Assembly (NCBI GenBank): GCA_963723515.1
Contig: CAVRQT010000002.1
Coordinates: 384,001 to 448,000 of the forward strand
Length of the DNA: 64,000 nt
Direction of reading: 5' to 3'
Source of the DNA: Vulcanimicrobiota bacterium
GTDB taxonomy: Bacteria; Vulcanimicrobiota; Vulcanimicrobiia; Vulcanimicrobiales; Vulcanimicrobiaceae
Position numbers and translations under genes: made by a program. Below are positions 1 to 64,000 of this stretch, piece by piece; positions within the stretch are counted from its first letter, which is position 1; each line of letters begins with the position of its first letter. The notes beneath the pieces are model-generated. The model was not told the DNA's origin and ran no database searches. It saw nothing but the letters and a program-made list of their open reading frames with translations.

Positions 1-1541
1 CCCGTGAAGCGCGTACTGCTGACACGAGCAAACGAAGCATAATGCTTCTTCAAGCAATCGGCGGCGTTGGGGTCATCTTGCGAAACGAAGGCGTGAAAGT
101 ACGGCCATCCATTGACGATGCCGACCAGGGCACGCGACGCAGCCGCGGCTTGGGGTGTTCCGTCCGCGCCGACGGCCATGCGCATCGCGGCATCATCGCG
201 CGCGAAGAGGCCGGGAAAGGTTTCAGCCGCTTGCGCCACCTGCACGATCGGCGTAAAGGCGAACGGCTTTCCAAAAAGCTTTGGCGCAAGAGCCACAACC
301 ACGAGCGATGCGGCCGTGGCAACGGCAACTTGATAGGGCAGCGTTCGTTTGGTGATCTCTTCGATGTGCACGCCGGTGTAGTTTCCGACCCAAACGTTGG
401 CGGTATTTGTCGGATCGCAGACATTCTGGACTTGCACGACGGCCATCATCGCCGCAACCAGAATGACCGGTGGAAAGATGTGGGCCGTCAAGAGCACGGT
501 GAAAACTGCGATCCCTACGCCGAACGGATTGAGCGGCCCACGATAGAGCACGAGCGGGCTCAGCAGGCCAAAGAGGACGACGAACGCGATTGGATTGCGC
601 AGCCAACCGCCTGAAACCAGGGGCTGTAAGGCCGAGGAGAATTGCGGCAGCTTCGTCGCGGTGAGCAACATCCCGATACCGATGAAGAGCAACACCGCCG
701 GAGCGACGTCTTCGAAGCCGCGAATCGCCGCTGCCGTCAGCGCTTCGATCGCTCGCGCCGGCCGCGTCGTCAAGACACCGTAGATTGCGGAAAGCGCAAA
801 CGCTACGATCGGCTCCATGTGAAACGCGAAGTACAGAACGATCGGAAGGATGGGCGTGATCAGCGACCAAGGCGGCACGCGAACGGTTCGATCTTCCGCC
901 GTCTTCACCGCCCACGTGGCGTAGCCGCGCATCGTTCGAAAAGAAACGAAGGCATAGACCAGCAGCGCGATGAGATCGATGAGGGCTAAAACGATCGCGT
1001 ATTCATACATCTGCTGCTGCGAGATGCCGAAGTATTTCGTGTAAAACTGCCAGTTGACGATGTTGAATATGAAGCCGAGCGCAAACGCCATGAGAAAGAG
1101 CGTCGCTGCGATCTTGCGCGGGACGCCCGTCGTCATCATGATTGGGAGCACGATCGAACCGACCATGATGATCGCGCCCAATCCGCTCAGCGACACGAAG
1201 AGCAGCGCCACGACGGCGCAGAGGATCAGCGCGACGATTGCCGGTTCGTCTCCCGCGAACTCGGCCGCAAAGTTCACGATCGTACGCGCGATGCCGCTGT
1301 CGAGCGTCACACGCCCGAGCAGCGCGCCGAAGATCACCGCGACATAAACTTTCGAAAGCGCTGATGCACCATCGACGACGACGCTGCCTAAACTCGCCGG
1401 CAGCTGCGCCAGAGGAATCCCCGCCGCCAGCGTCATGAAGACCGCCATCAGCGGCACGGCGAGCAGCGCGGGTACGATTCGCCGGTACATCAGGATCGCG
1501 AAGATCGCGAAGACGACGAAGATCGAGATGCCGTAAATCAT
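1..1541 (-). CDS. Multi-pass permease (GntP/CitMHS ion-transporter superfamily-like) with C-terminal extension; runs off the left edge
   Basis: Read by hand (absent from the ORF track because there is no stop in the window). ATG at 1541 overlaps the GH20 TGA (ATGA). MIYGISIFVVFAIFAILMYRRIVPALLAVPLMAV...DSGIARTIVNFAAE...LYRGPLNPFG...CDPTNTANVW, with many TM segments. Confidence 0.75.
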   Translation of the reverse strand, partial: MIYGISIFVVFAIFAILMYRRIVPALLAVPLMAVFMTLAAGIPLAQLPASLGSVVVDGASALSKVYVAVIFGALLGRVTLDSGIARTIVNFAAEFAGDEPAIVALILCAVVALLFVSLSGLGAIIMVGSIVLPIMMTTGVPRKIAATLFLMAFALGFIFNIVNWQFYTKYFGISQQQMYEYAIVLALIDLIALLVYAFVSFRTMRGYATWAVKTAEDRTVRVPPWSLITPILPIVLYFAFHMEPIVAFALSAIYGVLTTRPARAIEALTAAAIRGFEDVAPAVLLFIGIGMLLTATKLPQFSSALQPLVSGGWLRNPIAFVVLFGLLSPLVLYRGPLNPFGVGIAVFTVLLTAHIFPPVILVAAMMAVVQVQNVCDPTNTANVWVGNYTGVHIEEITKRTLPYQVAVATAASLVVVALAPKLFGKPFAFTPIVQVAQAAETFPGLFARDDAAMRMAVGADGTPQAAAASRALVGIVNGWPYFHAFVSQDDPNAADCLKKHYASFARVSSTRFT

Positions 1542-3565
1542 GGCGCCGGCGGCAAGCCTAGCGTTTCATCAAAGGTCGGGAAGCGGTGCTCTTTAAGAAA
1601 ATCTTCCGATGTCATGACGGCGATGCGGTCTGCACGCGCGATCGCCGATTGCGCAGCAGCTTGGTAGCGTTCCAGCGCGCTTGCGCGATGCCCGGCGCGG
1701 TTTTCATAATCCCATGCGGCGGCATACAGAGGCGCGAGCTCTTCCATGTTGTCGCGCATCTCCCACAAGAGATATTTTGACACGAACAAGCTGCGTACGG
1801 CGATTCCCAGCTTCGTTTGATTCGTGCGCGCATCGTTATAGTAATAGCGCGCCTCGCGTCCGATTTGAAAATCGCGCGCCAGATAGTCGAGTCGCCGGGC
1901 GGCCAGCGCCATGACGCGGGCGGCATTGCGGTGAAGCGGCGGCTGCGCGGCGGCGAGATGACGTAGCACGCGTTCGGCATCATTGCGCACGCTAGATAAA
2001 GTCGGATCGCTCAAGCGGCCGGCGATCCGGTTATCAAACGGATCGGCCCAAAAAAGAACGTCCGTTGGACCGCTGCCGGCCGCATCGAGCGTGTGCACGA
2101 CATTCCCGAGGGTTTGAATATCGGAATTGAATCTCGCGTCCGCCGAACCGAAGAACGCCGAAGAGAAATCGGCGGCGAAGCGCTGCGGCATGACGTCGCG
2201 CCCTTCCCAGGCTGCGGCCGCCGCGTAAATAACCGGAAACCACGTTGCTTCGTAGAGCGTCTCGCCGTCATCGTGCCAAACGGTTTGAAAGAGGCCCAGT
2301 ACATGGGCGCTCTTGCCTTCATTGATGAACCGCTCTTCGTTTGGGAGCGCGGTCGGAAGATCGGGATAAATCTCGGTCCAATTGTTGGCACCGGGCGCCA
2401 CCATCTGCTCGAATCCGCGGGAGGCGATCGTTCGGATATACGGCAGGAACGTCTTCTCCGCGCCGTACTTCCAGTTGACAATCACCGTACTTTTTGGGAT
2501 GTGATCGAGGATCTGCGGTTGACGCTGAATTGCATCGTCCCAAATCATGACGCGCGCACCGTGCACGAGCGAAGCGACGCGAGAAACGTGCGCCGCATAG
2601 ACGGCGGCGTCACCTTGGCTCGCTACGGCGGCTTGGCTTTGGCCGCGGCCTAAGTCGATCGGCTCATCGGAGCCGATATGAAAGAACGGCGAATTCGGAA
2701 CGGCGGCCAGTTCATCCGAAATCACTTGCTGTAGATATTGATATGTCAATGGATTGACCGGACTCATCAAATAACCGTGCGGCAATTCGGCGGCCGGCGC
2801 GTACTCTTCCCAACGCAGCGTGTTGTGCATGTGCGCGAAGGTTTGCTGCTCCGGGATGAACGTCACGTGGAAGCGGCGGCTATATTGCGCCAGTTCACGC
2901 AGTTGCGGCGGAGTGATTCCGTCGAGCGGTGCAGGCAACGGATTACGCGGATCGAGGAAGACGTGTTCCATGTACGGCGAGTAGCCGTTCATCTTGAAGG
3001 CCGCGATCGTACGAATTCTTTCCTTGAAATAATGCATCGTCGGCAGCGGCCCGCGAGAGACATCGTCGGATAAGATGCGCCAGTGCAGCGCCGGTTGGTC
3101 AGCAATCGCAACGCACGGCAACTGCCAACGGCCGTCGACGCGTTGCGGCAATTGTGCGAGCGTCATCGCTGCATAGAAAGCGCCGGCATCATCACCAGCG
3201 ACGATAAAAATGTGAATCGCCTCAGAAACCGGTGGGACGACTAAGCGATATGCTTGCGGCGGGAGCCGCGGCGAACGCACGACAAGCACTTCCGGCTGAT
3301 CTCCATGCACGAGTTCCGGTATGCCGAGCGCATGCCAACGCTCGTTGATCTCTTCAAATGCTGCCGCATCAAAATTTCGCGCGACTCTGATCGACCGCGT
3401 AAGGTCGAACGTTCTGCGACAAGGCAACGGCTTGACTTGCTGCGGCTGCGGAATCAGCGCGAGATGCTCGACTTGTGCACGCGCCGGACTGGGGATTGCG
3501 ATTGCCACGACTATGCTAAGCGCAGCGATCAACTTCACGGCGCTCGCGTTTCGACGGGTCGCCAT
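1538..3565 (-). CDS. Secreted beta-N-acetylhexosaminidase, GH20 family
   Basis: Signal peptide, LIPQPQ N-domain, IADQPALHWR..DDVSRG, catalytic FHIGSDE, MIWDD, NWKY motifs. The start may be GTG 3538. Confidence 0.88.
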   Translation of the reverse strand: MATRRNASAVKLIAALSIVVAIAIPSPARAQVEHLALIPQPQQVKPLPCRRTFDLTRSIRVARNFDAAAFEEINERWHALGIPELVHGDQPEVLVVRSPRLPPQAYRLVVPPVSEAIHIFIVAGDDAGAFYAAMTLAQLPQRVDGRWQLPCVAIADQPALHWRILSDDVSRGPLPTMHYFKERIRTIAAFKMNGYSPYMEHVFLDPRNPLPAPLDGITPPQLRELAQYSRRFHVTFIPEQQTFAHMHNTLRWEEYAPAAELPHGYLMSPVNPLTYQYLQQVISDELAAVPNSPFFHIGSDEPIDLGRGQSQAAVASQGDAAVYAAHVSRVASLVHGARVMIWDDAIQRQPQILDHIPKSTVIVNWKYGAEKTFLPYIRTIASRGFEQMVAPGANNWTEIYPDLPTALPNEERFINEGKSAHVLGLFQTVWHDDGETLYEATWFPVIYAAAAAWEGRDVMPQRFAADFSSAFFGSADARFNSDIQTLGNVVHTLDAAGSGPTDVLFWADPFDNRIAGRLSDPTLSSVRNDAERVLRHLAAAQPPLHRNAARVMALAARRLDYLARDFQIGREARYYYNDARTNQTKLGIAVRSLFVSKYLLWEMRDNMEELAPLYAAAWDYENRAGHRASALERYQAAAQSAIARADRIAVMTSEDFLKEHRFPTFDETLGLPPAP

Positions 3566-3566
3566 C

Positions 3567-3590
3567 TGTCACCCTGAGCTCGTCGAAGGG
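3567..3590. repeat. REP-like short palindromic element TGTCACCCTGAGCTCGTCGAAGGG (single copy in window)
   Basis: Resembles the widespread GTCA(C/T)CCTGAGC..GTCGAAG(G/A) extragenic repeat family and lies in the divergent intergenic gap. Confidence 0.5.
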
Positions 3591-3664
3591 CAAAGGTAAT
3601 GGCGTCCAATGTGTCACGCTGAGAGAACCAGGGTGGTGCGCGGGGCGATTCGAACCGATGCCCG

Positions 3665-5493
3665 ATGCGTCTGCAGGCCGCCGATTATACGATCATTGCG
3701 GCGTTTTTTCTCATCAATATCGCCATCGGCATTTACTATGCGCGGCGCGGCGGAAAAAGTCTCGGCGAATTTTTCTTAAGCGGCCGCAGCGTGCCATGGT
3801 GGCTCGCCGGCACGTCGATGGTTGCAACGACGTTTGCAGCCGACACGCCGCTTGCCGTTACCGGCTTCGTTGTCAAAAACGGCGTCGCAGGCAATTGGTT
3901 GTGGTGGAACATGGTGATGAGCGGCATGCTGACGGTGTTCTTCTTCGCCGCGCTTTGGCGACGTTCGGGCGTCCTGACGGACGTTGAATTCATCGAGTTA
4001 CGTTACGCCGGCAAGCCGGCCGCCGCGCTCCGGGGCGTGCGCGCGATCTACCAAGGGGTCGTCATCAACACGATCATCATGGGCTGGGTCAATTTGGCGA
4101 TCGCGAAAATCCTCGGCCTGACGCTGCATATCCCGAAATGGGAAGCGATTTTGATTTGCCTCTTCCTGACGGGCCTCTATGTTGCGATCGGCGGGTTATG
4201 GAGCGTGCTGGTCACCGACCTCTTGCAGTTCGTCGTAAAAATGTCGATGGCCATCGTGCTCGCCGTTGCCGCGGTGGCGGCGGTCGGCGGCGTGTGGTCG
4301 TTGCGCGCGCATCTGGCGGTCATCGATTCAGCTCGTCACATCGCCGGCGGGGGATCGGTTCTCGCCTTCTTTCCGACGTCCAATGCCGCCTGGATGCCGC
4401 TGCTCAGTTTTGTCGTCTTTCTGAGCGTCTCGTGGTGGGCGTCGTCCTACCCTGGTGCTGAGCCGGGCGGCGGCGGATACATCGCGCAACGCATCTTCGC
4501 TTCAAAGAACGAAAAACACGCGATCGGTGCCACGCTCTTCTTCAACGTTGCGCATTACGCGCTGCGTCCATGGCCGTGGATTCTCGTCGCCCTGGCCGCA
4601 TTGGTGCTTTACCCGCATGGTGTCGCCGATCCGATCACCGGCAAGATCGATCCGGAGCTGAACTACATTCAAGCGATGATCGACCATCTGCCGGCGTCGC
4701 TGCGCGGCTTGATGATGGCGGGCTTCTTGGCCGCATATATGTCGACGATCGGCACGCAGCTCAACCTTGGCGCTTCGTACTTGACGAACGATCTTTACCG
4801 GCGATTCATTCGCCGCGACGCATCAGAGACACATTACGTATGGATATCGCGGTTGATGACGATCGTCGCGATGGTGCTAGCGGCAGTTGCGACGCTCGGT
4901 ATGGATTCAATCGGCAAAGCATGGGCGTTCATCATCACCTTCACTGCCGGCGTCGGTCTGGTCATGATCCTGCGCTGGTATTGGTGGCGCATCAACGCCT
5001 GGACCGAAATCTCGGCCCTCTTGGCCTCGGGTATCATCGCCACGATACTGCAACTCGTCTTGCCGGAAAGTCCGAATCAAACGGCGATCATTTTACTGCT
5101 GACGGTTCCGATCACCACATCGTTTGGGTGGCGGTCACATTTGCAACTCGGCCGGAGCCGCTTGAAACGCTTGCCAACTTCTATCGGAAGGTTCAGCCCA
5201 ATGCTTTCGGCTGGCGACCGGTTTCGCGCGCTACGGGCTTCATCAGCAGCGGCATGAGTTTAGGGATTACAATTGCGGATTGGGTTGCGGGCTGTGGACT
5301 CGTCTACTTTGCTCTGTTCGGCATCGGCAAGGTCGTGCTCGGTGAAGCGCTTCCGGGCATCGGCCTACTGGTCGCGGCGGGAGTATGCGGCGCCTTTATC
5401 ATCTGGGATATGAACCGTCGCGACTGGGAATCGGCCCATCCGCGTGCAACAGCTTCTCAGCCGGCGGCCGCGCCAACCGTCGCATCATTATAA
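3665..5493 (+). CDS. Sodium:solute symporter (SSF), frameshift near 5120
   Basis: FFLSGRSVPWW, SMVATTFAADTP, GGLWSVLVTD, AQRIFASKNE, LAAYMST motifs. The C-terminus (VWVAVTFATRPEP...) continues in the 4570..5493 frame. Confidence 0.88.
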
Positions 5494-5506
5494 AGGAAGA
5501 AACCCT

Positions 5507-6232
5507 ATGAGATTCGCCCTTCTCGCTTGCGCGCTCGCCGCCGCGACTCTTCCGTCGGCGGCGTTTGCCGACAATAATAAGACACTGCAAAGCATCCGCG
5601 GCCACGTCGCCTACCAGCGTGGAAACGCGCCGCAAAAGCCGCTCGCGATGAACGCGACGATCGTCCTCGCGGACCGTGATTATGCGATGACGGGTGCGCA
5701 ATCGCAAGGCGCCGTCACGCTCGCGGACTCGTCGCGCGTCACGATGGGGGCGGAAACGAAAGTGCAGCTTGCCTTCTTCAATCAAGCCGCGGGCAACAAC
5801 GCAAAATTTTTGATCCTCAACGGCAAGACGCGTTTCGAAGTCCAACACCCGAGCGGCGCCAAAGCCAACTACACGTTCTCAACGCCGACGGCGGACATCG
5901 CCGTGCGCGGCACGGAAGGCGACATCGCAGTTTCGCAAGATCAACTGCAGGTGAACGTCTACGGCGTCAGCGATCCGAACTTGCCGGTCGCGGTGACCTT
6001 TACCACCGGCGACAAAGCAGGCCAGACGGTGATCGTTAAGGCTGGCCAGTCACTCGTTGCGTCGTTCGTCAATGGCATAGTCACAGAACAAACGCAGAAC
6101 TTGACCGATCAGGTGCTCGCGCCGTTTGACACCGAGTTCGGCAATCCGGTGTCATGTTGGAAATGCGCCGTAGACAGCTTGAAGAACAGCCTGATCAATC
6201 AGGTAAAGAGCAAGATCCCTATTCCGTTTTAG
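5507..6232 (+). CDS. Secreted FecR-domain protein
   Basis: AAAGGA RBS, signal peptide, LADSSRVTMGAET, TPTADIAVRGT FecR motif. Confidence 0.75.
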   Translation: MRFALLACALAAATLPSAAFADNNKTLQSIRGHVAYQRGNAPQKPLAMNATIVLADRDYAMTGAQSQGAVTLADSSRVTMGAETKVQLAFFNQAAGNNAKFLILNGKTRFEVQHPSGAKANYTFSTPTADIAVRGTEGDIAVSQDQLQVNVYGVSDPNLPVAVTFTTGDKAGQTVIVKAGQSLVASFVNGIVTEQTQNLTDQVLAPFDTEFGNPVSCWKCAVDSLKNSLINQVKSKIPIPF

Positions 6233-6246
6233 GGGGACCCCGGTAC

Positions 6247-6651
6247 CTAGACGGCTTCGGTGATCGCTCCGTCGCGCCGATCGAACGCGGCTTCCAGAGC
6301 GCGCAGGTAACTCAAGAGATTCTCGGCCGTCACTTCTTGCGCGCCGGCGGCTTTCTCGACGAGCGCTTCATCGACACGCGCTAACTCGACCCTGCGATCG
6401 TCGCTGAGCGTCGCATACTCGATGAAACGAAAGACCGTTTGATTGACGAATTCGCAGCGGCGAATCAACGCATCGTATGACGCTAACGCTTCCGGACTGA
6501 AGTAATCCGCGTGGCGCTCGTTCAGCAATGCGAGCGCCTCACCGACGAGAGCCCGAACTTGCTCGTCGGCTAGGCGTCGTGCCACCTCGTCGCCGTATCC
6601 CGCAAACTCCGGAATCCTCGCTTTAATCGCATCCAACGGTTGATCCATCAT
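6247..6651 (-). CDS. Conserved hypothetical protein
   Basis: MMDQPLDAIKARIPEFAGY...RRLADEQVR; helical protein-like composition. Confidence 0.6.
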   Translation of the reverse strand: MMDQPLDAIKARIPEFAGYGDEVARRLADEQVRALVGEALALLNERHADYFSPEALASYDALIRRCEFVNQTVFRFIEYATLSDDRRVELARVDEALVEKAAGAQEVTAENLLSYLRALEAAFDRRDGAITEAV

Positions 6652-6692
6652 TATCTCGCTACGACAAGCGGTCGCCTGATGCCTCGGCTGCA

Positions 6693-6720
6693 CAATCCGC
6701 GTCGCGCGCAACGGCGTTCT
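6693..6720 (+). promoter_or_regulatory. Possible ECF-sigma (autoregulatory) promoter CAATCC-N16-CGTT
   Basis: ATCC/CGT motif spacing typical of SigK-like ECF promoters, about 40 nt upstream of the sigma gene. Confidence 0.3.
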
Positions 6721-6758
6721 ATCGAGGTCAGCCACTGGGCGAAGCGAACGAAAGTGAG

Positions 6759-7292
6759 GTGCAGGATGCGAGCCGGCTTATGGAGCGTGTGCGTCAACGT
6801 GACGGCGCCGCATTCGAATCTCTTTACGATGATTACCACCGCCTCGTCTATGGCATCGCCTTGCGCATTCTCGGCGACGTGCCCGCGGCTGAAGATGTCA
6901 CGCAGGCCGTTTTCTTGAAAGTCTGGAGCTCGCCGCAATCGTTCGCCCAAGGCAATTTCGCCGCGTGGATCGCGCGCGTGACGCGTAATCGCGCGCTGGA
7001 CGTGGTGCGTAATCGCAACGTTCGGCAAGAGAGCGAAGCCCCGGAGACGATGCCGGCCGATGACGCGCTTGAAGATCGCGCGTTCGCGATGCTGGATGCC
7101 GAATTCGTTCGCAGCGCGCTCGCACGGCTCCCTGAAGAACAGCGCCGGCCGATTGAACTGGGCTTTTTCGGCGCATTGACACATGAGGAGATCGCGCGCC
7201 GGATGGGCATCCCGCTCGGCACGATCAAGACGCGAATCCGCACGGGCTTGCGACGATTGCGCGCCCAACTCGACGGCGTGGTGACGGCGTGA
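6759..7292 (+). CDS. ECF RNA polymerase sigma-70 factor (SigK-like)
   Basis: AEDVTQAVFLKVW, RNRALD, region 4 LTHEEIARRMGIPLGTIKTRIR. Confidence 0.92.
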   Translation: MQDASRLMERVRQRDGAAFESLYDDYHRLVYGIALRILGDVPAAEDVTQAVFLKVWSSPQSFAQGNFAAWIARVTRNRALDVVRNRNVRQESEAPETMPADDALEDRAFAMLDAEFVRSALARLPEEQRRPIELGFFGALTHEEIARRMGIPLGTIKTRIRTGLRRLRAQLDGVVTA

Positions 7293-8062
7293 ACGCGCAC
7301 GACGAATTTCTTGATTCGGTCGCGGTTTACGCGCTCGGTTCGCTGCCGACAAGCGAGGCCGCCAATGTGCGCGCCCATCTGCGCACTTGCTCGCAATGTC
7401 GCGCGGAATATGACGCGCTGCGGCCGGCGGTCGATGCGCTCGCGCTCTCGGCGGAAGCCTGCGTCGATGGAAGAACCGGACCCGCGCCTTCGCAGCTCCT
7501 CAAATCGAGGATTATGCGCACCGTGCAAGGCGAAAGTCGCACGCAGCCTGTCCCGCAATCGAAGATGCGTCCGTCGTGGCCGGCAATGATCGTCGCAGCG
7601 GCCGCAATCGTGCTCGCTGTTTGGACGACAGCGACGAATCTGATGCTGCGCTCGGATCTTTCGCAAACGCGTGAGCAGCTCTCACAACTTCAGACACAAA
7701 ACACGGCGCTCGACCGCCGCTTAGCCGCCCAGCGAATCATGATTGCCGACGTCATGGACACGAGCGCAAAGCGCTTCCCCGTCAACGGCGGCGAAGTGAT
7801 CAAGCGCAACGGCCATCTCTACATCGCGATGGACGGCATGCCGATGCCGCCGAAAGGGCATGTCTACCAAGCCTGGACGCAGCCCATGGGCGCCCAAAAG
7901 ATGGCGCCATCGATTACGTTCATGCCTGACCGCTCGGGTGTCGCGCTGGTCTCCTTGCCGGTCAACGCGTCGGCAATTGCTGCAGTCGCGGTCAGCGTCG
8001 AACCGGACGGCGGCAGTAAGGCGCCGACGAGCAAGCCGGAGTTCGTCGTCAAGCTCAGTTGA
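7289..8062 (+). CDS. Anti-sigma factor, zf-HC2 + TM + RskA domain
   Basis: HLRTCSQC, single TM, VYQAW, AVSVEPDGGSKAPT; GTGA coupling to the sigma gene. Confidence 0.9.
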   Translation: MNAHDEFLDSVAVYALGSLPTSEAANVRAHLRTCSQCRAEYDALRPAVDALALSAEACVDGRTGPAPSQLLKSRIMRTVQGESRTQPVPQSKMRPSWPAMIVAAAAIVLAVWTTATNLMLRSDLSQTREQLSQLQTQNTALDRRLAAQRIMIADVMDTSAKRFPVNGGEVIKRNGHLYIAMDGMPMPPKGHVYQAWTQPMGAQKMAPSITFMPDRSGVALVSLPVNASAIAAVAVSVEPDGGSKAPTSKPEFVVKLS

Positions 8063-8880
8063 TCGCGCCGGCGGTTCGCGCAGTCGGGCCGCAAGACGAG
8101 ATTGCCGTTCGCCGCTTTCTCGCTGAAGAGCCATACGAAAACGTCTATCTCGATTGGCTGCTTCGACAGCGGCGCAACGCTCGAGAACGCCTCTATTGCT
8201 TTCGCCGTGCAGACGGCTGCGTTCAAGGAGCAGCCTACTACGGTCGCCAGACGGTTTTAGCGGCCACCTCCACGGAGGCGGTTCTCGCCTTCGCCGGCTT
8301 GGCGCACGATTTCAACGATGAACGGATGATCGTCGCGCCGCACGACACCGCGCATCAGTTCTGGCAATGCGTGCAGGGCTGGCATCGCGCGCCACGATTG
8401 ATCCGTGCGCGACAACCGGTGTTCGTCTTGGACGCTCCTCGCGTGCAGCAGCGTTCGCTCGTCACGGTTCGTCTCGCGCGCGAAGTTGAAGCCGCTGAGG
8501 TGGCAAGGAATTCGGCGGCCATGATCGAGCAAGAGCTCGGATACGATCCGCGTCGCATCGCCGGCGACTTCTCTGAGAATGTCGAGCAGATGATCGCCGG
8601 GGGATTATGGTGGGTCGCAACGCTGGACCGGCGGCTCTGCTTCTTCTGCCACGTCGGTCCGAGTAGCCGCTACACGGTGCAATTGCAGGGGGTTTGGACG
8701 CCACCCGGTTTGCGCCGTCGCGGTCTGGCGGTGGACGCGCTGGGGCAGATCTGCACACGCCTCCTCGAGCGCTATCCGACGATCTCGCTCTACGTGAACG
8801 ATTTCAACGAAGCGGCGATCGCGCTCTATCGCAAGCTCGGCTTCGTCGAACGGGGCGCGCTCGCGACGTATCTGTTCTAA
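8059..8880 (+). CDS. GNAT acetyltransferase (FR47-like)
   Basis: GVWTPPGLRRRGLA, LYVNDFNEAAIALYRKLGF. Confidence 0.85.
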   Translation: MIAPAVRAVGPQDEIAVRRFLAEEPYENVYLDWLLRQRRNARERLYCFRRADGCVQGAAYYGRQTVLAATSTEAVLAFAGLAHDFNDERMIVAPHDTAHQFWQCVQGWHRAPRLIRARQPVFVLDAPRVQQRSLVTVRLAREVEAAEVARNSAAMIEQELGYDPRRIAGDFSENVEQMIAGGLWWVATLDRRLCFFCHVGPSSRYTVQLQGVWTPPGLRRRGLAVDALGQICTRLLERYPTISLYVNDFNEAAIALYRKLGFVERGALATYLF

Positions 8881-8881
8881 G

Positions 8882-9064
8882 TCATTCCCGCCGGTGAATC
8901 GAGCCCTCGACTTGTGTGACGCCGGACTTCACAGCGGTTTCACCGCGCATGAACAGTGCGGCGATCCAACGCAAGATGGCGACGACGCCGACGATCGCCA
9001 AGATGAAGATAATGATGAACGCCCACGCCGCCGCGTGGAGCAGATGCAGCACGAACCCGGTCAT
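8882..9064 (-). CDS. Small membrane protein
   Basis: AAGGAGG RBS on the minus strand; one long hydrophobic helix. Confidence 0.7.
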   Translation of the reverse strand: MTGFVLHLLHAAAWAFIIIFILAIVGVVAILRWIAALFMRGETAVKSGVTQVEGSIHRRE

Positions 9065-9119
9065 GCGCTACCTCCTTCGCAGTTTTTCGCCGGCGCATCA
9101 ACCCGCGCCTTAGGCGGGG

Positions 9120-9365
9120 CTAACGCTCGTTGCGGGCTTCTCCGGCGCGATACCGGTAGACGATGCGTCCCTTCGTGAGATCGTATGGCGACACTTCGAG
9201 ATCGACGCGATCGCCAGGCAACAATTTGATGTGATGCCGGCGCAAGCGCCCGGCGATATGTCCCAGAATCGTTCGGCCGTTTTCCAGCTCGACAGCAAAG
9301 GTCGTGCTGGGGAAAATTTGTTTAATCGTGCCGAAAAGCTCGAGCGGCGCCTCTTTCACCGGCAC
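9120..9365 (-). CDS. infA: Translation initiation factor IF-1; may extend further 5'
   Basis: FAVELENGRTILGHIAGRLRRHHIKLLPGDRVDLEVSPYDLTKGRIVYRY. Confidence 0.92.
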   Translation of the reverse strand: MPVKEAPLELFGTIKQIFPSTTFAVELENGRTILGHIAGRLRRHHIKLLPGDRVDLEVSPYDLTKGRIVYRYRAGEARNER

Positions 9366-9518
9366 AACGGGACCGGTACCTGCGGTTTGTTTGGCGGCGC
9401 GCCGCTCGCGACGTGGCGGACCGACGGCGGCCGGCTACGACAGAATCCCTATATCGATGATCATCCACTTAGTATAGCGGATGACCCCTACTTCGGTGCC
9501 TACAATTCGGCAAGACCA

Positions 9519-9576
9519 TTGACGTAGGAGTACTGTATGACATATAGTGTGTACCACATACTGTCTGTCAAATAGG
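9519..9576 (+). promoter_or_regulatory. Sigma70 promoter TTGACG-N18-TATAGT overlapped by two related imperfect palindromes (putative PadR operators)
   Basis: ACTGTATGACATATAGT (9532-9548) and ACTGTCTGTCAAATAGG (9560-9576), upstream of the padR operon. Confidence 0.6.
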
Positions 9577-9592
9577 AAAAGGAGCCGCGACT

Positions 9593-9703
9593 ATGATTAC
9601 CCGCGCCGATCACCAGCCTCTAGGCAAAACCGTCAACGATGCCGGCCTTGAGTCGTTGCCAAACCTGCGCACAACGTTCGCCGGCTGGGGCCCGAGGATC
9701 TAA
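9593..9703 (+). CDS. Putative 36-aa small protein/leader peptide
   Basis: AGGAAAAGGAG RBS followed by ATG: MITRADHQPLGKTVNDAGLESLPNLRTTFAGWGPRI*. Confidence 0.45.
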   Translation: MITRADHQPLGKTVNDAGLESLPNLRTTFAGWGPRI

Positions 9704-9709
9704 AGCCGC

Positions 9710-10042
9710 TTGGGCACCGGCGTTTTTGAGAACCTTCGCCTTGAATTGCGGCGCGGGGCGCTCACGCTGGCCGTGCTTGCGCATTTGCACACCGAGCATT
9801 ACGGATACACGCTGCGCCAAGCGCTCGCAGATCAGGGTTTGGAAATCGATGAAGGCACGCTCTATCCACTGCTCCGCCGGCTTGAAAGCCAAGGGCTGTT
9901 GCTCAGCGAGTGGCGCGAAGAGAATCGCCGCAACAAGCGCTTCTACCGACTCTCGGAGACCGGCAAGGCGATCAGAGACCAACTGCTTGCCGAGTGGCAA
10001 CGCATCAACGCCTCACTCGAACGCATCCTTCAGGAGACTTAA
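9710..10042 (+). CDS. PadR-family transcriptional regulator
   Basis: LRRGALTLAVL, YGYTL, EGTLYPLLRRLE, RFYRLSETG. Confidence 0.9.
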   Translation: MGTGVFENLRLELRRGALTLAVLAHLHTEHYGYTLRQALADQGLEIDEGTLYPLLRRLESQGLLLSEWREENRRNKRFYRLSETGKAIRDQLLAEWQRINASLERILQET

Positions 10043-10046
10043 GCTC

Positions 10047-11061
10047 ATGCAACTACTCGACCGCTATTTGAATGCCGTACGCAAATCGCTGCCGCGCGGT
10101 CAAGAAGACGACATCCTGGCCGAGATCTCGGATGCGATCCAATCCGAAGCCGAGGAGAAGGAAGCACAGCTCGGGCGGCCGCTCACACTCGACGAAGAGA
10201 GCGTGATCCTCAAAGCTTACGGCAATCCGCGCATGGTCGCGAGCAAGTACGCAAGCCAGCAATACCTGATCGGCCCTGCCTTCTTGCCGTTCTATTGGTA
10301 CACGCTGCGCGTCGTGCTGGTCATAGCGCTGATCGTCGCATTCTTCGCATCCGCAACTTTTTTCGCAGGCAGCGCGCTTCCAAGTCTTGTCGTCGTTTGG
10401 GGATCGCTGTCGATCGCGTTCTTTGTCGTTATCGGCCTGATCACGTTCATCTTCTTCCTTCTCGAGTATTTCCAAAACCGGTTCGGCCGCGATCCAGGCC
10501 TCGATCGATGGGATCCGCGCACGCTGCCGATCAGCGATGCGCGGTACGTTACGCGCTCACAGTCAATCGGGGAGCTCATCGTCAACGTTGTGGTCATGCT
10601 GTGGCTGCTGAGTGTGCCGTGGACGCGACACGCGCTCTCGCACCTGTTTATTGGGCCGCTACCGAATGCGCACGGCAATCAGCCTTTCCAGTTCAGCGCG
10701 GTCTGGCAGCAAGTGATCCTGCCGGTTTTCGTGCTGTACGCAATCAACTCGATTCTCAATATCGTCAACGTCGTGCGGCCCAATTGGTTTGCGCTGCGCG
10801 CGTACATTCACGCAGGGATCAACCTCGGGTTTGCCGGTATGGCAGCCGCGTTGCTCGTCCTTCCACATCTCGTGATTGCGTCGCCTGCCGCGCATATCAC
10901 GCCACATCTGGTGGATAAAGTTGCGGCGCTGAACGCGCTTACGCACTGGACGCGTCGCAGCCATCGCAATCGTCTGCTTGATCGTCGCGTATTGCGACCT
11001 GCGAGTGTTGCGCAAAGCGAAGCCTACACGGCTACCCTCTACCGTTAATAGCGTCGCTTAG
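10047..11061 (+). CDS. PadR-associated membrane protein (HAAS-like N-terminus), frameshift near 10950
   Basis: MQLLDRYLNAVRKSLP..DILAEI..YGNP..QYLIGP, followed by several TMs. Confidence 0.8.
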
Positions 11062-11064
11062 CCC

Positions 11065-11480
11065 ATGCACATTCGGAAAGGCGGAAAAGATAGATCTGGT
11101 GCGACTCGAGGCGCTCCCGCATGCCGAACATTGGGATCATCATTTGGCGTTGATGCGCAAACGCCTCGGATCGCGCGAGAGCCTCGTCGCTGAGATCGAC
11201 GAGCAAGTCGTCGGCATGGCGGTTTGGGATCGCGAGTTCTTCGGACGCGCCTTCATCTGGATGCTCGGCGTGCATCCGAATTACCACCGCCGCGGCATCG
11301 CATCGGCGCTGATCGAGAAAATTATCGCGCTCTGCGACGGACGAGCCGCTCTACACGTCGACGAATCGATCGAACGATGCAATGCAAGCGCTTTGCAAAG
11401 GATTGGGATTCGTCGAGAGCGGCTACCTCGAAAATCTCGATCCGGGCGATCCGGAAATCTTCTTCTATAAGGCACCGTAG
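11065..11480 (+). CDS. GNAT acetyltransferase, frameshifted (about 11080 and 11345)
   Basis: GVHPNYHRRGIASAL in one frame; LYTSTNRSNDAMQ..GFVESGYLENLDPGDPEIFF in another. Confidence 0.75.
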
Positions 11481-11533
11481 CGCAAGAAGAAATCCCACCG
11501 CTTGTGCAGAAATGAATCTTCCCAGTGCGAACG

Positions 11534-12406
11534 ATGCTGCGGTTCGTCTGGGTGCTCGCAATCATTACGGCTGTCACGCTCTTCGAAGCCGTCCACGCAG
11601 CGTCACCACCGCCGCCGGTAAAGAAGCAGACCGCACGCGCTAGCGCAGCGCCGGCGAGCGCGTTGGCGCCCGCTGACGAGTACTTCGGTCGTCAGAAGTT
11701 GAGCGTCGTGCGCATGCACCATCAAGTGTTTGCGCTCAAAGACGACCTGCACAATCGGCGCCGCCATCCGGACGCGATTGAAAACGAAGCGAACTGGATC
11801 GGCGACGCGTACTTCGATTGGGCCAACCGCTTTCCGGGCGACCGCTGGCTGCCGCGCATGGCGTGGGAGATAGCAACGCTCTATGAAGAGCTGCCGGGCA
11901 TTGGTGCGCAGTCGCAGGCATTCACATTTTTGGCTTTCATTTCGCAGCACTACACGGATAGCGAGATCGCACGCGATGCAGCCAACGATCTGACGCGCGG
12001 AATCGGCGTGCGGCCGTGGCCGCGATGGGCCGGGCGTGAGCCGGCGCAGCGGCCGACGCTCGCCGGTCAGATTGTGATCCGCGATCCGCGAGATCCTCAA
12101 GCATTGTTGCAAGCCGTTCAAGATGTGGGAACGCGGTTGCAAGGCCGGCGTATCGTGCCGGCTGCCGCATTCGGCGCGACGGCCGCGCTTGAAGGGCTTT
12201 TTCGAAATATCTCGCCCGCACCTAACGATGACGCCCAGCAGCGTTGCGCATGGCAAATCGCGACACTGTATGAACTGCTCCCAGGCACGGCCTCGCGCGA
12301 TCGCGCGATCAAAATGCTGGCGCTGGTTCTCGATCGCTACGGCAACACGGAATTTGGCCTCTGGAGTTTGCGCGATTTGCAGCGCGGGGTTGGCATCCGA
12401 ACCTAG
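11534..12406 (+). CDS. Secreted hypothetical protein with duplicated helical domain
   Basis: Signal peptide, APADEYFG motif, repeats AWEIATLYEELPG / AWQIATLYELLPG. Confidence 0.7.
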   Translation: MLRFVWVLAIITAVTLFEAVHAASPPPPVKKQTARASAAPASALAPADEYFGRQKLSVVRMHHQVFALKDDLHNRRRHPDAIENEANWIGDAYFDWANRFPGDRWLPRMAWEIATLYEELPGIGAQSQAFTFLAFISQHYTDSEIARDAANDLTRGIGVRPWPRWAGREPAQRPTLAGQIVIRDPRDPQALLQAVQDVGTRLQGRRIVPAAAFGATAALEGLFRNISPAPNDDAQQRCAWQIATLYELLPGTASRDRAIKMLALVLDRYGNTEFGLWSLRDLQRGVGIRT

Positions 12407-12474
12407 CGCGCAGGTCTCCGCGACGCCGCCAAAGTATCGTGGACGGCACCGATCTCGAAATTAAGGAGGCCCAG

Positions 12475-12978
12475 GTGAAACTTTTTCGATGCTGTTTCTT
12501 TGCGGCGTTGTTTGCCGTTGCGCCGACGGCGTTCGCCGGTGCCGCCGCAACGCCGCCGAAGCTGCCGCCCGGCATGACGCCGCAAGCGTTCAAAATGATC
12601 ATGACGCCCGGACCGCAACATCCGGCCGGACTTCCGTCCGACGTCAAGCCGTGGTTCGGTTGCATTCCGACGATGGGCTACCACTATGTCAGCGACAAGA
12701 ACAAGCCGTTCGGGCCGATTTACGGCTGGTACAACGGAAAGCCGATCTTCACCGAACTGATGATCACGCCTGAGCAACTGAAGGCCGGGAAGAATTGGGA
12801 CGACGTTCTCAAGCCGCTTCCGGGTTACCACGTCGATCATGTTGACATCTGGTTCGAACCGCAGGGTCATCCCGGCTTCCCCGTGCCGCACTATGACGTG
12901 CACGCGTATTACGTGCCGCACTCGGTCCACATGCACTACTGCGGAAATGCGTCCGGCAAGAAGCCGGCTTGGCTCTAA
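12475..12978 (+). CDS. Secreted His-rich protein (DUF5602/TTHB210-like)
   Basis: AAGGAGG RBS + GTG; MGYHY, DHVDIWFEPQGHPG..PHYDVH. Confidence 0.65.
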   Translation: MKLFRCCFFAALFAVAPTAFAGAAATPPKLPPGMTPQAFKMIMTPGPQHPAGLPSDVKPWFGCIPTMGYHYVSDKNKPFGPIYGWYNGKPIFTELMITPEQLKAGKNWDDVLKPLPGYHVDHVDIWFEPQGHPGFPVPHYDVHAYYVPHSVHMHYCGNASGKKPAWL

Positions 12979-13036
12979 CGAAGCATCGCGGCCCGGCCGC
13001 TGCGTTCACGCGGCGATTGGTGAAAGGAAAACTTCC

Positions 13037-13501
13037 ATGGCTTCTGTCTCAAAAATCGTGCCGACGATCAGCACGAAGATCTCCGGACCAAGCGGCGTCG
13101 TGCATCTCCCGCGTCTGTGGCAAAAGCTGCTGCTTTCGCAAGCCGGTTTGCTGCCCGAAGATTACGACGCGTGCGGCGACGGTTTCGATGCGATGACCCT
13201 CAACGCATTAGGAATCTCAAAGCAAGATGCGATCGACTACATCTCATCGCACAAGCCAAGCTACGTTGAGTTCGAAAATTGGGTCATCGAACGTAACGGC
13301 GGGCGGCTTGATCCCGAGAAGGTGCGCAAGCATAATGAAGCGGTGCTGAAGTACGAGCACTCCGAAGATAAAGCCGCTCAGATGCGGGAGCGTTCCGGCT
13401 TACGCGATCGATCCGTCCGCGATGCGGCGACGCTTAACACGCACGACGACTTCGATGAATTTCACGCCCACATCGTCGGTGAGCGCGTGAGTTTAAACTA
13501 A
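13037..13501 (+). CDS. DUF5069-like protein
   Basis: AAAGGA RBS; GVVHLPRLWQK, GLLPEDY..CG..FD. Confidence 0.65.
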   Translation: MASVSKIVPTISTKISGPSGVVHLPRLWQKLLLSQAGLLPEDYDACGDGFDAMTLNALGISKQDAIDYISSHKPSYVEFENWVIERNGGRLDPEKVRKHNEAVLKYEHSEDKAAQMRERSGLRDRSVRDAATLNTHDDFDEFHAHIVGERVSLN

Positions 13502-13509
13502 ATTACCCG

Positions 13510-13896
13510 CTAGCGAACGACAATGACGTAGAGCGCCTCCTTAGCGGGAGGCGCAATCTTTTCCCAAGGTCGCGCGTACTTCAGCGAAACGATCGCTTTG
13601 CCGTGAGCGACCGCCGCGAACGTCCACATCTCGAGGCCGGGCGCACCCATTGTAGCGCTGGTCGAAGCGACGTAGTGTTTCGAACGATAGGCGACGACCG
13701 CCGAATTGAGCGGATCCTCAAGCGCCCAACTATAGCCGGTGGTGCGGTTCGCCGGCAATGAGATCGTAAAGGTCGATCCGGCGCGTGCAATGACTGGGCT
13801 ACACGCGACACTCGGGCCGGCCGGCGATTGTGCGGCAGCGGGCGCGAGGGCAAAGAGCATGGCAGCGCCGATCAACATCAGCGTTGTTCGCATCAT
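13510..13896 (-). CDS. Chagasin-family (I42) cysteine protease inhibitor
   Basis: LPANRTTGYSW, GAPG, YARPWE motifs; signal peptide. Confidence 0.88.
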   Translation of the reverse strand: MMRTTLMLIGAAMLFALAPAAAQSPAGPSVACSPVIARAGSTFTISLPANRTTGYSWALEDPLNSAVVAYRSKHYVASTSATMGAPGLEMWTFAAVAHGKAIVSLKYARPWEKIAPPAKEALYVIVVR

Positions 13897-13911
13897 AGCT
13901 TCTCCTTTGAC

Positions 13912-14352
13912 TTAGCGACGCGGGCCACAGGCATAGTCCATCGTGCTCCCCGTGTTCGGCCCTTTTCCGATATACGCGAAGGTTACGCTGCGATAGGCCG
14001 GCGCGCCGTTCGGACAATTTTGCATGCCGGTCGCGACAAGAATGATTCGATAGCGGTGAAAGTGCCCCGCGGCACAGTAGGGTTTGCAGTCGTTCACCGA
14101 CATCGTTCCAAGCGCCGCCGCGAAAGATTGTCCCCAACCGGTCCAGCGCAAATGCTGCGCGACGACGCCGCCGTCAGCGCATGCGATCACAACTTCGTTC
14201 GGCTTCACTTCCGGTTTGCCGATGCAATTCGGCAGCGCCATGGCAGACGAGCGTTGCGCAATTGCGCCGCTCGCAACAAAGCCCAACGCGGCGGCAACCA
14301 AAAGAATCACGAAGGCGGCCAAAGGGATATTCGGCCTCGATCTTAGGAGCAT
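13912..14352 (-). CDS. Secreted Cys-containing hypothetical protein
   Basis: KPNEVVIACADGG..LRWTGWG..NDCKPYCAAG. Confidence 0.65.
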   Translation of the reverse strand: MLLRSRPNIPLAAFVILLVAAALGFVASGAIAQRSSAMALPNCIGKPEVKPNEVVIACADGGVVAQHLRWTGWGQSFAAALGTMSVNDCKPYCAAGHFHRYRIILVATGMQNCPNGAPAYRSVTFAYIGKGPNTGSTMDYACGPRR

Positions 14353-14456
14353 ACGCGTTGCCCTCCGCTGGCTTGAAAAGTAACGCAGAAGTTGGCGAAA
14401 AGCCGGCAAACACCGCTACAGGCGCGGCGTTGAGGCCTAGGCGAAGAGAGCACGGC

Positions 14457-17220
14457 GTGAATGAGACGCTGACGTTTCTTTTCAGCGATATCGAGGGTTC
14501 GACGTTGCGTTGGGAGCGCGACCGAGAGGCCATGGCGCGGGCCGTGGAACGTCATGATGCGATCATGCGAAGCGCGATCACCGCACGAGGAGGTCGTGTC
14601 TTCAAGACGGTCGGCGACGCGTTCTGCGCGGTCTTTGAAAGCGCAGACCACGCGACTGCGGCCTCAATCGACGCGCAGCGGCAGCTTGTGGCCGAAGATT
14701 TCTCAACCGTTGACGGCTTGCGCGTACGCATGGCGCTACACAGCGGCGTAGCGGACGAACGCGACGGCGATTACTTCGGTCCGCCGCTCAATCGGATCGC
14801 AAGGATCATTGCGATCGTCAACGGTGGCCAAATCGTGTTGTCCGACCTCATCAAGGGCATCGTGCGTGACCGCTTGCCGCGCGACATATCGCTCCTCGAC
14901 CTTGGAGCACATCGGCTCAAAGATCTCGCGGAGCCGGAACGTCTGCACCAACTGGTTGCTCCGGATTTACCGCAAGATTTTCCGATGCTGCGATCGCTGG
15001 AGCTCTTGCCGAACAATCTGCCGCTGCAACTGACACGCTTCATCGGCCGCGAGGATGAATTGGCGACGACGAAAGCAGCTCCTGAAGGAATCGCGGCTCG
15101 TCACGCTCCTGGGCGCCGGCGGCATCGGCAAAACGCGCCTCGCGCTGCAAGTCGGTGCCGATCTGCTCGATGGCTTTGAAGACGGCGTCTGGTTAATCGA
15201 ACTTGCGCCCGTACAGGAGGCCGAGCAACTGCCAAGCGCGCTTGCGGGCGTCTTGGATGTCAAAGAGTCGGCGGAGCGTTCTCTGACCGAAAGCCTCGTT
15301 CACTTCTTGCAGCACAAAAAGTTGCTCTTGATTCTGGATAACTGCGAACATCTCGTTGAAGCTGCAGCATCGCTCAGCACCCGCCTCTTAAGAGAGTGCG
15401 GTGAAGTGCAAATCCTTGCGACGAGCCGCCAGCCGCTGGGAGTTTCCGGAGAACGTGCACATCGCGTTACATCGCTTGCGGTTGCACCTGAGAAGATCGC
15501 GTTATCAAAGAAAGAGGCGGCACAGTACGGCGCGATCGGACTTTTCGCCGACAGGGCGCGCGCCGCGACCGAGTCGTTCGAATTAACTGACGACAATGCG
15601 AATCTCGTCGCTCAGATTTGCCGGCGCCTGGACGGGATCGCGCTGGCAATCGAACTCGCCGCGCCTCGGCTGAAGATGCTCACGCTCGAGCAACTCGCAG
15701 CCCGGCTTTCGGAACGATTTCGGCTACTGACCGGTGGAACGCGCGATGCGCTGCCTCGGCAGCAGACGATGCACGCGCTCATCGATTGGAGCTACGATCT
15801 CCTGGACGAACGTGAGCAAGAGTTCTTTAGACGGCTATGCGTCTTCGCCGGCGATTTTTCTCTTGATGCCGCCGCAGCCGTAGCTGCGCATCACACGCTC
15901 GATGAGTGGGGTGCGATCGAATTACTCTCCTCGCTGGTGGACAAGTCGCTCGTCACGAGCGAGCTCGCGGATTCGCACCGGCGCTATGGATTGCTCGAGA
16001 GCATGCGTGAATATGCTATCGAAAAAGCGAGCGCATCCGGTGAAGAGGACATCTTGCGTCTGCGGCATGCCGAGTTCTACACCGCACTCGCCGAACGTGT
16101 GGAGGGCGCGCATGCAGCGACTCCCGCTCCCTCAAACACTAAAGGTGCGCCCGCTCTAGAACCGGAGTTGCAGAACTTTCGCGCGGCGTTGGATTGGACG
16201 CTCGGCTCTGCCGCCAACCTTAATCTGGGCGTAACGCTCCTGACCGCACTGGAACCATTTTGGTACTCGCACGGTTTAGTCGCCGAGTCGAAGCGCCGCG
16301 CTGAGGAAATCATCGATCGCGCCAGCGAACTGCCGGAGCCGTTGGAAGCAGAACTCTGGTACACGTTGAGCCGCTCGCGGGACGTCTTGTGGCTGCCGGC
16401 TCCGGCTCTGGAGGCGGCCACTCGAGCCTGCGAGCTTTACGAGAAGTTGGGCAACAATGAACGGCTCGCGCACGCCTTGCGCCTGCGCGGAAATGCCAAC
16501 GTAAGCGTCGGCGACTTCGTTGCGGCCGAGCAAGATCTGGATCGATCGCTGGCGCTTTTTCGTGAGATGAACGACCGCCTCGGAATCGCTCGAACGATGA
16601 GTTCGCTGGGAGTCGCTTACTCCATGACGGGCCGGCTTCAGGAAGCTGCGGCGATCCAACGCAAAGTTTTAGAGATGCATCGCGACCTAGGCGATGAGCG
16701 CTACCCGCGCATCGTACAATTGAACCTCGCCGAGAACGAGTTTGCGCTCGGCAATGTCGCGGCTGCGGTCGAACATGCCCAAAATAATCTGGCACACGAC
16801 GTGCTGCGCATGGATTCGATCCTGCGTTCGCAGCAAGAAGTAAATCTCGCAACGTACTTTTTGGCGCGCGATCAGGCGGAGGAAGCTCATCGGGCAGCAC
16901 TTGATGCGGTCGATTCGGGTCGTGAGGCCGACCACAAAGTTCAAACCGCACAGGCATTGCAGTGCCTCGGCGCAATCCTTGCGCCGCACGATCCGAAAGC
17001 TGCTGCGCGCATCCTTGGCTACGTCGAGCACGCGTTCAAAGCCTCCGGCTTTACGCGCGAGCATACCGAGCGCTACATCTACGACCGGCTCGTCAAGACT
17101 CTGCACGAAACGTTCAGCGAGGCTGACATCGAACGCTTCTTACGCGAGGGCGCCTCCTTAACTGAAGATCAAGCGGTCGAACTCGCGCGCGCGATGCCGC
17201 CGATCTCGGCGATGTCGTGA
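14457..17220 (+). CDS. Class III nucleotide cyclase + STAND/NB-ARC-like NTPase + TPR protein, frameshift near 15080
   Basis: TFLFSDIEGST, KTVGDAF, DYFGPPLNR; Walker A GAGGIGKT, LILDNCEH, LDGIALAIELAA; C-terminal TPR-like helices. Confidence 0.88.
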
Positions 17221-17510
17221 CAGAAAGCGCAGCGGCCTTAGAAAACGAGACGCTGACTTTTCTTTTCAGCGATATCGAGGGTTCGACGTCGCGTTGGGAG
17301 CGCGATCGAGGAGCCATGGCGCAGGCCGTAGCGCGCCATGATGCAATCATGCGCGCCGCGATCAACGCGGCCGGAGGTCAAGTCTTCAAGACAGTCGGCG
17401 ATGCGTTTTGCGCGGTCTTTGAAAGCGCGCACAAGGCGACTGCGGCCTCAATCGAGGCGCAGCGGCAACTTGTGGCCGAAGATTTTTCAGCACTCGATGG
17501 CCTGCAGGTG
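17217..17510 (+). pseudogene. Truncated paralogous cyclase-domain fragment
   Basis: Closely similar to 14463-14725 (TFLFSDIEGST..KTVGDAFCAVFES..DGLQV); homology then stops abruptly. Confidence 0.75.
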
Positions 17511-17552
17511 CCGACCGGGGGCCTTGAGCGCCGCGCTGCGACTACCGCTCCG

Positions 17553-18326
17553 TCAAGGAGCCGGACTCTGCAGGGCTGTTTCGCCGGCCGCGAGACTCGT
17601 GAAGCGCCGAAAGTGATCGAAGATCCCGGTGAACGTTCCGGTACCGCTGAACACAAGCGCGTGCCCCGCGTATACTTCGTTGATACGAACGACGTACCAT
17701 AAATCGGGGAGCGCGGCGCCGCCGACTTCGGTCACAGTTCCGGACGTGGCGTGTGGCGGCAGACTGTTCGGAGTGTATTCCAATCGCACGACGTGCGCAT
17801 TCGCCACATTGATGTACATGGTGCCACTGCCGTGCTGCGCGTCTCGCTTCGCGCTCGTAAAAGAGACGGCTTGCGTCCCGGCTGGGCACGACGAACATGC
17901 AGTCTGCGGTTCGCCGAAGGCGTAGTCGTCCATGTACCGTGCGTCGTACGGCTCTTTGAAGAACACCTTGCCGGCAGCCCAGTCTTTGTTCGTTTGGTCT
18001 GACGCGCTGACGAACTTCTGAGGACGAGAACGCGCGCCCATCGCGTACGATTCGATATACGCGATCTTCACGAACTTACCGTCTTCCATCAATTGACCAC
18101 TGTCGCTTATTTCGCCGTGGTGGAAGAGCCCGCCGCTCAACTGTGTACTGAAGTGCCGCTGCATGCCGATGACGCCGCGCACTTGGGAAGCATACACGCT
18201 CGATGCTCGCTGGACGATTGCCGGCACGGCCAAACTCAGGGCCGGCGAGCGACACAACCCTCCAAGAATCAGTGTCATTATGGCCAGCGCGGCGAGCAGC
18301 GGCGCGATGCGGCTTGATCCGTTCAT
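17553..18326 (-). CDS. Secreted hypothetical protein (probable compensating frameshifts at about 18000-18055)
   Basis: Signal peptide; FKEPYD..Y.F, HGSG, YTPNSLPP.ATSG. Confidence 0.6.
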   Translation of the reverse strand: MNGSSRIAPLLAALAIMTLILGGLCRSPALSLAVPAIVQRASSVYASQVRGVIGMQRHFSTQLSGGLFHHGEISDSGQLMEDGKFVKIAYIESYAMGARSRPQKFVSASDQTNKDWAAGKVFFKEPYDARYMDDYAFGEPQTACSSCPAGTQAVSFTSAKRDAQHGSGTMYINVANAHVVRLEYTPNSLPPHATSGTVTEVGGAALPDLWYVVRINEVYAGHALVFSGTGTFTGIFDHFRRFTSLAAGETALQSPAP

Positions 18327-18558
18327 GCTATGGAGAACGTGAGCGATGGGACGGATGTTTGTCCAGCGTTGCTTAGGATCAGTTCTTAGCCGATTTCAGT
18401 AGTAACGGTGCAGTAAACCTCTCATGTTCAACATCCATCGACCAAAGAAGCGCGCGAAGCGCTCGACGCTCTTCGCGCCGCGAAATAGCAACGAACAACG
18501 GTGTAGCGAAGCGCACGCGGCATCGAAAAAGTCTTGCAAATACCTGAGATTTTTGAGG

Positions 18559-18653
18559 TGGCGGGAAAGTGTAGGAATCGAACCTACCAGCCGCCTTTAG
18601 AGCGGCCTCAGCAGTTTTGAAGACTGTGCGGGCCACCAGACCCGTACTCTCCC
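18559..18653 (-). tRNA. selC: tRNA-Sec (anticodon TCA)
   Basis: Reverse complement gives an 8-bp acceptor GGGAGAGT/ACTTTCCC + GCCA, 6-bp D stem CGGGTC/GGCCCG, loop CTTCAAA, long variable arm and T arm GTAGG-TTCGATT-CCTAC; 95 nt. Confidence 0.95.
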
Positions 18654-18661
18654 AACAAGAT

Positions 18662-20341
<1,680 letters not shown>

Positions 20342-20388
20342 AAACGGCTTAAGGGCCTTGCTTAGGACCTCCTTGTTTCGTCGCGACG

Positions 20389-21174
20389 CTATTCAAACTG
20401 TACGGCGAGCATGGACACTGAGCCGCCATCGATTCCTTCAACCGGAAAGCGCAACCAATCGGCCGCGTTGCGCAACGCCGTGATATAGAGCAGCGGCAAG
20501 TAATGCTCCGGCGTCGGCACGGCGAGCGTCGCATCGCGGCCTCCGTCCTCGTATCGAACCAGCGCTGTGTCGTCACGTTCGGTAAGCGCGCGGCGCAGCC
20601 GCTGCTCAAAGCGGAGCGCCCACTCAAACGGTTCCACCGGATGTCGCCCCCAGGCGTACGCATGCAGATTGTGCACGACGTTGCCGCTGCCGAGAATCAA
20701 CACGCCTTCATCGCGCAAAGGCGCGAGTCGTTTAGCGATATCGTAATGAAATTGCGGCGGCTGCGTTTCGTCGATCTTCAGCTGTACGACCGGCACGCTT
20801 GCGTCCGGAAACAAGTGGCAGAGGACCGCCCAGGTGCCATGATCGAGGCCCCATTGCCGATCGCTCTCGACGACCGTCGGCGCAAGCAATTCCTGAACGC
20901 GCGCTGCCAACGATGGATCGCCCTTCGCGGGATATTCAAAGGCGTACAGCTCGCGCGGAAATCCGCCGAAATCGTGGATCGTGGGCGGTTGCGCGCGCGC
21001 CGTCACCGCTGTGCCGGGACCATACCAATGCGCGGAAATTGAAAGAATCGCCCGAGGTTGCGGCAAGGAAGCGCCAATTGCATTCCAGCGACGAGTGTAA
21101 TCGTTTTCCTCCAGCGCATTCATCGGATTTCCGTGCCCGACGAAAAGCGCAGGCATCCGTCGATGAGAAGCCAT
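20389..21174 (-). CDS. ygiD: 4,5-DOPA extradiol dioxygenase (LigB family)
   Basis: FVGHGNPMNA, ISAHW, TIHDFGGFP, LDHGTW, GSGNVVHNL, PTPEHYLP. Confidence 0.9.
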   Translation of the reverse strand: MASHRRMPALFVGHGNPMNALEENDYTRRWNAIGASLPQPRAILSISAHWYGPGTAVTARAQPPTIHDFGGFPRELYAFEYPAKGDPSLAARVQELLAPTVVESDRQWGLDHGTWAVLCHLFPDASVPVVQLKIDETQPPQFHYDIAKRLAPLRDEGVLILGSGNVVHNLHAYAWGRHPVEPFEWALRFEQRLRRALTERDDTALVRYEDGGRDATLAVPTPEHYLPLLYITALRNAADWLRFPVEGIDGGSVSMLAVQFE

Positions 21175-21197
21175 TTACACCATGAGTACGTTGTTTG

Positions 21198-21452
21198 CTA
21201 AACGACTGCTTCATCAACGAAGCACCAGCGCCAGTTCTCTCCCGGTTCGATCGATCGCATGATCGGATGTTGGCTGCGCATGAAGTGCTTCGTCGCATGA
21301 CGATTCTTCGAACTATCACAGCATCCGACGTGACCGCAAACGAGGCATTCGCGCAGATGCACCCAGGTATCGCCGGTCCGCAGACACTCTTCGCAGCCTT
21401 CCGCGGAGGGAGTGACCTCACGAATCTGCGCGAGATGCGTGCAACTCGTCAT
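21198..21452 (-). CDS. UBP-type zinc finger protein
   Basis: CTH..CEEC..WVHLRECLVCGHVGCCDSS..HA..H..W.WCFVD. Confidence 0.9.
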   Translation of the reverse strand: MTSCTHLAQIREVTPSAEGCEECLRTGDTWVHLRECLVCGHVGCCDSSKNRHATKHFMRSQHPIMRSIEPGENWRWCFVDEAVV

Positions 21453-21964
21453 GCCGAAGCACTACCGTGCACGGCTATGCGTCGGGCACCAACGGCGAGC
21501 AGGCCGCCTATCACGCCGATCGCAACGAACGCCCACGTTGCCGCCGCCGAGTGGAACAGCGAGATTCCGAAGAGGCTGTCTAAGGTCAGCATGCTGGAGC
21601 TCGTAAACGCTGCGGCCAGCGCCCCCGCGATATAGGTAAGCGGTAATTCGAAGCCGTTGTTCGAGCTCAAAAATCCGTTGTGAATGTGGACTGTGGCGAT
21701 TGCGACGGTCATCACGGCGATGACGAGCGCCGGTCCGATCGGACCGAGAAAGCCGAGCAAAATGAGCAGTCCGCCGGCGAATTCGCCGATGCCCGACATG
21801 AACGCAAAGGGAACGCCGGGGCGAAACCCGAGCGACTCCATGAAGCCGCCGGTGCCTCTGAGACCGTGGCCGCCGAACCAGCCAAAGAGTTTCTGCGAAC
21901 CATGGACGGCGATGCCCGCGCCGATGATGATCCGAACCAAAAGAATCCCAAGATCGTGTGTCAT
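21449..21964 (-). CDS. DoxX-family membrane protein
   Basis: HGSQKLFGWFGG.G, EFAGG, NGFELP. Confidence 0.9.
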   Translation of the reverse strand: MTHDLGILLVRIIIGAGIAVHGSQKLFGWFGGHGLRGTGGFMESLGFRPGVPFAFMSGIGEFAGGLLILLGFLGPIGPALVIAVMTVAIATVHIHNGFLSSNNGFELPLTYIAGALAAAFTSSSMLTLDSLFGISLFHSAAATWAFVAIGVIGGLLAVGARRIAVHGSASA

Positions 21965-21994
21965 TCTCTGTCTTTACCCATCTTTCGTTGCATA

Positions 21995-22009
21995 CTTACT
22001 TGAAGTAAG
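21995..22009. promoter_or_regulatory. Perfect palindrome CTTACTT-G-AAGTAAG, probable HxlR/DUF24 operator
   Basis: 7-1-7 inverted repeat in the AT-rich gap between divergent doxX and the regulator. Confidence 0.7.
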
Positions 22010-22041
22010 GTAGAATCATTTATAGACCTCGAAGCCCACCG

Positions 22042-22452
22042 ATGTCAAGTAGGCGACGAATCGTAAGGAGAAAACCAAGAAGCCGATGGCGTCAAAGCTC
22101 AGCCGAGCTCTGCCCACGCTTTCACCGCGCCGTGGAGTTGATCGGCCGGCGGTGGACCGGCGCGATTCTGCGCATGCTCACGCACGGACCGCAGCGATTC
22201 AACGGTCTGCTGGCATCCGTGCCGGGAATTTCCGACCGGCTGCTCTCCGAGCGCCTGCGCGAGCTCGAAGGTGCGGGACTGGTCAAGCGGACCGTTTGCT
22301 CCGGGCCGCCGATTTCGGTTATCTATGAACTGACGCCGTCCGGCCGCGATCTCGAACCGGCATTGGACATGCTCGGCAAGTGGGCCGAGCGCTGGCTGCC
22401 GCACCGGAGCAGCGCGCCGGATAGGGGTCGCGCCAAGCCCGTTCAAATCTAG
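22042..22452 (+). CDS. HxlR/DUF24 winged-helix regulator; true start possibly ATG 22086 with a frameshift near 22100
   Basis: ELCPRFHRAVELIGRRW..GISDRLLSERLRELE..YELT..G. Confidence 0.88.
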   Translation: MSSRRRIVRRKPRSRWRQSSAELCPRFHRAVELIGRRWTGAILRMLTHGPQRFNGLLASVPGISDRLLSERLRELEGAGLVKRTVCSGPPISVIYELTPSGRDLEPALDMLGKWAERWLPHRSSAPDRGRAKPVQI

Positions 22453-22476
22453 ACGCTCTGCTTACGGAGACATCAA

Positions 22477-22984
22477 ATGGTAAGAATATCCGCCGTATCG
22501 GCGTGTTTTGTTTTCGCCGCATTTTGTACGGCTGCCGCGTCTGCTCAAGCGTTGACGGGGGAAATGGCTCCCCTTCAGTACTTGGTCGGAACGTGGGACT
22601 GCTCGGTCGATGCCATGCAGCCTTCGGGCGCGATGCGGCATGACAATGGCACGCTGAGCGTTGCCGTAGCACCCGGCAATACGCTTAGTCAAACGATCAC
22701 CTCGCCGATGTTTTCAATCGTCGGGTTATATGGGCTACAACACCCAACTCAGCAAATATTTTTCAAACACGACGGACAACATGGGCGGCGTCGGCGCATT
22801 GACTGCCGACCGCGGAACACCCGGACATACGATCTTTACCGGGAGCGTCACGATGGGCGCACAGACTGCGCCGAGCCGTGAGACCGACGAGAAGCTGAGC
22901 GATACAAAGATTCACCATGTCGGTGAGGTCAACATCGGCGGCAACTGGACCAAGGTCGCAGATGCAACCTGCACCAAACGTTGA
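22477..22984 (+). CDS. Secreted beta-barrel-like hypothetical protein (DUF1579-like), frameshift near 22730
   Basis: Signal peptide, LQYLVGTWDC; continues as GYNTQLSKYF..ADATCTKR. Confidence 0.55.
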
Positions 22985-22987
22985 CGC

Positions 22988-24802
22988 CTAGCGCAGTTTG
23001 AAGTTCGCCTTCTTTAGATAGGTCGCGATCGCGTCCGCGATTGCTGCGCGCCCGTCCGCAGACGGCTCAAGATCTTCGGTAGCGAAGAGCGTGTTCGAGT
23101 GCGGGCGACGTTCGATCTCACGGAACGCCGGGTACAAATTCAAGATGCGGAAAGCCGTCGCATCGAGTGCGCGCAACAGATTGTTTTCGGCCGAAACATA
23201 GTCTGTGGCGAACGTAAAGTCGCGGTTCGTCATCGCCGGAGCGTAGCCGATCTGCTCCGTGCGATAGAGTTCCTCATTTGGAGAAACCTCCCAAGCGAAG
23301 GGCATCAGCACGCCCAGCGCAGCGCGATGCGATTGCGCGAGTGCACTTGATACAGGCGCAAACGCTCGCCGCACGACGTTCTGCCACGCTCCCGGCGACT
23401 GCACGACGAGCGGGTTGCGTTGAAAGCGTGACACGCCGTCGCAGTCGGCGACGAACGAATTGATCAAGAAGATCACTTGGTCGGCGCCTGCAAGCGTCGC
23501 GGAGGAGGCGTCGGGACACGCCACATGCAGCGGAACGACGCTGATTTGCTTGCCACCGACAAGCGTTCCGCGGAGGCGTTGCTCTAAGAGTCCGGCGATT
23601 GAATCGGCAAAACCGCTCCCATACCAGAGCAGGTAGTTTCCTTCGATGACGATGCGATAACGATTGGGCGCAGCCTCAAAGGACGACAACTGATTGAAAG
23701 CATGCCGCCGCTCGCGCATGGTGATGAGATACACTTTGCGTTGGATCGCATCGGCGACCGCGATGCGGCCATCGCTCTCGTTGACCGCGAGCCCCATCGG
23801 CGCCGAGAATTGCTGGCGCTCTAAACCAAGCGTCGCATCTTCGGGTGGTGTCGTGCCGATGTATTGCGGATACAGTTGCGCGATCGTTGCCACCGGAGCG
23901 AAATCTTCAACGTAGCGAACCGCCCCATCGAGCAAGTCGCCGTAGATGATCGTCTGCGCGGAGAGCGCTGCGATGCTATAGGGGTGGCCAAGCGGTGCGC
24001 CACCCTGCACGCTGTTCATCGAAAGTGGGGGGCTGGCATTGTAGGCCATCAGCGCGGTCTGTGATGACAGATCGTATCGTACGATGCGGTCTTTGACGGC
24101 GATGTAAAGGTAATCCGTCGTTCGGCTGCGAGCGCAGGCGACGCCGGTGATGAAGTTTACGCTAAAGTCAAGTGGAAGGCGGAGCGTCGTCAAGACGCCG
24201 CTAGCGTCGAGAACGCGCAGGCCGTTTCGCTGATCCGCGATGTAGAGAGCACGTCGGTCGCCGCAAATCGCTAGTTCACGCGGATAAGCCATCCGGTTCA
24301 CCTGCGGCGCTCCATCTTCAGAACCGGAGGTGCCGCACCGCCCGGCGACAGTTGATACGACGCCATCGCGAATAAAGCGAATGCAGTGGTTAAATGTATC
24401 GGCGACATAGAGCGCGCCGTCGCTAGCGGCCGCCAACCCTGCGGGCTGGTTAAACTTCGCTGTTGACGCCGGCCCGTCACGGTAACCGCCTTCAAACGAC
24501 AACGCGCCGGACGCCGGGCCAGGCGATCCGGCAACCGTTTGCACGCGGCCGTCGCGTGCTATCATGCGAATTTCTTGCCCCGCAGCGTCCGCAACATACA
24601 ACGTTCCGTCCGCCCCAAACGCGATGGCGCTCGGCATTTCGAATTGCGCTTGTGTGGCAGAACCGTCAGCAATGCCCGCATAGCCGCTACCCGCAAGAAC
24701 TGCAACGTCTGCCGCAGCCACCGTTTGAGCTAGCGCAGGTTGAAGCGTTAAGATTGAGAGCCAGAACGCCATAAGGAGCGAAGATGCTCTCAATGCAGCC
24801 AC
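22988..24802 (-). CDS. Secreted NHL-repeat + degenerate SGNH/AlgJ-like domain protein (paralogue 1)
   Basis: NHL repeats (FNQPAGLA..LYVADTFNHCIR); C-domain GNYLLWY and DLEPS in place of GNS and DxH. Start may be TTG 24793. Confidence 0.8.
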   Translation of the reverse strand: MAALRASSLLMAFWLSILTLQPALAQTVAAADVAVLAGSGYAGIADGSATQAQFEMPSAIAFGADGTLYVADAAGQEIRMIARDGRVQTVAGSPGPASGALSFEGGYRDGPASTAKFNQPAGLAAASDGALYVADTFNHCIRFIRDGVVSTVAGRCGTSGSEDGAPQVNRMAYPRELAICGDRRALYIADQRNGLRVLDASGVLTTLRLPLDFSVNFITGVACARSRTTDYLYIAVKDRIVRYDLSSQTALMAYNASPPLSMNSVQGGAPLGHPYSIAALSAQTIIYGDLLDGAVRYVEDFAPVATIAQLYPQYIGTTPPEDATLGLERQQFSAPMGLAVNESDGRIAVADAIQRKVYLITMRERRHAFNQLSSFEAAPNRYRIVIEGNYLLWYGSGFADSIAGLLEQRLRGTLVGGKQISVVPLHVACPDASSATLAGADQVIFLINSFVADCDGVSRFQRNPLVVQSPGAWQNVVRRAFAPVSSALAQSHRAALGVLMPFAWEVSPNEELYRTEQIGYAPAMTNRDFTFATDYVSAENNLLRALDATAFRILNLYPAFREIERRPHSNTLFATEDLEPSADGRAAIADAIATYLKKANFKLR

Positions 24803-26610
24803 GGTTTTTGTCGCTCGAGCGATTGCGCTATCACGTCCATGACACGGCTGCGCCCAAGCTTACTCAAATGAAGGTCGTCGGTTGCAAACAGCGTGCCGTC
24901 ATGCGGCGCTGACTCAAAATTTCGAAAAGATCCGAACGTATTGACAACCGGCGCGGGAACCGAGTTAAGCGCGAGAAGCCAGTTGCCTTCTGCGCTTCGA
25001 TAGTCTGACGGAAACGCGTAATCGGCCGGCGAGAATTCGTAGTATCCGATGTTCTCTCGGCGATAGAGCACTTCCAGCGGTGAGAGTTCCCAAGCCATCG
25101 GGATCAAGAGCAGCAGCGCCTTTACATGCGCGCGCGATAGCGCAGCGACAGTCGTGCTATATTGCGAGGCGATCGTCTTCTGCCATGGACCGGCCCGTTG
25201 AGCGAGCGCAGGATCGCGCTCGAACTCCCCCCTGCCGTTGCAGTCGATGTTATACGCATTGACGATGAGGATCGCCAAATCGACAGCGCCCGTGGCAAGC
25301 AATTCGGCATCGGGGCAGCGGCTGTAAAGGTCGCTTACCTTAACAGTTTTTTCGCGGAGCTCCCGATCTGTAGCAAGTCGTTCCTCAAGCAATCCGGCTA
25401 TGGAGTCGGTGAATCCGGCGGAGAAGAAGGCGAAGGAATTCCCTTGGATTGCGATCCGATACTGACGGGGGCCGAATTTCAATGCGCCAAGCGCCGTCTG
25501 GTAGGCATGGCGGTGCTCGCGCAACCGTAGAAAAACGATCTTTCTCTGAATTGCATCGGCGACGGCGATGCGGCCATCGCTATCGATTGCTATACCCATT
25601 GGTGCGGAAAACAACCTCCGATCTGCGTGAGCAAATCCCAGGGTGGAGTTCTCAGGAGGCGCACCGCCGGCGTATTGCAGATGCGGAAGCGGAATACCGG
25701 CGATCAAAAAATTTTCAACGTACCGCAGCGACCCGTCGTGCAGATCGCCGTAAAGGATGGAGGCTTGCGAAAGCGCGCAGATGCTGTAAGGACGACCGAG
25801 TGGCCCGCCGCCCTGCACGCGGTTGATCTCGATCCCGGCGCCGATATCTTGAATGATCGCTGCCTCTCGCGAGCGTAGGTCGTATCGGACGAGTCGATCA
25901 ACGTTGGCGACATACAACATGGTGTCGTCGCCCGAACCTACCGCGGAAACGCCGGTGGCGTTGCGAAAATCGGCATTCGACGGCGATCGAATGGTCCGTA
26001 ATGTGCCCGGCGGGCTGAGGATTCGAACGCCGTTTTTCTGATCCGCGATGTAGAGAGTTCCGTCGACCGAAAGCGCTAATCCGCGCGGATAGGCGAGCCT
26101 GCCGACAGGGGGTCCACCATCGGCGCTGCCTCTAACGCCGCAACGTCCGGCGACAGTTGAGACGACGCCACGCCAAATCAGGCGAATGCAATGATTGAAC
26201 GTATCCGCAACATAGATTCCGCCGTCGCGGCGAACGGCTACGCCGGACGGGTGATAGAAGCGCGCGAATTTCGCATCCCCATTTCGAAAACTGCCCGAGA
26301 CAAAGAGTCCCGAACCGTTTGCATCACCACCGCCGGCAATCGTTGTGACTGATCCATCAGGCGAAAGCGCGCGAATTCTTTGAGCCGCGGCGTCGGCAAC
26401 GTAAAGAATGTGATGCGGGCCGAACGCAACGGAGTCCGGCATCAAGAACGTCGCCCGTGAACGCGCGCCATCGGCATAACCGGCCGCTCCCGTTCCTACG
26501 ATGCTCCCAATTGTTAGCGGCGCGATACTCTGCGCCGCGGATTTCGAAATTGTAGCCCATAGAACGCAAATGCAAAACAAAAGCGTAACAACGGAACGGA
26601 CCGTATTCAC
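24790..26610 (-). CDS. Secreted NHL-repeat + SGNH/AlgJ-like domain protein (paralogue 2)
   Basis: NHL repeats; IAIQGNSFAF nucleophile block and TDDLHLSKLG (DxH). GTG start inferred. Confidence 0.8.
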   Translation of the reverse strand: MNTVRSVVTLLFCICVLWATISKSAAQSIAPLTIGSIVGTGAAGYADGARSRATFLMPDSVAFGPHHILYVADAAAQRIRALSPDGSVTTIAGGGDANGSGLFVSGSFRNGDAKFARFYHPSGVAVRRDGGIYVADTFNHCIRLIWRGVVSTVAGRCGVRGSADGGPPVGRLAYPRGLALSVDGTLYIADQKNGVRILSPPGTLRTIRSPSNADFRNATGVSAVGSGDDTMLYVANVDRLVRYDLRSREAAIIQDIGAGIEINRVQGGGPLGRPYSICALSQASILYGDLHDGSLRYVENFLIAGIPLPHLQYAGGAPPENSTLGFAHADRRLFSAPMGIAIDSDGRIAVADAIQRKIVFLRLREHRHAYQTALGALKFGPRQYRIAIQGNSFAFFSAGFTDSIAGLLEERLATDRELREKTVKVSDLYSRCPDAELLATGAVDLAILIVNAYNIDCNGRGEFERDPALAQRAGPWQKTIASQYSTTVAALSRAHVKALLLLIPMAWELSPLEVLYRRENIGYYEFSPADYAFPSDYRSAEGNWLLALNSVPAPVVNTFGSFRNFESAPHDGTLFATDDLHLSKLGRSRVMDVIAQSLERQKPWLH

Positions 26611-26681
26611 GACTTGCGACGCGCGTGGCTTAAAGGGAGCGATGTCGCTCAACGGAAAGGCGACGTCGTTTGCGTTTGGAC

Positions 26682-28631
26682 ATGAGACCAATTGGATTGT
26701 ATCTCTGGTTGCTCGGATGCTTCATTGCGGTGAGCAGTCTTGCAACAGGCGCTGCGACCACTTCCATCGTCTCAACGTTGGCTGGCTCAGGGTTCTCCGG
26801 TAATGAGGATGGTTCGGCGCAGGCGGCCCAATTCGTCATGCCGGCCGGACTGGCCGAGGACGCGGCGGGAAACCTCTTCATTGCCGATGCCGGCGGACAA
26901 CGCATCCGTGTATTGACGTCGGACAACACGGTGCGCACGATCGCCGGTTCAGGACCGCTGCTTTCATCAGGGCTGTGGAGTGCAGGCGGATACCGCGACG
27001 GCTCCGTTGCGATCGCGCAGTTCAATCATCCATCGGGCATTGCAATCGGCTCGGATGGCGCACTCTACATTGCCGACACGCTCAATCATTGCATCCGCAA
27101 GATATTCCATGGACAAGTGACGACCTTTGCGGGTCGTCCGCCGTTCTCAGGTCGAGACGATGGCGAAAGGACGATCGCCACGTTCAAGAATCCACGCGCC
27201 TTAACGTTTGCTGATGACGGAACGCTGTTCGTGGCCGATTACGGCGTGGGTTTGCGGGAGATTTCGCCGCAAGGAATCGTCCGAACCGTATCTTTGCCTC
27301 CTGGAATCGATCCGCGGATCGTCGCACTGAGTCTCTACCAATCAAACGGTCAACGCGTGCTCTTCATCTCCACGTGGAATGCACTGCTCGCGCTCGACGC
27401 GCAACTGCACCCTATCTGGATTCGCCGGATCACGCCGCCAAAAGCAGGCCCTAGACTGTTCAACGAAATCGGTCAATTGCGCTCCGCAGCAATTACGGAA
27501 AGCCGCGAGGCGTTTGGCCATCCCTTCGCGTTGAGCGCGCTCGATGGAGGAGGCGTCCTCTACACCGATCTGCACACACACTCGATTGGATACTTTCGTC
27601 GCGACGGTACCCAAACGACCACGGCGATTCTCAGCCATTGGCCGATTCCGGATGCCGCCAACCGCAGCGGCGGCTATCATGATGGGCCGCTGTCAGCGGC
27701 CCAATTCGATGCGCCACTCGCGATTCTCCAGCGCCGCAGCGGCGCGATCGTCGTCGCTGACAGCGGAAACCGGCGTTTGCGCGAGTTCTTCTTCGATCCG
27801 AATTCGCGGCTGCCGACGCCTCCGCCGTCGCGGCATATCGCACGTAATGATACGCGAACGTCTGGCGAGATCAATCTACATGCACTGCTCTTTCCGCGCC
27901 TTAGCCGTCGCTTCTATCGCATTGCTTTTCTTGGAAATTCCTACTCATATTGGGACACACGCTGGAAACAATCGATCGAAGGCCTGGTTGAGCAGCGGCT
28001 AAACGCGGACAGAAAGAAGCTCGGCCTTCGTAAACCGGTGAAAGTGACGCTACTGTTTCCTTATTTCGAAACTCTCGCGTCGGTTGAAAGTTACGCGCGC
28101 GAAGCGCTCTCACAGCGCCCATTTGATGCTGTGATTTGGCAAATCAACCAACAAACGGTTGCGCTCGAATACGGTCGCGAGCTCGCGCGAAGCGCACCCG
28201 GCGCTTCCTCGCGGCAAATTACCACCGCATTTGCAACCTTTTGGCAACCGCGCTTGAGAGCATCGCTCAAGAGAATTCGGCTTGAACTTGAGCGCAACGG
28301 CGTGAGGCTCTTTATCGCCCTGCATCCGATCGGTCTGGAGTTAACGCCACTCGAAGACGCAGAGCTCGAAGAGTACGAGGAGCCGTTCTACCCGACGAAC
28401 GGCTTTACGATTTGGTCGCAGTCCGACATCGGGCAGCAATTGAAAGCCGCTGTACGGGCCGCAGGCGTGCCATTGATTGACGCGTATCCCAAATTCATCG
28501 ACGCGGAACGGTCGCCGATGCGAAGGCCGCTCTTCGGCACATTGGACGAGCATTTCTCAATAGAGGGTCGCGTCCTAGCGGCGCGCATCATCGGCGATTA
28601 TCTCGAAGCGGCTCGTCCTTGGATGCGGTAG
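26682..28631 (+). CDS. Secreted NHL-repeat + SGNH/AlgJ-like domain protein (paralogue 3)
   Basis: Signal peptide, NHL repeats; IAFLGNSYSY and TLDEHFSIEG. Confidence 0.8.
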   Translation: MRPIGLYLWLLGCFIAVSSLATGAATTSIVSTLAGSGFSGNEDGSAQAAQFVMPAGLAEDAAGNLFIADAGGQRIRVLTSDNTVRTIAGSGPLLSSGLWSAGGYRDGSVAIAQFNHPSGIAIGSDGALYIADTLNHCIRKIFHGQVTTFAGRPPFSGRDDGERTIATFKNPRALTFADDGTLFVADYGVGLREISPQGIVRTVSLPPGIDPRIVALSLYQSNGQRVLFISTWNALLALDAQLHPIWIRRITPPKAGPRLFNEIGQLRSAAITESREAFGHPFALSALDGGGVLYTDLHTHSIGYFRRDGTQTTTAILSHWPIPDAANRSGGYHDGPLSAAQFDAPLAILQRRSGAIVVADSGNRRLREFFFDPNSRLPTPPPSRHIARNDTRTSGEINLHALLFPRLSRRFYRIAFLGNSYSYWDTRWKQSIEGLVEQRLNADRKKLGLRKPVKVTLLFPYFETLASVESYAREALSQRPFDAVIWQINQQTVALEYGRELARSAPGASSRQITTAFATFWQPRLRASLKRIRLELERNGVRLFIALHPIGLELTPLEDAELEEYEEPFYPTNGFTIWSQSDIGQQLKAAVRAAGVPLIDAYPKFIDAERSPMRRPLFGTLDEHFSIEGRVLAARIIGDYLEAARPWMR

Positions 28632-31240
28632 CGCCAAACGCTCTGTCCCTTCGCATTGTCGCCGTTCCAAAGAAGGCTTGCGACGGCGCGGACGGTTCCG
28701 TGTGGATGCCGCTGTAGCGCAACGAATGTGGCAAGTGGCTTTCCGTTGGCAATGCACGATATGAGCGGGCGATTCACGCCCGTGTAGCCGCGCACGTCAC
28801 TTCGATCGATCCATATCGGGTGAAGCTTCATGCTGCTCGGGCCACATGACACTCCCATTCGAATTGAAGCGGTGGGCGCCAACGGCATTGTGGATTGCAC
28901 TCGGATGCCGACGATGTCTGTAGCGGTGCGATCGACGCCGCGTGAAACGATGTCGCCGGAGAAAACGACCGTTGTTGCCGTCCTCGTCGATGAACGCAAA
29001 GACGCGCTCGAAAGCGACTGCATTCCGTCCAACGTTGGAAGGGCAAGCGCGACCCCGCTGCTCGATCGCGCGATCGGTCGTTCGTAATCGAAAACCGGCG
29101 GCACATTCGTTGAGGTGAGCAGCGCCACCCCGCCGCCGAGGCGCAGCAATGAAGCAAAATCGGTGAGCGGATGAACTGCCTCCGAAACTGCGACCACCTG
29201 GCGACCCCGCGGTGCCATATGGTACGAGAAGGTGCGCGGATAGACCACGATGCGCCGTGCTGTGTTAGGGACGAGATCGAGATCCGAGAGTGGCGGAGCA
29301 TCGAGCATCGCGTGCTTCTCTGGCGCGTCGGTCACTCGGAAGACTGAGACCATACCCTCGCGCGGTGCGCTCTGCCAAACAATATGCGCAGCGGGCATCG
29401 TAACTCTCTCATGATCTCTATAGCGAGTCCAAGCATTCATCAGAATGTACCGAGCGCCGATGTTGGACACCAGCTCACGTTGAGCGTGCGGGTCCGGCGG
29501 CAAAAAGAGAGAGCGCACGACGTAACCGGGCAACTCGAATTGCACCGCGTGCGGCGCGACAAGCGTCGCGATCGCAGTGCCGCGTGCCACATTGGCGCGA
29601 ATCCACGCCGTCGCTTCCTTTAACCCATAGACCGGTTCATCAACGCCCCACCGGCTCGCGCTGCAGCGAAAGCTGAGGCAGCCAAGCGTGGCAGCCGAAG
29701 CGTACGGAAAGTAAAGCGCACTCCATGTGAACGTCAGAACGCTCGCCGCCGCTACGATCGCTACTCGGAAACGCAGACGTGCAACCGTTATAGCATAGCC
29801 GGCGATGAGCTGTAGAAACGGCGCCATATAAAACCAGTAGTGCTGCAGATAGAACGCAGTCGGTGCGACGAAGAGTCTGCCGGCAGCGACGCCGCCGCTA
29901 AGCCACAAAATGCGAATGTCACGGCGCAGTGCGGCGGCTACGATGCTCACGATGAGCAGCAAGATCGTAATCGGATCGGTGTGGATGAACGTTTGCGTTA
30001 CCATCGTGCCGACGCGCGTTGCGATCGATTGCGTCAGATGGTAATACTGATCGAAGAGCAGCCGCGCCACGAGCACGAACGGCAACCGATGCGCCATATC
30101 GATCCACAAGAACGGCCAAGCGAAGACCGCACCGAAAAAGGCCGCCACTGCGCTCCCTAAGCCAGTCAAGATCGCGCGCAGCGGCGTAATCTTCGCCGCT
30201 AGCAGCAAGAGCACGGTGCTCACGAAGTACAATCCCGCCATGATGGGATTTCGTACGCCAACGGCGATCACACCGAGCAGAATACCGATCAGCAGCGCCG
30301 TTTTGCTTTCGTCTCTCAGTGCAGTAATCAAAAAAACGGCGCTCCAGCATGCGAACGCCACGTAGGGAATGTCAAGATAGAAGGACGACGCATACGCCAA
30401 GGCGAGCGGTGAGAAGATAAACAGCGCTGCGGCGAGTGCACCGGCCCAGCGATCAAAGAGCAACGCTCCGAGGCGATAAACTGCGAGAGCCGCCAAGGCC
30501 GTGCAGAGTACTGAAACAACGATTGCCGCATTCAGAGCACCGGTCACCGTCGCTATCGGCAACGCCAAGAACGGATAAAGGATCGGCTTGCTTAGACTTT
30601 CAACGCCCGCAAGTCCGATAATTCCACCGCCTTGAACGGCGATCGGTAACGCGCGCAACGTGTCGACATATCCCCAGCCGAGATAGCCCCAGTTGATGCC
30701 CCCGCCAACTTCGTCGTTGTGAAAATAGTGCGGCGACAACGCAAATACGATCAACGAACAAATAAAGACGAAGAGCGACCCAAGATCCAACTGTACCCGC
30801 AAGCGGCTCACCGGCACAGCGATAAGTTGGAGCGCCGCCAGAATACCGAAAGCGGTGGCAAAAAAAAGTAAGAGCGCGATCCACAACGGTGAGATCGAAG
30901 GCTGCATCGCCTGCAGCGTGATGTCCAACGCTCCCAGCCGATCGTTTGTAACTTCGTACGTGTCATTACCCGAGCTAATAAAGATCGCCGGCACGTCATG
31001 TGTTGCACGCGTGCGCTGAACTATCAGAGGGAATGACGCGAATGTAATCGTCCCGGAAACAAGCGGACGAACGATGATCCGATCGCCGAAGTGCGCTGCA
31101 ACCGGCACACCGTTCGAGACGCGCTGCTGCCATGCCGGAGTGTACTGCGTCTTTGCAGCAGCGAGTGCACCAGCGAAGAAAACGGCTGCCGCGACGATGC
31201 AGGCCGCCGCGGTAAAAGCCCGCGTTGGCGTCTTTACTGC
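28598..31240 (-). CDS. GT-C fold membrane glycosyltransferase (ArnT/PMT, GT39/GT83-like) with extra soluble domains; start uncertain
   Basis: HNDE, SKPILYP, VYRLGALLFDRWAG..LFIFSP, FYLDIP; more than 10 TMs. Confidence 0.72.
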   Translation of the reverse strand, partial: AVKTPTRAFTAAACIVAAAVFFAGALAAAKTQYTPAWQQRVSNGVPVAAHFGDRIIVRPLVSGTITFASFPLIVQRTRATHDVPAIFISSGNDTYEVTNDRLGALDITLQAMQPSISPLWIALLLFFATAFGILAALQLIAVPVSRLRVQLDLGSLFVFICSLIVFALSPHYFHNDEVGGGINWGYLGWGYVDTLRALPIAVQGGGIIGLAGVESLSKPILYPFLALPIATVTGALNAAIVVSVLCTALAALAVYRLGALLFDRWAGALAAALFIFSPLALAYASSFYLDIPYVAFACWSAVFLITALRDESKTALLIGILLGVIAVGVRNPIMAGLYFVSTVLLLLAAKITPLRAILTGLGSAVAAFFGAVFAWPFLWIDMAHRLPFVLVARLLFDQYYHLTQSIATRVGTMVTQTFIHTDPITILLLIVSIVAAALRRDIRILWLSGGVAAGRLFVAPTAFYLQHYWFYMAPFLQLIAGYAITVARLRFRVAIVAAASVLTFTWSALYFPYASAATLGCLSFRCSASRWGVDEPVYGLKEATAWIRANVARGTAIATLVAPHAVQFELPGYVVRSLFLPPDPHAQRELVSNIGARYILMNAWTRYRDHERVTMPAAHIVWQSAPREGMVSVFRVTDAPEKHAMLDAPPLSDLDLVPNTARRIVVYPRTFSYHMAPRGRQVVAVSEAVHPLTDFASLLRLGGGVALLTSTNVPPVFDYERPIARSSSGVALALPTLDGMQSLSSASLRSSTRTATTVVFSGDIVSRGVDRTATDIVGIRVQSTMPLAPTASIRMGVSCGPSSMKLHPIWIDRSDVRGYTGVNRPLISCIANGKPLATFVALQRHPHGTVRAVASLLWNGDNAKGQSVWRYRIQGRAASR

Positions 31241-32076
31241 TTCGTAAGCACGAATGCGAAATTCAGGTAGATCGCAGGATCGATTTTCGTGCCGTTCTGA
31301 ATTCGGTATACTTTCGGATCCAAGCCGCAGGCCAACGCAGTTTGGATGCAGCGCCGCCAAAGGGCGTCCATACTGTAGTGCCGCCCAAACCGATTCGCAA
31401 ATCCAAAACTGGCAACCGTTGCTGCGGCTGCATCGAAGCCGACGGGCGTTTTCGAATAGAGGGGATCGGTTAGGTTGATGTACTCCTCGTGAAGATAGAG
31501 CGGTAAAATCGCCGCTTTGCGCCCCCGCTTCAGCACCCGTGCAGCTTCCTGCAAAAACCGTGAGTCTGCATCACCTTCGAAGTGGTCGAACGAGCAGTGC
31601 AGCGTCATTCCATCCGCACAACTGTCCGGCAAATCCATGGCGCATGCATCGCCGCCCAAACGGTCGTGATGCAAACCCCCGTCGAAAGCTTGATCCTGAG
31701 CGATTACGGTGTGGCCGCGGCGACGCATGATTTCGGCGAACAACGATTGACCGGCAGCAACGTCAATTAAGAACCCGTGTGAGGGCAGTTGCAAGAGGTC
31801 AACGGAAACTTGATGCTCGAGATATTTCTCGTTACGATTGACGATGTAGGAGAGAAGCGGATATTTTGCGTCGCGCACCCACGCTGAATAGCGCGCTGGA
31901 TCAACGACGTACTCACCCCCAACGATCGCCGGATAGCGCTGGTTCAAAGCGTGCCAAAGTGCATTGTAGTCCGGCGTTGCGAAATCGGTACGCATCGGAT
32001 GCTCTCGCAAGTATGCGTTGGCCCGCGCACGACTGTAGAGCGACGCTGACGCCTTCTTTCCGTAGTAGAGCAACAT
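31234..32076 (-). CDS. Class I SAM-dependent methyltransferase
   Basis: LIDVAAG, GDACAMDLPD, SFDHF, EAARVLKRG. Confidence 0.78.
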   Translation of the reverse strand: MLLYYGKKASASLYSRARANAYLREHPMRTDFATPDYNALWHALNQRYPAIVGGEYVVDPARYSAWVRDAKYPLLSYIVNRNEKYLEHQVSVDLLQLPSHGFLIDVAAGQSLFAEIMRRRGHTVIAQDQAFDGGLHHDRLGGDACAMDLPDSCADGMTLHCSFDHFEGDADSRFLQEAARVLKRGRKAAILPLYLHEEYINLTDPLYSKTPVGFDAAAATVASFGFANRFGRHYSMDALWRRCIQTALACGLDPKVYRIQNGTKIDPAIYLNFAFVLTKQ

Positions 32077-32109
32077 CTTTAGCGTGAAGCGATTATCGTT
32101 TTGCCGCCG

Positions 32110-33453
32110 TCATTCCGTATCCGGCGGTTTCATGCTCGGACGGCGATTGAGAAAGTCACGTGCTTTCAAGCGCGTCGCGAACGGCGTAAACGGGCTCACC
32201 GGTTGCGTGTAATTGAAGAAATCTGACAGATCATCAGCGCGGGCATCTGTTGCGCCAAGCGAAGGGATCTGGAGCGTCGTCTCCATGAAATGCAGGACGC
32301 TGCCGAACTCGTGCTGGGCATGCGAGACGTAATGCTTCTTGACATATGGTGAGACAACAATCATCGGCACGCGAAAACCGAGTCCTTCAAAGTCGAGTTG
32401 CGGCGGAGCAACATGGTCGTACCAGCCGCCCCAATCGTCCCAGAGGATAAAGATCGCCGTCGTGGGCCAGAATTGACTTTGCCCGATCGCGTTGACGATC
32501 GATGTTACCCATTGCGGTCCCGTGTTGCTGCCGGCTCTGCCGTGGTCTGAATTCAAATAGTCCGGCGTGACCCACGTGATCGTCGCAAGATTGCCGGCCG
32601 CAATATCTGAGAGCACTTTCGTTTCCGGCGAAATCACTTTTGTGGCCCAGTCGGGACCATAACGGATGTCCTTGATCGCATCGTATGCGGACCATAGGAC
32701 GCCGATATCTTCATTTGGTCCGGTGAACGCCGGCGCATATGCATGCCAACTGATTCCGAGATGGTCGAGCTCATCGCCCATCGATTGATAGGTGTAGCAT
32801 GGCGGCGGTCCGTTGATCACTTGACCTTGCGCATTGAATTGCAACATGTACGCGCCGGCAGGCGAATCGCAGCCCCAGGGAATGACGACCTGCGGCGGAG
32901 TCCCCATCAAGGGCAGATCGATCGTGTTGTTTGATTGTCCCGCAATCAAATATTGATGCGCAACGAAACTAGCCCCGTCGTTTGATTGAAAGAGATCATC
33001 GGCCAGCGCATAGGAGGACGCCATCGCCCAATACGGCGCAATCTCCGAGCGATTCACATGCGCGTATGCGTAGTCAGGTTCGCTGCGCGGAAACGACACG
33101 TTCAAATCGAATCCGTTCATCGCGCCGCCGTTGTACGAGTAGAGAAAGTCTCGGCGCGAGTGACCGAGATCGTTGCCGTCTTCGAGGTTCACTTGGTGAA
33201 GCAAAACGGTGGTGCCGTCGTGCGCCTTGCCGCTTGCGGCCGTGTTTGCTCCCGGAAACCCGCTGAAGAGGTTATCGAAACTGCGGTTCTCTTGGATGAT
33301 GACGACGATGTGCTGAATCGGCGACTTCATTTGCGGCGTTGGCCCCTGCGGAATCGAGCTCGACGTGCCGCCGCCTGAACAGGAACACAATGCCGCAATC
33401 AGGGGAACGACCCCGGAAGAGAAAAAGAGATTTCTGCGTGCGTGTAATTTCAT
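32110..33453 (-). CDS. Phosphoesterase (AcpA/PLC, alkaline-phosphatase superfamily) lipoprotein
   Basis: Lipobox LCSC; IQHIVVIIQENRSFDN, SDH, WDDWGGWYDHV, GFRVPMIVVSPY. Confidence 0.88.
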   Translation of the reverse strand: MKLHARRNLFFSSGVVPLIAALCSCSGGGTSSSIPQGPTPQMKSPIQHIVVIIQENRSFDNLFSGFPGANTAASGKAHDGTTVLLHQVNLEDGNDLGHSRRDFLYSYNGGAMNGFDLNVSFPRSEPDYAYAHVNRSEIAPYWAMASSYALADDLFQSNDGASFVAHQYLIAGQSNNTIDLPLMGTPPQVVIPWGCDSPAGAYMLQFNAQGQVINGPPPCYTYQSMGDELDHLGISWHAYAPAFTGPNEDIGVLWSAYDAIKDIRYGPDWATKVISPETKVLSDIAAGNLATITWVTPDYLNSDHGRAGSNTGPQWVTSIVNAIGQSQFWPTTAIFILWDDWGGWYDHVAPPQLDFEGLGFRVPMIVVSPYVKKHYVSHAQHEFGSVLHFMETTLQIPSLGATDARADDLSDFFNYTQPVSPFTPFATRLKARDFLNRRPSMKPPDTE

Positions 33454-35777
33454 GAATCGAGTGGCGGCGCAACGCTTGCTTCCGTACGTCGTCGCTGCAA
33501 CCTGCGGATTCTTTGCAGTTGCACCGCTCATTCTTGCAAGCGGCATCCCTGCGTACCAACACGATTGGTCGTTTCCGTTTACAGTACAAGGCGTGAAGAG
33601 CGGCCTCGTCGGCCACTTCGCCCTCTGGGACGAGACCGGCTTAGGTCGACCCAATCCGCTGGCCAGCGCGAATCCGCTGCTCGTGCTCCTCTCGGGCCTC
33701 GGTTTGATTTTTGGACCGCTCGCGGGAGCGAAGATTGCAATCGGGGGCGCGACGATCCTCTCCTCATTGACGGCTGCGTATTGCGCGCAACGCGTGATTT
33801 CAGGCGATCGGCTCGCAGCCGCGCTCGCCGGCATCTTATATGCGACATCACCGGTAATTTTTAATAAAATTGCCGCCGGGCAAGTGACGTTTTGGTATGC
33901 CTACGCACTTCTACCGCTGATCTTCGAGCGCTCGCGGGCCGCGCAATTCGGAAACCGTGCGGCGATATTTTGGACGGCACTGCTGTGCGCCTTAACAACG
34001 ATTCAGCCACAGTTCGCGCTGTTCTCTCCGATTGTTGCCTTAAGCGCTACGTTGCCACTGCGCAACACACGCACGATGCTGATCGTTCTTTGCGCTTCAG
34101 TCACAGGCGTGCTCATTGCACTCGCTCCGACCGCTTGGGCAATCTTCGCCGCGCGCAGCGACCTGCTCGCGCAATTTCCTTGGCCGCTCCAGAGCTGGGA
34201 GGTTGCGCACTCCGCACCGCTGCCACTCGCGCTGTTGACATCACATTACATCATTCCGTATTACGCTACGGCGCTGCATGGAATGACGACCTACGCATTA
34301 GCAGTCGCAGCAGCGGGCATTTTCGGTACGGTGCTTGCGATTCGCCGGCGCGATGGCATCCCACTGTTGGTCCTAATCCTCGTTGGCCTTTGCTTTACGA
34401 CGGGGACCGTCGGTCCGTTGAAGTTGCTTTGGAGTTGGATGTTCGCGCATTTCGAAGCGGCAGCGTCGTTTAGAGAACTCTACAACGCCAACGCCTTGAT
34501 TGCCCTTGCGTACTCGTTAGGTGCCGCGGCGCTGGCTCGTGAAGCGCTCATCGGCAAGTTGCTCGCGCCGGCGCTCGTCGTATTCTCGGCCGTGCCAATT
34601 CTTTTCGGCGGCATCGCATCGGTCGTACACAACGTCGTTGATAACGGCCCATCGTTTCGCGCCCAAATTGCAGCCTCGCCGCCGGGAAGAATTCTCTATC
34701 TTCCTTCTTTGACGCCACTCGTACGCAACGGACACGAACCTGGAGGCGTCGATGTCTTCGCAACGGGCGATTCAAGCCATCTACCAGCGACGGAATATCC
34801 CGCTCAGTTTCCCCTGACGACGATTGCGCTATCCGGCAATATCAAAGATCACTGGTGGCAAGAACGTCTTGAGAAATTGGGCATCACCGCAATCGTCATG
34901 CGCCCAAATTTACGCAGTGAATTCGATGTGGACACTGCGGGTACTCGTCCAGCGCCGAACTGGCGATTTGTTCAGGTCCGCGGGCGTCCGCTCGTCCAGC
35001 TTTTGCCACGCGCATCCTTGCAGACGATTTCTTTTCGTGAAGCGCTCACCCAATGGGGAGCTTGCTGACGACCTCGGCGTTCTGCCGCAGAAGCCGGGAG
35101 CTGCGGCCGTGATCTTGCCGAGCCCGAGTTTACAAACCGACAACCCGAATCAGGATTGGGTCGCCTTGGACCGCTGGCGCAACCTCGCGCCCGATCCGGC
35201 AAATTCATTGCGCGACGGTGTCGTGACGATGTCTCGCACAACGTTGACCATGACATTACCGCGCGGGGAATGGTGGTTGCTCGCGGCAGCACGCAAACCG
35301 CTTACGCTCTCAGAAAGATCGCAAGACCGGCAAATCGTTGCATCGCAAGCGCAATGGATTCCGTTGACGACGTCCGGCTCTGTGCTACGGATTCGCGCGA
35401 ACGGAGGGCCGGCGGCCGTTTACCGCATCGCTTCGGGGTCGAGCTTCTTGCCCCACGGCCCTTTCGCCACCGGCATCGCGGTTCGCGAGAGCAGGCCATG
35501 GCCGTGGATTACGCACGTCGCCTTCGACCGTATTCCGGGAAGGCCCGCACTGTTGATTTTTCGCGACCGCTTCTCTGCCGGCTGGCACATCGACGGCGCA
35601 CGCACGCTATGGCACGGCATAGCTGATGGGTATGCCAACGCCTTTCTCATCGCCGATGCGAAGCCGCAAATCTCGATTGTCTATGGCGCGCAATCGCTTT
35701 TCGCTATCCTTGCCGTGCTTAGCGCGCTTGCCTACGCCGCCACGATTTTTGCGATCATCCGATTGCATTACGCGTGA
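33452..35777 (+). CDS. Large GT-C-like membrane protein (AftD/DUF3367-like), frameshift near 35050
   Basis: YQHDW, LW..TGLG, LYATSPVIFNKIAAG, FRELY; many TMs; C-terminal F..RFSAGW..ADGYANAF plus a terminal TM. Confidence 0.65.
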
Positions 35778-36982
35778 AAGTCGCCCTCGTCGGACCTTTT
35801 CCACCACAGCAGAAAGGTGAGGCCGAATACCTGCAGCGCTCCGCCGAAGCGCTTGCCGATTTTATCCCGCATGAGAACATTCAGATCATTTCGCAGTATG
35901 ACGAACGGCCATCGATCGAAAGCGTAGACGGTTTCCTCGTTCGGCGAGCGATCTTCGATCGAACGCGTCGACCATCGTACGCGCCGCAACGAGAGTTGCC
36001 GCAAGCGGTTCTGGCGAGCGAAGCGGACATCGTCCACATCCACTTTGGTCCCAATCAAGACTATGGCGGACGTTTGGGTGAGCCGCTCATCGGTGCCCTT
36101 CGGAGTTTGCAAAAGCGCGGCATCAAAACGGTTGTAACGCTGCATAGTCAGTGGAAACCCGACGATGTTATCGCCAGCCCGGCGACACGCCGGCTACCCG
36201 CAGTTCTGCGGCCCCTCGTGGTCCAATATTTCGGTGGCTTCGTGCGTCGATTGCGAGCAGGGTGCGATGCGTTTTTGTGCGTCGTTTCGGTGCCGCATTC
36301 GCCGCTCAAAGATGAGTTTGTGCGCGCCTATCATTTGTATGATGTCGGCGAGGAGCTCTTCAGCTGTCCAATTGAGTTCTCTGCGCTGCCGCGAAATGGG
36401 GAGCCGCTCATCTTCTCATTCGGCTTCTTACGACCTGAAAAAGGCTTTGAAGTGCTGATCGAAGCGTTTCTGAAATATCGCAATCGCAGCGCGAGGGGCA
36501 AACTCCTTATTGCCGGCACGCCGTTTAACGATGCGGATCGGCGCTACATCATGATGCTTCGCGCCCTCACTGATGGACATGAGTCAATTGAGCTGCGCGA
36601 AGGCTACTTGCCGCCGGAAGAAGTCAGATGCAACCTGCGCTCTTGCAGCGTCTTCGTTTTGCCCTACTTGAGCGCCGTCGGAAACAGCGCCCCACTGCAT
36701 AGCGCGATCGGCTTCGCGCGGCCGGTAATCGCTTCGGCGGTCGGCCCCAACGCGGCGCTTGGACAGGTTGTCAATCTCGTGCCGCCGGCATCCAGCGATG
36801 CGCTCGCGATTGAACTCGGACGGCTGCTCGATGTCCCGGGGGCTTTAGCGCAAGCCGCAAACCGCGCCCGGGCAGGCGCCATCGAGCGCAGCCCCCGGCG
36901 CGTTGCCGCCGAGCAGTACCATCTCTACCGGCGGCTGCTAGACCCTTCAGCGAATCGCGGACTCGAGCAGCACATCGAATAG
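35774..36982 (+). CDS. Glycosyltransferase family 4
   Basis: VGPFPPQQKG, FGFLRPEKG, VLPY..NSAPL..ARPVIAS. Confidence 0.88.
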   Translation: MKVALVGPFPPQQKGEAEYLQRSAEALADFIPHENIQIISQYDERPSIESVDGFLVRRAIFDRTRRPSYAPQRELPQAVLASEADIVHIHFGPNQDYGGRLGEPLIGALRSLQKRGIKTVVTLHSQWKPDDVIASPATRRLPAVLRPLVVQYFGGFVRRLRAGCDAFLCVVSVPHSPLKDEFVRAYHLYDVGEELFSCPIEFSALPRNGEPLIFSFGFLRPEKGFEVLIEAFLKYRNRSARGKLLIAGTPFNDADRRYIMMLRALTDGHESIELREGYLPPEEVRCNLRSCSVFVLPYLSAVGNSAPLHSAIGFARPVIASAVGPNAALGQVVNLVPPASSDALAIELGRLLDVPGALAQAANRARAGAIERSPRRVAAEQYHLYRRLLDPSANRGLEQHIE

Positions 36983-38059
36983 CTGCGCTGTTCGATCGAA
37001 CGAAAACGATCGCTCAGCGTAGCGCCGCGCTGCCGTGGCAACTTCATGAGAGTAAGAACCATCGGCGCGGTATCGGGCACGCGCGGCTTCGAGCGCTGCG
37101 CACCATGCCGCGGCATCGTCAGCATCTTCGACGATCTCTCCGCGCCCCTGTTCCGCCATCTCACGCATCGCGCCCGCGTCGGTTGCGATGATCGGCGTTC
37201 CGGCAGCGAGCGCTTCCGCGGCAACGATTCCGAAAGTCTCCCAGCGCGACGGAACGAGCAGAACGTGGGCACGGGACATCAGACCGGCGATCTCATTTCG
37301 GTCTCCGGAACGCGCTAGAGTGACATTCGCCAATGCAGAAAGACGCCGCACATCCTCAACGAGCGGCCCGCTGCCGATGACGATAAAGTGCATATCGGCT
37401 CCATAACGCTGGTGCGCAAGTTGAATAAGGTTGACCAGCCGATCGATTCCCTTTTGAAAATGGAACCGTCCGACGAAGAGCGCCGTGAACGTGTGGGGGC
37501 GCAAAGGCTGAGGTGTGAACGCGTCAAGGTCGATGGCGATGGGAACGACATGCACGTTCTGCGCTCCCACGGAGCGCAGGTATTCTGCGTCACGCGAGTT
37601 CAGCGCATGAACGGCGGCAAAGCGTTGCATCATCCGCCTTCCGACCCAATTCCAAGCCACGTCATGCAAGCCGCCGAATCGGATGACGGCGTGGTGTCCG
37701 GAGACGAGCGGCAGATTGATTTTCCTTGCAGCCTCGAGTACAACGACGTCTTGAAACGCGTAACCGTTATCGAAATAGCAAAGGTCGGCGCCCTCGATCG
37801 CGCGCGCCAATTGCCGCGCTGACGGCAATCGCCCTCCCGATCCGGGAAGCGCGGGCCCTTTGAGCGTCTGAAGCGATATTCGCGCGTTTTGCGGAAGGTC
37901 GAGATAGGACTCCTTAAAGCGCGACGGTCGCGTTCCGGTATGCACGATGTGCAGCATTGCATTTCGCGTTTCGAGATATCGAGGCCAAAAATCAACCAGC
38001 CAACTGCGAACGCCGCCCACTAAAGCGACATCAAGCGGCGAATAAAACGCAATTTTCAA
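36947..38059 (-). CDS. Glycosyltransferase family 4
   Basis: GGV, FVGRFHFQKG, PSRWETFGIVAAEALAAGTP. Confidence 0.9.
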   Translation of the reverse strand: MKIAFYSPLDVALVGGVRSWLVDFWPRYLETRNAMLHIVHTGTRPSRFKESYLDLPQNARISLQTLKGPALPGSGGRLPSARQLARAIEGADLCYFDNGYAFQDVVVLEAARKINLPLVSGHHAVIRFGGLHDVAWNWVGRRMMQRFAAVHALNSRDAEYLRSVGAQNVHVVPIAIDLDAFTPQPLRPHTFTALFVGRFHFQKGIDRLVNLIQLAHQRYGADMHFIVIGSGPLVEDVRRLSALANVTLARSGDRNEIAGLMSRAHVLLVPSRWETFGIVAAEALAAGTPIIATDAGAMREMAEQGRGEIVEDADDAAAWCAALEAARARYRADGSYSHEVATAARRYAERSFSFDRTAQLFDVLLESAIR

Positions 38060-38110
38060 GCAAACACTCCTCAGAGGGAACCAATTACGGGCAACGTATC
38101 ACGCACACCC

Positions 38111-39457
38111 ATGCTGAGTCCGGCGGCACATCGGTTCAAAGCGGAGCCTGATTCAACATCGCCTGCCGCGCACCGAACTGTCGCGGTATTCGCCGAGTAT
38201 TTTCCTCCATACATCGGTTCTGACCGGCGTCTGTTTCATCTGGCGCAGAACCTGCAGCGTTGGACGCCGGAGTACTTGATAACCCCGCCGTTGCGCGTCA
38301 TCACCCGGCGTTGTGAGCCGGCACTCTTTTCATACGCGAATAACTTTCGCGGTGCAGACAGCACCGTCTATTTCGGCGGCATCCGGGGCAGTTACCTCAG
38401 CGTGCCAAGCTTCGTTCATCATCTTTACCGTTGCGGCGGACTCCGTCTTCAGCTTGCATACGCGTTATCGATCCCAATACTCGTTCGCAAGGCGATGCGC
38501 CGAATTGCAACGATGCGGCCGGCTGCGGTCGTGGTCGGACACCCGAGCTTTATCACGGGAGTCGTCGGCATTCTTTGTGCCAAACTCGCCCGGCTTCCGG
38601 TGCTGCTCGATTGCCCTGATGCTTGGACGCCGCTTGCAATTGAAACATCTGGGCACAAGGGAACGTGGATCCCCAAAGTGATGCGGCGCATCGAACGATT
38701 CGTCGCTCGTGAAGCGGACCGTATCACCTGCATCACCGCGCTCCTGGCGAAGAGTATCCGCAAAGACGGTGCGACTGCGCCGGTAGCGATTGTTCCGAAC
38801 GGCGTTGACCTGCGCAACTTTCCCGAGCGCAACGGCGATGCCAGAACAGCACGAGAATTTCGCGTCCTTTACTCGGGACGACTCGAGCGGTGGGCAGGGA
38901 CCTATGACTTAGTCGAGGTCATCGATCGCGTCTGTTCCCGGATCGGCCATCGTGCGCACTTCATGTTCGTCGGCGACGGAGGCGGCGCAGATGATCTGCG
39001 CAGAGACATCACAGCGCGCAACCTCGACCGATATTGCACCTTCTTCGGCTTCCAGCCGTACGAAGCGATGCCCGGCCTGCTCGCACGGTGCGATGTGGCG
39101 GTGCTGCCGTTTCCGAACACCGATACAACCCGTGTCTCACTGCCATGCAAGATCTTCGAATACATGGCGATGGCTAAGCCGGTCATTACGGCGGACCTGC
39201 CCGGGATCCGTGAAGTCATCCCAAATCAGGCGGCAATCTGGATCAAAGACATTACCGCGAGCGCCCTTGCGGAAAAAATCTTGGAGCTCGAAAGCGATCC
39301 CGCGCAATGCAGCCGGTTGGCTGACGCCGGTTATCGGATCGTACGCAGCCAGTTTTCATGGGAATTGCTCACTATGGCGTTCGAAAAAGAGCTTGACACG
39401 CTCAGCCCCCAGCCGCTCGAACAACGCGCGCCCGCGCTGGAACTCGTTGCCTCCTAA
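38111..39457 (+). CDS. Glycosyltransferase family 4
   Basis: EYFPP, VPNGVD, YSGRL, PCKIFEYMAMAKPVI. Confidence 0.9.
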   Translation: MLSPAAHRFKAEPDSTSPAAHRTVAVFAEYFPPYIGSDRRLFHLAQNLQRWTPEYLITPPLRVITRRCEPALFSYANNFRGADSTVYFGGIRGSYLSVPSFVHHLYRCGGLRLQLAYALSIPILVRKAMRRIATMRPAAVVVGHPSFITGVVGILCAKLARLPVLLDCPDAWTPLAIETSGHKGTWIPKVMRRIERFVAREADRITCITALLAKSIRKDGATAPVAIVPNGVDLRNFPERNGDARTAREFRVLYSGRLERWAGTYDLVEVIDRVCSRIGHRAHFMFVGDGGGADDLRRDITARNLDRYCTFFGFQPYEAMPGLLARCDVAVLPFPNTDTTRVSLPCKIFEYMAMAKPVITADLPGIREVIPNQAAIWIKDITASALAEKILELESDPAQCSRLADAGYRIVRSQFSWELLTMAFEKELDTLSPQPLEQRAPALELVAS

Positions 39458-39473
39458 GACCGTTACCAAGCCG

Positions 39474-39938
39474 ATGCGCTTCTTTAGACTGCTCGCATGC
39501 GCCGTTGTCTGTCGTGTTCGCTGCGACGCAGGCCGGGTACGCGGACGAAGGAACGGTCGTCGTTGCGAAAGCCGGTGCTACACCGCTTCTGCTTTGGGAT
39601 GCCACGCCGGTCGTCACGACGATCGTTTCCAGCAAGCAAGAGCGGCAAGCAGCGTTACATCAGTCTCGAATCGCAGGCGATGCAGATCTTAGGCGAACGG
39701 GCTTCCACCCTGCGCCATGCAAAATCGTTGACGATTCGCGCGATCTACCAGAAGACGGGCACGGTCAGCCCCGTTTACGGCACGGCAACGTTCGAAGGCA
39801 TCGAACGCGTTTTTGAATTGACGGCGCCCGCAAACGATGCGCTGATCCAAATCGAAAGAGCTCGCCGACCAGCTTGCGCGCGGAAACGTGCCGCACGGCG
39901 TCATCCTTAACGTCACGGGTCAACTACCGCCGCCATAA
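39474..39938 (+). CDS. Small secreted hypothetical protein, several frameshifts
   Basis: Pieces in different frames: MRFFRLLAC.., LLWDATP.., IYQKTGTVSPVYGTATFEGIERV, ..VTGQLPPP*. Confidence 0.55.
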
Positions 39939-39941
39939 TTT

Positions 39942-41139
39942 TTACGGCACCAAATTGCGGTACACCGTCCCCGCCGCAGCCAACGACGGCGATGCGAAGA
40001 GCACCCAACCTAACGTAACGAAAACGAATGTAGCCGCGACGCTCACATAGTGTAGCGGCATCGATGCGCCCAACCGCGCAAGCAGCGCTTTGGGGACTGT
40101 CAGGCTGTACGCGCGATGAATCGCCAGTCCCGCGCCCTGAAAGAGTCCCCACACGACGAAGTGCCAGCTCGCGCCGTGCCATAATCCTGCGATTGCCATC
40201 ACAATCGTCAAATTGAAGAGCACTCGGCCGATTTTTCGGCGGCTGCCGCCGAGCGGAATAAAAAGGTAGTCGCGGATCCACGAGCTCAGCGAGATGTGCC
40301 AGCGCTGCCAGAAATTTGAAATATTGCGCGCCCAATACGGCCGATCGAAATTTTCGACGATCCGGAAGCCGAGCAACTCCGCGAGTCCAATCGCGATATC
40401 GGAGTAGCCGGTGAAGTCAAAGTAGATCTTTACCGAATACGCGAGCGCTCCCAGCCAGTAATCGCCGGTGCCGTAAGGCGCGCCCGGCGTCAGCAACGGC
40501 TGCGTCAGCGGGGTCATAGAATCCGCGATGATGCTCTTCTTCGCGAGGCCCATCAGAACGCGGTAAACGCCGGCCGCGGCCTGCAGCGAATGCACGTGCG
40601 CGAAGCGGCGAAGTTGCGGCGCAAAGTTCTGGAACCGCTTGATCGGCCCGGCGACCATCGTCGGGAAGAAGAGGGCGAAGACGAAGAACTCGACCGTCTT
40701 AAATTTCTCAATCTTCCCGTAATAGACATCGACGAGAAAATGGATGAACTCGAACGTAAAAAACGAGATCGCGAGCGGGACAATGAGGTTCGCAAGAACG
40801 CCGCCGCAGCCGGCGTGACAGACTCCGAGCGTCGTGCCGAAGAGCTTTCCGTACTTGAAGAAACCCAGAACGCCGACGTTCGCAATGATGCCAAGCGATC
40901 AGAATCAACTTACGTTGCGTGCGTTGCTCGGGCGCCGTTTTGACGAGAAGGGTCGCGCACAACCATGTAGCGACGGCCAGCGCGAGCACCAACAAGATGT
41001 AGATCGGGACGGAGGCGACGTAAAAGACGACGCCGGCGGCCATTAAGAACGCATTGCGCATCCAAATCGACCGGACGCGCGAATAAAGCGCAAAGACAAT
41101 AATCGCAAAGAACGCGAACAGCCAGGTGTTAAAAATCAT
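39942..41139 (-). CDS. MBOAT membrane O-acyltransferase (DltB/AlgI family), about 400 aa, frameshift near 40895
   Basis: MIFNT, FFKY, PLAISFFTF, FFPTMVAGPI, FDFTGYSD, FWQRWHISLS, GLWHGA. Confidence 0.92.
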
Positions 41140-41175
41140 GCCTAACGCTCGGGGCGATTAAAATGGTGCGCCAAC

Positions 41176-41418
41176 TTAGAAGTCGGTGTAGATGAAGTGC
41201 GATTCCGTCGACGGGCTCAGCAAAACCGAGGCGACGATAACGATGAAGAGCACGATTCCGAAGACGATCTTTCCGGCTATGCGCGATGATACGAGCGGCC
41301 AAATTCGGCTGCGCGTCAGATACCATGCCGCGCTCAGGGCATCGGCGGTGCCGACGTCCGTAATTGTCTGCGACGTCTCCCACTCGCCCTGCGAGCGCTT
41401 CGCGAATTCCTCGCTCAT
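41176..41418 (-). CDS. DltX-like single-TM microprotein ending in FIYTDF
   Basis: One TM (IVFGIVLFIVIVASVLL) then SPSTESHFIYTDF*; ends 36 nt upstream of the MBOAT on the same strand. Start uncertain. Confidence 0.78.
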   Translation of the reverse strand: MSEEFAKRSQGEWETSQTITDVGTADALSAAWYLTRSRIWPLVSSRIAGKIVFGIVLFIVIVASVLLSPSTESHFIYTDF

Positions 41419-41495
41419 GCGGTCACGACGCCTTTTTCAGAAACGGCTTACATTCACCCGCAAGACGCGTGCCGCGCTAAAGAGAACGGTGCCGC

Positions 41496-42743
41496 ATGCC
41501 TAAGAGCATCCAGCGCCAGGAAACGATCGTTATCCACGCCGATGCGCCGCATCAAACGACGACGGCCGTCGCACCACCGATCTTTCAAACATCTACGTTC
41601 AAAGCGGAAACCGAGGACGAGTATCTGCGTATGGCCACGGAGCCGCGCCACGATCGTTTTTACACGCGCTACGGAAATCCGAATCATACCCAAGCCGCGG
41701 CAGTGATTGCGCGGCTCGAGAAAACCGAAGATGCGCTGATCTTTCCCTCCGGCATGGCCGCACTGAGCGCTGCAGCGATCGCGTTCTGCCGGCACGGCGA
41801 TCATGTCATTGCGCAACAACACGCCTACGCCGGAACGCACAAATTGCTCGAAGATGTGCTCGGTTCGCTGGGCGTCGATTGCACCTTCGTCGAGCAGACA
41901 AACCTCGACGACTTTGAACGGGCCTTTCGGCCGAACACGCGCCTGGTCATGGTTGAAACTCCGAGCAATCCACTTTTGAAGATCACCGATTTGCAGGCGG
42001 TCGCGAACTTGGGGCACGCTCACAGTGCAGTGACGCTTGCCGACAACACCTTCGCAACGCCGATCAACCAGCAACCGACCGATTTCGGCATCGATATCGT
42101 CATGCACAGCGCAACGAAATATTTGGGCGGTCACTCCGACATCTCCGCCGGCGTTCTCGCAGCACGTTCAGAATTGATCGAGCAGATCTGGCCCTACACC
42201 GTCAAACTCGGATTCGCAATAAACGCGTTCGACAGCTGGCTGCTGCTCCGCGGCCTGCGAACCCTCGCCTTGCGCGTCGAACGGCAAAATCAGAATGCCG
42301 AAGCAATTGCGGCGTTTCTAGCATCGCGTCCGGAAATTTCGGCGGTTCACTATCCAGGACTACGAGGGCACCCGGGACATGCGCTCGCCACGCGACAGAT
42401 GCGCGGCTTCGGCGGAATCGTGAGCTTCGAGCTCGCTGGAAGCGGCGAGCGAGTGGAACCCTTCATTCGCGCGTTGTCGTTGATTACGCGTGCCACGAGT
42501 CTTGGCGGCGTCGAATCGACGCTCGTCCATCAGAGCGCAATGTGGAGAAGTTTGATGACTGACGATCAGCTGGCGGCAAGCGGTATCTCGCCGACGTTGC
42601 TTCGCTTATCGACCGGCATCGAGCACATTGACGATCTCCTGGACGATCTGGAGCGCGCGCTGCAAACCAGGGGCGAAGCCCGCCTAACGCCAACCAACGT
42701 GCGACTTAAGCGACCCTCCCGTGCTCAGAAAGCAGGTCGATAA
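41496..42743 (+). CDS. PLP-dependent transsulfuration enzyme (cystathionine gamma-synthase/lyase family)
   Basis: YTRYGNP, SGMAA, ETPSNP, DNTFATP, HSATKYLGGHSD. Confidence 0.92.
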   Translation: MPKSIQRQETIVIHADAPHQTTTAVAPPIFQTSTFKAETEDEYLRMATEPRHDRFYTRYGNPNHTQAAAVIARLEKTEDALIFPSGMAALSAAAIAFCRHGDHVIAQQHAYAGTHKLLEDVLGSLGVDCTFVEQTNLDDFERAFRPNTRLVMVETPSNPLLKITDLQAVANLGHAHSAVTLADNTFATPINQQPTDFGIDIVMHSATKYLGGHSDISAGVLAARSELIEQIWPYTVKLGFAINAFDSWLLLRGLRTLALRVERQNQNAEAIAAFLASRPEISAVHYPGLRGHPGHALATRQMRGFGGIVSFELAGSGERVEPFIRALSLITRATSLGGVESTLVHQSAMWRSLMTDDQLAASGISPTLLRLSTGIEHIDDLLDDLERALQTRGEARLTPTNVRLKRPSRAQKAGR

Positions 42744-42747
42744 CTCC

Positions 42748-44247
42748 ATGCGCTCCCGCTCGCGTCTCGTTTTCAACGGTTTTGCACTGCTCTTCGGTAT
42801 GCTGCTCGCTTTGGCGGCTTGCAGCAAGAATTCGAATTCGGCGGCGCCTACTGCGCCGACGCCGACACCTCCGACGAGCGTAACGTTCACGATTGCAGCG
42901 GGCGGAACATCGCAAGCCATTCCAGGCTCCTTTGGATACACCGGCACGGTCGCTTTCCCGCGCGCGACTGCGGGCGCCGGCACATCGTTTACGATCTCAG
43001 AAACCGGCACGGAACCTCCGACCGGCGCTCCGTCGCTCGGTCTTCCGAACGCGCCGCTGCTCTATTTCGATTTTGTAGCCGCAAAAACGGTAACCTTTGC
43101 CGGCTTCCCGTCCATCACGATAACGATTCCGAGCAATATCGTTACGACGGGCGAGCAGTTCTTCATCGCCTTCTTCGATCCGACGAATCCAGCCGCGGGA
43201 TGGATCACGAATTTTCGTGGGCCAGGGACGTTGAATGGCCAGACGCTCAGCTTCCCAGGCAATAGCACCCCGACGACATTTAAAGCGGGCGCCAGCTACG
43301 ACTACGTGCTTTACGCCGTCCAGCAGGGTGCAACGCCGAGCCCGCCGCCGGTCACGCGCTTCATCTACGCCTCGAACGGCTCAAACGCGACCGGATTACG
43401 CAACACCATTTTGATCTTTACTGCCAATTCGAACGGTAACGTGCCGCCGACGGCGACGCTGGCCGGCATGAGCACACAATTGAACCTTCCGAACGGAATG
43501 GCGTTTGGGGTTGGAACGACGGGCGGACGGCTTTATGTCGCGAACGGCGGCGGCACGATCACCGAATATGCGCAGCCTGCAATGGGCGACCAGGCGCCGA
43601 TTGTCGTGCTCGGCGGCGCGGGGTCGGCTCTGATATCGCCGCAATTCGTTGCCAGCGATCTTGCCGGCCAAGTGTACGTGACGCAGAATACCCAGACGAG
43701 CGGCTCCGATCGCGTGCTTGTGTTCGCGGCCAACGCAACGTTCGGCAGTCCGCCGAAACGCAACATCACCGCCGGGCTCCACATTCCCTACGGCATCGGC
43801 GTCGATGCGAGCGGCAACTTCTATGTTGCGAATCACGCGAGCAATAGCGTCGTTGAATTTAATCCGGCCGGCGCGCAGATCGGTTCCCTCTCGGGATCTA
43901 CGACAAAGATCAGTTCGCCGACTGGACTAGCCGTCGATGGAACGGGCGACGTTTTCGTCGCGAACGCGAACAACTCGATCCTCGTCTTTAAAGGTCCGCT
44001 TGCCAAAGGCAACAACAACGTTGCCCCGACGCAGACGATCAGCGGCGGCAGTACGCTGTTGAATTCACCGATGGAGCTGTGGCTCGATGGTCATATGACG
44101 CTCTTTGTTGCAAACAACGGCATGGGGGCAAACGCAAACTCGATCCTGACGTTCCCAAGCACGACGAGCGGCAATGTTTTCCCATTACAGTTCATCAACG
44201 GACCGCTGACCGAACTGGCGCAACCCTTCGGAGTAACCGCCTACTAA
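42748..44247 (+). CDS. Lipoprotein with NHL/beta-propeller repeats
   Basis: Lipobox LAAC; PYGIGVD, PTGLAVD repeats. Confidence 0.8.
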   Translation: MRSRSRLVFNGFALLFGMLLALAACSKNSNSAAPTAPTPTPPTSVTFTIAAGGTSQAIPGSFGYTGTVAFPRATAGAGTSFTISETGTEPPTGAPSLGLPNAPLLYFDFVAAKTVTFAGFPSITITIPSNIVTTGEQFFIAFFDPTNPAAGWITNFRGPGTLNGQTLSFPGNSTPTTFKAGASYDYVLYAVQQGATPSPPPVTRFIYASNGSNATGLRNTILIFTANSNGNVPPTATLAGMSTQLNLPNGMAFGVGTTGGRLYVANGGGTITEYAQPAMGDQAPIVVLGGAGSALISPQFVASDLAGQVYVTQNTQTSGSDRVLVFAANATFGSPPKRNITAGLHIPYGIGVDASGNFYVANHASNSVVEFNPAGAQIGSLSGSTTKISSPTGLAVDGTGDVFVANANNSILVFKGPLAKGNNNVAPTQTISGGSTLLNSPMELWLDGHMTLFVANNGMGANANSILTFPSTTSGNVFPLQFINGPLTELAQPFGVTAY

Positions 44248-44248
44248 A

Positions 44249-46075
44249 CTGAGGACTCGCCCCGACATCCGCAACGTCGCGATCATCGCGCACGTCGATC
44301 ACGGCAAAACGACGCTCATCGACGCGATGCTCAGCCAAAGCGGTCTGTTTCGGACCGGGGAAAGAGTGTCCGTGCGTGTGATGGACTCAAACCCGCTCGA
44401 ACGCGAGCGCGGTATCACTATCCTGGCCAAGAATACCGCCATCCAACGCGGTCCCGTAAAATTCAACATCGTGGACACGCCCGGTCACGCCGATTTCGGC
44501 GGCGAGGTCGAACGCGTTTTGCAGATGGTTCAAGGCGTGTTGCTGCTAGTGGACGCGGTCGAAGGCGTGATGCCGCAGACGCGCTTCGTGCTGCGCAAGG
44601 CGCTCGAAGCGGACCTGCGCGCGATCGTCGTCATCAACAAGATCGACCGGCGGGACGCGCGTCCGGGTGAGATCGTCAACCAGGTGTTCGATCTGTTCAT
44701 CGATCTGGGCGCGACCGAGGAGCAAGCCGATTTTCCCGTTCTTTACACGAACGCAAAGCGCGGCATTGCGAAACGCTCGCCCGAGGCGGCCGAGAGCGAC
44801 CTCACGCTCCTTTTCGATTCCATCGTCCGCCATATCCCAGAGCCGCCCGCCGAAGAGGGCGGCTTCCAAATGCTCGTCTCGGCGATCGACCACAACAGCT
44901 ATGTCGGACGCATCGGGATCGGTCGTGTCTTCCGCGGAACGTGCAGCGTCAACGCGCCGATCGTAAAATTCGCGCGCGACGGCGAGCCTGAAGGCGGCCT
45001 GCGCTTGAGCAAGTTGTTGGCCTTCGCGGGTCTCGAGCGGATCGAGATCGAGCAGGCTGAAGCCGGCGACATCGTCTGCGTTTCAGGCATTGCCGGCTTG
45101 AACATCGGCGACACACTCGCGGGCGCAGATGCGCCCGAGCCGATCGCGGCGGTTGCAATCGACGAACCCACTGTGTCGATCTCTTTGAGCGTAAACACGT
45201 CTCCGTTCGCCGGACGCGAGGGAAGATTCCTCACCTCGCGACACCTACGCGAACGCCTGATCCGGGAACTGGAATCCAACGTCGCACTGCGTGTTGCTGA
45301 CACCGAAAGCCCGGACACCTTCGACGTCCGCGGCCGTGGCGAGCTGCATCTCTCGATCCTGATCGAGACGATGCGCCGCGAAGGGTACGAACTGGCAGCC
45401 TCCAAACCGCAAGTGATCCTCACCCAGCGTAATGGTGTCAAGTACGAGCCAATCGAGTACGTCGTGATCGACGTTCTCGATCGCTACTCGGGGCCGACCA
45501 TCGATGCATTGGGGAAGCGAAAGGCGACGATGTCGAACATGCTCAGCGTAGGGGAATCGCGCCGTCTCGAGTACCGAATGCCGACCCGCGCGATTTTCGG
45601 GCTGCGCAGTGAACTCCTTACGCTTTCCCGCGGCACCGCCGTGATGTCGCACACATACTACGACCACGAACCGTGGGAAGGCACGCTTCCGGGTCGCGCT
45701 TACGGCGTGCTGGTTGCCAGTGAGGGCGGCACAACGACCGGCTACGCAATGATGGGCCTGGAAGCGCGCGGACGTTTTTTCATTGGTCCCGGCACGGAAG
45801 TGTACGAAGGGATGATCGTCGGTCGAGCCAGCGACGACAAGGACGTCGCGGTCAACGCTTGCCGGGCCAAAAAACTCACGAACATGCGGGCCGCCGGCAC
45901 AGACGAAAGCGTCAAGCTTGCTCCCCCCGACGAACTTTCGCTCGAACGCGCGATCGAGTTCATTGACGACGACGAGCTGGTCGAGGTCACGCCGAAAGCG
46001 ATCCGCTTGCGCAAGCGTCTCTTGCGCGAAAGCGACCGCCTGCGCCGGCGCAAGCGCGCGCTCGCTCAAGCATGA
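44249..46075 (+). CDS. typA: Translational GTPase TypA/BipA (probable CTG start)
   Basis: IRNVAIIAHVDHGKTT lies upstream of the ORF-track ATG; ERERGITILAK, DTPGHADF, GRGELHL, EVTPKAIRLRK. Confidence 0.95.
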   Translation: MRTRPDIRNVAIIAHVDHGKTTLIDAMLSQSGLFRTGERVSVRVMDSNPLERERGITILAKNTAIQRGPVKFNIVDTPGHADFGGEVERVLQMVQGVLLLVDAVEGVMPQTRFVLRKALEADLRAIVVINKIDRRDARPGEIVNQVFDLFIDLGATEEQADFPVLYTNAKRGIAKRSPEAAESDLTLLFDSIVRHIPEPPAEEGGFQMLVSAIDHNSYVGRIGIGRVFRGTCSVNAPIVKFARDGEPEGGLRLSKLLAFAGLERIEIEQAEAGDIVCVSGIAGLNIGDTLAGADAPEPIAAVAIDEPTVSISLSVNTSPFAGREGRFLTSRHLRERLIRELESNVALRVADTESPDTFDVRGRGELHLSILIETMRREGYELAASKPQVILTQRNGVKYEPIEYVVIDVLDRYSGPTIDALGKRKATMSNMLSVGESRRLEYRMPTRAIFGLRSELLTLSRGTAVMSHTYYDHEPWEGTLPGRAYGVLVASEGGTTTGYAMMGLEARGRFFIGPGTEVYEGMIVGRASDDKDVAVNACRAKKLTNMRAAGTDESVKLAPPDELSLERAIEFIDDDELVEVTPKAIRLRKRLLRESDRLRRRKRALAQA

Positions 46076-46081
46076 GAAGTT

Positions 46082-48724
46082 TCATTTTTTCCCCGCTTTC
46101 TCTAGGGCCGCGACGGGCCGTGGGTTGAAGCTCAGCGTCTCGCGCGCCTGATCGTAATCGATGTACACGTGCTCGCCGTCGTGAATCTCGGCAGCTAAGA
46201 TCTTGCGGCCGAGCGGCGTTTCGATCTCGCGCTGAATCGCCCGTTTGAGCGGCCGCGCCCCGTAGGTTGGATCGTAACCGGTGCGCACGAGATGCCGCTT
46301 CGCCGCATCCGATAACTCGATTGTGATGTGCCGCTGCGCCAACCGCTCCCGCAGCCGCGTCAACTGAATCTCGACGATCTCGCCGAGTTGCTCCTCGCTG
46401 AGCGCGTGGAAGACGATGATCTCGTCGACACGGTTGAGGAATTCAGGGCGGAAATGTTGTCGCAATTCATCGAGCACGGTCGCGCGCATGATGGCGTACT
46501 CTGCGCCGCTAAAATCGCCCTGATAATCCAAAATGCGGTGGCTGCCGATGTTCGAGGTCATGATCACGATTGCGTTGCGAAAATCAACCGTGTGACCTTG
46601 CCCGTCGGTCAGACGTCCATCATCGAGGATCTGCAGCAGCACGTTGAAAACGTCGCTGTGCGCCTTCTCGATCTCATCGAATAGAATAACCGCGTATGGA
46701 CGGCGACGCACCGCTTCCGTTAACTGTCCGCCCTCTTCAAAGCCGACGTAGCCCGGAGGCGCGCCGATCAATCGCGCGACGGTGTGCTTCTCTTGATACT
46801 CCGACATGTCGATGCGAACCATCGCATGCTCGTCGTCGAAAAGCGCGGCGGCTAACGCACGCGCCAACTCCGTCTTACCGACGCCGGTTGGTCCCAGAAA
46901 AATGAAGGAGCCGATCGGACGATTCGGGTCGGCCAAGCCGGAGCGGGAGCGAACGACGGCCTCCGCAACGGCGTCGACCGCTTCATCTTGCCCGATGACG
47001 CGCTTATGCAGCTCCTCATCGAGATGCAGCAGCTTTTGGACCTCGCCTTCGAGCAGCTTCGTGACCGGAATGCCGGTCCAGCGGCTAATGACCTCGGCAA
47101 TGTCTTCCTCGTCGACTTCTTCTTTTGAGAGTCTCGCCGCGCCGTCGCGCTCGCTAAGCGCCTGCTCCTGCGAATGCAGCTCTTTTTCGAGCTCCGCCAA
47201 ACGGCCGTACCGCAATTGTGCGACACGCTCCAGATCGTATTGACGCTCGGCCTGTTCGATCTGCACCTTCGTTTGTTCGATCTGCTCCCGCAAGGCGCGC
47301 AGCTTGAGTGCCGAGCCTTTTTCGGATTGCCAGCGCTGCTGAAGCTCATCGCGCTGTGGACGTAGGGCGCCGATTTCTTCTTCGAGTTTGTCAAGGCGCG
47401 CGCGGCTGCTCGCATCGGACTCTTTGCGCAGCGCCTCCCGTTCGATTTCCAGTTGCATCAATCGCCGCGATACTTCATCGAGCTCCTGCGGCATCGAATC
47501 GATCTCGGTGCGCAACTTCGCCGCCGCTTCATCGACGAGATCGATCGCTTTATCCGGCAAGTACCGGTCGGAAATATAACGGTTTGAAAGCACTGCGGCC
47601 GCGACAAGTGCCGAATCTTTGATGCGCACGCCATGATGTGCTTCGTACTTCTCTTTGAGGCCGCGTAAAATTGAAATCGTATCCTCGACGCTCGGCTGAT
47701 CGACGAAGATCGGTTGAAAGCGCCGCTCTAACGCCGCATCTTTTTCGACGTACTTGCGGTATTCGTCAAGCGTCGTTGCGCCGATCATGTGCAGCTCGCC
47801 GCGTGCGAGCATCGGCTTGAGGAGGTTGCCCGCATCCATTGCACCCTCGGCTTTGCCGGCGCCGACTACGGTGTGCAACTCGTCGACGAAGAGAATGATG
47901 TTGCCTGCGGATTGCTGGACATCTTTGAGCACCGCCTTCAGGCGCTCTTCGAACTCGCCGCGATACTTTGCGCCGGCGATCAGCGCGCCCATGTCGAGCG
48001 CGACGATGCGGCGATTCTTCAGCCCTTCCGGCACATCGCCGCGAACGATCCGCTGTGCAAGCCCTTCTACGATTGCCGTCTTTCCGACGCCGGGATCACC
48101 AATGAGCACCGGATTGTTTTTCGTCCGGCGCGAGAGCACTTGAATGACACGCCGAATTTCGTCGTCGCGGCCGATGACGGGATCGAGCTTGCCTTCTTCC
48201 GCCTCCGCCGTCAGATCACGGCCGTAACGCTCGAGGCTCTTGTACGTGCCTTCGGGATTCTGGCTCGTGACGCGCTGGTTGCCGCGGACTTGCCGCAACG
48301 CTTGCAATATTGAGTCTCGCGTCAGATTGAATCCGCGAAAGAGTTGACCGACAGGCCCGGTCGTCTGCGCCATGGCAAGCAAGAGATGTTCGATCGAAAC
48401 GTAGTCATCGCCAAGCGATCGCGCTTCAATGTCTGCGGCAGACAGAACGCGCGCCAATTCCGGTGAGATCTGCACCTGTGCGTTCTCCGCACCGGTTCCC
48501 GTCATCCGCGGAAGCCGCCCGATTAACTCATCTGTTTTGCGCGAGAGCGCACCGATGTCGGCGCCCGCACGCGCCAGAATATCGGACCCTATGCCGCGAT
48601 CCTGATCCAGAATCGCCGCCAGCAGATGCTCGGGCGTCGTTTGCGTGTTGTGTTCTGAGAGCGCTCGCGAATACGCGGCGTTGAGCGCATCGGCGACGCG
48701 CTCGGTAAGGCGGTCGGCGTTCAT
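46082..48724 (-). CDS. clpB: ATP-dependent chaperone ClpB
   Basis: Two AAA+ domains ([16 protein letters not shown]) and a long coiled-coil M domain. Confidence 0.96.
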
Positions 48725-48801
48725 ACGTCCATCTTTCCCGGACCGGCGCGGGCCTCTTTTAAGTTTCGTTCCCTTTTAGTCTCTGCGCCGGGAGTCGATC
48801 T

Positions 48802-50679
48802 CTAGGAAGCAGCCGATATTCTTGAGCGCAGCATTCGGTAGTCGCCGCTGCGCACAGTGATGCCGCGCGCGTCAAACCACTCGAGCAACGGCACGGCATG
48901 CTTGCGCGACGTGCCGATCAGATCGCGGAATTCGGCCATCGTAATCTGCCGGCGTTCGTCGATCAGGCGCTCGAGCTCGCGGTTGATCTGCTGTATTTGG
49001 CTCCCACGATAGAGATCGTCGCCGACTTTGACAAGTGCGCCGGTAACCAGCAGCGTGTCGAAGGCGCGCGATAAGCCGGGAATGCGCGCTCCGCGCATCC
49101 GTTCGAGGACTGCACCTGCTGACGCGGGCTTGAACCGATCTTGTGAATCAATCGCCACCTCTTGTTCGAAGAAGGTACGTTGCTCGGCGCTCAATTGGGG
49201 CACGTGTTCGGTCGGAGCGTAGTAGCCGGCGCGATGCGCCACTTTGCCTTCCTCGGCAAACGCTGAGAGCAATCTCAATAGTAGCGGTTCAGCCATACCG
49301 AGCAAGCGCGAAAGGGCCAGCGATGTCATTCCCGTGCTCCACGGCTCGGCGCGCACGTGCGTTTGTAAGGCCGTCAAAACGTCTTGTAAGAATTTCTGCG
49401 CGTGAGTTGCTGCGACAAAGCCTTGCGGGCGGGACACTTGTATCACGTTGCCCTGTTCAACGAGCCGCTCCAGCGATAGCCGTATGACATCTTCTCGCAC
49501 GTTGACGCGAGCCGCAAGTTTTGCAGCGTCGATCGGCTCGACTCCTAGCGAATCGAGCACGGCTTGCGTTCGCTCGTCGATTTCCGCGCCCGCATCTGAT
49601 GGCTGGTCGGCGGAAAGCGACCCCAAGCCGCTGATCGTTCCGCCGCCAAGAAGCGTCTTCGGGGACATCCGCCGTACGACAAAATGCGTTCCGGGATACA
49701 CGATTGTGGGCCGCTGCAGATGCAGCGTTGCCGGCACGCTGGAACAATCCGTCGGAACTTCCTCAAGAATCAGTGAGCCGGCGGTTTCCGCCGAACCGAT
49801 GTATGCCTTGACGGCGATGCGGCGGCGTAGGAGCGGCAATGCTTCGGCGAGCGGTGCAAAGTATACGTTGAACGTCACGGCCGGTTCGAATTGCGGACTA
49901 GCAAGGACTTCACCACGTGCAATTTCGTTTACGGCGACGCTTGGAAGATTGGCCGCCACGCGAGCGCCGGCGGCAACGTATTTTTGGGGCGTGCCGAAAA
50001 CTTGCAAGCTTCTGATACGCGCTTTCTTGCCGCTCGGCTGAAGCATCAGCTGCTCGCCAACCCGCAGCGTTCCTTGCATTAACGTTCCGGTGACAATCGT
50101 GCCATGCCCCGGCAGCGCGAAGATACGATCGATCGGCAGATACGGCGGAGCTTGCACATTGCGCGGCGCTATCGACCGGAGTTCTGCCGCGATCAGGCCG
50201 CGCAACTCTTCGAGGCCGGCGCCGGTAACGGTGCTCGTCGCGACGATCGGCGCACCGTCGCTGATTGTCCCGTTCAACGATTCGCGGACTGTTTCGAGCG
50301 TCGAATCGACGACATCATCGGCGATCAAATCGATCTTCGTAACGACGAGGATCGTGCGCCGCACATTGAGATACCGCAGGATTGCAAGATGCTCGTATGT
50401 TTGCGGCTTCGGCGCCTTCGTTCGCCGCGACGACCAGCAAGAGCAACTCCATGCCGGCCGCGCCCGCGAGCATGTTATGCAGAAATCGTTCATGCCCGGG
50501 CACATCAACGATGCCGGCTTCTACCTGCTGCCGTCCAACCGCAGATGCGCAAAGCCGAGATCGAGCGTCATACCGCGCAGTTGCTCCTCGAGCCAGCGAT
50601 CAGGATTCGTTCCCGTCAGCGCTTGAACGAGCGCCGATTTTCCGTGGTCGACGTGGCCAGCGGTGCCGACTATGTGCAT
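48802..50679 (-). CDS. selB: Selenocysteine-specific elongation factor SelB, frameshifts near 50525 and 50415
   Basis: [38 protein letters not shown]-terminal [13 protein letters not shown] winged helix. Confidence 0.93.
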
Positions 50680-50682
50680 GCG

Positions 50683-52023
50683 TTACTCTTGCGCGTGCAG
50701 CGCTCGTATGACGATATCGTCGTCATCCTCGGCGACCGTTCGCAAATCGAGCAAGAGGCGGCCGTTCTCTAGGCGCCCGATAATCGGCGGCGGCCATCTG
50801 CGCACCGCAGTTTCAATCTTGCCGTGCGGATCCGGTACGGCGATTGCTACGGATGGGATCGCTGTTTCCGGAAACGTTCCGCCTCCGACGTACGCCTCGC
50901 TCGAAACCGCCTCTACCAAAGGAAGATTCTCGGTGTAGCGCTGCGCCCGAAGCTGCAACTCTTCAACGGATCGTCCGAGCATCGCAAAGAGCGGAATCTC
51001 GCTCAGCCGCTCTTCGGAGGCATAGCATTGGAGCGTTGCCGCCAGCAACGCAAGTGTGACCTTGTCGACGCGCAGCGCGCGAATCAGCGGGTTCTCGCGT
51101 AAACGTGCCACATGCGCTCGCTTGCCAACAATGATTCCGGCTTGCGGTCCGCCGAGCAGTTTGTCGCCGGAAAACGCGGCTAGTTGGACTCCATCGCTGA
51201 CGGCTTCTTGCACTGTGCGTTCGTGCGGTAAACCAAACCGCTCAAAATTGAGCAGTGCACCGCTTCCCAGATCTTCCACGACCGGAATACCAACGCGGCG
51301 CCCTAAGGCTGCTAGTGCGCTGACGGTCACACGTTGCGTGAAGCCGCTCAACCGAAAGTTCGAAAGATGGGAACGAAAGATCAGCGCCGAGTTGGCGTTC
51401 AAGGCGCGCTCATAGTCGCGCAAATAGACCTTGTTCGCCGTCCCAACTTCAACGAGCCGGGCACCGCTTCGTGCAAACACATCCGGCAGCCGAAATTCGC
51501 CCCCGATTTCGATCAGCTCGTTGCGCGCTATGACGACATCGCGGTTGCGCGCAAACGTATCGAGAATCAGCACGACCGCCGCAGCACAGTTATTGACGAC
51601 GATCGCGTCCTGCGCGCCGGTCAACTCCCGCAGTACCGGCGCCAGGCGCGAGTACCGCGATCCGCGCCGGCCCTCGTTCAAGTCGTACTCGAGGTTTGTA
51701 TAGCCTGACGCGAGATCGGATGCGGCGCCGAGCGCAACGCGCGAGATCGGAGCGCGCCCCAGATTCGTGTGTAAGAGAACACCGGTGGCGTTGATGACGT
51801 CGCGCAGGGTCCGGCTTGCCGCTCGGTCGAGATCGCGCAGCACCGCTGCGCTCAAGGTTCGGTAATCGGAGGATGCGCCGTCAGCGCGTGCCCGATCCAG
51901 GACATCGGTTAGGACTCTCTTCACGTTTTCGTGACCGAGCGCCGGCTCATACGCCGCAATGCGGCGGTCAGAGAAAAAACGATGCACCGGCGGAATCCGC
52001 CGTCGTGCATCGCGATCGTTCAT
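50683..52023 (-). CDS. selA: L-seryl-tRNA(Sec) selenium transferase
   Basis: [44 protein letters not shown]. Confidence 0.95.
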
Positions 52024-52027
52024 CTTC

Positions 52028-52360
52028 TTAGGCGGCGGCTAAGTGCTTCGAGAGCATTGAGTTGATCGCCGAGTCCGATACATAGCCGACGATTCGATCG
52101 ACCGGCTGACCATTCTTGAAAAGAATCAAGCACGGAATTCCGGAGACCTGATAACGCGCTGCAAGATTCGGGTTGTCGTCGGTGTTAAGCTTCACAAATT
52201 TGGCGCGCCCGGTATGCGCGCCGGCAACCTTCTCGACGACCGGCGCCAGCATCTTGCACGGCCCGCACCACGGCGCCCAGAAATCAACGAGCACGGGCTG
52301 CGTGCTCGAGAGCACCTCATTGGGGAATGTCGCCTCTGAAACGTCGGCTAATGAACTCAT
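52028..52360 (-). CDS. trxA: Thioredoxin
   Basis: DFWAPWCGPCK, IP cis-Pro; GGAG RBS. Confidence 0.95.
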   Translation of the reverse strand: MSSLADVSEATFPNEVLSSTQPVLVDFWAPWCGPCKMLAPVVEKVAGAHTGRAKFVKLNTDDNPNLAARYQVSGIPCLILFKNGQPVDRIVGYVSDSAINSMLSKHLAAA

Positions 52361-52443
52361 CAGTTACTCCGTTCTCCTCCGATGTCTTAAAACTGACAGC
52401 GGCGGCGCGGTTGCGGCCGCTCTCGCCTTAGAAGTTGAACTGC

Positions 52444-54961
52444 TTAAACGAGGTCGACCTGCTGCGGCTCACCGGTGATTTCGGTCAGCTGCTTGCTTTG
52501 GACGCCGAGATTCGTCAGCGCGATGACCTCGTCGCCCGCTTGCAAACGTTGCAGGCGAACGCCCTTCGTCGAGCGTCCGACTTTGCGAATGCCGGACACC
52601 TTCAAACGAATGACCTGATTTGCGGAAGTGATCATCAAAATCTGGTCGTCCGGCTTGACCAGAATCTGATCGACGACGTGCCCGATGCCTTTCTCCCGCG
52701 CGAACGCCTTGACGCCTTTGCCGCCGCGTGCAGTATGCCGATAGTCGGAGATCGGCGTTCGTTTTCCAAAGGCTTGCGAGGTGACGATCAGCACTTCTTT
52801 GCGTTCTTCTTCCAGCACGTCCATCGCGACGAGCGTATCGCCGCGTTCGAGCTTCATCGCCCGCACGCCGCGCGCGGGTCGTCCCATCGGCCGAACATCT
52901 TTCTCGTTGAAGTGCACCGCCATGCCTAGCCGCGTCGCCAGAATGACGTCGCGGGATCCGTCAGAGAGGTCAACGGCGAGCAATTCATCGTTGGCGTCGA
53001 GGTTGATCGCAATCAGACCGTTGCGCCGGACATTCGCAAAGTCGCTCGAGCTTCGTCTTCTTGATGACGCCGTGGCACGTCACCATGACAAGGTATTGGT
53101 TGGCTTCGAAATTTCGCACGGGGAGGACTGCGGTCACATATTCACCCGGTGGAAGCGTCAGCAAATTGACCAGCGCAGTGCCGCGCGCTTGCCGCGAGGT
53201 ATCCGGAATTTCGTAGCCCCGCAGACGATAGACACGCCCGCGGTTCGTAAAGAAGAAGACATGTTGGTGCGTCGTCGCCATGAAGAAGTTGCGAACGACG
53301 TCCTCGCGTTTGAGGTTCGCAATGCCGATCACGCCACGTCCGCCGCGATTCTGCGAGCGGAACGTATCGACGGAGACCCGTTTGATGTACCCGCCGACGG
53401 TATAGGTCACGACGACGTCGGTGTCCGGAATGAGCTCCTCGATCGAGAACTCGTCTTCTGCCGGCGCGATTTCGGTGCGCCGTTCATCGCCGAAACGCTT
53501 CTTCAGATCGAGCGCCTCGCTCTTGACGATGCCCGCGATTCGGCGCGCGCTGCGCAAGATGTCTTGCAATTCGGCGATCGTCTTGAGCAGTTCCGTGTAC
53601 TCGCGCTCGATGCGGTCGCGTTCCAAACCGGTCAGCGTTCGCAGGCGCATATCGACGATTGCGTTGGCTTGAATCTCCGAGAGTTTGAAGCGCTGCATCA
53701 ACCCCGTGCGCGCCTCTTCGACGGTTTGACTGCGCCGGATCAGTTTGATGACCGCATCGATGTTGTCAAGCGCAATGCGGTAGCCCTCGAGCAAATGCGC
53801 GCGTTCCTCGGCCTTGCGCAAATCATAGCTCGTGCGTTTGGTGATGACGTCCTTGCGATGCGTGATGTAGCGTTCGAGGAGCCCGCGCAGTGAAAGCACC
53901 TGCGGTTCGAGCGCAACGGGCAAGTTGCTCGGCTCACCCTTTCGTTCCGCGCCGACCGGAACGAGGGCAAGCATGTTGAAGCCGAAACTCGATTGGAGCG
54001 GCGTATGCTTGTAAAGCTGATTGAGCACGACGTTGGGAGTTGCGTTGCGATGCAGCTCGACGACGACGCGCATCCCTTTGCGATTTGACTCATCGTCGAG
54101 CCGGACAATGCCGCCGATCCGTTTTTCCGCATGCGCCTCGGCGATTGCCTCGACGATGCGCGCTTTGGTCGTTTGAAACGGCACCTCGGTGATGATGACG
54201 CGCGTCTTGCCGCGCTCTTCAACGATCTCTGCGCGCCCGCGGACGATCACCGAGCCGCGACCCGTGCGGTAGGCCTGTTTGATCGCTTCGTGGCCCAGGA
54301 TGATTCCGGAGGTTGGGAAGTCCGGACCCTTGACGAGATCGAGCAAATCGTCCTCGGGGAGGTTCGGATCGTCGATCAGCGCCGCAATGGCGTCCACGAT
54401 TTCCGAGAGATTGTGCGGCGGAATGTTCGTTGCCATTCCGACTGCAATGCCGCTGGAGCCGTTAATGAGCAGCTGCGGAAGCTTGCCGGGCAGAACGGTC
54501 GGTTCGGTCCCCTGGTTGTCGAAGTTCGGAACGAACGGAACCGTTTCTTTATCGATATCGGCGAGGGCTTCGAGCGATGGCCGCGCTAGGCGCGCCTCGG
54601 TATAGCGATATGCAGCCGGCGGATCGCCGTCGATCGAACCGAAGTTGCCGTGTCCGTCAACGAGCGTGTAGCGCAGCGTGAACTCTTGCGCCATGCGAAC
54701 GAGCGCATCATACACCGAGCTGTCGCCATGCGGATGGTAAGACTTCAGCACCTCGCCGATGACACCGGCGCACTTGCGATGCTGCTTCGTGGGGTCCAGC
54801 CCCATTTCGCGCATGGCGTAAAGAATGCGGCGCTGAACGGGCTTGAGGCCATCGCGAACGTCGGGAAGCGCGCGCGAGGCAATAACCGACATCGCATAGC
54901 TGAGATACGATTCCCGCATCTCATCTTCGACGTTAATCTGCGAAATGATATCGTTGTTCAA
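52444..54961 (-). CDS. gyrA: DNA gyrase subunit A, frameshift near 53050
   Basis: [37 protein letters not shown], GyrA-box QNRGGRG; CTD continues in 52444..52983. TTG start inferred. Confidence 0.95.
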
Positions 54962-54987
54962 AACGTTTGTATGATTTCGCCAATTCG

Positions 54988-55419
54988 ATGAAACGAACAT
55001 TCACGACAGAAGCCGCACTGACAAGCTTCGCGAGCGAATTTGCACGCCAATTGCAGCCTGGTGACGTCGTCGCATTCGCCGGCCCGCTCGGCTCCGGCAA
55101 GACGACCTTCGTTCGCGCCATCGTGAAAGGACGTCTCGGGCACGATCCGACGACGAGCCCGACTTTCACCTTCCGTCATCGTTACGAGCCGAAAACCATG
55201 GGAGACGGGCCGGCGATCGAGCATCTGGATTTTTATCGCATCAGGTGCTCGTCCGAGATCGTCGAGTTGGGGCTGGAGGAGGTGTTCGACGGCCAATCCA
55301 TCGTGCTGGTCGAATGGTGGCAGAAGGCGCCACACATTCTGCCAAGCCGGCGGTATGAAATCACGCTCCAGGGTGTCGGCAACGGGCCACGCACGCTACA
55401 GCTGCAGCCTCGCAATTGA
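54988..55419 (+). CDS. tsaE: tRNA t6A biosynthesis ATPase TsaE
   Basis: [25 protein letters not shown]. Confidence 0.93.
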
Positions 55420-56060
55420 AAATTCTCGCAGTTGACGGAGCGTTCGGCGCGTTCGCATGCGCAATCAGCATCGATGGCAAAGTCGTCGCGCATGAACGCG
55501 TGGAAGGCGGCGCGACGCTCGAGCGCGGACTCGAAGCTGTGCACCGCGCGCTGAGTGATGCGGGTGCCGGCGGCTGCGACCTCGCGCGCATTGCGGTTTG
55601 CACGGGCCCCGGAAGTTTCACCGGCTTACGCATCGCGATCAGTTTCGCGAAATCGCTCGCGCAAGGGTGGCGCAAACCGCTCGTCGGCGTCAATGCATTT
55701 GACGTGCTCGAGCTCGGCGTAAGCGCCATGCCGCGAGTCGCGATTGTCTGCGCACGCGAAGGGATCATTTCGACGCGCTTGACCGTATCGGATGGGCAAT
55801 TGCGGCAATCGGGAGCGACGCCGTCGGTTTGCAGATGGATTTCCGAGTGTTCGCCGGACGACAAATTGACCGCGATCGGTGCGCCGAAGGACGTGCTCGC
55901 TGCGCTTGGCGAACGCGGCAAGCTCGTGCAGAACTTGCAGCCTCCTTCGCCCGCGCTCGCAGTCGCGCAGCTTGCGCGAACGCGCGATCCCGCACGCAGC
56001 ATCCATGAAGTGCGGCCCGACTACGGCGAGATACCGCCGGTGCGTCCTGCGGCCGAATGA
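55416..56060 (+). CDS. tsaB: tRNA t6A biosynthesis protein TsaB
   Basis: MKILAVD, GPGSFTGLRI, PDY. Confidence 0.9.
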   Translation: MKILAVDGAFGAFACAISIDGKVVAHERVEGGATLERGLEAVHRALSDAGAGGCDLARIAVCTGPGSFTGLRIAISFAKSLAQGWRKPLVGVNAFDVLELGVSAMPRVAIVCAREGIISTRLTVSDGQLRQSGATPSVCRWISECSPDDKLTAIGAPKDVLAALGERGKLVQNLQPPSPALAVAQLARTRDPARSIHEVRPDYGEIPPVRPAAE

Positions 56061-56596
56061 AACTCGACCTCGCTCCCCGTCCTGCGCAGCCGCCTGAACG
56101 GCTCGAGATCGAGAAAATGGTTCTCGAAGATATTTCGGACGTGATGCGGATTGAGACGCTTTGCTTCCCCACGACGTGGCCGCAGAATGCGTTTTACAAT
56201 GAGGTCGAAGAGAACAAATTAGCGCACTATTTTGTCGGCCGTCTCGGCGATCGAATCGTCGCCTATGGCGGGGTCTGGGTGATTCTCGAAGATTCGCACA
56301 TCACGACGATCGCGGTTCATCCCGAATTTCGTGGACGCAAGTACGGCGAGCAGTTGTTCTTGCGTCTCCTCGACGAAGCGATCGAGCGCGGCGCATCTTG
56401 GATCACGCTTGAAGTGCGCGAATCGAACACCGTCGCGCAAAGCCTCTATCGCAAGTACGGCTTCACCGTGGTGTCGAGTCGCCACGGATACTATAGCGAC
56501 AATCGAGAAAACGCACTTGTGATGTGGGCCGGCAACGTCAAAGGACCGCTCTATCTCAACCGATTGCGCGCGTTGCGCACGGCCGCCCCGCAATGA
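56057..56596 (+). CDS. rimI: Ribosomal protein S18 alanine N-acetyltransferase
   Basis: HITTIAVHP..RGRKYG, LEVRESN..AQSLYRKYGF, YY..NRENALVM. Confidence 0.9.
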   Translation: MKLDLAPRPAQPPERLEIEKMVLEDISDVMRIETLCFPTTWPQNAFYNEVEENKLAHYFVGRLGDRIVAYGGVWVILEDSHITTIAVHPEFRGRKYGEQLFLRLLDEAIERGASWITLEVRESNTVAQSLYRKYGFTVVSSRHGYYSDNRENALVMWAGNVKGPLYLNRLRALRTAAPQ

Positions 56597-57408
56597 TCGG
56601 AACACCGCTCGTTTTGGCCGTCGCCGCGACGGTCAGCTCACCTCAGCCCAAAGAGCCCTTCGCGTACAACCGGTTGCGACTGGGCGAGTCGGTTACGACG
56701 ATGATCGCCGATGAGGGGCCGCCCAGCGTGCTTTCAACCGATGTCGGACACGTCTGGACTTGGGAGAAGGGCGGCGATCGCATCCGGTTGACCACGGATG
56801 ACGACGGCGTTGTGCGCATGATCGATATCTCGCCCGCACCGAACAACCACCTGGCTTTGAAACTGCCGGCGATTCCCGCGCGAACCGTTCGTTTCGGCAT
56901 GCTGACATCGGATGTCGCCGATGCGCAACTCGGTAAGGCAGCCGGTTTCAAAGGCTTAGGCAATTTTCCCGATAGCAGCAATCGCGCGGATTTTCGGGCG
57001 TATGCGCTGAGCCCGACTCAGTGGGCGGTGCTGCTCTTCGACGACGGGACGAAACGGTTAGCCGAGCTATTTTACGGTGATCGCAGTTTTTTGGCGCGCA
57101 GCGGCTTGCTGCCGGGCGCGCCGGAGAGCACTGCACCGCACTACAGCGCGCCGGTCTTACAGCATGAAGGGAACGCGGACTATCCGCCCACGATCAAGGA
57201 AGGCGATGCGTTTTTGCGCGTCTCCGTGGATAAGGACGGCACCGTTTCACATGCGGAGATCTTCGTAACCAGCGGCGATCCGCAACTCGATCGCGCAGCT
57301 GTCGTATCAGCAAAACACGATGTCTTTACGCCCGCGAACCTTGAGGGCTCCCCCATCGACGCAATCGTTTTCGTGCGAGAAGAATTTCGCCAATTACCGA
57401 CACACTGA
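56593..57408 (+). CDS. Exported protein with TonB C-terminal domain
   Basis: YP..EG..VSVDKDGTV..SGDPQLDRAA..FTPA..G.P. Confidence 0.7.
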   Translation: MIGTPLVLAVAATVSSPQPKEPFAYNRLRLGESVTTMIADEGPPSVLSTDVGHVWTWEKGGDRIRLTTDDDGVVRMIDISPAPNNHLALKLPAIPARTVRFGMLTSDVADAQLGKAAGFKGLGNFPDSSNRADFRAYALSPTQWAVLLFDDGTKRLAELFYGDRSFLARSGLLPGAPESTAPHYSAPVLQHEGNADYPPTIKEGDAFLRVSVDKDGTVSHAEIFVTSGDPQLDRAAVVSAKHDVFTPANLEGSPIDAIVFVREEFRQLPTH

Positions 57409-58004
57409 GCTTTGCTGAGCTGAGCCGCCGCGTTCGGCAGCATCTGAGCCAAGAGCATCGTTACGCGCACAGCGTGCGCGTGGCGCGATTTGCTGAAAAA
57501 CTCGCGTACCGGCACGGCGAATCGCCACGCCGTGCGCGGCTCGCCGGGATGTTGCACGATCTGGCCCGACTCTATCCGCCAGAACGGCTGCTCGCCGAAT
57601 GCGAGCAACGCGGCATGACGATCGATGCGCACGAACGTGAACATCCCACCGTCTTGCATGCGCGGCTTGGCGCCGAATTGGCCAAATCAATGTTCGGCGT
57701 TGAGGACGCGGCGGTGCTTTCAGCAATTCGCAAGCACACGGTCGGGGACGCCGCGATGTCGCGGCTAGACTGCATCCTCTACGTTGCCGATACCGCCGAA
57801 CCAGGACGCACATTTGCCGAGCGTGCATCCCTGGCATCCCTCGCGATGCGGGACTTGACCGAAGCGACACGTGTCGCGCTCTCGCTTTCGATGGAACATT
57901 TTCGAGAAAAAGGGCTCGAACCGGCACCCCAAACACTTGCGGCGCTGCGCGCTTTGCGCGTCACCGATTCTACGACGGACGCACTCTCTGGCCGATCTGC
58001 TTGA
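57405..58004 (+). CDS. yqeK: HD-domain Ap4A hydrolase YqeK (probable CTG start)
   Basis: RYAHSVRVA, GMLHDLAR, LHA..GA, AIRKHT, LYVADTAEPGR. Confidence 0.88.
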   Translation: MSFAELSRRVRQHLSQEHRYAHSVRVARFAEKLAYRHGESPRRARLAGMLHDLARLYPPERLLAECEQRGMTIDAHEREHPTVLHARLGAELAKSMFGVEDAAVLSAIRKHTVGDAAMSRLDCILYVADTAEPGRTFAERASLASLAMRDLTEATRVALSLSMEHFREKGLEPAPQTLAALRALRVTDSTTDALSGRSA

Positions 58005-58326
58005 AACGGTGCGCCAAGCGGCGCTCGATAAGAAGGCCGAGGACGTTCAGACGATCGATTTGATCGGTAAGAGCATTCTCGCCGACACGTTCGTGATTGC
58101 GACGGGTCGCTCCAAGATCCAGACGCGCTCGATCGCCGACGCTATTGCGTTGGCGCTGCGAGAGCGAGGCTTTGGTGCAACTCGAATCGAGGGATATGCC
58201 GACGGCGGATGGATTCTGCTCGATGCGGGCAGCGTGATCGTGCATGTCTTTACACCGGAGGAGCGACGCTTCTACAACCTCGAGCGGCTGTGGGGCACTC
58301 CGGCACAGCGGATTGCGCAAGGCTGA
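57988..58326 (+). CDS. rsfS: Ribosome silencing factor RsfS; start CTG 57988 or GTG 58009
   Basis: DKKAED, D.FVIATG, WILLDAG..IVHVF..E.R.FYNLERLW. Confidence 0.92.
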   Translation: MADLLETVRQAALDKKAEDVQTIDLIGKSILADTFVIATGRSKIQTRSIADAIALALRERGFGATRIEGYADGGWILLDAGSVIVHVFTPEERRFYNLERLWGTPAQRIAQG

Positions 58327-58478
58327 TGAGCAAGAGGCGCAAGACGATGTACCAGCCGCGTTCGGCACGGATGCGGCGACAAGCACTGCTCAAAGCCGGC
58401 GTTTGGGTGTTTTTGGTGCTCTTCATCTTCAGCATCGTCGGCATCGCGCTGGTCGTCGTGCAGAGCACGAGCCGCTAG
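58326..58478 (+). CDS. 50-aa basic single-TM microprotein
   Basis: TGATG coupling to rsfS; MSKRRKTMYQPRSARMRRQ + hydrophobic helix. Confidence 0.6.
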   Translation: MSKRRKTMYQPRSARMRRQALLKAGVWVFLVLFIFSIVGIALVVVQSTSR

Positions 58479-58512
58479 AAACCTTGTGCTGCCTCGGGGG
58501 TACTATAACACC

Positions 58513-59503
58513 ATGAAATACTTCGGCACGTTTCTCATCACGATCGCGACTTTGGCAATCTTAGCGGTCCCCGCGCTTGCACGCAGCAGTTTCGTGCTCG
58601 ACGGCGCCGGCATGTTCAGCGCGTCAACCGTTTCCGATTTAAATACGCGGTTAACGAACTTCAACGCGCAGACGCATAAAGAAGTCTTGGTCGAAACGGT
58701 ACCCTCGTTAAACGGGTCGGCATTGACCGATGCCGCGCAGCGTGAATTCGCGCAGCAGCAAGTCAATGGCATCCTGATCTTCATCGCCAAGGATGACCGT
58801 CGGGACATCATTGTCCCGGATCGCGCCGGAGTGCAGGCAGGCTGGTTCGATGCGGAAACGCTGCGCTCGATCCGGCAAAGCATGGAATCCCAATTTAAAG
58901 ACGGCGACTTCGATGGCGGAATCACGACGGCGGTTAGCGGCGTGCTCGGGATCTACCGTTCGCATATGAGTTCCCTCAGCGGCGCGAATGGCGCCGCTTT
59001 GCCCGCGACGCGCTCGTACAACGGGAACACCTCAGCGGCTCCGGCGTTTCGTTTGAACGGCTTTTGGCTGGTGATCATTTTGATCGCCGCGTTCTTGGTG
59101 CTGCGCTCGATCATGCGCGCGATGTCCGCGCCGCGTTACGTCGGCACGCCGGGCAAACCCGGTGCTCCCGCCGCGCCTGGCGCGGCGCCCGGATACGGTC
59201 CCGGCTACTACGGCGGCGGAGGCGGCGGTTTTTGGAGCGGTTTGCTTGGCGGCCTCGGCGGCGCGTGGCTTGGTAACGAGATGTTCCGCGGCGGCGGAGG
59301 CGGCGCGCGGCGGCGGCGCAAGCGCCGGAGGCTGGGGCAGTGGAGATGCCGGCGGTGGCGGCGGAGGCGATGCCGGCGGGTGGTCTTCGGACGCGGGTCA
59401 AGCCGACGTCGGCGGCTCCAGCGGCGGTGATTGGAGCGGCGGCGGCTTCGGTGGCGGCGACGGCGGAGGCGGCGGAGGCGGTGATTCGGGCGGCGGCTGG
59501 TAG
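58513..59503 (+). CDS. TPM-domain membrane protein with Gly-rich tail, frameshift near 59305
   Basis: VLDGAGMFS, GILIFIAKDDR, FKDGDFDGGI, TM, ends GGDSGGGW*. Confidence 0.85.
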
Positions 59504-59536
59504 TTAATAGCAGCCGTTAATCGAAAAGCGGCGAGA

Positions 59537-62500
59537 ATGCGCAGATTGCTCGCCGTTTTTCTTTTTGCGGCTTTTCAGCTTGCGACGTCGCCATCGATTG
59601 CGTTCGCCGCAACTGTGCAAACCTCGATGTATTCGGGTTTGCATTGGCGCCTCGTGGGGCCGTTTCGCGGCGGCCGCGTACTCGCCGTAACCGGAGTTGC
59701 CGGGAACCCGGCGGTCTTTTATTTTGGTGCGGTCGGCGGCGGCGTTTGGAAGACGACGGACGCGGGACGGACGTGGACGCCGATTTTCGATTCACAGCCG
59801 GTCGCGTCAATTGGTGCGATCGCCGTGGCGCCTTCACAACCAAACGTCATCTACGTCGGCTCAGGTGAGGCCGACATGCGATCCGACATCATTCACGGCA
59901 ACGGCATGTATCGCTCCGACGATGGCGGCATGACATGGTCGCACATCGGCTTGTCCGATACGCGGCAGATCGGACGCATCGCCGTCGACACTCACGATCC
60001 AAATCGTGTCTTCGTGGCAGCACTCGGTCATGCGTATGCACCAAACGCCGAACGCGGCGTCTTTCGTTCGCTGGACGGCGGCCGGACATGGAGCAAAGTA
60101 CTCTACCAGAATCCGGACACCGGCGCAATCGACATCGCGATTGATCCCACAAATAGCAACGTCATTTATGCGTCACTCTGGCAAACGCGGCGACCGCCCT
60201 GGAACATCTATCCGCCCTCGAACGGACCGGCGAGCGGACTCTTCAAGAGCACCGACGGTGGAACCACGTGGCAACAGCTGCGTGAGGGTCTTCCGCAAAC
60301 CGGTGTCGGCCATATCGGGATTTCAATCGCGCGCAGCGATTCGCGCCGCGTCTATGCAATCGTCGACGCTTTACACGGCGGAGTCTACCGTTCCGACGAT
60401 CGCGGCGCGCATTGGTCGCTCGTCGACGGTGAACAGCGCATCTGGAAACGCGGCTGGTATTTTTCCAAAGTCACTGCGGATCCGCACGACCGCGACACAG
60501 TGTACGTCTCAAATACATCGCTCTACCGTTCAACCGACGCCGGCCACAGCTTCACCGCCATTAAAGGCGCGCCTGGAGGCGACGATTATCACATGCTGTG
60601 GATCGATCCAACCGATTCGAACCGGATGATCCTCGGGAGCGATCAAGGCGCGATCGTATCGCTCAACGGGGCAAAGACGTGGAGCTCCTGGTATAACCAA
60701 CCGACCGGCCAGTTTTACCATGTCGCGACGGACCACCGATTCCCGTATTGGATTTACGGTGCGCAGCAAGATAGCGGCGCGCTCGCGACGCCGTCACGCA
60801 GCAACCACCGGCAGATTTCGTTTCGAGATTGGCAACCGATAGCGGCGGGCGGTGAAAGTGGCTACATCGCGATCGATCCCCATGATTCACGAATGGTCTA
60901 CGGGGGAACGGTCGACAAGTTCGACTGGGTGACCGGACAAGATCAAGACCTCTCGCCCGAGCTTGCGTATCCGAACGTCTACCGTCACACGTGGACATTG
61001 CCCGTAACCTTTTCTCCGCGCTCACGCGCGCTGTACTACAGCACGCAGGTGCTCTTTCGGAGCGCCGACCGAGGTCACAGTTGGCGAATCATCAGTCCGG
61101 ATTTGAGCCGGCCGAATGGCGGCACGCCTTCGACGCTCGACGCAACGACTGCGCGAGACAAGCATGGCGGAAACCGGCAAGGAGTTATTTACTCCGTTGC
61201 GCCGTCGCCGCTGCGCAATGGTTTGATCTGGGCCGGTACCGACGACGGCCTCATTTGGATCACGCGCAATGAAGGCCGCGCGTGGCGCAATGTTACGCCG
61301 CCGGGGTTATCCGCGTGGAGCAAGGTCGGAAACATCGATGCCTCGGCGCACGATGCAGCGTCGGCATATGCATCGGTCGATCGTCACCGCCTCGACGATG
61401 ACCGGCCGTACATCTATCGGACGCACAACGGCGGCGCGTCGTGGACGCTGATCACGAGCGGCATTCCCGACGGCAGTTTCGTCAACGTCGTCAGGGAAGA
61501 TCCAGTACAGCGCGGCTTGCTCTTTGCCGGCACGGAAACCGGGGTCTTCGTTTCGTTCGACGACGGCGCAAATTGGTCGCCGTTGCAAACAGAGTTGCCT
61601 GTCGTATCGGTCCGCGATCTTGCAATTACGCAAGGCGACCTCGTTGCAGCCACGCATGGGCGCGGTTTTTACGTGCTCGATACGATCGCGCCGCTGCGGC
61701 AACTCGCCGCGCATCCGATCGTTGGGCCGCGGCTGTTTTCACCGGCAACGGCCATTCGCGTGCGCGGCGGCGACGATCAAGGAACGCCTCTGCCGCTTGA
61801 TTCACCGACCGCGGAAAACCCGCCGGCCGGCGCTGCGATCGACTACTACCTCACGAATAGTGCACGGACGCCGTTGACGTTGCAAATCATCGACGCTGCG
61901 GGACGCGTCGTGCGCCGATTTTCAAGCGCCGATCACCCCAAAGCGATCGATCCGAAATCGCTGGACATTCCAGCGATTTGGCGTCACGCACAGCCGGTTC
62001 CATCCGCGGAGCCGGGAATGCACCGCTTCATTTGGGACTTTCGGTACGCGCCATCGGAGGCAACCTCTGAAGGTCTCCTGGCGCCGCCTGGACGCTATCG
62101 GGTGCTGATGTTGGTCGACGGCACGCCTCAAGAGCGATCGTTTCTCGTGCGCAAAGATCCGCGCGTTAACGCGAGCAACGCAGACCTTCTCGCGCAGTTC
62201 GCCTTTGCGCGAGAAGCTGAGCGGCTGCAAATGCAAGCCTCGGCTGCCTATCATGACGCAGACGTCGCACGAAAGGGCATCAAGGATGCAAACGTTCTGG
62301 CCGGCCTCAACTCTGTTGCCGGCTCGCCTCCCCCATCAAGCCCCGATGATTCCGTCGGCGCTCCGGAAACGAACTTGCATTCATTGCACTATCTCTCCGA
62401 GGCGCTCGGACACGTGAAGGATGCCGCCGAAAGCGCGGACGCCGCACCGACTGCCCATATGCGTCTTGCGCTGCGCGTTTATTCCGCCCGATTACGGCAG

Positions 62501-62551
62501 GCGCTGCAGCAGTGGAACGCGCTCCAAGCGCAAGTGCGCGCTTCACATTAG
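59537..62551 (+). CDS. Secreted VPS10/BNR (Asp-box) repeat glycosyl hydrolase-like protein
   Basis: WRLVGPFRGGR, many S.D.G.TW Asp-boxes, ATHGRG. Confidence 0.88.
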   Translation: MRRLLAVFLFAAFQLATSPSIAFAATVQTSMYSGLHWRLVGPFRGGRVLAVTGVAGNPAVFYFGAVGGGVWKTTDAGRTWTPIFDSQPVASIGAIAVAPSQPNVIYVGSGEADMRSDIIHGNGMYRSDDGGMTWSHIGLSDTRQIGRIAVDTHDPNRVFVAALGHAYAPNAERGVFRSLDGGRTWSKVLYQNPDTGAIDIAIDPTNSNVIYASLWQTRRPPWNIYPPSNGPASGLFKSTDGGTTWQQLREGLPQTGVGHIGISIARSDSRRVYAIVDALHGGVYRSDDRGAHWSLVDGEQRIWKRGWYFSKVTADPHDRDTVYVSNTSLYRSTDAGHSFTAIKGAPGGDDYHMLWIDPTDSNRMILGSDQGAIVSLNGAKTWSSWYNQPTGQFYHVATDHRFPYWIYGAQQDSGALATPSRSNHRQISFRDWQPIAAGGESGYIAIDPHDSRMVYGGTVDKFDWVTGQDQDLSPELAYPNVYRHTWTLPVTFSPRSRALYYSTQVLFRSADRGHSWRIISPDLSRPNGGTPSTLDATTARDKHGGNRQGVIYSVAPSPLRNGLIWAGTDDGLIWITRNEGRAWRNVTPPGLSAWSKVGNIDASAHDAASAYASVDRHRLDDDRPYIYRTHNGGASWTLITSGIPDGSFVNVVREDPVQRGLLFAGTETGVFVSFDDGANWSPLQTELPVVSVRDLAITQGDLVAATHGRGFYVLDTIAPLRQLAAHPIVGPRLFSPATAIRVRGGDDQGTPLPLDSPTAENPPAGAAIDYYLTNSARTPLTLQIIDAAGRVVRRFSSADHPKAIDPKSLDIPAIWRHAQPVPSAEPGMHRFIWDFRYAPSEATSEGLLAPPGRYRVLMLVDGTPQERSFLVRKDPRVNASNADLLAQFAFAREAERLQMQASAAYHDADVARKGIKDANVLAGLNSVAGSPPPSSPDDSVGAPETNLHSLHYLSEALGHVKDAAESADAAPTAHMRLALRVYSARLRQALQQWNALQAQVRASH

Positions 62552-62555
62552 CGGC

Positions 62556-64000
62556 TTAGATTCCGGCGGCGGCGTCGTAGAAGCGGCTTAAGTCTCCCTT
62601 CAGCTTCGCAAGCGCTTGCGTGTGCAAATAGACCATGTGACCGGACTCGTAGTAGCCGTAAGTGATATGGCTTTGCAGCGCGGGCGGCAGACTCAGATGC
62701 GAGAGCGTGTACTCCGTGCCGAAAAATGGCGTCGCAAAATCGTAGTAGCCGTTGGCTGAGAAAACGCGTAGATGGGGATTCTTCGTCATCGCCTCTTGCA
62801 GATCGTCAGCGACGTTCGTCGCCGTTGGACGGCTGCGCTCTCCACGATTCCAATTCCAGCCGCGATTGACGACGTCGTAGTGCGTCGGATAATAATGCTC
62901 GTCGGATCGGTAATGCAGTGCGTTTCGTATATAGTCATTGAACGCGCCGACAAACGCGCCGCTGACCGCGACGTCCGAGGGATCGTAATCCGGCGAATCG
63001 CCCATCACATCGAGATCGTAGCCCAAGAAGCGTGCATCGAGACGGCCGAGCGTCTGTTCCGAACCGCGCAGCAACTCTTTTTCAAAGCGCTCGGGCGGAA
63101 TACGAAGCTTCGATTCGCGGATATATGTCTCGGGCAGGCCGGTGTAGCGATGCAGCGCCGCGACGATCGCATTCTGCTCGCTCGCTGAAAGAGCATCGCC
63201 GCGCATCAGCGCGTCAGCGTACTGACCGCCCGCGAAGCGACGCACTTCGGCCAAGAACCCAGCAAGATCACCTGGGCGCTGCGGAAGCCGGTCGTGATAC
63301 CACGCCGCCGCGGCTTGCGTCGGCAAAAACGAAATGTACGGCAAGTCGTTGCCGCTCTGTGGAATCAGCGTCGCGAAGTTGAGCACCGTCGAAAGCAGCA
63401 CGACTCCGTTGAACGCCATGCCGCGGTTCTGCAAGTAGTTGACGAGATTCGCGGAGCGAGTCGTGCCGTAACTCTCGCCGAAGAGAAACTTCGGCGAATT
63501 CCAACGCCCGTTTCGCGTCACGTATCGCTCGATGAATTGGCCGAACGCGGCGACGTCTTCATCGACGCCCCAGAACATCTTTCCGCTGCCTTTGCCGGCG
63601 ACGCGACTGAAGCCGGTGCCGACCGCATCAACGAACACAAGATCCGTCTTGTCGAGCATGCTGTAAGGATTATCGCGTAAGCCGAACGGTGCGGCAGCCG
63701 CGGCTTGAGCATCCGGCGTTACGACCCGTTTGGGACCGATCGAGCCCATGTGCAGCCAGATCGTCGATGAACCGGGGCCACCGTTATAGCAGAACGTGAC
63801 CGGACGGCGATCCGTCGGTGCGCCATCCTTTGTATAAGCGACGTAAAAGACACTGGCGATCGGCTCACGACGCTCACCGCGCAGCAAAATCGTTCCTGCG
63901 GTTGCGGTATACGGGATCGTCTGTCCGTTCAGGACGATCGCATGGTGTGTTGTGACGGCGCGTTCAGGCGGCACGGGTGCGGAACGCGGCGCTGCAAGCG
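62556..64000 (-). CDS. Serine carboxypeptidase, peptidase S10; 5' end beyond the window
   Basis: NGGPGSS, DAVGTGFS, GESYG, GYYDFATP, ESGHMVY. Confidence 0.9.
   Translation of the reverse strand, partial: LAAPRSAPVPPERAVTTHHAIVLNGQTIPYTATAGTILLRGERREPIASVFYVAYTKDGAPTDRRPVTFCYNGGPGSSTIWLHMGSIGPKRVVTPDAQAAAAAPFGLRDNPYSMLDKTDLVFVDAVGTGFSRVAGKGSGKMFWGVDEDVAAFGQFIERYVTRNGRWNSPKFLFGESYGTTRSANLVNYLQNRGMAFNGVVLLSTVLNFATLIPQSGNDLPYISFLPTQAAAAWYHDRLPQRPGDLAGFLAEVRRFAGGQYADALMRGDALSASEQNAIVAALHRYTGLPETYIRESKLRIPPERFEKELLRGSEQTLGRLDARFLGYDLDVMGDSPDYDPSDVAVSGAFVGAFNDYIRNALHYRSDEHYYPTHYDVVNRGWNWNRGERSRPTATNVADDLQEAMTKNPHLRVFSANGYYDFATPFFGTEYTLSHLSLPPALQSHITYGYYESGHMVYLHTQALAKLKGDLSRFYDAAAGI

Follow-up and report, generated by a model that had tools for sequence, protein, structure and literature searches.

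A free shuttle peptide, a tail-less MBOAT and NHL–SGNH proteins as parts of a candidate trans-envelope O-acylation relay

The window analysed here is a 64,000-nucleotide stretch from the Eremiobacterota genome (88% complete) of an uncultured soil bacterium, whose phylum is described as diderm in a passage of PMC6664022, and the module genes that it holds are real. On its minus strand, 36 nt ahead of the only MBOAT gene in the genome, lies a gene (41176..41418) for a free, DltX-like candidate acyl-shuttle peptide of 80 residues, with one hydrophobic membrane helix (residues 49–67) and the C-terminal hexapeptide FIYTDF. FxYxxF has been called an ‘acyl shuttle’ motif (PMC12148441). This peptide is the only one of 42,244 six-frame segments in the whole genome to end in FxYxxF, where 0.57 would be expected, and the motif by itself is therefore no better than chance. 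The position and conservation of the peptide, unlike the motif alone, are not explained in this way: the F, Y and F are invariant in all 15 aligned rows, and the peptide was recovered at 80 metagenome loci and has homologs in 9 of 61 related genomes, one of which (G052) gives a weak partial match. A Pfam search with the peptide returned no match, and its match to a DltX profile is faint (E 0.009 among 19 sequences).

The MBOAT (39942..41139, minus strand; about 398 residues; PF03062, 73 bits, above the cut-off) contains GLWHG and has no C-terminal hexapeptide. One frameshift near 40900 splits the gene. It is intact in the sister species; G001 has an unbroken ortholog (397 residues, 90% identical). 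All 120 of its closest homologs contain G.WHG and none carries the hexapeptide; a median of 77 residues follows the catalytic His in this set, as against 140–170 in tailed MBOATs and 62–68 in DltB. Among 42 loci that encode the anchored SGNH protein D, described below, the peptide is present at 30, where every MBOAT is tail-less, while the seven loci with a tailed MBOAT (six plus L083, which was read from its end) all lack the peptide. The free peptide and the MBOAT tail are thus mutually exclusive. The DltB model gives this MBOAT 191 bits against a cut-off of 375 (186–194 bits in all three tested), and by identity it lies nearer to tailed MBOATs (36–40% in the top rows) than to DltB (25–33%). 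In a phylogenetic tree these MBOATs form their own clade outside DltB (support 98/94), although a clade joint with DltB is tolerated (p-AU 0.064).

Next to the MBOAT on the plus strand is a gene for an exported protein of about 155 residues, X (39474..39938), which was overlooked in an earlier note on this DNA. X belongs to no known family, is modelled as an alpha/beta fold and is a candidate adaptor; it carries three frame changes here and is intact in G001 and L110. A profile of X gave no HMM match to two annotated AlgF proteins, and AlgF was not among the matches listed in two fold searches, which does not exclude a relationship. Co-folding of X with the NHL–SGNH protein of G005 scored 0.55 versus 0.01 for the best control, with runs sharing at least 88% of contacts and a partner pLDDT of at least 80. 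This lends weak support to binding: the mark applied is passed by 116 of 157 solved pairs and 2 of 215 mismatched pairs, and scores of up to 0.60 include only 18 of the 157 solved pairs, yet both of the passing mismatches.

Between X and the fusion genes described below lie three GT4 glycosyltransferases identified by profile matches (35774-36982, plus; 36947-38059, minus; 38111-39457, plus), a SAM-dependent methyltransferase (31234..32076, minus; PF08241) that is only a candidate for a link to the module, and a phosphoesterase or phospholipase C-type protein (32110..33453, minus; PF04185), one of four paralogs in the genome and probably a bystander. A GT-C-type membrane glycosyltransferase of the PMT_2 family (28598..31237, minus, start estimated; PF13231, 33 bits) is a candidate builder of the acylation target. 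The polytopic membrane protein at 33452..35777 (plus strand, one frameshift near 35050) is putatively assigned to GT-C from hydropathy and context; neither it nor an intact relative has a Pfam match. It is intact in L110 (790 residues), and relatives occur near the module at three of the 42 D loci and at six of the 80 peptide loci. L110 and L111 retain the block peptide–MBOAT–X–GT4s–putative GT-C. For this part of the locus the earlier inventory largely holds: its single-TM microprotein ending in FIYTDF, its MBOAT (corrected for the frameshift), three GT4s, methyltransferase and phosphoesterase are all there, and of its two GT-C-type transferases the PMT_2 protein stands, while the second is frameshifted and without a Pfam match.

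The remaining genes encode fusions of an NHL propeller to an SGNH-type domain: N1 (22988..24802) and N2 (24790..26610) on the minus strand, and N3 (26682..28631) divergent from them on the plus strand. Each has an N-terminal hydrophobic segment that, judged from hydropathy, is of signal type, unlike the anchor of D. N2 contains GNS419 and D606-x-H608 (numbered from an ORF at 26691; the start is likely 26610), and N3 contains GNS424 and D626-x-H628 (numbered from an ORF at 26670). N1 has GNY where GNS is expected and EDLEPS where DxHxS is expected, and consequently lacks the catalytic Ser (Tyr390) and His (Glu579) and is a pseudo-enzyme. Its losses recur in 3/3 orthologs that are 58–74% identical, and the nucleophile is Tyr in all four N1-type sequences. 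The genome has seven fusion paralogs, three in the window and four scattered elsewhere without linkage to the MBOAT; genomes that have fusions contain 1–10 matches each.

The C-domains are probably of SGNH type. Over 150 representatives (160 aligned stretches), filled triad positions hold Ser in 146/148, Asp in 134/154 and His in 148/154. The block V DxH, with Asp two residues ahead of His, occurs in 134/154 and is missing from N1, and a block III-like Asn is kept in 107/152. In the fusion model, strands alternate with helices, Ser396 follows the first strand and Asp598/His600 precede the last helix, which is the canonical S-G-N-H order rather than a permuted one. Likeness to the alginate enzymes is seen in a match to 4knc (E 5.8e-4), in ALGX matches for 52 of 80 fusion members at E<=0.01, and in matches to AlgJ/X-like proteins at E 9e-10 and 4e-9 that run in permuted order; one of six C-domains exceeds the 26.5-bit Pfam cut-off for PF16822, and N3 scores 22.8. 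The DxH spacing has been assigned to the AlgX family (PMC9487903). An hhalign comparison of the fusions with DltD, against only three DltD sequences, gave a probability of 2.6%. By sequence, the catalytic domain of the fusions therefore appears closest to AlgX/AlgJ and not to DltD. Atlas matches were all GDSL/SGNH, and propeller matches filled the lists of two fold searches.

D itself was also overlooked in the earlier note. It is encoded intact outside the window (contig C3:344061-345110) and lies at a syntenic place in the sister species, where it is 82% identical. G66, D67, S68, D317 and H320 are invariant in 7/7 sequences, the protein carries one anchor helix by hydropathy, and it matches the DUF1574 and Lipase_GDSL_2 models. 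DltD models matched neither D nor the fusions, and hhalign gave D a probability of 2.0% against the same three DltD sequences. Across the 80 peptide loci, the gene that follows the peptide is D in 68, the MBOAT in 8 and a fusion in none, the other 4 running into a contig end. The earlier note had placed the fusions in the DltD/AlgJ slot; the gene order and the intact, syntenic D speak against that placement, and the DltD-like slot would belong to D.

The distribution of these genes ties the fusions to the module. In 61 related genomes, D was found in 12 and X and NHL–SGNH proteins in an identical set of 11, all with D, whereas neither X nor a fusion was found in the 49 genomes without D, five of which (G010, G011, G025, G026 and G033) have other, tailed MBOATs; in these counts seed genomes match by construction, the profile seeds having been chosen at MBOAT loci, and kin are not independent. 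The same-strand run peptide–D–MBOAT–X–NHL/SGNH occurs in G034 and G054, and NHL/SGNH–X–peptide–D–MBOAT occurs in G005. Only 22 of the 42 D loci have an NHL–SGNH gene inside the fetched flank, as do 15 of the 29 long peptide loci. D, X and NHL–SGNH proteins also accompany a second MBOAT, which is tailed and linked to FkbH/ACP, indicating that these three act as a portable downstream unit. As for the earlier note, its MBOAT with a free Tyr shuttle, its SGNH-type C-domain and the expected joint occurrence of fusions and MBOAT module are supported, and its three exported NHL–SGNH proteins stand as exported fusions, one of them without Ser and His.

Each of the known pathways shares part of this organization. 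With DltB–DltX–DltD of Bacillota it has in common a tail-less MBOAT, a free one-helix peptide ending in FxYxxF (FIYTDF here, FIYNEF in two DltX) and an anchored canonical-order SGNH protein with GxS and DxxH. It differs in that the MBOAT falls under the DltB cut-off and is nearer tailed MBOATs, D matches DUF1574 and not DltD, the host phylum is diderm, and X and NHL–SGNH are extra. With PatA–PatB and Ape1 it shares a diderm host, an acyl-CoA-type MBOAT, an anchored canonical-order SGNH protein and, within the cluster, one more SGNH protein bearing an appended domain (PMC12148441), but PatA bears its hexapeptide on two extra helices, and its system has no free peptide, X or propeller. The alginate set AlgI–AlgJ–AlgF–AlgX (also WssHIFG) likewise combines an MBOAT, an anchored SGNH protein, a small periplasmic protein and a soluble two-domain SGNH protein, the catalytic domain nearest to that of the fusions being in AlgX/AlgJ, with DxH. 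The second domain of AlgX is a carbohydrate-binding module, while that of the fusions is an N-terminal NHL propeller; the shuttle here is a separate peptide, the fusion SGNH domain is not permuted, X is unlike AlgF, and many fusion paralogs share one core. AlgX is treated as the terminal transferase in PMC4148444, and AlgF is described in PMC10641220 as an adaptor built of two beta-sandwiches; AlgF bridges AlgJ and AlgX.

The most likely interpretation is a five-component relay that joins AlgI/J/F/X logic to a DltX-type free shuttle, its last step and target being candidates only. First, the tail-less MBOAT would draw its acyl group from a thioester in the cytoplasm. The best DltA hit (TIGR01734) in this 88% complete genome reaches 270 bits against a cut-off of 560, which in a control was exceeded in 2 of 14 genomes; the genome's four carrier domains all lie away from the module, and FkbH was not found in it. 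Because DltA, FkbH and, judged from the carrier domains, DltC were not found, we infer an acyl-CoA-type donor, most likely acetyl- or another acyl-CoA. The MBOAT would then esterify the Tyr of FIYTDF, by analogy with Dlt and PatA chemistry, and the Ser of D, which follows the peptide at most loci, would accept the acyl group as in DltD, PatB and AlgJ. These three steps are very probably right. We only slightly favor the two that follow, in which X, found in the same 11 genomes as the fusions and weakly predicted to bind one, would bridge D or the MBOAT to a soluble NHL–SGNH protein as AlgF does, and the NHL–SGNH proteins would carry out the final transfer in the manner of AlgX, with their propellers selecting the acceptor. 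The complete sequence from acyl-CoA to glycan has about an even chance of being correct. Expansion to as many as ten fusions may allow a single membrane core to supply several glycans, or several positions, with N1 as a putative non-catalytic binder. The target, the least certain part, would be a glycan or glycoconjugate that is made by the GT4/GT-C clusters and faces the periplasm.

A broader version of this relay is possible and more tentative. It would be a modular platform in which two alternative feeds, the tail-less MBOAT with its free peptide and possibly a tailed MBOAT with an FkbH/ACP-loaded (perhaps methylated glyceryl) donor, supply one anchored SGNH protein, the X adaptor and up to ten swappable, acceptor-specific propeller–SGNH writers. 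The fusion SGNH domains would be unpermuted relatives of AlgX/AlgJ, and dead copies such as N1 could be lectin-like subunits or a second, soluble Tyr acyl carrier.

The strongest competitor, which we judge unlikely, divides the proteins into a writer and erasers: MBOAT, peptide and D would form a whole Dlt/PatAB-like transferase, and the fusions would be propeller-targeted esterases like Ape1, which sits in the PatAB cluster and for which appended binding domains are typical (PMC12148441). G004, 93% complete, has peptide–D–MBOAT and neither X nor NHL–SGNH, so the core may work alone, and the canonical residue order, the mostly kept Asn and nearest Atlas clusters of GDSL hydrolases (0.91–0.93) also suit an esterase. 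However, both the DxH motif and the sequence comparisons favor AlgX/AlgJ, which are transferases, a strict link to X would be needless for an eraser, and up to ten fusions per core fits acceptor-specific writers at least equally well.

Independently of mechanism, the window copy might be decaying and no longer work while the system is real in relatives, which we consider slightly less probable still. The MBOAT, X and putative GT-C are all frameshifted in this assembly, and 14 of 46 comparisons with orthologs show a gene broken across frames, mostly a glycan gene, a count that enters one gene twice and may be inflated by overlapping ORF ends; ClpB, SelB, SelA and BipA are whole. Yet another gene, presumably enolase-like, is also split, which indicates assembly indels as the source, the two MBOAT halves match G001 at 78% and 91% identity and contain no in-frame stop codon, and D and the peptide are intact.

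It is improbable that the propellers bind an envelope protein, glycoprotein or lipid as acceptor, with the glycosyltransferases incidental or building a protein-linked glycan. Among the long loci, 11 of the 24 with D and 20 of the 29 with the peptide have no glycosyltransferase gene, the propeller best resembles teneurin-like and NHLRC2 propellers, and the neighbouring GT-Cs belong to the PMT_2 and TMEM260-like families. Glycosyltransferases are nevertheless enriched, at 13 of 24 long D loci versus 16 of the 104 tiles taken as background from this genome, and the count for long peptide loci is 9 of 29; fusion paralogs here sit among flippase, NDP-sugar and Wza/Wzc-type genes, and the MBOAT–SGNH pairs that PMC12148441 lists have envelope polymers as their substrates. 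The proposal in the earlier note that the fusions act on the glycan of the neighbouring enzymes is thus plausible, with moderate support for the link. Its model of direct transfer from the peptide Tyr to the fusions, as in DltD, is the least probable, even if confined to this lineage, where D has left the operon: the MBOAT directly follows the peptide in this lineage (the 8 loci above) and three fusions, two with full triads, lie within 11–17 kb, but both species of the genus keep D intact, motifs included, at one shared location unlinked to the operon, D is present in all 11 fusion genomes, no fusion follows the peptide, and the signal-type N-termini (hydropathy only) and the DltD comparison disagree with it.

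If the relay is correct, it would be a second independent case of the alginate-type logic of two SGNH proteins plus an adaptor, in which the hand-over between the alginate enzymes is itself still a model. Until now, free Tyr shuttle peptides have been reported only from the modification of teichoic acids in Gram-positive bacteria, and PMC12148441 gives non-Dlt MBOAT/SGNH pathways as having no DltX-like microprotein; the present family, in a diderm phylum and with no Dlt donor genes found, is a counter-example. Since its MBOAT is closer to the tailed AlgI/PatA types, the family offers a natural test of how the shuttle motif moves between fused and free forms, and, if propellers set acceptor choice, it could supply programmable O-acyltransferases. 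In databases these MBOATs carry the label AlgI, and the peptide, X and the fusions have no useful name.

The earlier note had proposed that an MBOAT, a free one-helix peptide (a DltX-like acyl-shuttle candidate) and three exported NHL-propeller/SGNH fusions form a glycan acylation system, and an ORF check of the window, which spans C2:384001-448000 of the source genome G000, recovered every gene it named, with corrections. The MBOAT (41139-39942, minus strand) carries a single frameshift near 40900; its ortholog in the related genome G001 is unbroken at 397 aa. The one-helix peptide (41418-41176) ends in FIYTDF, and because about one ending of this type is expected by chance in G000 (0.57 expected, one seen), its weight lies in position and conservation. 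Two further components had gone unlisted. The first, D, is an SGNH protein of ∼340 aa with one anchor helix and GDS and DxxH motifs, related to DUF1574; it is intact in G000 at C3:344061-345110, the same place as in the sister species. The second, X, is an exported protein of ∼155 aa (39474-39938), broken in the window and intact in G001 and in the related metagenome locus L110. For X, 42 homologs were found, and it matches no Pfam domain; its predicted fold is alpha/beta (a confident model, pLDDT 86), and fold searches with this model gave no clear structural match.

The survey covered 61 related genomes, searched with four profiles and one protein, as well as 42 loci from genomes and 80 from metagenomes; two proteins were folded, and a complex prediction and a tree were each made once. 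Overlap among the three locus sets is possible, and kin do not count as independent. In relatives, D sits between the peptide and the MBOAT. Among the metagenome loci (the best 80 of 101, retrieved with the peptide), the gene after the peptide is D in 68, MBOAT in 8, all of the window's lineage, and an NHL-SGNH fusion in none; in 4 it is off the contig. The 42 D loci hold MBOAT in 36 cases, peptide in 30, X in 26 and NHL-SGNH in 22, and the 29 peptide loci of at least 9 kb hold MBOAT in 28, D in 27, X in 24, NHL-SGNH in 15 and any glycosyltransferase in 9. D occurs in 12 of the 61 genomes, and X and the NHL-SGNH C-domain in the same 11; neither is found in the 49 genomes lacking D, and G004 has D without them. 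Seed genomes match by construction, since profile seeds were taken from MBOAT loci, though G003, G013, G015, G020 and G035 match both the X and C-domain profiles and are seeds of neither. The unpublished G020 is counted among the 11 and 12 genomes and possibly among the 42 loci; no claim hinges on it. All five components form one run (peptide-D-MBOAT-X-NHL/SGNH) in G034 and G054, and G005 has one adjacent copy of each. Locus counts and genome survey thus agree with the co-occurrence of NHL-SGNH genes with MBOAT and peptide that the earlier note had expected, though this link is looser than that within the core. The system is real and conserved, and is MBOAT-SGNH in kind. The order peptide-D-MBOAT is also seen in three D loci (L058, L062, L075) whose records bear labels from outside the phylum (Rhodospirillales, Verrucomicrobiia and Janthinobacterium), which may reflect transfer or mis-binning.

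The free peptide and a hexapeptide-type tail fused to the MBOAT are mutually exclusive. The peptide is missing from all 7 D loci with a tailed MBOAT, and none of the 30 peptide loci has one (the MBOAT is cut in two of these, broken in one and absent from the contig in two); the peptide itself ends canonically in 28, in FIYTDS in one, and is apparently frameshifted in one. A fused tail was found in 0 of 120 close MBOAT homologs. Against the DltB model the MBOAT reaches 191 bits where 375 are required, and by identity it is nearer to tailed MBOATs. A tree of 28 rows places the 8 tail-less MBOATs in a clade of their own (98/94), but topology testing does not reject a clade that unites them with DltB (p-AU 0.064), so the Dlt arrangement is possibly convergent.

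In the relay we propose, an acyl group would pass from acyl-CoA to the MBOAT His, to the peptide Tyr, to the D Ser, across X to the NHL-SGNH Ser, and finally to an envelope glycan. We hold the first three steps with considerable confidence; for the entire relay the balance is even. At the membrane the system very probably operates in the manner of Dlt, its shuttle being separate from the MBOAT, and beyond the membrane probably in that of AlgJ/F/X, but it belongs to neither family. Its likeness to alginate acetylation is one of kind: an MBOAT, an anchored SGNH protein, a small adaptor and a soluble two-domain SGNH protein, as in PMC10641220 and PMC4148444. According to PMC12148441, a DltX-like microprotein is absent from MBOAT/SGNH pathways other than Dlt. 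The labels of close homologs assign G000 to Candidatus Eremiobacterota / Vulcanimicrobiota, a phylum that PMC6664022 infers to be diderm. Our literature search found no description of this system.

The fusions of the window are 3 of 7 paralogs in G000, against a single MBOAT; N3 is on the plus strand. The main rival reading makes these proteins Ape1-like erasers, which we consider unlikely, and transfer by the fusions is the reading we retain. N1 (22988-24802) has lost both catalytic Ser and His, as have 3/3 orthologs, and is therefore a conserved pseudo-enzyme; in all four sequences of the lineage (N1 and P0328-P0330) Ser is replaced by Tyr and His by Glu or Gln. An intact paralog adjoins N1. 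Five homologs of 1130-1182 aa (P0043, P0053, P0066, P0090, P0096), each with two C-domain profile matches, are apparently tandem fusions; in some of their C-domain stretches the column of the Ser or of the His is missing, and the second unit of P0043 keeps Ser and lacks His. An NHL-repeat protein with a lipoprotein-like N-terminus and no SGNH match (42721-44247), just outside the reported locus, is kept next to the module in the window's lineage.

In G000 (2.11 Mb, 88% complete) no DltA match reached the cut-off, and our own FkbH profile found nothing. The default donor there would be acyl-CoA, by analogy with PatA as discussed in PMC12148441. Genes for FkbH and ACP, and at some loci TylF, accompany the tailed MBOAT class, which has D, X and NHL-SGNH in common with the tail-less class; the downstream unit would thus serve two donor types. 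This second donor module (FkbH and ACP, in some cases a TylF-type O-methyltransferase) occurs in relatives at L042, L043, L045, L046, L082-L088 and L093, where the MBOAT has a tail whose terminal motif is of the IVYxAF type. The gene content of this module suggests that the envelope is acylated with carrier-borne groups of glyceryl type, as the chemistry of FkbH would imply. MBOATs in open frames of at least 780 aa with a fused FxYxxF tail (L010-L013, L015, L016, L025 (L049:13626-15986)) have a long N-terminal part without a Pfam match, and some of the genomes that carry them lack D, X and NHL-SGNH. A stand-alone adenylation and carrier didomain lies in a small secondary-metabolite locus (G000:C2:312702-315402), next to what we take to be P450-like and response-regulator-like genes.

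The acylation target is weakly constrained: glycosyltransferases are enriched at the loci (13/24 long D loci against 16/104 genome tiles, the profiles being derived largely from G000) yet often absent. Of two GT-C-type transferases claimed for the window, the second lacks Pfam support. Of 46 comparisons with orthologs, 14 show a gene that is split in the G000 assembly, mostly a glycan gene, and the copy of the system in this strain may be impaired. A second X (G000:C2:278000-289500, L037) adjoins an NHL-SGNH paralog and a TMEM260-like GT-C, with a GT4-like gene and Wzc/Wza-type export genes farther along. G000:C4:1-32881 (L039, L040) is occupied by a large polysaccharide cluster, in which a MurJ-type flippase, GT2/GT4 and NDP-sugar enzymes accompany several large membrane proteins without a Pfam match and two further NHL-SGNH paralogs; many of its genes are frameshifted. 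Within the window, a FecR-domain exported protein (18662-20341) is probably frameshifted, because its long Pro-Thr repeat (19111-19524) reads in another frame. The window also holds selB and selA (48802-52023), and the organism therefore probably uses selenocysteine.
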